Assembly: GCA_023231475.1 (NCBI GenBank)
Contig: JALJEE010002077.1
Span: 1 to 61,308 of the forward strand
Reading direction: 5' to 3'
Source of the DNA: Seison nebaliae
Lineage: Eukaryota
Length of the DNA: 61,308 bases
Below, one piece after another: positions 1-61,308 of this stretch; the first letter of the stretch is position 1, and every line of letters begins with the position of its first letter. The notes below the pieces were generated by a model. That model made no database searches. It was given only the letters and a program-made list of their open reading frames with translations, and was not told the origin of the DNA. Made by a program: the position numbers and the translations under genes.

Positions 1-15
1 TTCTTAATATTACAG

Positions 16-1475
16 AATATTGATAGATGCGTTTAAGAAGCAGAAAAATTGTATGAAAGTGATTCAGCATAAGATTTATTATAATAAGAATGGAGCAGTT
101 TTAGATGAAGATAAACCCAACGCTATTGTGAAATTTGAGGATTTGTGGAAGAATGGGAAATATTCTATCGTTTATTTTCAAATTTCTTTCCTATATTCAT
201 TTCTTATTAAATTAGTTTGATAGTTTATGTTTATATCAATTAGAACCGCGACAAAGGAAAAGTAAAGAGTTCAGATTAATTACCTCAGAACAAATAACTT
301 CTATCGACTTAATACGGTTTGTGGGAAGTCGAAAATTTGAAGATTTTACTTTGAGAACGATGTCATCAGGGATGTGGGGAATTTGTTCGTCGTCATTAAT
401 CGAAGATGATCCCGAACACAACAGTGATGTGGAATTGATAATTAATTCACAATTATCTGATTATTTTTCGAAGCATTTGGTTATCGGTGTTGACGAAGAA
501 GAGGAAGTGAATCATTTGATTGTGTGTGATCATTCTCTAGTCTCTACGAAAGAACTTCGACGTTTTAAGAAAAGTTTGTCAACTCGTATAATTAGAAAGA
601 GAGCACATTTATCCGTTCTCTGTAACCATAACAAATATTTCATGGAGAAAATATTTAATTTACCCGAATTCCTATTTATGTCAAATCCATTAATTAACGA
701 AACTGTTCATTGTCAGTTATTACAAGAGACAAGTAATTGTGGAATTAGAGATCGACCAAAAATTGCGTGTGAAATTAAATTACATTTAAGTTATTCACCA
801 CCATCTAATTCGTCATTAGGTACGTTGGTTATTTACAATTGTATCTCATCAAAAGCATTCATTAATTATCTCGATTTTGTTTATAATAAACGATTAATTA
901 TTGATGGATTAAATATGATTTATCCGAAATCATTCTATTACAAATCGAATATTCCATCGAAAGTTCTCGAAAACGACGTCATCCATTCTTCCACTAATAA
1001 TGATGATGATGATGTTGATGATGATGATGATGATGATGATGACTTTCCATTTGATAAGAATGATGAAGAAATTGGAGGAATTGACAATTTAAGACGATTA
1101 TTTCATGAAAGTAATGTGACAAAGAGAATTCGTCTACGAGCGAAAATTATGAAATTCTATAAAGATCATATCGTCAAATGTTGTGAACAAGTGTTTGATT
1201 TGTATATTCTATCTCTACAAGCACATGACGAATTGTGTCGTCTATTATGTTTCTGGATTCTCTTTGAACATGTTGATCAAGAAGCAAATCTTTGTCTCTA
1301 TCAACGTGCACTTCAACTCAAACGTTTCTTCAGTTTACAACAACTCATCAATTTACTCGAATGGAAACAGAATAGCCAATTCGAAAAAATTCTCAGTTCT
1401 CCCGAATTCTACAACATCAAAAACAACGGAATTCTCAAGAACATTATTCAACGATATTGTAATGAACGATTTTAA
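16..1475 (+). CDS. BTB/POZ-like domain protein, 5' end outside the window; exons 16-169 and 216-1475
   Basis: A phase-0 intron 170-215 (gtttat...attag) joins the 20..220 ORF frame to the 321..1475 frame. An acceptor tacag ends at 15. BTB-like segments KRAHLSVLCNHNKYF and FINYLDFVY are present, with a poly-Asp insert. Confidence 0.5.
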
Positions 1476-1696
1476 GAAAACTTTTTATTGTGAGATTGAA
1501 TATTTTTAAAGAAAATTTAAAAAAAAAACTTTTAACTAAAAAACAAAATCTTCTTTCATAGACAATTCTTTTTTAAATAAATTTAGTCGAGTCGTTTCTC
1601 CTCCAGAAATTAATGAAGAAAAGAAATTTTATTTGATATTTTTAGTAAATAAATTAGAAAATTAATTGTTAATTAATCATTAACTAAGAGAGTCTT

Positions 1697-1939
1697 CTAC
1701 AATTGAGAAATGGAACAGAATTCTTCTAATGTAATAACACCATCGCCATCTTTGTCATGTCGACGAAAGACGCTATCAATTTCAGGTTCACTCACACTTC
1801 CTCCAATCATTGAAGCGACTTCGTTTAACGCTCCCCGAACTTCGTCTCGTGTGATGACTCCATCACCATTCTTGTCCCATTGCTTGAACGTTCTCTCCAA
1901 TGCTTGACGAGAGAATCGTCGAACTTGATCTTCACTCAT
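1697..1939 (-). CDS. Small two-EF-hand calcium-binding protein (80 aa)
   Basis: Canonical EF loops DKNGDGVITRDE and DKDGDGVITLEE; single coding exon. Confidence 0.9.
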   Translation of the reverse strand: MSEDQVRRFSRQALERTFKQWDKNGDGVITRDEVRGALNEVASMIGGSVSEPEIDSVFRRHDKDGDGVITLEEFCSISQL

Positions 1940-2112
1940 TTTAATTTCGATTTATTCTTTTTCTTTCTGTTTAAACAAAGAGAAAATTTATGTTTATAAA
2001 CAAGTTTAACGAACACTTCATAAAACATCAAGAATGACATCATCGTTTTCTAATGAATAATTATTTTCTCTAAACTATTTTTCTTTCCTTATTCACTTTC
2101 TCATCGATTTAG

Positions 2113-2120
2113 TGACGTCA
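2113..2120. promoter_or_regulatory. Full CRE palindrome TGACGTCA in the shared upstream region of the two EF-hand genes
   Basis: Exact 8-mer in the ~200 bp divergent intergenic gap; function is unproven. Confidence 0.3.
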
Positions 2121-2137
2121 TTTTATCATCGGAAAAT

Positions 2138-2510
2138 ATGAGTGAATTGACAGCAGAACAATTGACAATGTGCCGCCATGTTTTCAGTCATTGGGATAGT
2201 GATTCGTCTGGATACATAAGTTAATTTTATTTTAATTGTTTCTTCAAATTCTGTTTTCTTTTTCTTCAAAATTAAATTACATTCTGATGAATAATTACAT
2301 GAATTCGTGACGATAAATAAAGAAAGAAAAGAATTAGAAGAAGCTTTATTACGACTAGCAGACAATGTTGGTAAAAAAGTGAATGTGGAAATGTTGGTAT
2401 CGGCATTCTTCGATATACACGATCGAAATGATGATGATAAGATAAGTTTAGAAGAATTTCTCACATTGTCCGGTCGACTATGCAAAGGTGAATGTGGTAT
2501 GAAGAACTGA
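2138..2510 (+). CDS. Small two-EF-hand calcium-binding protein; exons 2138-2219 and 2322-2510
   Basis: MSELTAEQLTMCRHVFSHW-DSDSSGYI, then intron 2220-2321 (gttaat...taaag) completes the 12-residue loop DSDSSGYIKRKE. The second loop is DRNDDDKISLEE. Confidence 0.8.
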
Positions 2511-2519
2511 ATAAATTTC

Positions 2520-3588
2520 CTATTCCAATGGCATCTGACTAAACAGATAAGATACCGATTCGCCATTATGTGTTCTACGTATTGCTTCCGAAAACATCAC
2601 TGACACATCGATGCACTAGAAAATTTAATTAATTTTTTCATTAAATTTCTCCTCTCTCGGATAAAAACAAACCTGAATTTTATCAGATAATCGCATTTTA
2701 TTCTCTTGTGGAATTGTATTAGAAACAACAACTGCATCAAATTTCGAATTGTTCAATCTAGTGATTGCTTGTCCTGATAAGATTCCATGAGTACAGATTG
2801 CATAAACTTTTTCAGCTCCACCTTCAATTAATCGATCACAAGCGAGACACATTGTTCCAAATGTATCTGCCATATCATCAACTAAAATGCACGTTCTCTC
2901 TTTTACATCTCCCACCAATACCATCGATGCTACTTCATTCGCTCGTTTTCTTTCTTTGTGTATAAGTGCAAATCCAGTATTTAATCGATCTGCAATTGCT
3001 GTTACTCGTTTAGCTCCACCAGCATCCGGTGAGACGACGATAGATGATTGGAAATTTTCGATGTTTTCTCTAATCCATTTGAGAACTGCCGGTTCGGCAT
3101 ATAAATTATCTACTGGAATATCGAAGAATCCTTGAATTTGAGATGCATGTAAATCCATAGTAATGATATGATCAGCACCAGCAACGATCAACATATTAGC
3201 GACTAATTTGGCAGTGATGGGTGCTCTCGATTTATCTTTCTTATCTTGTCTCGCATAAGGGAAACAAGGAATGACAGCAGTGACTCTTTCGGCTGAAGCA
3301 ATCTTACACGCATTAATCATTACCAATAATTCCATTAAATTATCATTTATTTCTCCACATCCTGATTGAATGATATAAACATCTTCACCTCGAACACTTT
3401 CTCCAATTTCCACACTGTCCAACAAAAGAAAAGGATGATGGAAATAATTGAAGAAGAATGGAAAACCATGTCTCTTGATTACTGAATTTTCGAAGTGTCG
3501 CTTTCGCCAAATTTAATCCTAAACGTCCAGCGATCAAATTCGCCAAATTAGGATGAGATGAACCGGCAAATATCTTTATGTTAGGCAT
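2520..3588 (-). CDS. PRPS1: Ribose-phosphate pyrophosphokinase; introns 3415-3466 and 2616-2672
   Basis: [13 protein letters not shown]...[30 protein letters not shown] and VDDMADT. The last exon is [31 protein letters not shown]. Confidence 0.97.
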
Positions 3589-4266
3589 CCCACGAGATTT
3601 CTTTAACTTGTTCCTGATTTGTTATTTCACTTTTTTCATTTGCTCAATTCTTCGATCTTATCATTTTTAATAGTTTTCTTTAGTTCACTCTCAATTCCAC
3701 TTGACATTGATCAGTGTCGATTGGACTCTCAACTTCGTTCATTAAAGTGATAGCCTACCTCCATTATCCTCCAAAATGGAATTTTATTTATTTTCTTATC
3801 GCTTTCTTCAAAAACCAACACTTCATTTACATTCAGTTGTTGTTATGAGAATAAACATATCTCCTCTCTTCTAATTGAATTTATATAAAGAATTATTTTA
3901 CATCTTTCAACAAATAACACTCCTCTCCATTTTATTTATATCAAATAATTCCTTCACTGATAAGGATAATAATTCTAATATAAACTTTAATCTCAATGTT
4001 ATCAAGATATATTAATTTCGAATAACATTAACTCGAATTCAAAATTGATCAAGGAACTGATGTTAGATGATCAAATGAAACAATTGTGAATAATATTAAT
4101 GTGAAAAAAAAAATTTTTATAATATTAAAAAAATATTAAAAATAAAAAATCGGAATATTATTATGAAGATGTTTGTTGTTGACTCTATGTAAAACTTTAG
4201 TAGAATATCAAAATGAAATTGAATGAAATAATTATCAATATAAATAATTTGGTCAGAAAAAAATAA

Positions 4267-5601
4267 TCACCACGGGTAACATGGATCTGGACACTTTCGC
4301 TTGTAACTGATCAGTTGATTGGTTTGGGCCGACATTATTACCGTATAAGTACTCAATTTATTGAGAACGGGTATGGTGGATAAGACATTATATAAAGAAG
4401 AATTATTGAACGTATCTCCCGATTGTTTCATACAAAATATTCCAGGAGTACGTCGATCATCGATAAACAACGGTTTCTTCCAATGATCATAATTGGTTTG
4501 GAGAAGAAAAGAAGAAGAATAATTGGCAGTACCGATATCGACTATGTCGCTGTGACCTTCTTCCGGCCATCTAGTGATAACAGCACCTTCTTTCGCATTA
4601 GATCCAGAAATCGTATAATAAATAGGAGCGACGATTTTGTCGGTGGCTAATTTGTGTTTAACTTCAGTATAATTCAAATCCATTTCTGCTAATTGTCTGG
4701 AAAGTAGAGTGTTCCACATGGCACTATGATCTCCCATCATCCACTGGATGATTCCTTTCATTCCACTCTCACTGAATTTATCAAATCGACTATTAACTGT
4801 CAAAGAGAAAATATCCTAAATAATTTGTAAATTATTTAAAAAGAGAAAAAAATTATAATTGAACATTCTTCATAATTGTCAAAGCGCCCACATAACCGAC
4901 GTATGAAACCATTTCATAAAAAACTTTACCATTCTTCACAAATTTCACATTTCTTAATAACGGTTTCAATTTCTCTTCAATCGACCACGTATGATTTCGC
5001 ACATCCCAACTGCTTACATTAATTATTTAATAATTAATAATAATAAAATTAAATTGATAATTTTAGGAAACTAATCGAACCCCATAAATATTCCAAAATC
5101 GAGATTTCTTGCATGAATAATCTCATTATCTTTCGTTTTGGCCACGATAGATGTGCAAAGAGCAGTCGCTTCATACATGATATTAAAGAGAACAATATCT
5201 CCCAATTCAATGTTGGTAGCATCACTAATACCGATCATTTCACTACGAAAAGGTTCGGGTAATTTATCAACAAAAATTGACTAAAATTACTTATTAAATT
5301 AAATTCTAAAATTCTTTCTAACTAAATCCCATTCAAGTAGAACAACGATCTCTTTGAAATATTTCGACCATTCTTCTAAATAATGTTTAAATTCATTTAT
5401 TAATGAGGCGATATCGTTAGACATTGGTGCTGCGATCGACCTCCAACGATCGATTGGTGCATCATCCAGATTGAGAACGACATCTTCAATCTTATCTTTA
5501 GCTATTGGCGGCCAAGCATCGTCCACACACTTAATTGATGCATTCGCCAAAGAAACAGACAAACAGGCAAACAAAATAAAAAGAATAACGCTTGAATTCA
5601 T
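4267..5601 (-). CDS. ASAH1: Acid ceramidase (Ntn hydrolase); introns 5281-5322, 5010-5080 and 4816-4864
   Basis: Signal peptide, nucleophile motif YEATAL-CTSIVA, HARNLDFG, QTNYDHW, DDRRTPG and C-terminal CPDPCYPW. Confidence 0.93.
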
Positions 5602-6053
5602 TGGATATTATTGTGTAATCTAAACAAACCGATTTATCTCATTCCAAACATAGTTTTCAAATAAATAAAAATGTTTTCAACTCCATTCAACATTATTAAG
5701 AATATTACAGGAAAAATTAAAATTCGAATTTTAAGCTTCGATATTCAGATAAGTCATTTCATAAAACTTTATCATTTTTTCCCGTTTCCTTATTTATATC
5801 TTCCACATTGTTCACTTATTAGTCAACTGTTGAATTGGAGATTCGATCATGCTGCTGATTGAGCTCACAGTTTGTAGTAAAAGAATGAATAATTGAAGAT
5901 GTTGAAGAAGGATGAAGAAAATTAAAGTTAAAAAACTTTAAATTAATTGAGATATTATTGTGAAAGGAACGAGGAATTTAATTTTTGGTTTTCTCGTTAT
6001 TTCGCCTACCCTCCAAAAATAAAACACATATAAAGTGTTTTTATTTATGAAAT

Positions 6054-6741
6054 ATGAATTTTGAAGATGAAGTGTCTTCGGATTCAAGTAACTCGAATTC
6101 AATCGAATCAAAAGTGAATTATTTTAAGAATTCACCTCCACTTCTCACTTATCCACACAACATTTCACAAGCGAACGATGACACTCATTCTGAAATCAAG
6201 AACCCAACTAGAGAAATGGAACTGTTGAATGAGGAAATGAAAGATTTAAGAAATGTTCTCTATGAAAATTTCCAAAAATCGGCACTGATAATCACAGAAA
6301 TTTATAAGAAAAATAACGTACCCTACTCTCAATTCCAAGAGGCGGCTACCGCCATTGCTACTTTATACACAGGTTAATATTCTTCTCTTGAACACTTTTC
6401 CTTTTATTCAATGAGATTTATGCTGTTCAGGAGGAGCGAACGCATTAGCCGAAGCGCTGGAGAAAGGAAAACGTCTCGGTGAATTAAAACACAGATTAAA
6501 GCACAACCCAATTACTCATTCTCGTGGACGGAAAAAGAAACTATGTAAGAATGTTAATCTTAATTCAATCATTTTTTTCAATAATTTATCTCCAATTCAG
6601 TTCATCAATTCCCCAATGAAAGTCAGAGCTGCTCCCAAACGACATCTGAGTATGACGGACACCTTCGACAAAGCGGTGAGCGATTGTACAAAGAACAGAT
6701 GGGATTGTTACAGTCAAATGAGAAAGAGAATGAAAAGATAA
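6054..6741 (+). CDS. HAPSTR1: HAPSTR1/C16orf72 (DUF4588)-like protein; introns 6373-6430 and probably 6553-6600
   Basis: The duplicated motif LYENFQKSALIITEIYK / YSQFQEAATAIATLY resembles the FQNSATAVAQLYK / FQNAATAVTNLYK repeats of C16orf72 (from memory). The C-terminus RKRMKR* is basic. The second donor is ambiguous. Confidence 0.65.
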
Positions 6742-7064
6742 AATTTGATATATATTTTTTTTAGATTTTATTTTATAAATATATTCACTTTCCACAATTC
6801 AACTCATCTCCTTCTCTCCTTTTCTTTTTTTTTCTCTTCACATTAAAAACTTTCGAAAAAAGATTATGACGAGATGTAAATTTAAGATTTAAGTAACATA
6901 ATATTTACTTCTTTCATTTATTGTTCCCAAGGAAATATTCATCATCTTCCATTATTTATTTCATTTCGTTTTGAGATAATAGTTGAGATTTTGAATAGTC
7001 ATTTCCTTTTTCAATTAACTTCACACCTTTGGGCGAATTGTGTTTAATTTCTGTTCATTTTTAG

Positions 7065-10000
7065 AGTATTCTCAACAGAAGATTATAATAAGACAAATGC
7101 ATCATAACGATGATGGATTGAAATTTTCAGAAAATTTTTTAAGGAGAACGGAAGATTTAAAGGTGATTTTAGAGGAAGTGAATTCACCAGAAATCAATTG
7201 GCATTTGAGTGAAGAATACATATCGTCCGTTTTCGACTTGAACACAAAATATGAAAATGTATTATTCGTATACAGTTGCGATGACAAGTTCATTGGCTGT
7301 GTTTGTTCAGGAGAGATGTTCGAAAATGAAATAATATTTGGAATGTTACTCATTCGTCGATCTCATCAAAGTCGTGGAATTGGAACTCTATTATTAAAGA
7401 AATTCTTTCAGAAAATCGACAAGAAGAAAAGTTATTTATTTCTATTTTGTAATTAGATGTTTATGGAGAAGTGGAAGATGTTCCAAAAATAGATATATAT
7501 TGAGAAATAAGTTCATTTCAAATTCGTTAAATTGGGAATGGGAAAATGATTTTTAATTCTTATTCTCTTCTGTTTCACTTCAATTTTTTTTATTTTCCAA
7601 ACAAACAACTCTTTGAGAGAGATCTATAAAAATTAAAAGTTGCTAGGCAGGAGACGATTTGTTGTTGAATATCGTTCGGAACGGGAAATTGGGAATCATT
7701 CCTTCCACCATGTCTTTTAGGAGATAATTACTGAGATCATAAGTCAGGAAGAATGATCGAAGTGCTTTCCTCCTCTAAGTATTGGGTGTTGAGGAAAGTT
7801 CGTGCCAATTATGTTTATTCGTTATGGTTTGAAAAAAATACTTCTCATTGTTATCCTCGAATGGATATGATGCAGAAGAATAGTGGAGAAGATGCACTTT
7901 TCTCTCGTCTCAAAATGAAATCATATCAACCATGTTTCACTGAAGATGGTAAATTGCAACCGAAAGAAAAACGTCGTCCTGATTTAAATCACAAACGAGT
8001 CCAACATATCGATCCACATTATGAACCAACACCAGAAAGGAAAGCTCAAGTAAGTTTTGATCGTGGATCAGATAAAGGAACGATAGCTGCATTTGATGCG
8101 AATAATAATAATAATAATGAAGAAGGTGAGAAGAAGGATGAGGAGGATGATGATTTGTTATCGTCATTAGATGAGATTCAAGCAGAATGTCCATGTGTTG
8201 CTTATGTACATATGGCAACAAATAAATTATTGATACCAGAAGATCATTTAGATAATATTCCTTTATTTCTCGATAAACATTTCCCAATGATGAAATGTCA
8301 GGGAACTGTCGATGTGTTTATCGGAGTGTTTGGTGTATTTGAAGGATCAAGTGTTTATATTCTTTTAGGTATAGGGAAGAATCGAATTGCAGAATTTCGT
8401 GGTCATTCTATTAATCGATTGAACGATATAATTATTCTTTCAATTAATGACGATAATGATTTATCATCAACTTTCGATTTCCATTTTTCCTATTGTTCAA
8501 TTTGTGATAAAGGACAAAAGAAACCAGGAAAAGCGAAGTTGAAAGGACATGCTGCTTTCTTTTCTGCACTCTCTGGATCATCACAAAGAAGAAAAAAATT
8601 AGAAATAAAAATTTTAACAGATGTTCTCAAACTTTTCAATGAATTATCTTGTTTCTACTATTGTCCTACATATGATATCACCACTTCTTTACAACGTCAA
8701 CAATCCAATCTTTATATATCTCACAAAGAGCCTTGGGAACGTGCTGATGATCGATTTTTTTGGAATAAAGCATTACTCCAATGTTTCTTCTCTACTAATA
8801 ATATTAAGAGTTGGATCGTTCCAATAATTCAAGGATTCGTCTCTCAAGCATCACTCGCTTATCTCAATCGAGATAATACGAAACGTCATATGTATATCAT
8901 TCTCATTTCACGTCGTTCACGTTATCGAGCTGGTATGAGATATCGTACGAGAGGTACAGACGCTAATGGACGAGTAGCAAATTATGTGGAAACTGAACAA
9001 ATTCTTTATATTCCTGAACATAATGTCATAACGTCATTTGTAGTTGTTCGTGGTTCAGTACCATTATTTTGGAAGCAACCTGGAAAAGATTATCGTCCAA
9101 TTGTTTTAATGCAGAAAACACTTGTTGAGAATACGAGTGCATTTGAAAATCATTTCGATCGAGAGATCGATTTGTATGGTGATGTTGCCGTTTTGAATTT
9201 GGTGGACCAAGTGGGCAAAAGTGAACCACGATTATTTTATGATTTCCTTTATCACGTCCTCCGATACAATTCCCAACATTTACATTTTGTGGGATTCGAT
9301 TTTCATGCTGAATGTAAAGGATTACGATTCGATAAAGCTATTATGGTTGTCGATTATTTAAGAAGTAAATTAGAATATTGGGGATTCTTTTGGTTGTCAG
9401 GAAATCGTATAAAGAAAATCCAACGTGGTGTATGTCGTGTTAATTGTGTGGATTGTCTCGATCGAACGAACGTTATGCAAATGACATTAGCTAAATTTCT
9501 TTTATTGTTCACTTTCAAAAAATTGGGAGTTGTGAGAGATAATGCTCATTTCCCTGAAATTTATCGTCGAACATTCCAACGAGTTTGGGCAGATAATGGA
9601 GATGCCATTTCAAATATGTATGCAGGTACAGGTGCTTTGAAAGCTGATTATACAAGAACGGGACGAAGAAAGATGCAAGGAGTAATGCAAGATGGAATGA
9701 AATCAGTTAATAGATATGTAAATAAATTATTTCGAGATGCAGCGAAAAATGCAGCTATAAATGCATTAACAATGGCACATTTGTTAACATTCGAACGTGT
9801 AACAACTGATGATAAGAGATTTAATGGGAAAGAAAGTGATGCCAATTCTGTTTTGTCTGGTCGTGAACAAGATCCGATTGATTGGAATCAAAAAATGAGT
9901 GTCTTCCACAAAGTGATTGGAAATGCTCAGAAACTATTAGCGAGTGTTGATGAGAAAGCGAAAACGTATCAATTGTGTGATCCTTCAGATAAACAATATT

Positions 10001-11894
10001 ATGTCGTTATGGCTGATCGAGCAAGAAATGAAAATGATAAATGTGATATATCTGTCTTCTTCTTACGAACTAAGAAGAAAGATGATGATAATCCATCACA
10101 TCTTGATGTTGATTCAAATAGTGATCTAACAGCTTCATCCGATACTTATTCAACAACAACTACTTATTCTGATATCAATGATACGGAAAGTAAAGTAGTA
10201 CCAATGAATAATAATCAGAATAATTTTTTTTGGAATTTGAACAATTCAGCGAAATCTCATAAGAAACAAAAAGGGAATATTATCGGAATAACATTAGATG
10301 TTATCGATCCGAACATTATTGTACTAATCTCCAAATCACACATTCTCGTCGCCACCATTTCTATGAGGAAAACGAAGAAATGTAAACAACATATTTGCGA
10401 ACCAGAATTCATATCGTTAGAATCTATTACAGAATTGAACATCATTTATTCACCGGAAGTCAATTTTTATTCTTGTTATTCTTTATACATTTCTTACGGA
10501 CCGAAAAAAAGTTTTCATTTAGAATGTGCCAATTATCGACCATTTCTTTTTGAGAATACCGTTTTCATGTTCTATACCGATACTGATGTCAAAGATTATA
10601 TTACATCATTAGTATGTGCAATTTATAATTCGGTATTTAATTTAACTGGAAAAGGAATTACCATTACTACAGGTAACCAACGTATTGATCGAACATATTC
10701 ATTTATTCATTCGCAACAACTTCTCTTGACGAAAGGTCTTCAAAACGAAATCATTTCTGAACCTGACCAATCGAGAGGACAAGGATCGAATGTATTCGAT
10801 GATGTTCTTTCACGTAGTCGTTTATCTATCGAACTAACAAAATTAGGTAACAAGTTCAGTCAATTGAAAGAAAGTATTTCAAATAGATTAGGAGGGAATG
10901 CTAATCAGGATGATGCAGCTTCCGATAGACCGAATGCATCGGTTGCTGATAATGATCCCGATCATTCAGCAGCAGATGACGAAGATAATGATGATGATGA
11001 TGATAAAAAAGAAGGTGTAAAAAAAACTTGTCCTCTACCATATCTCCAGAACATTAAACAGAATTTATCTAAAACCAGGACACGTGTTACCATAGTAACG
11101 GAAGGAAAGAGTCAGAGTGGCGCCTATGCAACTTTGCAACTATAAAACTTTTTTATTAATAATTTTTTTGTCAGTTATTCTCATTTCGAAGAAATTTTTT
11201 ATTTTATTTATTTTTAATTCCTTCTCTCTCAATCTCATACAATTGCACAGATATTGGAGCGTTTGCTATTTATGATAAATTATCATTTTATGAAAGCAAA
11301 TTCGATTTACGAATAAAATCTTCAATTTGTTTCGAATGTGTCGTGACACTATGTCAGGAGAAACATTTAGAACGAATTGAAGTACTTCTAAAGAATTCTT
11401 TAAATGATATTGGTTCGATAGTCGAAGTGAAAAACGAAAATGATTTAAAACTCTTATTGGAATATGACGAAGAGATATTTCCGGGCTGTACTGATTATCG
11501 GAGAGAATACATCTCAATATTCTCGAAATTACATTGTGTCAAAGTATTTATTATCATCAAAAAAGACAAGTCCATCGGAGGTTATGCCATGGGAATTGTA
11601 GACAACAAGTTTAGCATAAGAATGACACCGGTCTATGGAAATAGTGCGAAAGAACAAACATGTTTAATGTTAATGGGAATGAAGGAAATTATTAAATTGA
11701 ATCCCATTGATGGGAGATGTTTTTTCACTTACTTCCAAAACAATCAACAATGTCTAAAGATCTTACAATCGGAGATTGGAGATGATTTTAAAGTCAATTT
11801 AAAAATGCAACAGATCTACAATAATCGAATTCCTAAAATGGAGAGCAATCCATTTGTTTTCTCTGTCTCTTCGTTGGATACGATGAACTTTTGA
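7065..11894 (+). CDS. Two-domain GNAT acetyltransferase (N-terminal GNAT plus YitH/Acetyltransf_18-like domain); exons ~7065-7430 and 11251-11894, start uncertain
   Basis: Motif A HQSRGIGTLL lies in the first part. A phase-1 intron 7431-11250 (gttatt...gcacag) gives IDKKK-N-IGAFAIYDKLSFYESKFDL (motif-B-like) and continues in frame into LLEYDEEIFPG..R...GYAM...MTPVYG. Confidence 0.7.
7753..11145 (+). CDS. INPP5F: SAC-domain phosphoinositide phosphatase, INPP5F/Sac2-like, intronless (1130 aa)
   Basis: RFFWNK, SRRSRYRAGMRY...VANYVETEQ, RGSVPLFW, catalytic RVNCVDCLDRTN (CX5R) and NGDAISNMYAGTGALK. The RAGMRY and RVNC motifs and the long C-terminus favour INPP5F over SAC1. Confidence 0.8.
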   Translation: MIEVLSSSKYWVLRKVRANYVYSLWFEKNTSHCYPRMDMMQKNSGEDALFSRLKMKSYQPCFTEDGKLQPKEKRRPDLNHKRVQHIDPHYEPTPERKAQVSFDRGSDKGTIAAFDANNNNNNEEGEKKDEEDDDLLSSLDEIQAECPCVAYVHMATNKLLIPEDHLDNIPLFLDKHFPMMKCQGTVDVFIGVFGVFEGSSVYILLGIGKNRIAEFRGHSINRLNDIIILSINDDNDLSSTFDFHFSYCSICDKGQKKPGKAKLKGHAAFFSALSGSSQRRKKLEIKILTDVLKLFNELSCFYYCPTYDITTSLQRQQSNLYISHKEPWERADDRFFWNKALLQCFFSTNNIKSWIVPIIQGFVSQASLAYLNRDNTKRHMYIILISRRSRYRAGMRYRTRGTDANGRVANYVETEQILYIPEHNVITSFVVVRGSVPLFWKQPGKDYRPIVLMQKTLVENTSAFENHFDREIDLYGDVAVLNLVDQVGKSEPRLFYDFLYHVLRYNSQHLHFVGFDFHAECKGLRFDKAIMVVDYLRSKLEYWGFFWLSGNRIKKIQRGVCRVNCVDCLDRTNVMQMTLAKFLLLFTFKKLGVVRDNAHFPEIYRRTFQRVWADNGDAISNMYAGTGALKADYTRTGRRKMQGVMQDGMKSVNRYVNKLFRDAAKNAAINALTMAHLLTFERVTTDDKRFNGKESDANSVLSGREQDPIDWNQKMSVFHKVIGNAQKLLASVDEKAKTYQLCDPSDKQYYVVMADRARNENDKCDISVFFLRTKKKDDDNPSHLDVDSNSDLTASSDTYSTTTTYSDINDTESKVVPMNNNQNNFFWNLNNSAKSHKKQKGNIIGITLDVIDPNIIVLISKSHILVATISMRKTKKCKQHICEPEFISLESITELNIIYSPEVNFYSCYSLYISYGPKKSFHLECANYRPFLFENTVFMFYTDTDVKDYITSLVCAIYNSVFNLTGKGITITTGNQRIDRTYSFIHSQQLLLTKGLQNEIISEPDQSRGQGSNVFDDVLSRSRLSIELTKLGNKFSQLKESISNRLGGNANQDDAASDRPNASVADNDPDHSAADDEDNDDDDDKKEGVKKTCPLPYLQNIKQNLSKTRTRVTIVTEGKSQSGAYATLQL

Positions 11895-11994
11895 TCTAAT
11901 AAAATTTTAATTTTTTTGATAAATTTAATTTAAAAGTAAGATAAATAAGAAAATGATTAAAAGAATTAAATTAAGTTTATAATAATTTACCGGA

Positions 11995-13398
11995 TTAGTT
12001 TTGATAATTGAATAAATTCTGGAATGAATTATAATCGATCGTATTGAATTGATTAATTAAATTTTTGTCGGAGGGAGATGAATCGGTCGATTGAATTCCA
12101 CTGCTTTCCGATGAATAACTGATGTTTTGTGGAGTGTTGAATTGATAATAATTCATTAATGGAACTTGAGAGATTGGTGATGATGAATCTGATTGTTTAG
12201 TTAGTTTCAAATATTTGTTCGATAATTGATCATAGATAATTCCTTCGTCAGTTGATTGATCATTCTCTTCTTCGTCAAGTTTCCTCTTCCGTTTCGGTGT
12301 TATATTCTCTTTGTTAATTTGACGAATTGCTTCATCCACCATTTTAATTTGTTGACTACTATTCATCTGGATTTGTGGCGGTTGGGGAACAGTGGACGAT
12401 GATGATGTCATTGGAGCAGACGATAATCGTTGAGATTGGGGAGGTTGTTCACCAAAAGATTGGACGTTTATCTGATTCAATAACTGTTGAGCTGTTAACA
12501 TTTCCAAATATTGATTATTGTTATTGTTGTCGTTAGAAATTGGGAAATTATTAAAATTTGATTGATTTCCGTTATTTCCTTGAGATTTTCCGTCATTCGC
12601 TATTGCTTGTTGAGAGAAGAAAGCGACATTCAATAACGAAGAAAGTTGTTGTTGTTGTGCTTGTTGTTGATGGAGAAAAAGGTTTTGTTGTTGAGATTGT
12701 TCCACATTATACTTTCGAATTTTCGCTTTAAAATGACGTCGATTAATTCGTTTTTCCGCAAAATCTTCATAAACAGCCGGATGGATCGACCAAAAGTTAC
12801 CCTTCCCATTACAACCTTTTCCCGCTTTGATGAAACATTCGTTGAGTGATAAATTATGTCGAACCGAATTCCTCCAAGCAATATTTTTGCATTTTGCGAA
12901 ATATGAATAAGTCGTTTCTAAAAATCCATAAATCTCATATAATTGAAGACATTTCGTTTTTGATGCAATGATCGCTTCAGTAATCAATTCCAAGAAAGAT
13001 TTTGCTGGTTTCTTATCCACATCCATTTCTGCCACATCTGCCGATACTGATTCTTCTTCATTAGTTGATGGTTGTTGTTGTTGTTGTTGCTGCTGCTGCT
13101 GCTGTTGTTGTTGTTGTTGTTGCTGATGTGGTTGTTGCTGTTGTTGAAAATCACTGATTGATTTAGATAATTCTCGTTTGATATTTAACGGTCCGCTATT
13201 GTTTGTACTTGATAAATTATTGATCAAATTGGTATTTGTTTGTAAAACATTATCAGCAGTATTGGAATTGTGAGGAGAATTATTCGGTTGTTGGACAACA
13301 TTCTGATCAGTGTCACTAATCAATGAATTTTGATAGTACCAAAGATAAGTATTCATCAATTGTTCGTACTGTTCTCTTTCTGATTGAGATTGTGTCAT
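11995..13398 (-). CDS. FoxQ2: Forkhead transcription factor, FoxQ2 class
   Basis: Forkhead domain KPAKSFLELI...WRNSVRHNLSLNECFIKAG...NGKGNFWSIHP carries the FoxQ2 signature. Intronless, with Q/N-rich flanks. Confidence 0.85.
   Translation of the reverse strand: MTQSQSEREQYEQLMNTYLWYYQNSLISDTDQNVVQQPNNSPHNSNTADNVLQTNTNLINNLSSTNNSGPLNIKRELSKSISDFQQQQQPHQQQQQQQQQQQQQQQQQQPSTNEEESVSADVAEMDVDKKPAKSFLELITEAIIASKTKCLQLYEIYGFLETTYSYFAKCKNIAWRNSVRHNLSLNECFIKAGKGCNGKGNFWSIHPAVYEDFAEKRINRRHFKAKIRKYNVEQSQQQNLFLHQQQAQQQQLSSLLNVAFFSQQAIANDGKSQGNNGNQSNFNNFPISNDNNNNNQYLEMLTAQQLLNQINVQSFGEQPPQSQRLSSAPMTSSSSTVPQPPQIQMNSSQQIKMVDEAIRQINKENITPKRKRKLDEEENDQSTDEGIIYDQLSNKYLKLTKQSDSSSPISQVPLMNYYQFNTPQNISYSSESSGIQSTDSSPSDKNLINQFNTIDYNSFQNLFNYQN
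13072..13146 (-). repeat. Coding CAA/CAG poly-glutamine tract in FoxQ2
   Basis: (ttg)n/(ctg)n on the + strand, encoding QQQQQPHQ-rich runs. Confidence 0.9.
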
Positions 13399-13899
13399 CT
13401 TTTCAATGAGACTATTTGACGAAGATGGAAAGAATAAGATAATTGTTTAAAACTGAAATGTAATAAGATTTCTAAGAGAATGAATAATGAAAATAGAAGG
13501 AAAAGTTTAATTAATTTATATATGGAAAAATCCATATAATTATGGCTGACGACAAACGATTGACATGATTTGGTGGACGTAGTCAGTGAATGAGGATTTC
13601 CAAATTATCTTGTCACTTAATCTTATTGCTTTATCGAACTTAATTAAATTTCATTAAAATCCATCTTAACATCCATTCACCAAATAGTGAACATTCTAAT
13701 TTGACCAATTATATTGAATGATAAGTTGGAAATACTCTCGACTAAAAGTGACTAAATGGAAAGTGAGAGTGACTAGAAATTCCGAGATTTTCTGAAAATG
13801 TTAAAAGTAATTTTGGAATAGGTAAATTTAATCAAATTTCTCTAAAGATCCTACTCTCCTAATATACTCAAGAACTAATTTGCCTATTCTCATTCTTAA

Positions 13900-14900
13900 G
13901 CAGATAATTGTTGTAGCTCCAGCCAATTAGTAACATCAAGACATCGACTTTCCGCTGCTAATCCGTTCAAGATTATAGTCAACATCAATGCCCACTGCCA
14001 TATGATGACTCTAACACATTCCCTCCTCTAATTCCGTGAAATACCAAGTTCGGCGAATTATTCTAATTGGATCAACATCGGTATCTGATCCTTCTAATAT
14101 TTGTTGTGCAACATAAGCAAATATCTGTGTAGTGCACAGGCATACCTCAAATTCTTATAAACAATATTTAATTTGTTTTTCCATCATTCCTCATATTTCA
14201 ATTATTTCATCGTGAGAAATAGAAATATACTTCTCGTTAACGGATATTTGGGAAATATCAAAAAAATCAACATTTTATTTTCTTCTTCTCATTTTTATCT
14301 ATAGTTCCCAATATCTATAAATGTCATTGAATGTGAGCAATCATCTTAGGCCTCATTGAATCGAGTAGGCACTTAACATTTACTCTTCCTTGTGGGATTG
14401 GTGGTGTTGAATTGTGTTCGAATTATCATCAGATTAAGATGATTAAACCGGTATTTGAATAATTCGATAAAGTTTTCCTCCCACAAAATTCACCTTTCTT
14501 TTTCGGAAGACGAAAACCTAATTTTCCACAAATTACTGACAATCAATGGCGACAACTTTAATCGTTGATAGAAAAGACGTATAACTTTCGAAATGGAAAC
14601 AAACCTAATTGGTAAACACAATCTAAAACATCAACTTTAATCCATTATGCCGATAAATAATTAAGTTCAAAACAATACAAGAAGGCATGCCGATGTTTTT
14701 TATGTTCTGATTCTTTACTAAAATTATACATTTCTTTTGCCGCTTTTCTTCTCGATATTCTCGCAAAATCGGTAATTTAAACAATTTTTATCAACTCCAA
14801 TTTCAATTATATTATGGCTCTCTAATCGATAAGAGCGTCATTCGTTGTAATGTATTAGATGGTGTTCAGACATCAAATTTCTGAAAGTCGAGCAACATGT
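13900..14900 (-). mobile_element. Heavily decayed Ty3/Gypsy pol (RT/RNase H) relic
   Basis: Broken fragments in the expected order: RHNGL, CLPIRFV (LPFG-like), FRLPKKKGEF (KCEF-like) and WQWALML (RWAL-like). Many stops and frameshifts. Confidence 0.3.
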
Positions 14901-15087
14901 TTATGGTAGAGTATATTTCATCTTTCCAATAGTTTCATCACATCCTTCTACAATCTAACCTCTAACAATCATAACATTAAATGTAACACTTTTTGAATAA
15001 CTCCTTAATTAGTTTCCAGAATGACATAATATTAATATAAAGAAAATCAACAAAAACTGAAAATATTCATGTTGGAAGTTTCAAAAA

Positions 15088-15178
15088 GAAAAATAATTTC
15101 TTGATTGTAATTTTAAAAAAAAAATAATTTCTTGATTGTAATTTAAAAAAAAAAAGAATTTCTTAATTAAAATTTTAA
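15088..15178. repeat. Imperfect ~32 bp tandem repeat, about 3 copies
   Basis: aaaataatttcttgattgtaattt occurs twice, followed by a degenerate third copy. Confidence 0.7.
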
Positions 15179-15678
15179 TAAAATAGTTAAAATTATTCAG
15201 AATTTCCCTAACTAGAATTCGTGTTTTCTATATATATTTTTTAAAATAGTTTTGTCCCATATGTGAATTAATGACGAATAACTGAAAATAATAAATTAAA
15301 GTTTGCTACGAAGTTTCGGATTGTTTATTGACGATAATGTTCATTTAATAACATCAAATAATTGAGGTAGAAACATGTTTGATTCGTTGTTATTATGTGT
15401 TTATTTTAAAGTGGTCAGTGATGCCATCAAATTCCATCAAAAGAAAGTGATGATAAAATCACTTATATTCATGAGACGAAAGAAATTAATGAAACGAAAA
15501 TTGTGTTGCAGACATAATAAGGGAAGTTTGAGGGAGGTGATAAGTTAATCATGTTCGAATGAATCGCTCACCGATTAATTTGTTCATTTGTGAATGAATT
15601 AAATAATTTATTTTCCATTATTCAAAACTTTCAATTTTGTTATTTTTATTCCTTTAAAATTTCATTTGAACCACAAAC

Positions 15679-18600
15679 ATGGATGTTTATTGTTGGGGCA
15701 GTAATTCGGATTATCAATTAGGATTGGGTGGTGTTGAAGAAATGAAAATTAAACAACCGACACTCAACGATTTTCTCGCTAATATTATGAATGTTCATTC
15801 GATAATATTGAAGTCCATATGTTGTGGTAGTAAACATTCCATGTTCTTATTTGACGACGGATCAGTATATACATGTGGATCGAATGAATATGGTCAATTA
15901 GGTCGTGATGGTCCGTCGTCTAAACCTTGTTCGCTTTTTTCTTTCGTTAATTTATTGAAATTTGCTTTTATTTTGAAGTTATCGTTTCTGGATTTATTGA
16001 ACCATTTTTAAAAGAGAAAAATGGAAAACCACCATTCATCAAACAGATAGCTGCATCGAAATATGGATCATTTGCACTCACATATAATGGTTGCATATTC
16101 CAATGGGGATCATTAGATACTTATCGTAGTGGAGAGAATCATCATCAACAAATTCCTACGTTCATTTTTATTCGATTTTTTTTTTTTTTTGATTTGATTT
16201 TTTTTTTCAGTTTACTTTGTGGCCATTCTCAATGGAATGAGAACAACGCACAAACAACAACAACAACATCAAACGATAAGGAGAAGAATGGAATGATGAC
16301 AAAAGATATTATGATTTCTATTAGTCATTTGAGTGCTGGTGATGCTCATCTGATATGTTTGAGTGATAATGGTAAATTATATGGAATGGGATCGAATTCA
16401 CACGGACAATTAGGTACTGGTGACACGAAGAATCGAGAGATTTGTACTCCAATCGAATCCTTATCATTATTGCCGATTGAAATGATTGCATGTGGTGCTC
16501 GTCATTCGATGATATTAACAACTTCTGGAAAAGTTTTCGCTTTCGGTTCCAATCAACATGGTCAATTGGGAATCGGTAATTGTGAAGATAAAATTTGGCC
16601 TATCAAAGTCAAATCGTTAGAGAAAGAGATTATCATAAAAATCGAATGTGGCGCTACTCATAGTATGGCTCTCAATCGTAATGGAGAATTGTTCACTTTC
16701 GGTTATGGAGCTGATGGTATTTTGGGTCATGGTAATACTCACAGTTCTCAATTACCTCAAATGATAAAGAATAAATATGAAATTGTGGATTGTGTTGGTG
16801 GGAATCTCCATTCAGCATTTGTTGCCAAACGAAAGAATGATATTGAACTTTATGTTGTTGGTTCGAATGAGAATGGCCAATTGGGTCTCGGTAGTGATCA
16901 TACGAATCGTTTAAATTTCAGAATTTAATGAAAATTTTTAAATTCTTTTTCTTCTTCTTTCTAATTAGCCACTAGGAAAGAAGAGAAACATCCAAAAGTT
17001 TTGTTCAGTAATCGTAGAGAAGAATTTATGAGAAGTGAAAGTGTGATCGGATTTCGTCAGGAGAAACGTCTACGAAGTTCCAAACCTGGTTCATTTATCT
17101 GGCGAATATTCTCAGCATTCCATCAGTCATTCCTTGTGATGACTAAACAATATTCTTTATATAACGCCATTGATGAATTGAAAGTGTATGTGAATTTGAT
17201 TGATGAGAAATTAATAAAGAAATTTGTGAAATCGAAAGAAATTGACAATTTCGCCTTGATCTTCTCCTCTGTCGAATGTATCAACAATAGTTTTCTGGAG
17301 AAGTTTTCCTTTTTCCTTCTTTCTATTGATATATCTTATTGTTGTTGTTAGACGAATCGATAGGAAACCGATCACTAAACTTAATCATGGAATTGATCTA
17401 CAATTAGCGGAAAGATTAACATTCCTTCTCGTTGATTGTGATAATGATAAATTGAATGAAGTTTCTTCTAATAAAATATTTCTATTTAATTTCTATCTTC
17501 TCGTGACAGTTATCAGCTTGGTTGACGAAAGCATGCAATAATATATCATCATCTCCACCTGATTTGGAAGCATTACGAATATTTCTCATCTTACCATTAT
17601 TTCCAGTGATGTCAGATGGAAGTCGAGCGAATATTCTCCATCAATCCTTTGCCACAACATTCTCTCAACTCAACGAAAATGCGTTACGAATCATTCGATA
17701 TTGGTATGGAATGTTGGAACCAATTTATTATACGAAAATTATCTCACAATTCAAAAATGCCATTGTCTATATGTTGAATGCGAGGAAACCACCAGCACGA
17801 TATCCACAATCAGTCGTTCAAAAGACATTAGTGAAATGTCTTTCTCTTCTGAAAATTATTTATGAGATTAATCAGGAGACGAAATTAGTCTCTTATGACA
17901 CGTTCTACATATCGGAATTGAAGGATCTCATCAACGTTCCGGAAGATTATGGAAATTGGCTCAATTCCATCAAAATGAACGAGAATATTTTCAGTTTTTG
18001 TCAATTCTCTTTCGTATTCGATGCTGCACATAAATCATTAATAATTCAAGGTGATGCTCATATTCAAATGCATAACATGATCGGACAAGCCATTATTCGA
18101 AGTCCCAATTACATTGAAGCAGAACAAGCTTTTCTCATTCTCTATGTGAGTCGAGAGAATATCGTACAGGATACAATTACTCAATTGGCGAAACATCCGG
18201 CAGAGAATTTGAAGAAACCGTTACATGTAGCTTTTCGAGGAGAAGAAGCATTTGATGCAGGGGGTGTTCGAAAAGAATTCTTCCTTTTATTGATGCAAGA
18301 TCTCGTCGATCCCAAATATGGAATGTTCCATTGTTTAGAGAAGAATCATTGTTTATGGTTCATTGATGTGACATTCGAGACATCGGCCATGTTCGAACTC
18401 ATCGGAACAACATGTGGATTGGCAATTTATAATTCGATGATTATTCATTTACCATTTCCTTTAGCACTTTATAAGAAGTTGTTGAAGAAATCGATAATTT
18501 TGAAAGATATCAAAGATTTGTCAACTACTCTTTATTCCAGTTTCAATCATATTCTCAATTACGATAATAAGAACGATGATTTTGTGGATGTGCTCAATTT

Positions 18601-19309
18601 GACATATGAAGTCGTCCGTGAACGATTTGGTGCCATAGAAACGATATCGTTGATTGATGGGAAAGGATCAACGACTAATAGTCAACGAGATGTAAAATAT
18701 GAAGATCGACAAGAATATATTGATCTATATATCGATTATCTCTTCAATAAATCAGTAAAGGAGAATTATGAAGCATTCGAACGTGGATTCAAAAGAGTTT
18801 GTTCGGCCGATCATATTCTCAATTTATTTCAACCAAATGAATTGATGAGTCTCGTTGTTGGTAACGAGAATTTCGATTGGAAACTATTCGAGAAATGTTG
18901 TGAATATGATGGCGGTTATACGGAACAGTCGACAACAATCATTCATTTCTGGAATGTTTTCCGATCATTAACCTTAGCAGAAAAGAAGAATTTCCTTCGT
19001 TCATTTTTCCTTTCTCAAATGTTAAAGTTCCAATTTCGTTTTACCTTTCAGTTTTCCTTACAGGCAGTGATCGATTACCAATTTATGGAATGAAAAATTA
19101 TAAGGTTCCGAAATTTGTTCTTAATGATTTTTTATTACAAAATTCATTTATAGATAAAAATCATGAAAACTGGAACATCTGATGATCATTTGCCAGTTGC
19201 ACATACTTGTGTCAATCAACTCGATCTTCCAGACTATGAAACAGAAGAGAAATTAAAGAACAAATTATTGACAGCAATTTCATATCATCAAGGATTCGCT
19301 CTGGTCTAA
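15679..19309 (+). CDS. HERC4: Small HERC E3 ubiquitin ligase (RCC1-like repeats plus HECT); 7 introns: 15929-15978, 16160-16210, 16909-16968, 17303-17351, 17461-17509, 18999-19051, 19105-19153
   Basis: RCC1 repeats ([30 protein letters not shown]) and HECT motifs [24 protein letters not shown] and catalytic [14 protein letters not shown]. Ends QGFALV*. Confidence 0.9.
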
Positions 19310-19542
19310 TTACCGTTCAAATTTTGGTTTCTATTCAAAATTTGAAGGTTTTTCAGAGGTATTTATTCAATTAATGATTTAAAAAGAAGAGAATCGTCAC
19401 GAAAATTTTATTTTTCTTATTTTATTGGATAGGATGTTTGAAATAAATTAAATAAAATATGTGAATAGAGACTGTGAAGGATCGAATAAATTCATATAGT
19501 TCAATGAGAAAAATGAGTTGAGGGGGAAAGACAAGAAATAAT

Positions 19543-22500
19543 TTACATATTGAAAATTTCTTTTGTGGCAAATCGGAGGAGTGTCTCCGTCACGAGAATA
19601 GCTTTATTCCTCAAAGAAATGCAATCATCTGACTCGAAATAAAATCGATTATTATCATCTTTATAGAGTAGTTGATGGTAGACAGAAAGTGAATCGAATT
19701 CATTAATTTCCTTCGATTCGAACGTGGATGTTTGGAGAATGAATGTTCGTAAATAATGAATGTTGATATCGGTTGGAGGTCGTAAGATAATCCAATGGAT
19801 TTGCTCACAGAATAAACGCATAAGAATCGAATTATCGTTAAAATGGATTTTGATGAGTCGTTGGAATAACTCGCAGAAACGACATAAAATTAATCGATCG
19901 ATAATTTGAAAGTGGAAAAAACTTTTGAAAATTCGACAAAGTTTTTTATAAAATTCTTTCGTCGGTTTATTGTCGTTTTGAATTTGTTGTAAGAGATTGA
20001 AGTAGTAGATGGATGGTATGATGGGGAGAGCAATGGAAGAGAAATATTGAATTGTTATTCCAATGATCTCCCATCTCATGACATTAATATCTCCCACTAA
20101 CTCGATTTCATGATTGAGAAAAGTTAGAAGATCATCATGATGATTCTTGTCGATTTCGAAGGAATGGTAAAGAGCTAAACGATTCATTTCAATTAAGAAA
20201 CGACGGATACGTCGATTTGGTTGGAATCGTTGAGATTGGAAGTGTTTGAAATTTTCGATAAGTTTCATTTGAAATGTGAGAGTGAAATGGAAAGGATGAT
20301 TCGCATACAAATAATTGATACATTGTTCGAAGAATGTTAATTGATAAGGGAGATGTGCAGATTTATCATTATCTTCGATATGAAATCGATAGATTGAATA
20401 GTGAAATAAATATTTGGATGATATTCGATGAATCTCGTCAGCTATTTGATTCATTCGATCATCTAATTTATCTTCATCTTCTTCTTTTATTTTTTCCTCT
20501 TTAGAGACATTTGGATAATGATCAATATTCTTCAAATCCATATCAGCTGGAAGATATGGTGAATGATTAAATATTTGTTTGAAGGATGTGCAGGAATAGA
20601 ATGAGAGAATATTCCCAATGAGATACGATTGAAGAACATCGACATAAATGTTGAGATTCTGTTGTTGAATCGTTTCATCACTATCATCTAAGGTACAAGC
20701 AAGAAGTGTTATTGATGTCTGATGAACGGACGATAATAAAGGTGAATATTGTTCACTCATCAAATGATATTCTTTCATTTCTCTCGTTCGATGATCGATC
20801 ATATATGAGAGATTTGGATATAATCGATCTTCGTGAGAAACTTGACTCCGAAGTTCTTTCTCTTTTTTCTCTTTCTTTGGCACTAAATGATTATTATGTC
20901 GATGTTTCAACAATCGATAATTATAATGAGAATGAGATAAAGAATGGAAGGATAATTCATTAAAAATGATTTGAATCTTCAATTCTGTTCTTTGTGATGG
21001 TAAGACATCGAAGAAAGCTTTCTTCACATCAATATCTTTTCCGTCCACTTTGAATTTAAGATATAAAGGAAATTTGTTAAAATTTAAAATATCTTCAGGT
21101 AAAACTCCTAATGTTTGAACATATTGTTTAATGTCTTTCAAAATTGATTTTCTCGTAAGTCTCATCGGTTCAACTAAATTCAATAGATTCCTAATCAATG
21201 ACGCTCCCATCGATAAAATATATATTCGAATAGGACTACTGAATGATGTGTTATGAACTTCGATATTTCGTTCGAATAACCGATATGGAGTAACATTTGA
21301 GAAACAGATGTTGGAAGTGGATAGATGAAATAAATCATTCTCTTTCTCTAATTGATATTGAGAGAAGATTAAATCATATCCTAATGCATCGACATCGCGA
21401 AATCGACAAGAATAATATCCGAATATCGGTTTATGATCACTCTGTCTCACATTCATCGCATTCTCATATAAGAGACAACGAATCAAATCATTACGATGTC
21501 TAGTGTCATAAGAATATTGATGAAAATCGATTGATCGATAAAGAATTCGATCAGTCCATGATGGTGTTCTCTTCTTTTCACTACTATCCCAATGATCGGT
21601 ATGATTGTCAAATTTGTATGTTGGTAGAAAATCGATATAAGACTCTTGAAACGGTTTCGAAAAGACCATTTCATTTTGACGTTCCCGAATCAATTGATCA
21701 TAATTCTTTAACAAGAAATGATAATTTTCTTTCCATTTCAATTTCTCTTTAATATCATCAATCATCAAATTTGGTGATGACAATTTCCCATCTAATCGAT
21801 AATTCAAATCACCAAATACAAATAATCGTTCGTGTTGTAATGCACTTCTGGAAGCGGAATGATTTCGTTGGAAATTAATCCAAGCGAAAATCGACCGATA
21901 ATCCATTTGTCTTCGTCTCAAATTTTCAAGATGAGCAGCAAAATGAACACAAACGAAACAGAAGGAAGTGAGACAAACATCGAAACGAATTGCTATCGCA
22001 CCTTTATTTCCATAACAATGTTTACCCGTTCCCAAATAGTCGGTGGAGAGATCATTGATAAATGGTTTCAATCGTTCACGAACATATATTACTTCCATTA
22101 AACCAACTTTTCTGATATGAATCAATTTAACGAATCGATAACCGGAATGAGAATAACGGAATAAATCCTCCAAAATATTCAACCAAGATAATTCTTGAAG
22201 AACTGTAGTGCGAACAGAAGATAATGGAGACATATCGATTTCTTGGAAACCGATGACAATAATATCTGGCATCATTGTTGTGTTGCCTTCTGGTGATTTA
22301 TGAAGGAAAGTGAACCATGAATATAATTCATTAATATTTGGAGCTTTTTGTTCGTTCACATTATACGTTCCAATAAACAAAAGTAATTCACTTTCGATCA
22401 TATAAAATGATTGTCGTTCTAATAAATATTGTTCGATCGCTTTCAAATCAATTTCTGTCAATTGTTGAGGTTTTGGTGAATCGATGGATCGAGTTGGTGA

Positions 22501-24483
22501 TGTTGATGAGGTGCTATCAAAATAATCATTCGTATTTCCACAAACCTGTCTCAATTGATAAGTGGAGAAGGAATTCATCGGATTCTTATAAATCGTTTTT
22601 TTCCGATCTGGTATTTTAGGTGAACGAGTTTGAAACTTCAATCTTTCTCGTTGTGATTTTGATGAGAATTGTTGAATTGCCGTACAAAACGAACAATAGA
22701 TGAGATCATTTAAAGTATAATAAAATTCTCCAAAGAATTTCTGAAATAATTGATAATTCATTAGAATGGATTTAGTCGTCAATTGACATTTCAATTCGTT
22801 GAGATCAACTTCATTTTTTATAGTTTTCTCAATTTCAATTTTCTCTTCTTGTTTATTCACTTTCTCAATATTCTCATTTGGTGATAATTTTGAATAAGTC
22901 GAATTGAATGCACGATGCATCTTCTCTTCAAATTGACGACGACGTCGTCGAATACCTTCTCGTTTCAATTGATTCATTTCATCCAAATATGAAACTTTCT
23001 CCGATGACGAACAAGATGATGCGAGTGATGATGTTGTAGATGAGGATTGTAATTGCTCTAATTCTAATCGTTTCCAAATAAATTTTGAACATGATTCAAT
23101 ATCAACGATTGGATCATGCATCTTCTTATAATTCGATAACCAGAAAGTATCGATATTATTTAATGAATATGAATCATCATCCTCCTCATCATTCCCATGA
23201 TCATTCTCTAAATTCATATCATTAGGACTTTCATGCATGTTATTCCCACCATTCACCATTCGACTATTATTCTGATTTTCATGAATATTTTGTGATAAGA
23301 AAAGATAAGTTCGTTGGGGAATATGTTTCGAATTGAATTGAATATTCTTAAAAATCGAAATTAATTGATTGCAATCCTTCTGATGAATGATACCAAATAA
23401 ACCGCCAAGACGATCATGAATTATCTTTATGAACCTTAAACTATCACCTTTCTTTCCATTCATTAACGACAGTTCACTCAAATGTTTCTTGAAATCTTTT
23501 GATCGATTTGTTTCTTTTTGTTCTTTCAAATATTTCTTTGTCAAAACATCTCCGATCGTATAAGAGAATAATCGATCAATTGGTAAAGTTAATTCCAATT
23601 CATAAGTATTAATAGAATATTTATAAACGAAAATACCAGAATGTTTATTATCTTCATTCGTCACAATCGTCAACAATAACGATGTGATGGATGAAGATCG
23701 ACTAACGAGTTTGTGTAATCGTTTCAAATTGATCTTTCGTCTTTTATTCATCGTCACATTCTTCAATTTTTTCACTCGACAAAATTCATTATACTTTGTT
23801 GGAATTCTCATGGGAACTATATTCATCGATTTATTATAAATTATTTTCCATTTCTTTTCATTGGGAAAGGATAAATTTGAATTATTCTCTTTCACTTCTC
23901 TCATCTCTTCTTTCTTATTCATATTATTTATAAGATTATTATTACTATTAGTCGATTTCTTCAATTTCTTTTTAATTGATAAACTCGTTTTATTTTGTAA
24001 TTTCGAAATGAAATTATTCAAAATTTTCGGAGTTCTCATCGATCGTCGATGTGATGCTTTCTCTTCAATCGGTTTCTTTTCTTTCTCACTTTTTTCTTTT
24101 TTCTTCTTCTTCAACTTCAAATCACTTCTAGGAACGAGAAGTATTTGAATTGTCAATTCGAATGACAAATTATCACTGAGTTTTGGTAGTCGTCCTTTCT
24201 CCATCAATTTCGTCGGCGGAGATTTCACATCTTTCTCCGATGGAATATGTCGTATATCGTCCGTTTCTATATCGGAAATGATATCGAGATCAGATGAAAT
24301 GTCATCTTCATCATCATCATCGTCCTCAGTTTCGTCATCATCAAAATCTTCGAAATCTGTTTCATCATCTTCGAAAGACGATTCGTTATCATCATAATTT
24401 TCATATAATTCCTTCATCGATAATTGATCAGTTATCGATTCATCGACATTCAATGAATTGGTGGAGTTGTTTCTTGCGAACAT
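19543..24483 (-). CDS. OCRL/INPP5B-like inositol polyphosphate 5-phosphatase, intronless (1646 aa)
   Basis: 5-phosphatase motifs GTYNVN, GFQEID, GNKGAIAIRF, HFAAH, FGDLNYR, PTYKFD, PSWTDRILY and SDHKP, followed by ASH-like and degenerate RhoGAP-like regions. Confidence 0.85.
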   Translation of the reverse strand: MFARNNSTNSLNVDESITDQLSMKELYENYDDNESSFEDDETDFEDFDDDETEDDDDDEDDISSDLDIISDIETDDIRHIPSEKDVKSPPTKLMEKGRLPKLSDNLSFELTIQILLVPRSDLKLKKKKKEKSEKEKKPIEEKASHRRSMRTPKILNNFISKLQNKTSLSIKKKLKKSTNSNNNLINNMNKKEEMREVKENNSNLSFPNEKKWKIIYNKSMNIVPMRIPTKYNEFCRVKKLKNVTMNKRRKINLKRLHKLVSRSSSITSLLLTIVTNEDNKHSGIFVYKYSINTYELELTLPIDRLFSYTIGDVLTKKYLKEQKETNRSKDFKKHLSELSLMNGKKGDSLRFIKIIHDRLGGLFGIIHQKDCNQLISIFKNIQFNSKHIPQRTYLFLSQNIHENQNNSRMVNGGNNMHESPNDMNLENDHGNDEEDDDSYSLNNIDTFWLSNYKKMHDPIVDIESCSKFIWKRLELEQLQSSSTTSSLASSCSSSEKVSYLDEMNQLKREGIRRRRRQFEEKMHRAFNSTYSKLSPNENIEKVNKQEEKIEIEKTIKNEVDLNELKCQLTTKSILMNYQLFQKFFGEFYYTLNDLIYCSFCTAIQQFSSKSQRERLKFQTRSPKIPDRKKTIYKNPMNSFSTYQLRQVCGNTNDYFDSTSSTSPTRSIDSPKPQQLTEIDLKAIEQYLLERQSFYMIESELLLFIGTYNVNEQKAPNINELYSWFTFLHKSPEGNTTMMPDIIVIGFQEIDMSPLSSVRTTVLQELSWLNILEDLFRYSHSGYRFVKLIHIRKVGLMEVIYVRERLKPFINDLSTDYLGTGKHCYGNKGAIAIRFDVCLTSFCFVCVHFAAHLENLRRRQMDYRSIFAWINFQRNHSASRSALQHERLFVFGDLNYRLDGKLSSPNLMIDDIKEKLKWKENYHFLLKNYDQLIRERQNEMVFSKPFQESYIDFLPTYKFDNHTDHWDSSEKKRTPSWTDRILYRSIDFHQYSYDTRHRNDLIRCLLYENAMNVRQSDHKPIFGYYSCRFRDVDALGYDLIFSQYQLEKENDLFHLSTSNICFSNVTPYRLFERNIEVHNTSFSSPIRIYILSMGASLIRNLLNLVEPMRLTRKSILKDIKQYVQTLGVLPEDILNFNKFPLYLKFKVDGKDIDVKKAFFDVLPSQRTELKIQIIFNELSFHSLSHSHYNYRLLKHRHNNHLVPKKEKKEKELRSQVSHEDRLYPNLSYMIDHRTREMKEYHLMSEQYSPLLSSVHQTSITLLACTLDDSDETIQQQNLNIYVDVLQSYLIGNILSFYSCTSFKQIFNHSPYLPADMDLKNIDHYPNVSKEEKIKEEDEDKLDDRMNQIADEIHRISSKYLFHYSIYRFHIEDNDKSAHLPYQLTFFEQCINYLYANHPFHFTLTFQMKLIENFKHFQSQRFQPNRRIRRFLIEMNRLALYHSFEIDKNHHDDLLTFLNHEIELVGDINVMRWEIIGITIQYFSSIALPIIPSIYYFNLLQQIQNDNKPTKEFYKKLCRIFKSFFHFQIIDRLILCRFCELFQRLIKIHFNDNSILMRLFCEQIHWIILRPPTDINIHYLRTFILQTSTFESKEINEFDSLSVYHQLLYKDDNNRFYFESDDCISLRNKAILVTETLLRFATKEIFNM

Positions 24484-24999
24484 CTTCTGCTTCTTCCCAC
24501 TCCTTTATCCTCAAAATTCAAAATTGTTTTTCATTCTAAAAATTCAGGGAAATTTTATTTGGCAAAAAATATAAATTTTTTCTCTTTATTCGTGCATCTA
24601 TATATACGAGCTGTATGTATACATACAAGCACACATCCACTACAACTATTTGTACATGTAGACGAGTGTTTGAGAGGCGACGACCTATTATACGCAAATC
24701 TATTTATTAAGTCGATGTAATACAGTCAATATACATTCGAATATTAATAAAGAATTTCGATAAAAGAACTTCTTCCAAAATTTTAAAATTGGATATTTAA
24801 TATAATTCGCATTAGGATGAGATTAAGGAAAATTAAATGATTCGGATGTGTCATTAGTAATTTTAGAATCTAAGAAAGTTATATGAAACTTCAGATGGAA
24901 TTTCTCCTAATACCTTTTTCCCATTTTCTCTTTTTTTCAGTATAACAGACAGATAAACTTCAATTTTTCTCCTCACAATTTTTACTTATCAGAATTCTC

Positions 25000-25600
25000 T
25001 TCAATGTTTTCTCTTTTTCTTCCACAACAGACGACGTGTCTATCAACTATATGATACGCCACCGCCCAACGTGTAATAATATCACATATTTTATTATTCC
25101 AATGGAAGTTGCGATCTATCTCCCTCATTCCTTACATAATCATTTCTCACACTCAAACGTATAAAGTTCGACCTTGAAACTCTTCAGTTCTCCTTCCCAT
25201 GTTCATCAAAAAGAACAAGAATATATTCTTCTACTTCCCATATATTTGCCAAGACAACAAGCTAAAATTTTTACTTAGAATTTGCGACATCACAAATATC
25301 GGGTATGGAACCGGAACTTCGGTTCCATGATAATTATTCATCGTCTCATCAATTCTCAAAGGAATAAGGAAAATAAATATACTAAATTACTCCTCCAACC
25401 GTTCATCAACTTATTATTCAACAATCGCAAATAAACATTAAGGAAAAATAATTATATATTTATATAAAACTTCAAGTGGCCAATTTTAATAGATTTGATT
25501 GTTTCCTATTATGCTCCTCCCAATAATCCTTTAAATTTACCATTATTTACGATAAATTTCTTCAATGTGAAATTTTTGTTGAAAATTTATGATGAGTCAT
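25000..25600 (-). mobile_element. Possible decayed Ty3/Gypsy RT N-terminal relic
   Basis: Frameshifted EIDR...GII...WAVA fragments near 25030-25125; very degenerate. Confidence 0.25.
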
Positions 25601-26584
25601 ATTGTCTCTCCATGATCCATTGAGAAATCTGTACGAATCCATAAAGATACTGTACATAATAACTTCATCCAATGTACTTCTCTCTTATAATCATCTTTCC
25701 CCTTTTTCCTAATAATAACATGAACTATAATTCGATTACATAAAATGAGACTTATAACGACATTAATCAGTAACATAATTTATGTTAATATTAGACCGAT
25801 TATTAAAAACATTGTGCAAAATATTTCCAAAAAAATATCAAAACAGAAAGATGATATTTTTTATACAATGTAAACATACATGTGGGAAGTAGGACAATAT
25901 ATAACTTAAAATGCTACAAATATCTATGACTAAGGCTTATCTTATTATTTGTTTATGAATTTTGATGGTTAAGATACTTCTTGTAACAAATAACAGATAA
26001 CTTATAATAATGTTTTTACATTTGTTTAATATTTTAATATTTTTTTGTTAGTTATCTTCAACTGCAACGACTTTTGACAAAGAATCACACATAAATTAAT
26101 TGTAATAACTTTTATGAGCTTTATTACCAACATAATAATTGTTGAAATGTCGTAAAGAATGAATTATTTCTTCTTGGAACTTTGTTTGAACTTCATAAAT
26201 TTCTAATAAATTCCGTTAATATTTTGGGCAACGCAGGCATATAAACAAAATCGAGTTCTATAACTAAATGAGACTATTGTTGAGATTATTGTTTTGATGG
26301 AACTAATAAAACAAATTGTTATCTATCAAGTTTTTTATCGAGTTGGTTGGTGACTGGGAATCTTGCTAGACTAATATATATCATGATATTTACTAAAATA
26401 TTGGATCAAAGACTGACTTTTAGTCGATTAGCAAATGGGGCGTATTATAAAAAGGAATCTTAAATGTTTATTGAGAATGAGAAGAAATTTGAATTAAAAA
26501 TTTTAGCCTTCTCAAATTTACAGCATCAGAAATTTGTTATAAATTAAGTTTGATAAAATTCTCGATTCCTTTTCGTTAAAAGAA

Positions 26585-26752
26585 ATGCAATATTGGAGAC
26601 AAGCTGGAATGAATTACGTCCAATTCTCAGCAGTATGTGCAAGAATTGTTCGTCGTTGCCTTAAACCAGATCTGCAAAAGGCAGCAATGAAGAATGAGCA
26701 GTCACATATCAAGATTACTCAATGGAAAGATGGGAAAGCAGTGAAACAATGA
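26585..26752 (+). CDS. ATP5F1E: Mitochondrial ATP synthase F1 epsilon subunit (55 aa), not in the ORF track
   Basis: MQYWRQAGMNYVQFSAVCARIVRRCLKPDLQKAAMKNEQSHIKITQWKDGKAVKQ* has the WRQAG.NY...CA..VR..LK signature. Confidence 0.95.
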   Translation: MQYWRQAGMNYVQFSAVCARIVRRCLKPDLQKAAMKNEQSHIKITQWKDGKAVKQ

Positions 26753-26920
26753 AAAAATTGACTTTAGTTCATTAGTTGAAGAGAAAGATGGAAGAAAATT
26801 CATGAAAATACTTTATTTCTCTTAATTATTATATTTCTAAATAAACGTTCATTTCTTCTATTTCCATAGAACGGTTTTTTTTAAGGAATAAATCAGTTTC
26901 AATTAATCGAATAATTAGTG

Positions 26921-27133
26921 ATGGGTGAAACAGAAATACCTCCAGAAGTTCGAAAGAATTTGGTTGGATTCCAAAAATATTTCAATTCGTGGACAACTCA
27001 AGGAAGATTGAATGTTAATTTTATTTTAAACTTTTTAATTATTTTATTATTGTAGATTGTACACGCCACATTGGGACTATCAGCTGCAACAATTTTATAT
27101 TTCACCGTTTTCCGACGATCATCGAAAAAATGA
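26921..27133 (+). CDS. ATP5MK: ATP synthase membrane subunit k/DAPIT (USMG5); intron 27014-27055; not in the ORF track
   Basis: MGETEIPPEVRKNLVGFQKYFNSWTTQGRLN/IVHATLGLSAATILYFTVFRRSSKK* matches the G..KYFNS.T..GR.N...AT.G DAPIT motif plus one TM helix. Confidence 0.9.
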
Positions 27134-27881
27134 AGGAAATGAAAATGACAGAACTAAAATAATTTTATTTGAATAATTATTAAAGTAGAATTTGATAAAT
27201 ATTTCATGAAAAATTTCTTCTAATTAAAAGAAAATTTAATCGAAAATCGAATTTTCATTTAAAATAATTCTAGAAAAAAAAAGAATAAAAAATGTTTCTT
27301 TTTTTCGTGCAAATTCCCATTAATTATTGTGAAAGATAAATGAGACATTTAGTTGGTTGATTAGTGATTTTAGTACAACATTTATTTATCGCGAATAGAC
27401 AATTGTTAACGATTTCTTGTCAAGAGAAGGTTACAAGTACTTTTCCTGGGTTGTCAAGTTGAGAAGTGATTGAGATAATAAAAAGAAGAATCGTTTCTTT
27501 CTTCGGGAAAAAAGTGAAACTGGTTATTTGGCAGCCGGTGATGACACATAATGAGTTAATGGATATTTATAGAGGAATGAGAAGGGAATTTCTCTCACAA
27601 ATTTCTCTTCTTCCATCGGGTAGTTGGAGCGGCTTCATTTTATCGATTGACCCTCAGAAAAAGTGTTTGTATCTGAATTGTTGACGAGAATATAATAAAT
27701 TTTCGTACATAAACAGAACTATTAGTTCATCGATAAATTTTGTTAATTTCTTTCTCCTAGTTCTCCTTTAAAATACTTTGATTTTTTCCTTTCTGTTTCC
27801 ATTTTATACGGAATCAGTGTATTGGTTATCAACGAAAATTTTTCATATTTTCATTCGAAAGAAGTATTGGAAATAGTTAAA

Positions 27882-29795
27882 ATGAAATTTCAAATAACAA
27901 TCGTTTGTCTTCTCTTGAACATTCTAGCGAGTTGTCTTTATCTTCTTAATTGGAATGTAATTTTAAATGAATTCCAGTTTATTGTTCGAATGAGAAACGA
28001 CATGAATATATGGAGAAGCATCGACATGAACATCATAAACGAGAAAAGGTAACTGCCGATCTGAACAAGATTCGAGAACAATTTCAGGAGAATGATAAGA
28101 GAGAAGGAAAACATCCGAAAAATGTTCGATTAATTGGACGAGCACTAAATGAGTTGAGTGATTTGGAGAGAATTTACAGAGAAATAAATGAAGAGAAGAA
28201 TGAAGAGAAACGTGAAGAGAACGAGGTAGATGAACCATCGTTACCTGGAGAAGATGTCCCCAAAAAGGAGAAACGACGGGAACGTCGAAAACAACATTTG
28301 GCGAAAAGAGCAATGGAAGAACTTCATGAATTAGAGAGAATGTTTAGGGAAATTCAAGTTGATAACAATTTGTCTGATTCAGAAATTGAATCGGCGAAAA
28401 GAGAAGCATTAGAATTGAATGAACCATCAGTACCAATTGATACTATAGCTCGACACTACGAGAATAGTAAACGAGGTTAACCATTTAAATATTTCGAAAA
28501 AATTCATATTTTCATCTTTAAATATTTCTTCTTTTAGCTGTCGCTTGTCCGAAAGATGATCAAATACCGAAATCTTGTTTCTTTGCCATACCCAGCGTAC
28601 AATGTAAAGACAGCCGTTTCAAAGCTAACTGCCCAACCGTTTGTGGCACGGACTGTTCATTCTCATTAGCTGAATCGAAAATTCCAAATCAGAAGAATTG
28701 TCCATCCGAATATAAATTACTTAATAGATACACATACATGAAATATAATCAGACACATACCGCTTGTCTACCTAAAAGTTCGAAGTACAAAAGTCAAGCA
28801 ATGACTGATGCTACAAAGAAGGAGATCATCGATTATCATAATAAAATCCGAAAACAGGTTTCACCTCATTCGACTGATATGCAAGAAATGGTATGGGATG
28901 AAGATCTCGCTAAAATTGCTGCCGTTCATTCTACTCAATGTAAATTATATCATGATTGTAATGATTGTCGAGCAACAATTACTAAAGATAGAGGAGTCAT
29001 TTTACCAGGACAGAATGGTGCTTCAGGATATCCCGAATGGGCGAAAGCTATGGCTGGTTGGGCGAGTGAAGTTCAATATTGGAAATTTGGAACTGGTGCA
29101 ATTGCTGGAAAGGATTGGCATAATATTGGTCATTATACACAAGTTCAGAATAAATACTCTTATTTTTTTTAATTGTTCATTAATATTTGATAGATGATCT
29201 TCGCCGATTCCACACGTGTCGGTTGTGCCATGAGCTCATGTGATGGACGACCATCGAAAGTTTATTATTGTAATTATGAGAAATTGTTTGTTTTCTTCTA
29301 AAAATTTTATTTTGTAAATGTTTCAAATATTTTAGTCAAGAAGGTGTTGCAACACCATATTTCGATGGGGAGAAATGTGAAGATTGTGAAAGTAATTGTG
29401 GAGCCGATATCTGCCAATGTAATGGAAAGACATGTGTTCATGGATTTCTGGATTTGGAAGCATGTGAATGTGAATGTGATGATGGATGGTCTGGAGAGAC
29501 GTGTTCAAAATTCCGTTGTGGTGCCGATTTCTGTATGCACCGAGGAATGCCAAATGGCGATTGTAAATGTATGTGCAGTGGTCAAACAACTGGAGCGAAA
29601 TGCGAGAAATGTTACTAAATTTATTTTATTCAATTTTAAACTTTTAATAATAATTTTTCAGTTAACTGTGACAAGAAGGATGCTTCAACATGTAAATTGA
29701 CTGAGACGGAAAAGACGAATGGTGTCGCACCGAAATTCTCGAACGCTTGCATTCATATGACGGCAATGTGCGGACATTTTTGTGGTAAGTGCTGA
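27882..29795 (+). CDS. Secreted CAP/SCP (venom-allergen-like) protein with propeptide, ShKT-like and EGF-like Cys-rich domains; introns 27931-27977, 28476-28537, 29143-29193, 29286-29335, 29611-29661
   Basis: Signal peptide; CAP motifs HNKIR, MVWDEDLA, GHYTQ/MIFADSTRVGCA and YYCNY; ShKT-like ends CPTVCGTDC and MCGHFCGKC. Confidence 0.85.
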
Positions 29796-31636
29796 AGAGA
29801 ATGATATAAGTCAAGACGATTTTCACAATGATCTCACAACGGGCACTATCTCATAAGAATAAGATCAGATAAATATCAGAGATATTAAAATGATAATATG
29901 AAGAGATTCAATGCGAGATTCATCATATGAGAATCGTCGTTGACGAATAAATAAAGAAATTTCATTTCGCTTCTTCTTTTCAATTGATTCCTTCTGTTTT
30001 TCTCAAAACTCTTCTTTTTTTCACTTCATCGACTCTTCAAATTTTCCATGCGAATGTGAAGAATTTTGTATATTCACTTCGTTTTTCATAAATGGATCCT
30101 TACACTTCCATTTACAAATGTAAATGAAGTTAAATATTTCTGTAATGAAAATGAGTGATCATCATTATCATCATAACAACAATGATAGTTGCCCCTCAAA
30201 TGAATAGTATAATAGGGAGCAATGCTGATAATGATGATAATGATAATAATAATCATTATTATTATTATAATTATACTGCTTCCAAATCATTATTCTAATG
30301 ACGATAATGCTTCTTTGCCATTTTTCGTACGTTCATGAGAAATGAAAGAGTCTACAACAAAACTAACGTAATTAGAGATGATGAGTAAATAGCATATCAA
30401 AAAAATGATGAGAAGAAAATGTTGGCGATGCAAAATTTCCTTTATTTCGATCATCATTTTCAGGAAGAGTATTAAGAGAACTTACCGACTCTTCCTCTCG
30501 ACATCGACGGGTGAACCATCATCAACATTTCCAATTTTCTGTTCAAGAAGATGAAAGTTGGGAAATAATCAGGCGTCTCTCCTCAAAAATGTTCATTGAC
30601 GTCGAAACATAAATTACGGTAAAGTTGGAGAAGACGAAAGTTGAAGGAAACGAAAAAGTTAAAAGGAAATAATTGCGTAAAATAGTTGATAAGAAAGGAA
30701 CCAATAAGTTGTATGAAACAATCCACAAAACTCATTTCGAATCAAGTTAAGAAGATGAAAAAAACGAATGAGAATAAACGAAACATAATCATAAAGAAAC
30801 ATTGTTAATCGATTGATGAGTCGTTTGGTTGATAAAATGTATCTGCTTCATCATCATCCTTCTTCTCATAATTCACACAATAATTTTGACATTGTCATTA
30901 AAACGTTTTACACTTCTGTCATACTTCTTTAGCTGACGTCCCATTTGAAAGTGATCAGCAATGATGAACGACATCAATTAATCGACGGAAAGTTTCTAAC
31001 GAATAAAAGATACATGTCAAAATAATAATCAGTTTATGAAGTCATGATCCTCTTCACTTACCTCGTCCAAAGGTAATAAGATATGCAAACGCATCTAGTT
31101 AATGAGAAATCTCAGATTTATTTCATCATTTACAATGTCTCAATTTCTCTTTTCACTTCTTGTGATATGAACACATCGACAAATATTGATCAGTTCAATT
31201 TGTCTATAATCGTAAAATTTTTCTAGTCTATTGTTTTAATGCGAAGAAGTGAGAAAGAATTTTATTTCGGTATAATCATCGTAAATTTATTAGCAGAGTA
31301 AATGAAATGATATTTCAGTTTCAAGTAATCTATTTAAAAAATGACGTAAGTCGTCACCTATTCTGCACGTTTGAGAAGTTTAAGGCAGAAGAAGACTTAT
31401 CTTAAAATTATTGTACATTCTTCTTCTCCTCAAATTACTTTGTCCTTGATTGATACATTCTATTTTCATTAATCATTAATACATATTATTTGAAAAAGAA
31501 GGAACCTACTTAAATGATTCTCAAATGATATCATCTACTTCTCATCTGACAAAAGTTGTGAAGAAGATGTTTATCGTTAAAAACTACATATTTCCTAATT
31601 CCCATCTATCATTTATAGTTAGTGCTTCGGTTCGTC

Positions 31637-34157
31637 TCAATGTTTCGACTGTTTAACCATTTCAAGAAGTGTCGGATGATTGCTCGCTAAAATTAACTTA
31701 TACTCCGTTTGAATTTGTCTTCGACCATCGGCTAATGCTTGACTATAACATTTCTGCTTTTTTGCCCCAACATCTCCTTTTGTCGAAATATATTTTTCTC
31801 TTATAAATTTCGCATTGGCCTATAGTTAATTCGAATTAGATCAAATATCTCAAATAAAAGAAACAAGAGAACTTTGAAATCGCGCAATTTCATCGGATCA
31901 CAATATTCGGCCGGTATTGGAGAGTCGGTTGTAAGGAATTTCAGGTTGTTCCTTCTTGCTTCCTTTTCTTTCTCCACATCCGCCGGCTTTTTTGCAGATT
32001 GTGATTTAGATAATCCTGAAGGTGCTCCTATTTTTTTTGAAATCGGAGGTTTCCTTATGGGCAATTGGGACAATTTTCGTCCACGCTCAGATATTGGTTT
32101 CCCTAATTGTGAAGTCGATTTTCTTACTTGAGATGGCTGTTTTCGAAAGTTAGAAGGTGACATTCCAAGTCTAGATCTCGATGTTCCCAGTTGAGATGTC
32201 GGTTTCCCCATTTGGGATATCGGTTTTCCCAGCTGAGACGTCGGTCTCCCTCGTTGAGATACAGATCCTCCTAGTTGTGATGTCGGTCTCCCTCTTTGAG
32301 TTGCAGATCCTCCTAGTTGAGATGTCGGTCTCCTTCGTTGAGATGCAGATCCTCCTAATTGAGATTGTGGTCCTTTCCGTGGAGACATTGATGTTCTAAG
32401 TCGAGATGCAGTTCGTGCTCCAAGTTGAGACATCGGTTTCCCAAACTTAGATGATGTCTTTTCCAATTGAGATGGTCCTCTTATAGAAAAAGATGTCCTA
32501 CTTCCAAACTGTGAATTTTTTCGAATCGAATCTGAATAAAATTTCTTATTGGTATCGAAAGACGGCTTCAAACTTGCATTGCCAATGACAAGTGAAGTTG
32601 TATTTCTCGTACTAGATTTTGTAGAATTTCGACTTACCGGTTTGGCTGTACTTTTCATGGTACTACTATAATCCTTCGTTCGCAGATCAGACTTTGATAC
32701 ATTTATGGACACTTTAGAATATTTCGTCCCCTTATTTTTACTCGAATCGATGGATTCTCTTTGTTCATTCCTTTTATCTTCTGCCGGTTCTTTAGTTTTC
32801 ATTTTCTTTTTGTCGTCGTCAATCTTCTGTTTAACATCATCTGGTTTAGGACTATTAGTGGAAATAGAGTCAATATCGGTCTCTTCACTGAAATTCTCTA
32901 TATAACTAAGACTATGCTTTTTGGACTTTCCACGTCCATAGCCCATGATCGATAACGTTCTTCTTGTTGATTTTTCACTTCGGGCAAGAGTGCTAACACT
33001 CTCCTTTGCAATTATCTAAGAAATTTGTATTAGGTTATATTTTCAGAGTGATTAACATTATTGATCAACGGATTGCGTTTCATCGTATCATCTTCATAAT
33101 ACAAATCTCCTAGTGCACTTAGTGCTGTAATACGTGCTTCGGGATCAAGTTTCAAACAAGAAAAAATTAATTTTGACACATTTCCTAATGGTCTCAAATA
33201 CTCATTCACCGATTTACCACTTGTTAAATCAAATTTTAGAGCATGAATCAAATTTGTGTTTCTCAAATTCTTTTGCATGTGAACAGGTAACGGTCCTGTG
33301 ACAAATAAATAAAATATTTATAATTCTTAATAATTACACTTAAATAATGATGAACCGAATATTTTGAGAATTTGATAAATATGATCGATTGCTGATGTGG
33401 CCTCTATCAGATATTTCGAGGTACATAATCGATAGACTATGATACCCATTGCCCAGATATCGATCTCACTGAAAATCTTAATAAATTTATTTATTATTCT
33501 GAAAAGAAGAACCTTCCGTATCGATAAACGCCAACTAGAACTTCAGGTGCTCGATACATACGTTCCGTAACATATTCCGTTAGAAATCCTTCACTTCCTT
33601 TTCTGGAATAATACAATCCACTCAACTTCACTAATTTATCGGGAAACATAAATATGTTTGTACAAGTGACATTCCGATGCATTATCTGAATATTATGATA
33701 AATGATTAAATTATGAAACGATTTGAATGAAAATGAAAATTATTAAAAATTAATAATTTAACTAACACCATTTTCATGTAGATATCCCAAAGCAAGAAAT
33801 AATTGATAACTAATCATACGACAATCCAATTCAGAGAAATCAATTGTCCCTTGACAATCTTTATACAATTCCTCCAATGTTCTATGAGGTAATTCGAGAA
33901 TAAGATACAACATATTATTCTCAATAAAAGAGTCGAGTAATTTTTGGATATTTCGATGATTTATTTCCTTAAAGAAACTTCACGATAACGACAATAAGAG
34001 AAGAAACTTGCATAATTCCGATATTACCTTGATCGGCCTCGAAAGCCAATTCAAATTCGTAAATTTCTACTAAAAGTTCAGTTGTCAAATTAACACCACG
34101 AGATCGGAGAACCGTTTCCTTAATTTTCTCATCACTAGTAATCTTATAATTGAACAT
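31637..34157 (-). CDS. CDKL/CMGC-like pseudokinase with long basic Ser-rich tail; introns 33968-34007, 33686-33766, 33469-33512, 33296-33355, 33016-33056, 31820-31872
   Basis: The spliced frame gives NHRNIQKLLD, YLHENG/IMHRNV, TEYVTERMYRAPEVLVG, IDIWAMG and CLKLDPEARITA, and joins in frame to the 31801..32946 ORF. Confidence 0.8.
32180..32375 (-). repeat. Coding 42-bp (14-aa) tandem repeat SQLGGS(A/V)xQRGRPT
   Basis: agatcctcct recurs at 32263, 32305 and 32347, a period of 42. Confidence 0.9.
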
Positions 34158-34508
34158 GTTCTCTCGAAATGTTCGTGATTATCATATGGTTAATAATGAA
34201 GATAATTTTAATAATAAAATGTGTATTAGAATTATCGTCAGTAGAATAAAATTAGAATGAAATGAAAACGATCAAGGAGAAAGTTACTTTGAATTGGTCT
34301 GACTGAAAAAATTAAAATTTTGATTGAAATTTTATTATCAAAACGTTTTTTTATTTTGTTAATTAAATTTGAATTGAATTATCAATATTTTGTACATCTA
34401 CCATGGAAATGGGGCAAAGTTGAGTGTGACAGATGAGAAAAATAATAAATTGAATTTAATAATTAAAATGTTAATTTAAAATTTCTCTGTAAGAAGTTTT
34501 CTGCTCGT

Positions 34509-37500
34509 CTATTCCATGTCCATGGGTTTATCATCAATTTTTGAGAGAGTATTCGGAGAAGAGTTTTGTTCTGTGCATGTTATATCGTCGTCCAACACAA
34601 TATTGCAGTTGGTAGAATGGCAGACGTTAAGCATATGTGCTGCCATTTCACTTCCAGTTTGATTTCGATAGAAACATGTGCCACATTCGAGAGTTACACC
34701 ATAATCGATGAGTGGTTGTGTCTCAACATATTTGCAATGTTTCTTCGTTGACCATCGACTACTCTTTGTTGATTTATTGACAATCAATGCATTATCAGTT
34801 TTCGATAAAACATAATTGGGATTCTTATCTAATAATTCACGATAATGACGAGGAGATAATTCACTTTGATGAGATCTTGGCAAATGATGAGCTCTCATGT
34901 GATGAGTAAAAGCATTGAGACATCTTGTTCGATATCGAATATAACCGTTTGTCTTACAATAAGGACATGAAAATAAATATCTGAAAAAATGAGAAAGAAT
35001 AGAGAAAAAGAGAAAAAATTAAATAAACTTAATATGATCATAATTGAGTGCATCCATATTACATTCGATACAAACGAATAATTTTTCAATTTGCTTATCA
35101 GCTACAGTTCGAATTGATGATCGTTGAAATGCTTTCGATTTCCTTTCTCTTCGACGTTGTTTCACATGGGTATCGAATTCTTGAGATGTCGATTGATCTG
35201 TCCCATCATCTTCTACCAAGAAATGACTCTTCTCTTCATCATTCAATAATTGATACAACGAATACATATCTAATTGAGAGTCCTCTAAAACTCCATTTCT
35301 ATTATTAACAGAAATTCTTAATTCTTCATGATTCTCCTCCAAATCTTCACAACGATTCCCCACTAATTTAAAAGAATTTGAAAAATATTTTTTTCGATAA
35401 GAACAAACCTTTGAATCTCCTATCAAGAGAAAATGAATCAAGAATAGCAGAATAAACTCTCATGTGCACTTGAGAATACCAAGCATCGATCTTGAAATCG
35501 ACCGTAAATTTTCTGATAATTTGACTGAATGTTTCCTTCCGTTGCTGACGACGTAAATCCAATTTAAGTTGTTTAACTATTTGTCCTGTTTCAATATCAA
35601 TCGATCGGTCTACTCTTTTCACCGTACCGATTAACATTAATTTGATCTTTTTGAATTGTTGATCATCAATCGAATATTCTAAAGGTAGACGACACCAATG
35701 TTGTAGGACCATATGAGATAGAAGAGCATTAACTGCATCGCCACATCTATAAACGTTCGATACCGGACTCGTAAATTTCATACAGAATAAACAAATTAAT
35801 CTTGGAGAATTATCGTGTTTCAACATCCAATGATAAAGAATATCATCATAGAATGGAGTGTAAAATCGACGAGTAGCAGTTGGAGTGATCATTCTTGGAT
35901 TTTCACACGAAGCACAACAATAAAGGGCGGGAGGCGGTTCACAATTCTCATTCAAACGAACTTTCAATTCATAATCGGCACGATTGGAATCTTTGTGATA
36001 TTCTCTCAAATGTATCAACAATTCTTCTCGATGATAACCATGGAAACGATGGAAATCGGAACCATAAACTTTTCTGTCATAAATTAATTGAACTTTCTTA
36101 TCTGTAAACAGATTGGGAGCATTAAGACATAAACGACAATAGAAATATGCATCTTTTCGATCAGCTGTATTCACATAATAATATTCATCACAATCTGATC
36201 TTAATGGTGGTATGTCAATGAGATCTTTCGATTCCAATTGATTATATAAATCTTTCGTCAAAGGTAAATGTTCCGCAGAATGCATCATATCTTCATGAAG
36301 AATTCGAACGAGTGGCGATTTAAATTGTAATCCACAAAAACATGTTCTTAATAAATTCATGGAATCATTCAATTTTACATCCTTAATTGGCATAACAGGA
36401 AAGAATTGAGGCAATTTCACTTCGTACGTCTCATCCAAATGTTTCTCGATCTTTTCTTTAATATCGTTGATAGAATTGAATAAAATATTCATTTCATTTC
36501 CGTCTTCATTCACATCGTTCGAATATTCCTCAAAGAATTTCAACAACAAATGATGAGAGAGATATGATATTCGTTTTCTCTTTAATTCATCGAAAATATA
36601 TTTAATTTTCTTATCGTTAGAAGAAGGAAGAAAATGTTTCATGAGAACATGTTCAGTTAATCGAATACTTCCTATCACCGTCTCACCACAACTACTACAA
36701 TTGAATTTGGGAAGTTTTTGTGTTTGTAACGATTGAGTATAAATGTATGAGCGAGTATAATATAATTTGAGATCTTCAACAAAATTTTGATGTGGTGCAC
36801 TTAATGCCAAGAATGTTGCATGAAGTTCTCGAAGTTGTGCATCATGGTCCATTGGATCGACTGATGAATTGAATGGAATTCGATCTTCTTTCACTTTCCT
36901 ATCTGTTTCCATTTCATCATCTTTTTCATCCTCTGTTTTAATGTGATGATTTGTTGATAATTTCTCATCATTCTTTATATCGACATCATGCTCACTCATC
37001 AATGCATCTATTTCACTATAGGAAGCATTACTCTTTGTTCTTTTATCCGTCATTCCCATTAATTCATCAACTTCATCACAATGATCGTCATGGATCGATG
37101 AATAATTATCTCCTCCACTATTGGAGAGTCGATCCATTGATTGAAATTTCCTTTTAAGTGTTCGACTTAAAATGTGAGAAGTAGCATAATTCGAATCATC
37201 ATCATCGATAATCTCATTCATTCGAATAATGGAATTTGGTTGATTATCATAAAATAATTTCTGATCTTCACTCACTTCCTCCACTTCACAATCCATATTA
37301 AGATTAACATATTTATCATAAAAATCATCATCGATCTCTTCCATGCGATAAATGGATATTGGTGTTTTCCGTTTCTTCAATTGATGTTCCGGTCCCATAT
37401 GATTAGAGAGATAGGCAGCCGAACTGGATGCAAATCCAACATTCTCATAAATATCCGTTTCTTCTGTTTCCTCTTCTCGTTTTCTATTGAGACTTTCCAA

Positions 37501-38010
37501 TGGATCAAATACTCCAACATAACGTCTCGTCCTTTGTCGTCTCTCTCGTTTAGATCGAGTATTTTGAGACGGTCCATTCCAATCAGCATATTCTTCTCGA
37601 TATTCATTTCCCTCTTCATCTAGACGACGATGTTTCCTCAAATTCATGTCATGATGAAGGTCATCCTCATTCTCATCATTCTCATCTCCATCCAAATTAT
37701 TCTCCAGATAATAACGATCTTGTGAATGATGTAGTTGTTGATGTGGACTACCATCAATAAACTCATCATGATATTTTGATTTGAATCGATGTCGTTCATC
37801 CCCTTTCTTCTCATGATACACAGATGAAATATTTCGACGATTGTCAGAAAAGCTGTCGCGATGCGAAGGTCGTTGAAGAGATTGTGTTCGATATGAAGAT
37901 GGTGGAAGTGTCACTCCTCCTCGAACAAAATAGTCAGATTTCCTTTCTCGGGAATAATATCCAATTTCACGTTGACTATTGTCCATCAAATGACGCGTCG
38001 TATCAACCAT
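34509..38010 (-). CDS. Multi-C2H2 zinc-finger nuclear protein; introns 35363-35408 and 34981-35028
   Basis: Spaced fingers CSSC...HVLMKH, CRLC...HLREYH, CASC...HWMLKH and CLFC...HMVLQH. Splicing restores CPYC...HMRAHH and CGTC...HMLNVCH. Confidence 0.75.
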
Positions 38011-38826
38011 GCCAGTTTGGTACCTTTTATTTAGAAGTCAAGCTCTATAGAAAGAATCTTTCTTATTTTTTTAAATTCGTATACACACTTAGGAATGAAC
38101 AGCCTATTTTTTCTATATCGAAGATCAAATACAAAGAGAAAGGGAAACTAATAAATGAGAACATCAAACAATCAATGACAGAATACAATGAGAAAAGGAA
38201 ATAATTCCTTAATAATTTCGGGAAAATCGTCTTTTCATTTTTTCTCTCTCCCTCTCTCTCTCTCTTTTACACTCTCTTCACATCATGACTCATTACACGT
38301 AAAGAAAAGGAAAGAAATAAAAATTCGGATAAAATGACTTATTTGTGGAAGAGAAATAAGTTCATAAAATTACCTTTTACATCTATCGCACAAATTCGAT
38401 TTCCTAGAGCTCTTTAGATTATTAGAGAAATCAAACTATCGGCTTCATAAATTAAATAACTTTCACTCGAAATACCACTGACCACTGTTGTTGTTAACTA
38501 TTTCATAAAGTGCAATGAATTGAATTAATATTTATTAAATCATTTATTTATCCTGTGTATTATTAATGATTGATAGACAGGAGATTTATTACTCGCCTCT
38601 TCCAACCACACTAGATAGTAACCAAATTATACAATGACGCAATCGGAAGATTATTTAAATTATAACCATGTTCTTTCGATATCTAGGGCAAAAACTTTCT
38701 ACTTCTTCCGCCTAACAACTGTGCATTTACATGTCAATTAGTCTTATTCGAAATTGGCTTCTTGGCACATGGTGAAGAAAAAATTTATCACTTATCCATG
38801 TGTCAATATGAGTATGTATTGACATG

Positions 38827-38829
<3 letters not shown>

Positions 38830-38859
<30 letters not shown>
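38830..38859. repeat. (TA)n microsatellite
   Basis: About 15 perfect TA units. Confidence 0.95.
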
Positions 38860-38862
<3 letters not shown>

Positions 38863-41284
38863 ATTCATAGAGACACATAGATATATTGATGTCAATATGT
38901 TATAATGTAAATTCCATAAAACCGAAAGGATTCTTGTATTCACGTCAAACAATTTATTATATTCATTCATTTGAATAGAATGAAATTAAAAACTTACTCT
39001 CTCTATCTTTCTGAAAGACATGTAGACAGTACGATGTTTTGTCGTTCTCTTCTGAGGTAAATGGAAATCAGTTGACATAAAAATATTTTCTATAATTTTC
39101 CTGTGAAATGATGCTTTCTTGATTTCTCTTTACTTCTTTTAATTTACCGTATTCAGAATCAGTGTTGTTCATTTATGTTGTTTAAGGCATCAGTATTCGA
39201 TTTCACCTTAAACTCATCAACAACAGAAGGACTGATAATTGAATCATTGACACTTTCATCCAATTTCTATCCTTCCAATTGCCCAGCCAATTCAACACTT
39301 CTCTTCTCTTTTACTAATGAGCAACTCCGAAGTAATTGAAAGAGGATTGACGTGCAATTTGCATTTCTATCTAAACCGTGTCAATGACAACTTCATAGGG
39401 GAAGGAGCAATTGTAAATGACATGACAGTTCGATGTAAGTGTGAATGCGTCGAACATTTTTTATAATGAGCAACATTGAGATGGACAATTAAGTGGTGGG
39501 ACGGTCAAAAGGAAATGTTAAGCTTTCCATCATCAATAAGTGTTGTTGTTGAAATTTCGAAAAGCGGTTCACGTTGTTGATTCACGGAGGAAGAAATTAT
39601 TCATAATTTATTGATGTGCATCATTTAGATATAAGATCGAGCAAAAATCGATTTATGCCACATAATTTTCAGTATATCATTCACTCAACGAATTCAGTAG
39701 AGTGAATGAAACAACTATTTTTGTCTTCACAATTCGCTTATCTACATCTGTTCAATGAAATGTTCCATTCTTTCGTCTTACATCACCATGTGGTCCTTAT
39801 GTATGCATCATTATTCATATATTCATCATCCACACACGCACACACACATATACACACACAAACACACACAAAAAAGCACACTCACTAACAGATAGGCTCA
39901 AACTCGCCGACATAGAAAAAATAGAGAAGCACAAACGATCTCCATGTACATGGTGAATGTGAGAAAGTAATTATATTGAACGTCATAATATTACGTGTAG
40001 ATGGAATTATTATATTTATCCATCTTCCTCCTTCAACTGCCTGCCCAATTGTCGTGTATTGAGGTTCTGAAAATTTATAAATGAAATTTCCTTTTTTTTA
40101 TTGAAAGATTTTTTTTCGAATAATTTTTTATAATTTCCGTCTATGGAACATCTGCAGTTGCTGTCCGCGTACATGTACAGACAACGCACACTGCTACATA
40201 TAGACAGTTACGGAACATTATATAAATTATGGGAAGAATGTTTCTCTTTCTGAGAAAATTTTGTATTTTCTTCTGCATATTCCTCCATCATTATTCATCT
40301 CATCATTCATCAACACTTTTAGTTCTTCACATGCACCACACATACACACACACGTACATGTACACATATATGTGTACATGGAAACTAACGAACATAGTCA
40401 TCAGTTTTCTTATTTCGATTACAACTCTCCCAAATTCGTTTAGAAGATCCGACTCCTCATCTCGAACGAACATTGCTCATGTTGCGGTTGATTGTCCTCA
40501 AGACAATGCTCTTCTTTCTCTCTTATGCGATAGAGCCATCATCGATAGGATGATGATGGAAGATGTCATCATCCAAATGTCTTCCATATTCGTATCATCT
40601 ATCCATTTCTATCTATCAAACGTCATATTTATTCGAATAACTAAACGTCGGACTAAAGTCGACGAATGGGAATTGAGTTGTCTCTCAACGAGAATCGTCT
40701 CTCACGTTTGATGGGAAGTGAACGAATAGTCCCGTTAATCTGAATGTAGTGAGGAGGGAGTGGTGCCAGATTAAAAGAGAGAAATTGTTTTTTTTTGAAT
40801 AAAATGTAAAAATTTACCGATTCTTCTCTTCATTTTAATGATTTGAAACCTTTAATTAATTGGAACTTTCTTCATTTGTCATTTATTCTCAACTAATTAA
40901 TTTTTCTCTTATTTTAATCTTTAATCAACCATCTGTTTCTCAATCATCTTTTCCAAATGGTTAAGGCACAAAGGTTATTATCATTTATCTTTATTTCAAC
41001 TTTATTTTCGAGAGTGAAGGACATTTTACTTCAGTTATTGATCCGACATTTCATTTATTCGTCCATTAGTCACCCTTATTGAATCGTATCGTTTTTAATA
41101 ATTGTTTTTTTCTCCTTTTTTCAGCGTAAAACAGAAAGCGAATTTGCAGATCATATATGAAGGTGGCATCTATTGTCGAGGAAGACGACGAAGTAAGAGA
41201 TTAAAACGACAAATTTCGTTATGTCGACGAATTGAACGTTACGCGAATACCATAAGTGGTTGGGTCATAGAAGTTGTTGTAGAT

Positions 41285-42606
<1,322 letters not shown>

Positions 42607-43039
42607 TTTTTATGCACTTTCCAAAATCAGTCAATCTCATCATCATCATCATCGTCACGAATATCATCATAATCTCGAGATATTTATTCATATCTCCCAC
42701 TCTCAATCATTCTTCATATCATCTCACAATTATCAATCATTCTTTATTCAACTTTCATTCACTCAACAACAACAACAACAATAATAATACTTTATTGCTA
42801 TTTTCCGATATTTTCAATTAGGATATGTGGAAACCAATTTCTTTAATTCTCAAAAAAAATTATATGTGATGGATTTATATAATGGAATTCTGATGTGTCT
42901 CATATCAACAACATTTCAATAATTTTCATTTCAATTTATTTCAACAAACAATTATATATTTCTTTTCTTGGACAGTCAAATTGATTATAGAAAATATTTC
43001 TTTCGTAAATCATCATTTGTGTTTTTACAGTAATCGCTT

Positions 43040-43070
<31 letters not shown>

Positions 43071-45119
43071 TATACTCATTGGGTTTTCTGACAACACCGA
43101 TTAGTGTAATTGAGAAGAAATTTCAAAAAACCTTTTCTATTGATTCTTCTTAATTTTATCTCAAATAAGTTGACAAGAAAACAATTTCTTTTGTGCATGA
43201 CAACTAATCTCCATTTAATTTATATCATATCAAAAAAACAAAACAACAACAACAACAACAATCCGAGTAACAATAATCGAATTTTATATTTCATCAATTG
43301 CATCTCACTCACTCATTCTCAAATCAAATGAACATTTTATTCTTTTTTCTCCATATTCTATCGCCTTCATCGATCAATTAAACAACAACAATAACACCAG
43401 TAAGTATTCAATAAATTTTTTTCAAGATTCGAAAGTTAGAAAGATAATGAAATTGTTCGAATTCAGAATGTGGAAATAATGTATTCGTCAATTTTTTAAA
43501 ATCTTTTCATATTTCGTCACTGAAGATGATAGTCGTGATCAATTTGAAGATTTCAGAAGAATAGTTCAATCAATTTCAATATTGGAGTCTCGTCCCCTCT
43601 CTCCCTACCCTCAGAGATGAAAATTTTGATTTTGATTAAACATCAACTGAATGATTGGATTATGTAACGAGTGTCATTATTATCAGCATCATCATCACAT
43701 TGACCAGATTGGATTCGATTGTCTAAATTTCATTTAATTCGACATTCCATCCCCCTCCAACATCAGAATCATGAACGACAGTTGAACGTTTGAGATGAAG
43801 AAATTTATTATGAAAATTATTTAAAATATAATTTATTTCAATTTTTTTTCTGACAATTATTTTCCTTGAAAAAACAATGTCATCCATCAATTTATGACGA
43901 TTTCAATTTTAATTTATTCTAAAAGTTTCTCCTATTATATTGTTATTAGTGAATGTTTCTTTTTTTCTTGTTTATGCTTCTTCATTAATTTAATTTCCCG
44001 TCAATTTCTTTTATCAATCCATTTTTCTTTTGGGAAGTCATCACGAAGAAAGAGAGTCTTCTCGTTCCATATGGAATCTAATCGCTCGAACACTCAAAGA
44101 GTGATATCATCATTTGAAAACAATCTCAAAAGAAAAGACAAGAGAAATCTAATTTTTATCCTGTCATCGCTCAGCATATTTATTCTCAATTACAGGAGAT
44201 TAAAAACATCAGAATCCATTTAAATTCCATTCAATATCATCCTTTCATATCCAACATCGGCAAATAGCACCAGACGACGACTTATTTTTGGAAGGAATGC
44301 GAATAAAATCTTCATTCTCTATTTATTTTTATGGGAAAAGAATATCCATCACCATTATCAATCCTTCAACAATTATTGAATTCTTTTCAAAAAAAAAATA
44401 ATTTTTTCTTCATTTATTTTCCTTTTCTGAAAAGAAACTTTTCATCATTTTTCAATATTTCAATTACTATTTATTATCTTCTTTCAACAAAATTTCATTC
44501 ATCGGAAAAACAAATAAAATTGAATAGAAAATCATTCGAAATCAATTTGACATCATCACTTCTCCGATGTCTCATCAATCGATTCAATCTTCCTTCCTCC
44601 TCCCTACTCTACCGATTGTTTTGTTCGATTATCTCCACAACTGTCTAGTTAAAAAACGGAGAGAATGTTTCCGGAAATTACGAATCACAAAGAAAGGAAA
44701 TTTTCATAAAGAACATTCCTAAGAATTCGTAATAAATGAAAGGAAAGGAGAAATATCATGTTGTAAGCAATCGTCTTCCATCTCCATTTCCACATTACGT
44801 GACAGATGATTAGATCTTCTCCCAAATACCAATCGATCAATTCAGAAGACATGCAATTGCCATTGTCCAGATGTGAATTGATATAAATTGTATCAACATC
44901 CATTCACATCGATGTCCTAATAAGAATAATTTAACATTTTCATTTATTTCCTTTCTCTTTCGATTTCTTTTAGTCGATTGCATTTTAGTTAGTTCGAAAA
45001 TTTTTGTTCAACAAATTATTGAAATGAATAAAAACTTATCATCATATTTTTTGATATCCAAATAACTATTCGGACATTTCTTTGAATAAATTTTTTAGCA
45101 GCTGTCGCATTCTTACGCC

Positions 45120-45133
45120 GTTGTTATAGCAAC
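45120..45133. promoter_or_regulatory. Candidate RFX X-box GTTGTTATAGCAAC
   Basis: Matches the 14-nt consensus GTHNYY-AT-RRNAAC exactly. Confidence 0.35.
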
Positions 45134-46049
45134 GTGAGAATAAGACATTCAAAAATTTTGATTGTTTTTTGAAGTTATCAAAGGATACCTTCACTTAATT
45201 ATTCGGAATATTGGAATTATAAACAATTCATTAATGAATTATTTTATCGCACAATCGAGTGGTATCGGATCGAAAGGAAAAGTTTCGATGTTATTTAGGA
45301 GAAGTGGAAACCTTCTCTCATTTGTGAGCGGGCCATCGCCACTCGGAATTTCCGATAAAGAATTAATTGATTTCATTCAAATAAATATGAATATGAGTTC
45401 TGATAATGAGTGGAATAAATGTGAATTGAATAGAAATTTCTTGAGAAACATACGTTTTCCTGTTAATTCTTCGGACTAATCTTTCTTTATTCTTCTTCGT
45501 TCCATTCAATCTCATTCTCAATTCTTCTACAATTTATATTCAATTCATCGATAAACAATTGAACAAGGACAAGAATTTTATTCGCCATTCATATATTTGT
45601 AATTAGATATCCGTTCTTGCTATCTTTTTCTTCCATCATCATTCCATTAGCATGATTAGCTGGAATAATTCTCGTATAATTCCTTCTATTCAATAACTTC
45701 TCTTATTTTGTCGGAAGCGCCTCCAAAAATCCTTTCCATTTCACTTTCCTGATTATATAACACATGAAGTATGATCACATATCTATCGATGTTTATCTCT
45801 TGTTATTAAGGACATTCAATTATCTTCATCTTAATCTATCTACTTCTATCCTTCTACTTTTTTCCATTTACATGAACGAATTCATCGTCAAATTCTATAA
45901 ATTTACTTTTTTTTCTCATTCACTTTTCTCAATTAACCCCCCAACATATATTCGTTCAATCTCCTCATATATCGAATCGTAAAAGAATTAATTAACATTT
46001 TTTAAAATAATTCTTTCCATCACATGATCATTGTCGAGTATTCCGGGTA

Positions 46050-46800
46050 GAACAATTTTTCAGTTTTAGATAAGCAAAATAATTTAGGAAAAGTAAGAAT
46101 GATTGACCGAAACTTCCAACAGAATTTCATAATAAACTTTCATTCGAACCGTTCGACTTATTATTTCACCTACTAAATTCGTCCCGTGCTACAGTTCCAT
46201 TAGTCATTCCATTAAATTTAGTTGCATAAGTCATCGACGAATTACGTTAAGTCGAATGTTGTTTCTTATGTGGAAATTCTCCATCAAATCCATCAACATT
46301 AATATGGCGAGGAGAACCGATAAATGTTAAAGTAATGTCTGAATTGGGGGAAAGCGAAGACATAGAATCAAAAGGAGAAGACAAGTGTGTACCATATTCC
46401 TCCAAGAATCTGACAAGCGACGATTGTTGATTTGAATTCCCCTAGTGAATTAGAAAGCAAATTGTTTCTATTCGTGGTTAGAAGAGTTAAATTTTCGCTT
46501 TTACCGCAAATACGATGACAGATGATTAGTAGTCGAAAATCAATCGATTTGCAAGATTTTCCGAGTTAAGACGATGAGAAAAGAAGTTCGAAAGAGAACA
46601 ATCATCTGCATCTCTATAACTTTCTCCTTTTTCTCTCCCGTTCATTTTCCGTTTTATAGGGAATGGCGAGAAATGAATTCATAAGAAATGATTCGGATGC
46701 AAAATTGTGTTAAATAGAAGAAATGGGACTTTCCTTTCGTAAATCCATTAGTAGCCGCAAATGACGAAATCTCATACGCCTACGAAGGAATTAGTCATAA
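46050..46800 (-). mobile_element. Decayed LTR-retrotransposon integrase core relic
   Basis: FIGSPRHINVDGFDGEF (G.P..I.SDNG.QF-like) followed by GMTNGTVAR (SNG.VER-like). Confidence 0.4.
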
Positions 46801-49800
46801 TTGAAGCAGATTAAATGTGATCGATCCAAATCATTATCGAATAAATCGATGAAATTGAACATTCACCACTATAACTTTCCTCTACTTTCATCCAACAACT
46901 TCTCTCTCTGATCATATGGAGAACACGATCACGAAACACAATCAGAATAGAATGACAATTATCCGCATGAGATAACACGATGTGTTCAAATCGACGTAAT
47001 TGTTAAGTAAAATAAAATTGGACGTTCGTCAACTTCACATAATAATTTTTGTCTTCTTCAAAATTTTCTATAAAATTTTCACAATATATTCTCTTCTATT
47101 ATCTTCCATCCTAACCACTTTTACTACTTCTTTCCCGATTGTCCACTCTGATTATACGTCTTCTTCCTCCTCATATTCTTCCTTACATTCTCTCGAAGTT
47201 ATTGGAGTAAAACGGGGCAGGAACATCAGTTATTGATTATCATTTCATTCCAATTCCCAAATGAGAAAACGGAGTACTCTATTTGTTTATTTTGTCGAGT
47301 AAGAGAAGTAGTGGCGAATTCATGTAAATAATGAAACAATTCGTTGAAAATATGCACTGTTGCCCTTACGTAACATGTGAAGAGGTGTTAGCGATGATAA
47401 AGATAAAAAATTAGATAAATGAAAGGGACGGTTGAAAGGAGATAAAGTGAAGTAAAACTTTATAACTACTTCAATTTCATTAATGTCTCTCTCAATTCAT
47501 CCAATCTATTCGAATCGATTTGAAGAGGAAGAAGTGCATTTTATCTTTATTAATTCTATCATCACCATTTAAGTTTCCATTCATCTGATTAAATTCAATA
47601 TTATATACTGCTACAATTAAAATATTTTTTTTATTTCTCATACAAAAAGAATTTTCGATGAAATGGTCAATTGAATTGAATGTAATATAACTTTAGTTAG
47701 TGATGATGTAATACCGTTCTTCATTTTTAGTTCCTATTATCGGTAATTATTGGTGGTTTGGGGGAATGTGTGTTTGGAGGGAGGTGATATCGTGCAATGG
47801 TCGATTTATACTAGAATTCATGTTAAAATAATTGCTGAGAGGATATTGTTCGACATCAAACGATAGAAATTATAATGAAATGGTGTGAATGTGTTAAAAG
47901 TCATTTGATCTAATGATACGGAAGTTGTCGTTTTGTAGATTCTTTTTATTTATTTGTTCAGAAAATTCTTTTTATTTATCTCAATTTCCTTCATTACCAC
48001 CATCATCACCACCACAACAATATCATCATCAACATTTTCATTTCATTCTTCGAATCGTGTGTACCGAAGGAAGCATTTCAATCGTATCTTATTTCATTCC
48101 AACATCTATTTAGATATCAAACAACATTTTCTGTTCGACCTCGAACATTTGCAATATCATTTCATGTGGAGCATAATGAGAAAAATGAAGAGCTTATATT
48201 GATGATGATGATGTTAGAGCAAATGATAAAATCGGATTTTTTTATTCAAATATTTCCTACTCCTAACATTTAGAAAGAAAAAATATTTTATTGAATTGGC
48301 TCACTACATAGAATTCGAGGAGAGGATAAGGAAACATGCTGTGCTCATGTCTTGCCATTTCGTGACCACTCATCGTCTTTTCCAATTCATTTGGCATTGA
48401 ACTTTTCCTATTTACGTTTAACTTGGCAATCCCAGTTCTTTTAGGTCTCGTCTAATCATTCCTTCTCTTTCGAATGTTTCTTTCAATAGTTTATTCCATC
48501 TTAATATCACGATTTGACTCAATCCACCTTTGCTTTCTTTAACATAACAATAATAATAAGTTTGGTATTAAAGGAATTTTTTAATGATTTCATGAGTGTG
48601 TCTCAAAAGTGTTTATTATTTTTCTTTTTACTTCATTTCTTCCACTCATTATCATTATTCACTTTCGATTTGGACAACGAAAATTTCAGAATTAGCAGGT
48701 GTTCCCCTTCATGTTGTTGTTTTTGTGGGACGACGTGGGGACATCGAATATATAGTGAGATTGGAATTTTTCGTATTGTTTCATCCCAAACTTCATCGAC
48801 TCTTCATTCCTTTCTCTTACTAGAAAACAATTAAGAATTGTTTAGTGGAATGCAATACAAGATAAAACAAAAAAAGTTTTCGTGATTTAGAGAAAATAGT
48901 TTAGGACAATTTTCCTTAATCAATTTCATATTTATTCTTCGATTATTATTTATTTTCTTTTATCGTTCCTTCTTCTTTTTTCTAATCATATTTTTCATTT
49001 TATAAATCTCCTAATTTTATTAGTTTCTAATGTTAACCACTTATCGAACTGTACCATTCACTACACACATTAGTATCAGAAGAAAAAGTTGTATATTTTT
49101 ACAAATAACTCCTATCCTTTACCAGTTGCAGTGAAACAGTTATGATGAAGGAGATTGTAGCAATCGTGGAAAATGAAACTGGCTATTGTTTTCGGTGATG
49201 AAGCAGCTAAGGATGGTTAATGAATTTTCGATGTTGTTTCACTTCAACCATCACCCTCTCCATTTCTCTTGACTAAACTGAGAAAAAGCATTTGGGCAAA
49301 ATATTCATTCATCTTATAATTATCAATTCATATCTATTTACATTATCCTATTCGTCTCAATGATGATGATGATAATGATGATGAAGATGAAGATGAAGAA
49401 GCTGCTTCTTAACTAAAATAATGGTCGTTATAATTACAATAAGTATTGTTGATGATCGGGAATCGAATGAAATCGTAACCATATAAATGATAGTAATGAT
49501 GATAGAGAGGAGAGAAATAAGGAGAATTTCATTTCATTATTTCTCATTTGCCATGTGATAATAGATGAGGTCAAGCACAAAAAATACATTTTTTTCAATT
49601 AACTTCATCACCATCAAATATGTGGATATAATTCAACAAACTACACCACCATAAAAACATGACGATGTACCATCTCAACCATGTTCACATTCATTTACAC
49701 GATTATTTATTAAAGATATTATTTATCATTAGAAAAACCATCAGAATATGAATTGAATATGAATTGAATATGAATTGAATGGATTCAATTTTCAATAGAA

Positions 49801-50449
49801 CCATTTTACCAATCATCCCAAACAGATAGAATGTATTGAGTATATGGTTGGTTAGCTGCATCCTTTTTTCTGTTATCAACACCCTTCCGACTGAAATAGA
49901 TAGGTGAATCATTAGATATGGTTCGTGGTTGTAGGTCTGAGGTTATCACTCCATGTTTACTGACACATGTGCTATGTCGAATTGGAGAAGAAAAACTGAA
50001 TAGTAGGCGCGAAAATAGATCGAATAATCTGAATTGAATCAATCATATTAAAATTATACCTTATTATCTCCAACCTGACACTGTTGAAAAAGGAATCATC
50101 AGACTTCTTGCCAAAACATCACACGAACGTTTCATTTTGATTCATTTTAGATAATATTTTGTGCAATATCTCAGTTGGATCTATAGGTTACTTATAGAGT
50201 AGTTATTCAAGTTTCGAGTTTAAAAGACTGAGAATTTTGCAGGATTATTTTAAGTAATGACAGTCAAACAATTCTTGATAGAAATGGACGAGAAATAATC
50301 TTACGAATTGATGGTTATCCATTAATAAGTGATTATTCTGATTATTCTTTTAAATATCTTTTTATTATCTTTTCCACTTCCATAATAATCCGATGTTTAT
50401 GGAACATCATAAACTATTATCTGTCCACTGTAGAGTATGCACTATTTTC

Positions 50450-51800
50450 GTGACTGATTGTTTTCATTGTGAATATATTATGCAGAAGAAATACTGACGC
50501 ACTTCTTCTCCGATTACCATTATTATTATGCTTTGTTTACGCTTTTTTCATGCCTTTCAAATTGATGAATGGTTCTTTATCAATGACCATCTTCACCCAT
50601 TATCGATCCGTAGATGCACAACAAATGTTTATGGAAGAGATAAGTGTCTGCTCCTCTCATCAGCTATTGATCAATTTCGTCGGCAACTGTTCACATCCCA
50701 ACAATCTTTCCCATAAATCTTTTCCAACAGAACTCTTCGATAAAATTCTGATTCATCAATTTTCCCATATCAGCTGAAGGTTTATCATTAGAAGATGAAA
50801 CGAAATCTTATAGATTCCTCACATTTCTTCCAATTATTTTATCACTACCAACACATTCCTGAGAGAAGTTTCCTATTAATCCCATTAATCTTCTAATATC
50901 ATGTAATGAAAGGGGAAATTAGCAGAAAGAAAGAAGTTGAGCTATTTGATGGATGGTGGAGTCGGATTTTCGACCATTAGAGATTAACTGCTTCCGATTA
51001 TACTTCATATCATTTGTTTCGATTAGATGAATTGAATAGGAATGAATACTTTCCTCTCACCATTTCTCTTTTATCGTAACATTATGAAATACTCGAAGTC
51101 TCTAATAAATTAGAAGTTCCATTATTTAGATATATTCCAATTGAGAAGTGCAGAGAATTGCTGTTGAATGTTAGTAAATATTTCGGGGGAATGCAACGAA
51201 CTGAACATTGGAAGTAAAACATTCGAACAAAATTCCATTCAGCATTCTTTTTTTTTAAAGAATTTCCTTCGTCGTTCTAAGATCAAGGACTTTTCTCCTT
51301 CCTATCTTTGACGTTTATGTTATGTCTTCCCATACTGTGTCATTCATTCCAATTAACAACATTGTAATGTTGTTCAATTCATTGCAATACACCTCCGTTG
51401 ACATTAGATCATTCTTTCTCCTCTCACTAGAGAGAATGTCGCAATCGTGCAATTCCATCATTCATCATCTCACTCTCAGTTCCCATTGACATTGCTATTA
51501 TGAAAATCATAAGAAATTTCCACCTGCCCCTCGAAACCTTAGACCCACCGTCACCATTTCCCTACTTCTTCTCCTTCATTAAACAATTCTCCAAATCGCT
51601 TTATGCGAATTTACTGAAATTATCATCCTGCCGAATATCTCCGATTGTAATTGGAGAAATATGTGAAATTTCAAATTTCTCTCCAACAATTTCCATTGAT
51701 AGTTTTATTCCATACAAGGTAGGAAGTTCTATCAGTGCAAATCTTCACCTATTCCACAAAACAATCTCTATCTAAAGTCCGAAATTTTTATTTATTTAGC
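50450..51800 (-). mobile_element. Decayed Ty3/Gypsy reverse transcriptase relic
   Basis: Fragments in the expected order: GILFECF / PMFSSLHSPEIF, IGIYLNN (YLDD-like), LISNG and PLSLHDIRRLMGLIGNF (RxFLG-like). Confidence 0.5.
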
Positions 51801-54800
51801 AAATTATTGCGAAAAGAGGCAACGACGGAATTAACGACAGGATTATTTCCACCTCAACTAATTGAGATTGATTTCTTTCAATCTGTCAATTATTCCTGAT
51901 AATAAACAATCGTTTCAAATTATTTTTTTTTCTTCGTAAAAATATCGATTTCTTTGATTATTATTTTTCCAAACAGTTTCAGGTAAATTCATCTGCTTAT
52001 CTAAAGTGCACAGTTTCTGCACAAATTTACTATTCACATTTTACAACAATTCTTCCAGTAAGACTATAAACAACAATTTTCAATTTTCTTTATTTATTTT
52101 TCTTTCGATTATGTGTTAAATTAGATTGATTTTCAACGGGAACTCAACTTTCTTCAATTTTCCGCTGACTCCCCTTCAGGTTAAGATTACGCATGTGCTG
52201 TAACAGCTGACGAGTTGTTCGAATGAGAAATAATTGTTGCTGTACATTTTATTAAGGGAAATTTGAGAAAATATCACAATTTTATTATGAGAAACAACTG
52301 CCAGTTTTTCTAATAAATTTTTAATTCCCACATTTGGTTCGTATGTTAAACGCGTTTCTTATATCAAAATTATCAATTTTAATTTTGTTGAAAATTTTCC
52401 GATTTCTTAAAGTTTCTAATAGAAATAGAAAATTGCTGTATTGTAATCGTGATCTTTTTTTTTATTTAATTCGATGTTTCCGGTTGCCGATTAATATTCT
52501 CGTTAGCTGTGTTTAATCAAATGATGAATTGTGGTGAATAAATGTGTTATCATATGATACGATATGGCGTATAAGAAGAAACAAATACATGACATAAAAT
52601 TTAGTCGCACATTTACCCTATCATTTTCACAATACCTATTTTAGTGTAATTATTCGATTTGTGTCATCGTCATAATGGTGATGATAATGCTTATTATTTT
52701 TTCTTGTTCTTAAGATGTAATCAATGGAATAATGTTCATGTAAACAGTATCAGTTTGTCTTATAGTTGCCTATTTCTATTGTGTAAAATAATTTCAATAT
52801 TTGATCAGAAAAAAATGGTAAACAATTTTTCGAGTCTTCTTTGAGGAGGATTTTCTTTCATTTGAAAAGAACCAAAATTGACTATACTCCCAATAATGGC
52901 CAAAAGTTGCTATTTGTGTATATGAATTGGAGAGTGATAAATCAGAAAATCATTCATCAATATTCATCAGAGTAAAAGTGGTTTTTTCAGACGAAGAATT
53001 CAGTGAAATCATTTTTCATGTGATGTTGTGATTGATGCAACATTTTGCCATATTGTCCATAATCATATTTCGGTCGATGATGGCAACAGTACTGAATTAA
53101 TGAGGCGATTGCATACAGTTGCATAAATTAAGTAGAATCATTATGATATGTTTCCTCAAACTGCTTTTTGTCTTAGAGCGATGCACTTGACTATTTGTGG
53201 GAAATCTGGTAAAATCTATCAATATTATTTAATAATTATTGGCATTAACGTATTTGTGCTCCATGTGCTCATGTAGCGAATGTAGCGGCTGTTTATCAGA
53301 TTATTTAATATACACGAAATAGGAAGTAAGTGCGCTAAACGGGAAATGAACATTACTAACGATTCCGCCCAACAATCTACTCATTCTCTTCAAGATGAAA
53401 ATCGACCTAATATTTAGTCTTGTAAAGGAGGAGAACCTAATTATTCATTCATTTATTACTCTTATCGTCAATCATTATCGTGATCGATGAGAGTGCTTTC
53501 ATTTCTTTATTAATAAAAACGAATTTCCCACTTCCTCATTTAATCGGTCGACCTTTATTAATAGTAATTTCTCTTCTATTTCTTCAAACATCTTCTTGTT
53601 CAGGGAGAAACATATTAAACGATTAAGTTTATTCATTCTACAAGAGAAAAAAAAACGATTCTCAAGATATTTCAATATTCTTCCAGAAAGAACGAGAAAA
53701 ATTAGCTAAAACTTGTTTATTTAGAAAGGACATTAACTAACCGATCGAATAATGTGGAGAGGTGAGGAGGAAGTGGACGCAATGGAATTTCCATCTCCAA
53801 TTCCATATTTGGCCGAGTACTTTTCAAAATCCCTTGATGTGATGGAACCGGTATGATATTAACGACAAGTAGTTGCCGCCGAAAAGAAGCATTCCATCAC
53901 TTTGTTTTTGATGGGAAATTACTTTTATTTTAAATTTATGGTGGACTGTCATTTTAATGACAATAAATTTCACGTTTTATTAAAATGAGAGTGAAGGGAG
54001 AGAGGGGGTTGTTGCAGAATTAACTCTCATAAATTTTGGTTTAGATTAATGATTTCGTTCGAACTGGAAATCGGTCATACTTTTTTTCGTTTTCCTATTT
54101 TTATTCATCTAGAAAGAACTTTCGATATCACACCATTTTCACATATACATCATTCGCTTTTATGGACGATTGTCAACTTGTAACGTCTTTTTCCTTTTAA
54201 CCTTCATCCTAATTCCAATATTTATCTTTTCGCCAATATTATACGGTGAATAAATAGAATAATGAATGAGAAGAGAAAGTGACCATTGGCCATCTGCCAA
54301 CAACATCCATCAAAGTGACCTGTGTTGATCTTTGTTTATTTATGGAGAACTCATTAAAATGCAAAGACGTGAATATTTAAAACAGTAGTCGACATCCGTA
54401 GTAATAGTCGTAGTAGTACTAGTCGTAATTCAGTAGGTACTTTCCTTTCTAATTACCATAAAGGACAACGAAGATTGAACGTATGTTCTCTTAAAAAGAA
54501 GAATAAAAAGAAAATTTTTGTCAGAATCTCCTCCAAGGTAACAAGTACTTGTTCCTTGTCGAAATAATTCTGATTTTCCGAATTGGTTGACAATTCCTTC
54601 CACCAATTTTCTCATCGATTCGTTTTTTTTTCCAATGTCGTTTATTCGATATGTTTCTGCATTTCCATCTTTCACGAACATTGTTGAACATTCACTTTCT
54701 AATTAGTTGGTGCGCTCTCCAATTAAGCCATTGGAGGCTGCAGTTGAATAACAGCAGGACACTTTAGAATTGTACCGCATATGTTCACTGTCAATTTGAA

Positions 54801-57364
54801 CGATATTAAAGAAGATGATGATGAATAAATATTTCTCCCCAAATTATTGCAGTTGCCGCTCAGACGATTCGAATGAAAACACAGGAGACAGGTTTTAGTA
54901 GGGAAGCGAACTCTCATGTTGTTCGATGGAGCGGATAATAAGATAGTTATTATAATAATCCGAAATTTATGAAACTGAGAAAATAATATTCTTCCGAATC
55001 TTTTATTATTGAAGTATAATTAGTTTGACGTTGGCAAACATATCGCATATGACAGGAGCGGCTACTTTCTTTTATCTATTTCCGTTATTCGATTAAACTC
55101 CCAACACCAATAACAAATACTATCGGCAAATACTACTTAATCTACTTAGTGTGACAATGAATAAAAGTTGATGAGAAGATACTATCATATTAGACAGCTA
55201 TTCATCTCAATCCATTTGCCTTTGGTGTTACTAACTAATTGAAATGGAAGTAATATTAGAATAGCGACGAGTAACCTCGGGAACTCGAAGGTAATGTGAT
55301 CTTAATTGATAAGAAGCATTCATCGCATCAATAACATTTTATTTTCATTCATTTATCTCTATACCACGATTCTGTTACCATCACACACAAAAAATGGACC
55401 ATGTGTCTCGTCCTATGTTTACGCCGTCAGTTGTGTATGTATGAGAAGGTATTGTATCGATTGTTTTATGATGACGATAATGGTCTGCAACATACGTGTC
55501 GTCTTCGAAATTTAATGAAAGGAAGATACTTGATGAAGATACAGAGGAATTAAAGAAAACAAATAAATGGGCAACTGAATACCATACTCTTTTAATCGAG
55601 GTCGACATATGTGTCCATTGTTGGATGTCATTTTATTTATTTAGTGTCATCATTTTCATGTTCTAATGAAAATAAATCTGGTAATATTGTTGTTTTAATT
55701 TTTTTCTATCCAGCTTCCAACGACTAAGAAGAAGAAGAAGAAGAACAATAACTAAATTAAATCTTCTTCATTCATTTAATATTTGTATGGAATTTTATTT
55801 TTCCAATTCATTGGAAGTATATAGAGATTGGAATCATGTTGATGAAGAGCTTTAGATGATAGAGTCAGTGAAAAGGATCTTTATGTTTTGATTGTCATTC
55901 AATCCGGTAGCATTCTCAGGGTATGATCTTTCCAAAATGAAATGTTATCGGAACCAAAAATGAGAAGTCTGGGACACTTCTTCGAATTTCAATCAACTCT
56001 ATTGTTGATTCAACGTAATCGTTGTTTATATTGTTTTTCATAAAAATTCTTTTATTCAATATCTTCCCCCTTAGGAGATTGTCATCTACGTACGTCTATT
56101 GCTACTTATACGTATCATATCGTAAAATAATAAACATTCTTATTGTGTATATTAGAGTAGACTATTAATTGATTTACTTAATTAATTTTCTCACTAAACA
56201 ATTATTATAATTCCATTGGATCGATGTGATAATTGGGAAAATTAATTCTTTAACAATCATCTTCACTTTAATCAATCATGTGGATAACTATAAAATTCTC
56301 CAGTTATTCTCAACTGAATATCGTACTCATATTCCCCACTTTCTTTCATTGAATTCTCCAAACAAACTTGAATTAAAGACGTTTCATCTCAACAAACGAA
56401 AGTTTAGTTAGTGCGGTAGTAGTTAGCTTTGTAAGGTGGATTGGATTGAAAGATGTTCGAAATTCCTTCTTTCATTTCTTCAAACAATCGGAAAGAAATG
56501 AAAACAGTAGAAATACAAAATCTTCCCATCGCCCGTCAATCATTGTCGTAACATACAGTATCTCTTTTGTCTTCAAGAGAACAATTTCATTCTCTCATTC
56601 TCTCATTCATAAGCACGGAAACAAATGGAAACAAATAAAAGAGGGAAACTACGTGCGAAATTTTAATATTTTAAACGGAAATGAGACATTCTTTTATTCA
56701 TTATTCTTCTCTATTTCGTCATTCATCTTTCCCTTAAGAAATCTATCAAAGTAGAGAACTCTTTATGTATATGACTATCTGGGCCATATCTGTTTCCACG
56801 TCTATAACTCTATCAAAGTTATCATAATTTTTTATAACTATTAATTTATTCAAGTTTTCCTATTCATATATGTTTGATTATGGAAAAGGAAATGGAAATA
56901 ATGACAACAACTCATGCCAGCATTTGGTTTCCATTGAATGCGAGAATTGTTGCTGTTTCCGTTTTCCATCGATAATAATGTAACTTTAGAATAATAGTAT
57001 TTGTCAAATTGCTAGTATTTACCTGACATCTGCTCTAATTTAGGACTATTGTCGAATGATCTTGTTTACCCTATTTCCTTTGAAACATTTCCGTTCACTA
57101 ATCTCAAGTTCAGTTCGAAATGTTGCATTCACCATCTCTTTGCTTCCAAACAAGAATACTCCATTAATTATAATCGAGTTATTGTTTATTGATAATCGGA
57201 ATATTAACTTTTCATCTGTTCGTCCTTCCCATACTCTAATAACCATTTGACGATCTTTCATCGACTATATATGAATTTCATTTTCTCCCATTTATTCCTT
57301 CATCTAATTTCTCATATTTCTTCTTATTCTCTCAGATTTTTCATTAATTGTTCATGAATCAGTC

Positions 57365-59310
57365 ATGAATACTTTCAGATTAACAATTGTTGTCTTTTCT
57401 ATATTATTATCAAATTTTAACGAATGTACTCGACCTACCAAAAACATCAAGGCCATATATGGTCAATCCATTAAATTGAGATGTAACATCGAAGAAATGG
57501 AATCAAATGCTCATGTCACTTGGATAAGAAAAGAGACGAACGAAATCATTTCAATTGACAGAACTATCCATCAATCGACTCCGATGCAATTGAGGAAGGA
57601 AAACGTCCGAAGACGAAATCGTCGAGAAGTCTATCAAGGCAAATATCAAATCGACCATTCATATATGACCGAATGGCATCTCATCATCAATCACGTAACA
57701 GAAGACGACAGTGGAATTTACATTTGTAAATTATCCACCGATCCTTTAGGTCAGAAACAACGTCGTACCGTCCAATCCCATTCCGATGGAATGGATGAAA
57801 AAATCAATAAAAATATTCAAAGTCAATCAGAAATTGATTTTATCGAACAATTATTCGATGATACAAACTCAGAAGAACATCAAGTTCAAAATGTGAAGGA
57901 AAATGGGGAAAGATCGCGTCGTTTCCAACACAACGTGTTTGAGAAGATTGAACAAATTTTCAACTTAATCATTCTAGTTCCACCCAGAATATTGACACCA
58001 GTTCAAATGAAAATTTCCAGAATTACTTCATTGTCTCCTTCACCATCTTCATCATCGACGGATGTCATTTATCAAAATGAAATGTTCTCTCTCAGTTCAT
58101 CAGATGTCATTTATGAGAAAGATCTCCGTTTATCTGATCCTCCCAATCCCGAGTTATTGAAATGTGTCGCCGATGGAATGCCAACACCTAAGATCAATTG
58201 GTTTGTTGTTCAATTATATTCCAACAATCGAACTAGTGAAAGACAATTAAATTTCAATGGAAATTCAATTAATGTCGGAAACGTCCGTAACGTGATTCGT
58301 TCACTGTTGAAGAACAATAAGAAGATTGGAGATGAGAATGGTGTGATTACCATATTTATTTGTGTGGCCAACAATGAAATTCAACCAACAGCTTCAATGA
58401 AATTCCGAATCAATCAATTGTTCTCTCCAAAACTTTCTTATTTGAGTAACAGTCTAATTCAACTAAAGAATGATGGAATGGAAGAGAATAGCGTCCGAAT
58501 GGAATGTGAAATCGTTTCTAACCCAACACCCTCTGTAATTCTGTGGAAGAAGAATAACAAAGTAATATATCGAAAACAATTATTTCCCTCTTTTCAAAGG
58601 GGAAGTGAAACGAATTTAAATTATAAAAATAATCGGTACATATTTACAAATTACGAGAAACGACAATCAAACTTCGATTTATCAAAAAAAATTATTTCTT
58701 CTTTAAAAATTCCCGTTAGTTTTTCCTTTCTTCAATTCAGAAATTAATTTTTTCAATACAGAAACCATCAAAAACTGATATCGGGAAGTATAAATGTATC
58801 ATCGTAAATTCGGTTGGAAAATCGCATTTAATGTTCGAAATAGAAAATGTACAAAACGAAAAACGATTATCCGTTAAATTAAACGACGAGTTACCGAAAG
58901 CACTAATTTATCCCGTTAAAATGGAAACCAAGAAAAAAGAAGAAAGCATCAAAACACAACCAAAGAAATCGAATTTGAAATCTGTTCAAATTTGGCATCG
59001 GCAAAAATTTAAGAAACCGATTGAAGCAATAGTAGAATTGACGAGGAAACGACTTCTTCGAAACGACAATTATTATTCGGGAAATAATGTGAATGAGAAC
59101 AATCATCGAAGTAAGCCGTACGTGAATGGTTTGAGGTATGAACCGGCCAGATGGTATCCTCACCAAATGGATAAGGAACGAAGATATCGAACTGAAAAAA
59201 ATTATTATAGATTTGATCATTCATCAGGAAGTGAGATGATAAGAACTAATTTCATTTCATTATTATTTATATTCTTTATTTATTCGATCATTTCCATAAG
59301 TATTTGTTAA
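57365..59310 (+). CDS. Three-Ig-domain cell-surface protein, IgLON/DIP/lachesin-like, probably GPI-anchored; intron 58715-58761
   Basis: Signal peptide; Ig1 C...VTW...WHLII..V...DSGIYIC; Ig2 CVADGMPTPKINW...CVANN; Ig3 CEIVSNP...W...DIGKYKC (restored by splicing); hydrophobic C-terminus with no cytoplasmic tail. Confidence 0.75.
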
Positions 59311-61308
59311 TTCATTTCTAATCGTCTTTGAACCTCCGGTGATGTTTGAATCTTTCTATATCAAAACTATCTTATTCTAATTTTTTATAATTGTCCTTTT
59401 ATAATAAAATCCTTAATTTCATAATATACTTTTCATTCAGTTTTGTTGGCAGAAATCTGTTTAGTTTCTTCGATATTATAGGAGAAATAACATTACCATT
59501 ATTCATTGATGATAATATAATACAAAATTTGATAAATTGTAACGTTACAAATTCGGTTACTGTTCCGTTGAATCAACTGTTAATTTAACAAAAACTAACT
59601 GAAATGTAACCCAAAAAAGACAAGAAAAAAATGTTTATTTCGTTGGTTTAGAAAAAGAATAGAAATGTTTCCCTTTCCTTCATAATTAACACACTTTTAA
59701 CACCGAAATGGAAGAATGAGGTGACAAAATCATCGAAATGAAAGAATGAGGGTGATAAAATGTCCCTTTGGTAAGTGACGAACTGTTCCAATTTAATAAT
59801 AAAGGGTGACGAAATTTAAGTTAGCGTTTTTATATCCCATTATATCGTTAGCGACAGCTTGAGAAATTCTGTCATTTTTTGCAAAATTTCGATGAACTGC
59901 CATTTTTTCTCAGCGTCGGATCATCTACCCATCTTTTTGATTATCTCTCATTCTCTCTCACCTCGCAACGCTGAACAAGACAAACCGAACGATGTAATAT
60001 CTCTAATCAAAATCAGTTATTATTGCAGATGTGATTTCCTCCGCCAACAATCCATTCTCCTCGAAATTACCTCTTCCTAGAACGGACTTTTCTTCCTTTC
60101 AATGAACATTTTTCCATTCCCGCACAGAATTCGTCTGCTACGGTTTCACATCAACGTTTTTCACGTCCTCCTATCCCGAATTTTTCTTGTATTTATCATC
60201 TTAAGTTTAGGGCAATCCGTTGAATTCCATGAGACAACATTTCGTATCTAAACTCAGAAGAACATGTCTCTCAAATAGCCGACATAATGTTTGGAGGTTG
60301 ATAACTGGAAAACCTTCGACGAATAATGGTTCCGATATCTCTGTTGAGTCTTTTGCAATTCACTTTAATTCGTACATGTATAACAGAACTGTCGTTCCAT
60401 TCGATCTTTCGACAATTTCAATTTCACTTTATTTTCCTCTCACGACGTCTATGAATCAATTATTACACTTGATGGTATTTGCATTAAACTCGTTCAGCAT
60501 GCTCTACCGTCGCTTATTTCGAATCTTCTTTAAATTCGTACCGTCCGATATGTATCTCTTCTTTCGTGTTAAAATTGGTTGACAATCTCATGTTATTCCG
60601 CTACCGCAACATTCTGAACCGCTGAACCATTGATCTCGGTTGTCTATCCTCCATGGTGTTAGATCATGTACGTAACAAATTATGTAAAGCGTTCTTCTCT
60701 TTCTCTTCTAACAAGTAAGAAAGTTCTCTTTGTAAGACGAAATTCGTTCCTCTTAAACTACGTCTACAGCTTTTTAAGAGTATGGTTCTTCCATTATATT
60801 CTCTGGATAACATATTTTTATGCACTCAACGTTCATTCTTGTCGATCGACCCTGCGTACAATCGTCTTATCAGGAGATTAATCGGTTGCTTTCACAGATG
60901 TAACCGTTCTCTACTTTTCGCAACAGTTGGTCTCGTGCCGCTGCCGATTCTCTTTTGTCGTCGCATTTTTACTGTTATCGACAAAATTTCGGAATGAAAC
61001 TTCTACACTTCATACATTTCCAACATGAATAATTTTCATAATCGCTCAATCTTTAGTCTGATCTTAAGATTCTGCTTAATTCACTCTCAATAATTTACAT
61101 TCCTATGTTACACATGTCGCTGCTGACAAATACGGCACTTGAATATAAATGAAATTTATTTACAAAGAATTTATATAGTAGTAATGGATAGTAGAGAGTT
61201 TAGTATTAAACGGTAAAGATTCACACACTTTTTGAATTAAAATATATTTAATAAACCACACATTTCGATTTTTGAAACGTTCGACAATCACTCACGAATA
61301 AATAAAAT

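What the first reader, a model, noticed from the sequence alone, without database searches (positions are those of the whole stretch)
170..58761. Every reconstructed intron starts GTT: candidate rewired 5' splice-site code
Seen: all 37 coding introns I reconstructed, in 13 genes on both strands, begin GTT. Examples are GNAQ gttcaa, gttcta, gttaga, gttcat, gttcat; HERC4 gttcgc, gttcat, gtttaa, gttttc, gtttct, gttcat, gttccg; PRPS gttttc, gtttgt; ASAH1 gttaga, gttcga, gttcaa. None begins GTA or GTG. Only 9 of 37 have G at +5, and +4 to +6 look nearly free. Most boundaries are fixed by protein homology and reading frame. Established: the animal U2-type consensus is GT(A/G)AGT, read by the U1 5' end (ACUUAC) and the U6 ACAGA box, and +3T is normally a minority. 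Inference: this lineage changed donor recognition, through variant U1/U6 snRNAs or altered U1C/LUC7/SNRNP27K/METTL16/PRP8. AT richness alone would not remove GTA. I do not know whether this has been reported for this organism.
Basis: partly seen in the sequence, partly recalled or inferred. Interest (0 to 1): 0.95.

Follow-up and report, generated by a model that had tools for sequence, protein, structure and literature searches.

The report
An animal whose introns start GTT
In this stretch of DNA from the rotifer relative Seison nebaliae the introns that can be pinned down begin with GTT instead of the GTA or GTG usual in animals, so its splicing machinery has likely been rewired, most likely by a matching change in the U1 recognition RNA that has not yet been looked at.

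Summary
Confirmed at DNA level. Three proteins matching the window at 100% are named Seison nebaliae. All 14 introns fixed by alignment to other species' proteins begin GTT. So do 8 fixed by family motifs and 12 by frame. Three more are ambiguous, with GTT the best overall parse. A parser started with a canonical GTRAGT prior still called 29 of 36 GTT. GTT is only 54% of GT words inside these introns, so composition does not explain it. The five GNAQ introns sit at ancestral positions, and bdelloid-like GNAQ genes use GTA at 34 of 41 introns. A one-base shifted U1 register is not supported. Best model: in-place change of the donor, read by a co-evolved U1 5' end as in Entamoeba (GUUUGU with ACAAAC). 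U1, U6 and junction reads were not examined. Ten paper searches found no animal case. The scan noted GTT donors before, in protists (Bonamia, foraminifers). New variant of a known kind.

The parts
41594..41637 (+). GNAQ intron, GTTCAA..TAG, 44 nt, ancestral position 101.0
   Evidence: homology-fixed
41796..41854 (+). GNAQ intron, GTTCTA..AAG, 59 nt, position 153.2
   Evidence: homology-fixed, only frame-keeping pair
42120..42165 (+). GNAQ intron, GTTAGA..TAG, 46 nt, position 239.0
   Evidence: homology-fixed
42320..42371 (+). GNAQ intron, GTTCAT..TAG, 52 nt, position 291.1
   Evidence: homology-fixed
42480..42523 (+). GNAQ intron, GTTCAT..TAG, 44 nt, position 327.1
   Evidence: homology-fixed; best GTG alternative -20 bits
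3415..3466 (-). PRPS intron, GTTTTC..CAG, 52 nt
   Evidence: homology-fixed; best GTA alternative -39.7 bits
2616..2672 (-). PRPS intron, GTTTGT..TAG, 57 nt
   Evidence: homology-fixed
16160..16210 (+). HERC4-like intron 2, GTTCAT, 51 nt
   Evidence: only frame-keeping pair
17303..17351 (+). HERC4-like intron 4, GTTTTC, 49 nt
   Evidence: no frame-keeping GTA/GTG within 45 nt
17461..17509 (+). HERC4-like intron 5, GTTTCT, 49 nt
   Evidence: best GTG alternative -15.2 bits
18999..19051 (+). HERC4-like intron 6, GTTCAT, 53 nt
   Evidence: homology-fixed
19105..19153 (+). HERC4-like intron 7, GTTCCG, 49 nt
   Evidence: best GTG alternative -68 bits
5010..5080 (-). ASAH1 intron 2, GTTCGA, 71 nt (a second GTT at 5071 would add 3 residues)
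   Evidence: register against acid ceramidase
4816..4864 (-). ASAH1 intron 3, GTTCAA, 49 nt
   Evidence: register against acid ceramidase
5281..5322 (-). ASAH1 intron 1, GTTAGA, 42 nt
   Evidence: frame; no GTA/GTG alternative
6373..6430 (+). TAPR1-like (HAPSTR1) intron 1, GTTAAT, 58 nt
   Evidence: frame; no GTA/GTG alternative
27014..27055 (+). ATP synthase regulator (PF14960) intron, GTTAAT, 42 nt
29143..29193 (+). CAP-domain gene intron after GHYTQ, GTTCAG, 51 nt
   Evidence: motif register (family motif recalled); no alternative
33968..34007 (-). kinase intron, GTTTCT..AAG, 40 nt
33686..33766 (-). kinase intron, GTTAGT, 81 nt
   Evidence: motif register YLHENG|IMHRN
33469..33512 (-). kinase intron, GTTCTT, 44 nt
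   Evidence: best GTA alternative -31 bits
33296..33355 (-). kinase intron, GTTCAT, 60 nt
   Evidence: best GTG alternative -20 bits
170..215 (+). intron of unnamed gene, GTTTAT, 46 nt
   Evidence: frame and composition only
2220..2322 (+). EF-hand gene intron, GTTAAT, about 103 nt (acceptor uncertain)
   Evidence: only donor that keeps the 12-residue EF loop
27931..27977 (+). CAP gene intron, GTTGTC, 47 nt
   Evidence: frame only; GTA alternative -4.9 bits
28476..28537 (+). CAP gene intron, GTTAAC, 62 nt
   Evidence: frame only; GTA alternative -10 bits
29286..29335 (+). CAP gene intron, GTTTGT, 50 nt
   Evidence: frame only
29611..29661 (+). CAP gene intron, GTTACT, 51 nt
   Evidence: frame only
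33016..33056 (-). kinase gene intron, GTTAAT, 41 nt
   Evidence: frame only; no alternative
31820..31872 (-). kinase gene intron, GTTCTC, 53 nt
   Evidence: frame only; no alternative
35363..35408 (-). intron of 34509-38010 gene, GTTTGT, 46 nt
   Evidence: frame only; no alternative
34981..35028 (-). intron of 34509-38010 gene, GTTTAT, 48 nt
   Evidence: frame only; no alternative
40974..41124 (+). intron upstream of the conserved GNAQ start, GTTATT, 151 nt (probably 5' UTR)
   Evidence: present in deposited model P0126
58715..58761 (+). Ig-domain gene intron, GTTAGT, 47 nt
   Evidence: frame only; no alternative
15929..15978 (+). HERC4-like intron 1, GTTCGC, 50 nt (ambiguous; top homology parse is another GTT)
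16909..16968 (+). HERC4-like intron 3, GTTTAA, 60 nt (ambiguous; GTAGTG 18 nt upstream competes)
6553..6600 (+). TAPR1-like intron 2, GTTAAT, 48 nt (ambiguous; GTAAGA at 6545 or read-through possible)

Best explanation
Seison nebaliae introns in this window are ordinary short GT-AG introns whose donor has changed in place to GTT(C/A/T)(A/G)T, and they are most likely read by a U1 snRNA whose 5' end has changed to match (predicted: A instead of U opposite +3). Shown: invariant +3T, enriched +4C and +5 purine, weak -1G, lengths of 40-62 nt in 33 of 36, T-rich interiors, normal AG ends, ancestral positions. Inferred: the major spliceosome removes them by intron definition, with length and T-richness supplying most of the information and GUU the fixed mark. 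Predicted: the U1 pairing segment ACUUAC reads ACUAAC or further changed (AUUAAC or AUGAAC would pair the two commonest hexamers, GUUAAU and GUUCAU). Inferred history: weak +5G arose earlier in rotifers; +3A to +3U then spread through old introns on the Seison line.
For: 14 of 14 homology-fixed and 34 of 34 unambiguous introns begin GTT. A parser with flat +3 gives 34 of 39 GTT; with a 20:1 prior for GTA over GTT it gives 29 of 36, and self-training ends at 35 of 39. All five GNAQ introns share position and phase with introns of bdelloid-like and other animal loci, where the donor is mostly GTA. +5 keeps the bdelloid-like pattern in the normal register (G 9 of 37 against 10 of 41, A commonest in both), so +3 and +4 changed in place. 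With canonical U1 the donors average 4.5 of 9 pairs, with an A opposite +3 5.5. 19 of 37 have neither -1G nor +5G. The one described lineage with fixed +3U, Entamoeba, has U1 ACAAAC (bioRxiv 10.1101/2022.06.08.495308, passages). Published transcript alignments for the species show spliced-out gaps of 39-67 nt (34 distinct gaps in the one part of 400 read), the same size class.
Against: U1 was not seen. In most lineages with atypical donors U1 is unchanged: 69 Saccharomycotina, Giardia, Trichomonas, Thecamonas and Mamiellales, and U1 and U6 are invariant across Saccharomycotina, though those are +4 changes. The gain in pair count from an A opposite +3 follows by construction. An unchanged U6 ACAGA box could accept +3U as a G-U pair (my reading of the pairing given). 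One contig, 37 introns, no junction reads. Three introns are ambiguous and four non-GTT parser calls were dropped on judgement. The control is one gene from a few related, unnamed organisms. No acanthocephalan was compared.
Confidence: 0.5

Rival explanations
1. The +3U rule is real but U1 keeps ACUUAC. The preference is imposed later or by proteins: the U6 ACAGA box (G opposite +3U) and Prp8 at transfer or catalysis, or a changed U1C, LUC7 or TIA-1-type U-rich binder, with U1 pairing reduced to little more than GU.
For: Most described atypical donors have unchanged U1 and U6. U1 pairing alone does not settle donor choice, and U6 can overrule it (PMC11732430, passages). -2A is enriched (23 of 37), which fits U5 loop 1. 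Entamoeba U1C is highly diverged.
Against: An invariant U-U mismatch in the middle of an already weak U1 helix (4.5 of 9 pairs) has no described precedent in what I read. The U6 partners +5G (9 of 37) and +4 are not conserved, which argues against a U6-led code. The protein losses described so far act on +4.
Confidence: 0.33
2. Canonical U1 binds all donors in the +1 shifted register, so that +3U pairs with the U1 base that normally reads +2 (Roca and Krainer type; recalled, and suggested by earlier scan notes on protists).
For: It would explain an invariant +3U with no snRNA change. +5 purine is enriched (26 of 37).
Against: It needs +4 purine and +6G: +4 purine is 13 of 37 (background level), +6G is 2 of 37, GTTRAG is 0 of 37. 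+6 and +7 fit the bdelloid-like profile in place better than shifted (log-likelihood -57 against -106 and -52 against -68); +4 and +5 do not discriminate.
Confidence: 0.07
3. No change in the machinery: +3 is unconstrained and T dominates through T-rich introns and TpA avoidance, plus small-sample luck or a biased reconstruction.
For: Intron interiors are 53% T, and GTT is the commonest GT word there (19 of 35). GTA is depleted in coding sequence (z=-8; Val GTA 16%).
Against: GTA, GTC and GTG make up 16 of 35 interior GT words but 0 of 34 unambiguous donors (P about 1e-9 at p=0.55; 5e-6 even at p=0.7). The method is not biased: on bdelloid-like loci it gives 50 of 82 GTA, and 38 of 66 GTA even with a GTT-biased donor model.
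Confidence: 0.06
4. The introns are recent copies of a mobile element (introner) whose end happens to read GTT, or they are artefacts of gene modelling.
For: Uniform size and uniform start. The deposited PRPS model does contain one apparently false GTT..AG intron.
Against: All five GNAQ introns lie at ancestral positions and phases. The longest word shared by any two of 35 introns is 14 nt, within the shuffled range of 11-15. Most contain stops or shift the frame, so they must be removed.
Confidence: 0.04

Closest known systems
Entamoeba transformed donors GUUUGU(U) with co-evolved U1 ACAAAC (bioRxiv 10.1101/2022.06.08.495308; passages read; supplements not seen)
   Same: +3U is near-invariant (96.9-98.5% GUUUGN there); GT-AG ends; AT-rich genome; +3 and +4 both changed in place.
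   Different: Entamoeba is an intron-poor protist with a strict six-letter motif that keeps +5G. Seison is an animal with up to seven introns per gene in this window, a loose motif after +3, +4C commonest and +5G in only a quarter. The U1 change is shown there and only predicted here.
Mastigamoeba balamuthi U1 ACGUAC with GUGCGC donors (same preprint)
   Same: Precedent for +4C read by a G in U1.
   Different: +3 stays a purine.
+4U donor lineages (Saccharomycotina, Giardia, Trichomonas) and the METTL16/SNRNP27K link (PMC10581693, passages)
   Same: Genome-wide shift of a donor position.
   Different: It concerns +4, with +3A kept and U1 and U6 unchanged.
Canonical animal U2-type donors in two classes, AG//GUNNN and NN//GURAG (PMC11732430, passages)
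   Same: GT..AG ends, ancestral positions, -2A bias.
   Different: 0 of 37 fit GURAG; 19 of 37 have neither -1G nor +5G.
Bdelloid-like GNAQ introns from metagenome loci
   Same: Size class of about 50-60 nt, same positions, weak +5G with A commonest.
   Different: GTA 34, GTG 3, GTT 4 of 41. All four GTT donors read GTTTG, so there +3T comes with +5G; in Seison it does not.
+1 shifted-register 5' splice sites (Roca and Krainer 2009; recalled, not read)
   Same: GTT start.
   Different: The required +4 purine and +6G are absent.

Membership tests
U2-type spliceosomal introns | GT..AG termini | tested here: met
   37 of 37 start GT; 36 of 36 with a placed acceptor end AG, -3 being T 18, C 15, A 3
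U2-type spliceosomal introns | positions shared with U2 introns of relatives | tested here: met
   5 of 5 GNAQ introns
U2-type spliceosomal introns | purine at +3 (GTRAGT consensus) | tested here: not met
   0 of 37
U2-type spliceosomal introns | branch point motif | tested here: inconclusive
   YTRAY 8-35 nt from the end in 19 of 36, CTAAY in 3 of 36; no shuffle control was run
U2-type spliceosomal introns | removal shown in RNA at these coordinates | not tested
   no junction reads examined; only the species-level size class was seen
U12-type (minor) introns | donor GTATCCTT or ATATCCTT (recalled) | tested here: not met
   no donor among 37 has +3A
Entamoeba-type transformed donor with co-evolved U1 | near-invariant +3U | tested here: met
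   34 of 34 unambiguous introns
Entamoeba-type transformed donor with co-evolved U1 | strict GUUUGU hexamer | tested here: not met
   GTTTGT 3 of 37
Entamoeba-type transformed donor with co-evolved U1 | U1 5' end complementary to the new donor | not testable with these tools
   no genome held; no snRNA in the window
+1 shifted-register donors | GTT followed by RAGT (+4R, +5A, +6G) | tested here: not met
   GTTRAG 0 of 37, +6G 2 of 37
Introner-derived introns | sequence similarity between introns and new positions | tested here: not met
   shared words within shuffle range; ancestral positions

The most novel reading that the evidence does not exclude
Seison is the first animal with a rewritten donor code. 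A mutated U1 5' end (AUGAAC- or AUUAAC-like) reads GUU(C/A)AU, thousands of ancestral introns switched +3 from purine to U, and neither the U5 (-1G) nor the U6 (+5G) class of donor survives. An intron-bearing animal would then have re-coded its splice sites in step with a core snRNA.
Probability: 0.4. Interest if true: 0.88.

Novelty: new variant of a known kind. Interest (0 to 1): 0.72.

Why it matters
The +3 purine of the donor and its U1 partner are among the most conserved features of animal splicing. The described case of a fixed +3U is an intron-poor protist with a strict motif. An animal with several introns per gene, an invariant +3U and little else conserved makes an open question testable: how a recognition RNA and thousands of its targets change together. 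Rotifers offer the intermediates, since bdelloid-like relatives already have weak +5G and a GTTTG minority class. It also matters for annotation, because tools that assume GTR donors will misplace exons in this species.

Tried and rejected
No whole genome is held, so U1, U6 and spliceosomal proteins could not be searched. Rfam finds no snRNA in the window at gathering score; the eight weak matches are below threshold. A U1 search of the records behind five control loci was not possible. The three deposited proteins are single-member clusters from NCBI only, so they add no transcript evidence; all 16 of their introns start GTT, but how the models were made is unknown to me, so I do not count them as independent. 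A homologue search for ASAH1 could not be made; solved structures fixed two junctions and gave no useful match for exon 1. Test for avoidance of GTT in coding sequence: uninformative, since GTA (z=-8.1) is more depleted than GTT (z=-4.4); AGGTT 5 against 15.7 expected (z=-3.1) with AGGTA undepleted is only a hint among 12 words tested. The GNAQ tree is the quick version and several forks are weak; it serves only to group loci with Rotaria. Rejected: shifted register, U12 type, introner origin, neutral composition, parser bias. Dropped parser calls: 4273 (past the end aligned to the last residue of acid ceramidase), 41069 (upstream of the conserved GNAQ start), 50079 (ORF without a Pfam match) and 59231 (251 nt, removes the stop of ORF 58720-59310). 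A search for structural papers on the +3 contact returned nothing.


Full report
Source. The window is a gene-dense, 32% GC eukaryotic contig. Homologue searches returned three proteins identical to window genes (PRPS, GNAQ, HERC4-like), each named Seison nebaliae and each on a contig of 61,308 bases. Seison is an epizoic member of the Rotifera-Acanthocephala clade (PMC8351084, abstract and passages). No whole genome is held and no RNA reads were examined, so the evidence below is DNA, protein homology and literature.

Checking the observation by homology. I built profiles from non-Seison relatives only (82 GNAQ, 48 PRPS, 16 HERC4). For each of 14 introns I listed every GT or GC donor and AG acceptor within 45 nt that keeps the frame, and scored the spliced protein. 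For 12 of 14 the GTT parse was best and a GTA/GTG alternative was absent (8 cases) or 15-68 bits worse (4 cases). HERC4 intron 1 had another GTT on top and a GTG at -3.8 bits. HERC4 intron 3 had a GTA alternative at +3.9 bits. Two ASAH1 junctions fall in exact register with solved acid ceramidase. That gives 14 homology-fixed introns, all GTT.

Checking it without homology. I wrote a small gene parser whose donor model can be set freely. With +3 flat it called 39 introns, 34 GTT and no GTA. With a canonical prior (A 60%, G 34%, T 3% at +3) it called 36, of which 29 GTT and 2 GTA. Self-training from that prior settled at 35 of 39 GTT. I dropped the four non-GTT calls on judgement (4273, 41069, 50079, 59231; reasons under Tried and rejected) and added two the parser missed (2672 and 2220). 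The result is 37 introns: 14 homology-fixed, 8 motif-fixed, 12 frame-only, 3 ambiguous. For 21 introns outside the homology-fixed set, 11 have no frame-keeping GTA/GTG donor within 45 nt and in 10 the best one scores 4.9-31 bits worse on composition and length. That model was trained on the same window, so this check is partly circular.

Chance. GTT makes up 19 of 35 GT words inside the introns and 46 of 105 other GT words near the donors. At p=0.55, 14 of 14 has P=2e-4, 22 of 22 P=2e-6 and 34 of 34 P=1.5e-9.

Anatomy of the signal (n=37). +3: T 37. +4: C 14, A 12, T 10, G 1. +5: A 17, G 9, T 7, C 4. +6: T 22. -1: G 12, A 12. -2: A 23. Against an interior of 53% T, 29% A, 12% C and 6% G, +4C (P=4e-5), +5 purine (P=2e-5) and +5G (P=3e-4) are enriched, so these positions are weakly constrained, not free. 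The commonest hexamers are GTTCAT and GTTAAT (5 each). 19 of 37 donors have neither -1G nor +5G. Lengths are 40-62 nt in 33 of 36. Acceptors are TAG 18, CAG 15, AAG 3. No strong branch motif stands out.

Comparison with relatives. A metagenome scan with the Seison GNAQ protein gave 74 loci. I aligned a polychaete GNAQ, with all +3 bases scored alike, to the window and to 24 of them (L052-L074 and L032); 22 of the 24 showed introns. Ten loci lie close to Rotaria sp. in a quick tree (seven group with it at moderate support, three sit in an open fork on very short branches; L062 and L066 are 99.5% and 96% identical to it). Four shorter loci were added because their intron pattern matches. These 14 give 41 distinct introns: GTA 34, GTG 3, GTT 4; +5G 10, +5A 30; +4C 0. 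All five Seison GNAQ introns share position and phase with them. At four positions the bdelloid-like donors are GTA or GTG in 26 of 26; at 291.1 four of seven are GTTTG. These are few related organisms and one gene, so the counts are not independent. Run on 13 of the control loci (48 kb with spacers, two of them near-duplicates), the parser returned 50 GTA and 14 GTT of 82, and 38 GTA and 20 GTT of 66 even with a GTT-biased donor. So the fixed +3T and the +4C are special to Seison among what I could compare, while weak +5G is shared.

RNA context. Additional file 2 of PMC8351084 maps transcripts of the species to its assembly. In the one part of 400 that I read, 34 distinct gaps of 39-67 nt are spliced out (my count). 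That matches the size class but says nothing on donor letters. The file is cut in storage, and unseen parts may bear on the junctions.

How it most likely works. U1 ACUUAC pairs with GUAAGU and U6 ACAGA with positions 2-6 (Entamoeba preprint). A fixed +3U faces a U in canonical U1, leaving on average 4.5 of 9 pairs. In Entamoeba, the one described lineage with fixed +3U, U1 reads ACAAAC. I therefore put a matching U1 change first (0.5), with intron definition by length and T-richness doing the rest (inferred). The main rival (0.33) keeps U1 canonical and lets U6, Prp8 or U1 proteins impose +3U; most atypical-donor lineages do keep U1 and U6 unchanged, though those are +4 changes. A +1 shifted register fails on +4 purine (13 of 37), +6G (2 of 37) and GTTRAG (0 of 37). 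Neutral composition and introner origin are disfavoured. I put the chance that the +3U rule holds genome-wide at about 0.9.

What is in print. Ten full-text searches found no report of GTT donors in Seison or any other animal; the library lacks most subscription papers. In PMC8351084 'intron' occurs twice and 'splice' once, none about donor sequence, and its two supplements have no hit for intron, splic, snRNA or spliceosom. PMC10125929 mentions only alternative lamin ends (passages and one supplement row). PMC10639083 lists Seison among its species (supplement passages only), so pan-eukaryote intron datasets include it and may show the pattern unremarked. For the Entamoeba preprint, PMC11732430, PMC10581693 and PMC12553114 I saw passages only. 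Roca and Krainer 2009, the U12 consensus, the U1 numbering and the kinase and CAP motifs are recalled. Earlier scan notes report GTT donors in Bonamia and shifted GTT classes in foraminifers and other protists; I did not check them, and none concerns this genome.

Verdict. It is a new variant of a known kind, apparently the first in an animal. Interest 0.72.

Noticed in passing
window 3519-3563 (-): The deposited PRPS model P0002 removes a 45-nt in-frame GTTCAT..TAG stretch that encodes 15 residues conserved in relatives. It is probably a false intron, or an exitron caused by the loose GTT signal.
   Followed up: partly
window 40957-41287 (+): The deposited GNAQ model P0126 has a 59-residue N-terminal extension through a 151-nt GTT intron. 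Relatives start at about MPNLCC (41285), so that intron is probably in the 5' UTR.
   Followed up: partly
L052-L055, L059-L063, L065, L066, L069, L070, L073: Bdelloid-like GNAQ donors read mostly GTAAAA or GTAAAT: +5A 30 of 41, +5G 10 of 41, -1G 27 of 41; all four GTT donors read GTTTG. This is itself a departure from GTRAGT and may point to a U1 or U6 change shared by rotifers.
   Followed up: partly
window coding sequence: Strong TpA avoidance: Val GTA 16% and Leu CTA 18%, against 37-61% A-ending codons in the other four-fold boxes; Arg CGA 61%.
   Followed up: no
window 26585-26752 and 26921-27133 (+): Two tiny adjacent genes for mitochondrial ATP synthase parts: epsilon chain (PF04627) and regulator (PF14960).
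   Followed up: partly
window 7861-11145 (+) and 19543-24483 (-): Long intronless genes, a SacI-domain phosphatase (1,095 aa) and a phosphatase of the PF22669 family (1,647 aa), beside genes with many short introns.
   Followed up: no
window about 38300-40900 and 43000-57300: Gene-poor stretches in an otherwise compact contig; the five ORFs there that I scanned have no Pfam match. An (AT)n hairpin at 38811-38880 gives only sub-threshold miRNA matches.
   Followed up: no
window 53-1475 (+): A predicted 459-residue two-exon gene with an acidic tract and no Pfam match.
   Followed up: no

What the first reader, a model, noticed from the sequence alone, without database searches (positions are those of the whole stretch)
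7065..11894. Intronless INPP5F-like gene nested on the same strand inside a 3,820-nt intron of a GNAT gene
Seen: the ORFs on either side of INPP5F-like are two halves of one GNAT protein. A GTT donor at 7431 and a polypyrimidine-CAG acceptor at 11250 join in matching phase and rebuild a motif-B-like segment. This intron is about 80 times the local norm. There is no AATAAA between the nested stop (11145) and the acceptor, which could allow host read-through. Established: nested genes are more often antisense. Inference: either a retrocopy inserted into a short intron, with mutually exclusive expression, or the halves are trans-spliced.
Basis: partly seen in the sequence, partly recalled or inferred. 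Interest (0 to 1): 0.75.

Follow-up and report, generated by a model that had tools for sequence, protein, structure and literature searches.

The report
Phosphatase gene inside an acetyltransferase gene
In the tiny marine rotifer relative Seison nebaliae, a 3.3-kb lipid-phosphatase gene sits on the same strand between two halves of a small acetyltransferase gene, which are likely rejoined by splicing out a 3.8-kb intron; nested genes of this kind are known, but here the public gene model is probably wrong.

Summary
The layout is real. ORFs 7097-7430 and 11251-11894 are the two halves of one 325-aa YitH-like tandem GNAT. Joined in silico, they align to a 43-sequence family profile from position 52 to 285 of 289 with no gap at the junction, ranking 1 of 620 alternative joins; 0 of 1000 shuffles reach the score. 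A SAC2/INPP5F-type ORF fills 86-89% of the 3,820-nt gap, 78 times the local median intron (49 nt). The organism is Seison nebaliae. NCBI's model instead fuses Sac2 to the second half through a GTG donor, whereas all 28 local introns checked start GTT, as 7431 does. Diverged low-depth contigs resume matching exactly at the 11249-11250 AG. Most likely this is a cis-spliced long intron with a nested gene; the splice itself is inferred. Retrocopy origin, the missing-AATAAA argument and trans-splicing are unsupported. Two decoy acceptors outscore the real one. Same-strand single-exon nested genes are a known class.

The parts
7097..7430 (+). GNAT exon 1 (111 codons plus 1 nt): front of the first GNAT domain with motif A; lacks the end of the domain
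   Evidence: PF00583 positions 16-86 of 116, E 1.5e-6; YitH profile 51-104; weak top PDB hit 3ddd_A, E 0.12
7431..11250 (+). Inferred 3,820-nt phase-1 intron, GTT...CAG
   Evidence: donor score 8.4 within the range of local donors (0.3-11.5), acceptor 4.0 (local range -3.5 to 11.6)
7455..7456 (+). Decoy AG 26 nt from the donor, shorter than any of 28 local introns; use would give a truncated 126-aa protein
   Evidence: score 9.5; product length; adds under 1 bit to the profile score
7505..7584 (+). Non-coding stretch kept at 90% in the diverged low-depth copy; candidate promoter or 5' end of the nested gene (inference)
   Evidence: X4 record 8 and X5 record 12, 8 differences in 80 nt; no Rfam match
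7753..11145 (+). Uninterrupted SAC2/INPP5F-type phosphoinositide phosphatase ORF (1,130 aa from ATG 7753, 1,094 aa from ATG 7861)
   Evidence: PF02383 E 4.7e-74; best homologues named SAC2
9445..9468 (+). Intact Sac catalytic CX5R(T) motif
11117..11119 (+). GTG donor used by the NCBI fusion model KAI3382435.1; the last in-phase GT before the Sac2 stop; probably not a real donor
   Evidence: score -11.1
11173..11174 (+). Decoy AG after a T run, the highest-scoring acceptor in the intron but out of frame with exon 2 (144-aa product); the T run may instead be part of the Sac2 3'-end signal
   Evidence: score 14.4
11251..11894 (+). GNAT exon 2: end of the first GNAT domain plus a YitH-type second GNAT domain; first Met only at codon 113
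   Evidence: Atlas top cluster PF18014, score 0.94; profile 130-285, 10.6 bits; diverged copy matches from 11249 on
11898..11903 (+). AATAAA just after the GNAT stop; likely the host poly(A) signal, possibly shared with Sac2

Best explanation
A SAC2/INPP5F-type phosphatase ORF lies on the same strand between two halves of a YitH-like tandem GNAT acetyltransferase, and the halves are likely joined by ordinary cis-splicing of a 3,820-nt intron to give a 325-aa enzyme. Shown: the layout, the in-frame join, the colinear family match and the donor type. Inferred: a transcript started upstream of 7097 runs through Sac2 to the AATAAA at 11898, and the GTT donor at 7431 skips the too-close AG at 7456 and the out-of-frame AG at 11174 to reach 11250. 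Also inferred: Sac2 has its own start inside the intron (near 7505-7750) and ends either at a weak signal near 11145-11175 or at the host's poly(A) site, with exon 2 as its 3' UTR. Having no internal introns would spare the host most mis-splicing. Sac2 likely moved into a formerly short intron before the two Seison lineages split; the route (retroposition with loss of the parent, or a DNA move) is not resolved.
For: The joined protein matches profile positions 52-285 of 289 without a gap at the junction: 27.0 bits against 15.0 for exon 1 alone, rank 1 of 620 joins, 0 of 1000 shuffles; hhalign global probability 96.1. The cut falls inside the first GNAT domain and exon 2 has no Met until codon 113, so neither half looks complete alone. 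Both halves are stop-free (chance about 2e-4 and 7e-8 at local composition). The donor is GTT like 28 of 28 local introns (background GTT among GT is 0.41). Low-depth diverged contigs in X4 and X5 match the Sac2 end, diverge over 129 letters and resume at exactly 11249, the acceptor AG. Of 7 listed differences in exon 2 (12 in that piece), 5 are at third codon positions and two residues change. In Drosophila, 72.5% of same-strand nested genes are single-exon (PMC3814207, passages).
Against: The acceptor at 11250 ranks only tenth of 203 AGs by a matrix trained on short introns; 11174 (14.4) and 7456 (9.5) score higher and both would truncate the protein. Twelve in-phase GTT sites lie in the Sac2 ORF and one (10475) scores above the real donor, so chimeric splices are possible. 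No other multi-kilobase intron was demonstrated in this window. The public model reads the locus differently. Exon 2 alone has no Pfam hit even at E 10 and only 14.6% hhalign probability.
Confidence: 0.7

Rival explanations
1. The NCBI model is right: Sac2 is spliced at 11117 to exon 2, giving a 1,335-aa Sac2-GNAT fusion, and exon 1 is a separate 119-126-aa fragment (a dead remnant, or a partner that completes the fold in trans).
For: Deposited protein KAI3382435.1 has exactly this structure and uses the same acceptor. A 134-nt intron is closer to the local norm than 3,820 nt.
Against: Its donor is GTG (score -11.1; 0 of 28 local introns), and it is simply the last in-phase GT before the Sac2 stop, as a gene predictor would choose to rescue an orphan exon (inference). 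None of 119 other SAC2 hits carries a GNAT Pfam, and none scores above -1.1 bits on the YitH profile. The junction residues fit exon 1, not SAC2.
Confidence: 0.1
2. There is one shared promoter: a single precursor is either cis-spliced to make the GNAT mRNA or receives a spliced leader at an acceptor inside the intron (7617 or 7720) to make the Sac2 mRNA, so each precursor yields one product or the other.
For: Only 322-430 nt separate the donor from the Sac2 start. Acceptor-like sites lie at 7617 and 7720 (scores 5.0 and 4.3). Leader trans-splicing is listed for rotifers in general (PMC12460157, passages).
Against: Seison is not mentioned in that paper (0 occurrences). 7572-7617 could be an ordinary 46-nt 5'-UTR intron. 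A conserved non-coding block at 7505-7584 fits a separate promoter equally well.
Confidence: 0.09
3. The two GNAT halves are joined in trans: a short exon-1 transcript is spliced to exon 2 carried on the tail of a Sac2 read-through precursor.
For: It would avoid a 3.8-kb intron in a neighbourhood of 49-nt introns, and exon 2 lies only 105 nt behind the Sac2 stop.
Against: The halves are colinear, on one strand and in order, so cis-splicing suffices. The intron ends show no special pairing (duplex -37.5 against -32.2 +/- 4.1 kcal/mol; 18 of 200 shuffles as good), and there are no long inverted repeats between them.
Confidence: 0.05
4. The Sac2 insertion killed the GNAT gene and both halves are recent remnants, or the region is misassembled.
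For: Strong decoy acceptors would divert splicing. The protein is very diverged from its family.
Against: Both halves are full length and stop-free with intact GT and AG. A diverged copy keeps exon 2 from the AG on with mostly third-position changes. Contigs of two study codes cover the order of parts.
Confidence: 0.06

Closest known systems
Same-strand nested genes of Drosophila (PMC3814207, passages; PMC5174743, passages) and mammals (PMC11694760, passages)
   Same: A complete coding gene lies inside an intron of another gene on the same strand, and its coding region is a single exon. About 29% of fly nested genes are same-strand and 72.5% of those are single-exon; in mammals the two orientations are broadly similar in number.
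   Different: The usual case is a small, young, often testis-biased duplicate inside a large host with long introns. Here the host coding sequence (978 nt) is under a third of the guest's (3.3 kb), the guest is a conserved enzyme with no close paralogue found, it fills 86-89% of the intron, and the neighbouring introns are 40-62 nt.
YitH-like tandem GNAT acetyltransferases (PF00583 + PF18014; PDB 3ddd)
   Same: Domain order, length (325 against about 290 aa), motif A, the DxxxF..R segment of the second domain and the C-terminal segment all align. The profile's best PDB hit is 3ddd at E 2.7e-39.
   Different: It has 13% identity to the family profile's lead sequence, is below Pfam detection for PF18014, has an insert of about 15 residues between the domains, and its substrate is unknown.
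SAC2/INPP5F phosphoinositide 4-phosphatases (activity recalled, not tested)
   Same: SacI domain, intact CX5R(T) motif, similar length, and best hits are SAC2 at 37-45% identity.
   Different: The hSac2 domain (PF12456) present in most homologues was not detected, the tail is about 100 aa shorter than the homologue median (566 against 667), and the coding region has no intron.

Membership tests
YitH-like tandem GNAT (PF00583 + PF18014) | N-terminal GNAT domain with acetyl-CoA-binding motif A | tested here: met
   PF00583 29 bits, over the cut-off of 20.7; the domain is completed only by the 11250 join
YitH-like tandem GNAT (PF00583 + PF18014) | C-terminal PF18014 domain | tested here: inconclusive
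   No Pfam hit at E 10. Atlas top cluster is 86% PF18014, score 0.94, 170 shared features. Own profile 10.6 bits, rank 2 of 201 window ORFs. A model built on the family alignment (pLDDT 80) matches tandem GNATs including 3ddd (Z 13.7, rmsd 2.8, 160 aligned), but that test is partly circular.
YitH-like tandem GNAT (PF00583 + PF18014) | Both domains in one chain of about 280-330 aa | tested here: met
   325 aa after the in-silico join, profile 52-285 of 289; depends on the inferred splice
YitH-like tandem GNAT (PF00583 + PF18014) | Acetyltransferase activity | not testable with these tools
   needs an assay
SAC2/INPP5F | SacI domain with CX5R(T/S) catalytic motif | tested here: met
SAC2/INPP5F | Closer to SAC2 than to SAC1, FIG4 or synaptojanin | tested here: met
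   Among the 119 best non-self hits the informative names are SAC2, spermathreecae or one 'suppressor of actin'; the rest are unnamed or hypothetical. No tree was built.
SAC2/INPP5F | hSac2 domain (PF12456) | tested here: inconclusive
   No Pfam hit and no match to the homologue profile there; may be too diverged
Same-strand nested gene | Whole coding sequence inside an intron that is really spliced | tested here: inconclusive
   Strong DNA and protein support; the junction itself could not be examined in RNA
Same-strand nested gene | Own transcription start and 3' end | not testable with these tools
   only hints: conserved block 7505-7584, variant hexamers near 11141-11163
Retrocopy | No introns in the coding region | tested here: met
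   Single ORF. The best hidden in-frame candidate (10475-10522) would create a stop if removed (read). A 5'-UTR intron at 7572-7617 is possible.
Retrocopy | Intron-containing parent in the same genome | tested here: inconclusive
   No second Seison SAC2 among the best 120 of 3,723 hits, limited to proteins of 601-1,915 aa; the whole genome was not available
Retrocopy | Poly(A) remnant or target-site duplication | tested here: not met
   T-rich, not A-rich, after the stop; the only flanking direct repeat is a 20-nt pyrimidine-rich pair at 85% (7549, 11210), of the kind AT-rich DNA gives by chance. Such marks decay with age.

The most novel reading that the evidence does not exclude
The locus is one transcription unit that makes two unrelated enzymes from one precursor. 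Either a 3.8-kb intron that is almost entirely the Sac2 gene is cut out to make the acetyltransferase, or a leader or second transcript is trans-spliced so that Sac2 is made with the acetyltransferase's second exon as its 3' UTR. All of this would be done by a spliceosome that reads a bare GTT donor.
Probability: 0.14. Interest if true: 0.7.

Novelty: new member of a known kind. Interest (0 to 1): 0.38.

Why it matters
It corrects a public gene model: the apparent Sac2-GNAT fusion protein of Seison is probably a prediction artefact, and a full tandem GNAT has been missed. It is also an extreme natural test of long-intron recognition. In a neighbourhood of 40-62-nt introns with only GTT as donor consensus, one intron 78 times longer must skip two better-scoring acceptors and 12 in-phase internal GTT sites, and it carries a conserved gene three times larger than its host. 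One junction assay or a look at existing RNA reads would settle it. The class itself (same-strand, single-exon nested gene) is common in animals.

Tried and rejected
No RNA holder was listed by the run search, and run X6 laid no contig; neither bears on expression. A lower-stringency comparison of the diverged copy over exon 1 was not obtained, so conservation of exon 1 and of the donor at 7431 in that copy is untested. Word-based searches with each half found nothing, nor did genome-contig and plasmid searches with exon 1. The full-library phmmer with exon 2 found only the fusion protein and two repetitive chance hits. A single-sequence fold of exon 2 failed (pLDDT 31). No Rfam family was found in 6700-12100. 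A Pfam scan of 60 of 95 short ORFs from gene-poor parts of the window, meant to reveal other long introns, gave 0 hits. A 22-nt match of another contig ending at 7430 could be chance or a paralogue and was not resolved. The motif TTCACTT lies 240-313 nt before three consecutive starts here, including GNAT and Sac2, but occurs 45 times in the window and several other start coordinates in that test were off: a hint only. No complex prediction was sent, since I do not claim that two chains bind. Literature: no paper held all of nested gene, same strand, intron, trans-splicing and operon; none held INPP5F, Sac2 and rotifer; Seison with splice site gave one lamin paper that does not describe donors; the family-name search returned noise. 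Supplements of PMC8351084 were not opened and may hold transcript mappings that bear on the junction.
Full report
What is there. The window is AT-rich eukaryotic DNA with short introns. A deposited protein that maps letter for letter to this locus is labelled Seison nebaliae SNEBB_003487 (KAI3382435.1), on a contig of 61,308 bases. Three ORFs follow each other on the + strand: 7019-7456, 7735-11145 and 11163-11894. The first hits PF00583 but only positions 16-86 of 116. The second has a SacI domain (E 4.7e-74) with an intact catalytic motif. The third has no Pfam hit, but its nearest Atlas cluster is PF18014, the second domain of YitH-like GNATs (0.94).

The outer ORFs are one protein. I collected PF18014 genes from two bacterial phyla (22 of 201 and 33 of 301 genomes had a match). 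I kept 43 of 51 candidate frames that scored over 200 bits on a first profile and built a 289-position profile; its best PDB match is 3ddd. Joining 7430 to 11251 gives 325 aa that align from profile position 52 to 285 with no gap at the junction, scoring 27.0 bits against 15.0 for exon 1 alone. This join ranks first of 620 joins of exon 1 to AGs of the window that stay open for 60 aa or more; the next five are other in-frame AGs inside exon 2. None of 1000 shuffles of the second half reaches it, and the two ORFs rank first and second of 201 window ORFs. All other nearby acceptors except the in-frame 11259 give 115-144 aa. A model of exon 2 folded with the family alignment matches tandem GNATs (3ddd Z 13.7), which is partly circular.

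Local splicing rules. I examined 34 places where neighbouring genes are interrupted and kept 28 introns in 10 genes. Six were dropped: three gave no candidate, and three were ambiguous, one of them with a GTG option. Only GT donors were listed. Lengths are 40-62 nt, median 49, so 3,820 nt is 78-fold. All 28 start GTT, with no GTRAG consensus behind it; only 3 of 28 had an in-phase non-GTT alternative within 15 nt. The donor at 7431 is GTT and scores 8.4. The acceptor at 11250 scores 4.0 and is tenth of 203 AGs; 11174 (14.4) and 7456 (9.5) score higher but truncate the protein, and 7456 would need a 26-nt intron, shorter than any seen. This is the main weakness of the model.

The public model. 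KAI3382435.1 runs from ATG 7753 to 11116 and is spliced to the same acceptor, making a 1,335-aa Sac2-GNAT fusion. Its donor is GTG (score -11.1) and is the last in-phase GT before the Sac2 stop. None of 119 other SAC2 hits has a GNAT domain. I infer a gene predictor attached an orphan exon; I could not see whether RNA supports that model.

Assembly and a second copy. Contigs from two study codes cover the order of parts. Low-depth contigs (depth 5.4 against 28.9 in X4, 3.9 against 14.6 in X5) match 11071-11123, differ over 129 letters where the window has 125, and resume at 11249, the acceptor AG. Of 12 differences in the exon-2 piece 7 are listed: 5 at third positions, 5 towards G or C, two residues changed. 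The species is reported to hold two lineages with 82% mitochondrial identity, the rarer one more GC-rich at third positions (PMC8351084: abstract, passages and section 9). The contigs fit such a lineage (inference). So the Sac2-to-exon-2 arrangement and the acceptor are likely older than that split. The same copy keeps 7505-7584 at 90%, but exon 1 was not aligned at the 90% threshold and remains untested.

Retrocopy: no close Seison paralogue among the best 120 hits, no poly(A) remnant or clear target-site duplication, and un-nested ORFs of 4,962 and 2,670 nt in the same window. Relocation is likely, its route unknown. Missing AATAAA: only 2 of 11 other genes have one within 105 nt of the stop, and variant hexamers plus a T run are present. 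Trans-splicing of halves: no pairing between intron ends beyond shuffles. Leader trans-splicing is listed for rotifers (PMC12460157, passages) but I found nothing on Seison.

Mechanism and standing. Most likely (0.7) the host is cis-spliced across the whole Sac2 gene, which has its own start in the intron and a weak or shared 3' end. Rivals are the fusion model (0.10), a shared precursor resolved by leader trans-splicing (0.09), a dead split gene or misassembly (0.06) and trans-splicing of the halves (0.05). Same-strand nesting is a known class: about 29% of fly nested genes, 72.5% of them single-exon (PMC3814207, passages), and near half in mammals (PMC11694760, passages). Typical guests are short young duplicates in long introns (PMC5174743, passages). 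The unusual points here are the size inversion, the conserved guest and the short-intron setting. Earlier scan notes held nothing on this locus or sequence. Gene names ASAH, DAPIT and kinase for neighbours, and the substrate of SAC2, are recalled and come from no call.

Noticed in passing
28 introns between window 2616 and 58761, both strands: All 28 short introns checked start GTT, with no consensus at +4 to +6 beyond T-richness (hand-picked, GT-only search, 6 of 34 regions dropped). A GTT rule in an animal may be more interesting than the nested gene. One paper search (Seison with splice site) found no description. The scan noted GTT donors before in Bonamia and other protists.
   Followed up: partly
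window 19543-24504 (-): An uninterrupted 4,962-nt ORF (1,653 aa) with an inositol 5-phosphatase-type domain (PF22669), a second phosphoinositide phosphatase gene 8 kb from Sac2.
   Followed up: no
window 6763-6792 and 7555-7584: Two 30-nt non-coding stretches where the main and diverged contigs coincide; both contain TTCACTT and lie about 300 nt before the GNAT and Sac2 starts. Possible core-promoter elements, though the motif is common.
   Followed up: partly
window 7409-7430: A different 9.8-kb contig of normal depth matches these 22 nt exactly and stops at the exon boundary; chance or a paralogous GNAT exon end.
   Followed up: no
window 42700-57300: About 14 kb with no recognised gene in an otherwise dense window; the short ORFs scanned there gave no Pfam hit.
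   Followed up: partly
window 32174-32396: Tandem repeat-like coding stretch inside the 31801-33015 (-) ORF, which seems to be the tail exon of a kinase-like gene at 33000-34180 (kinase label recalled).
   Followed up: no
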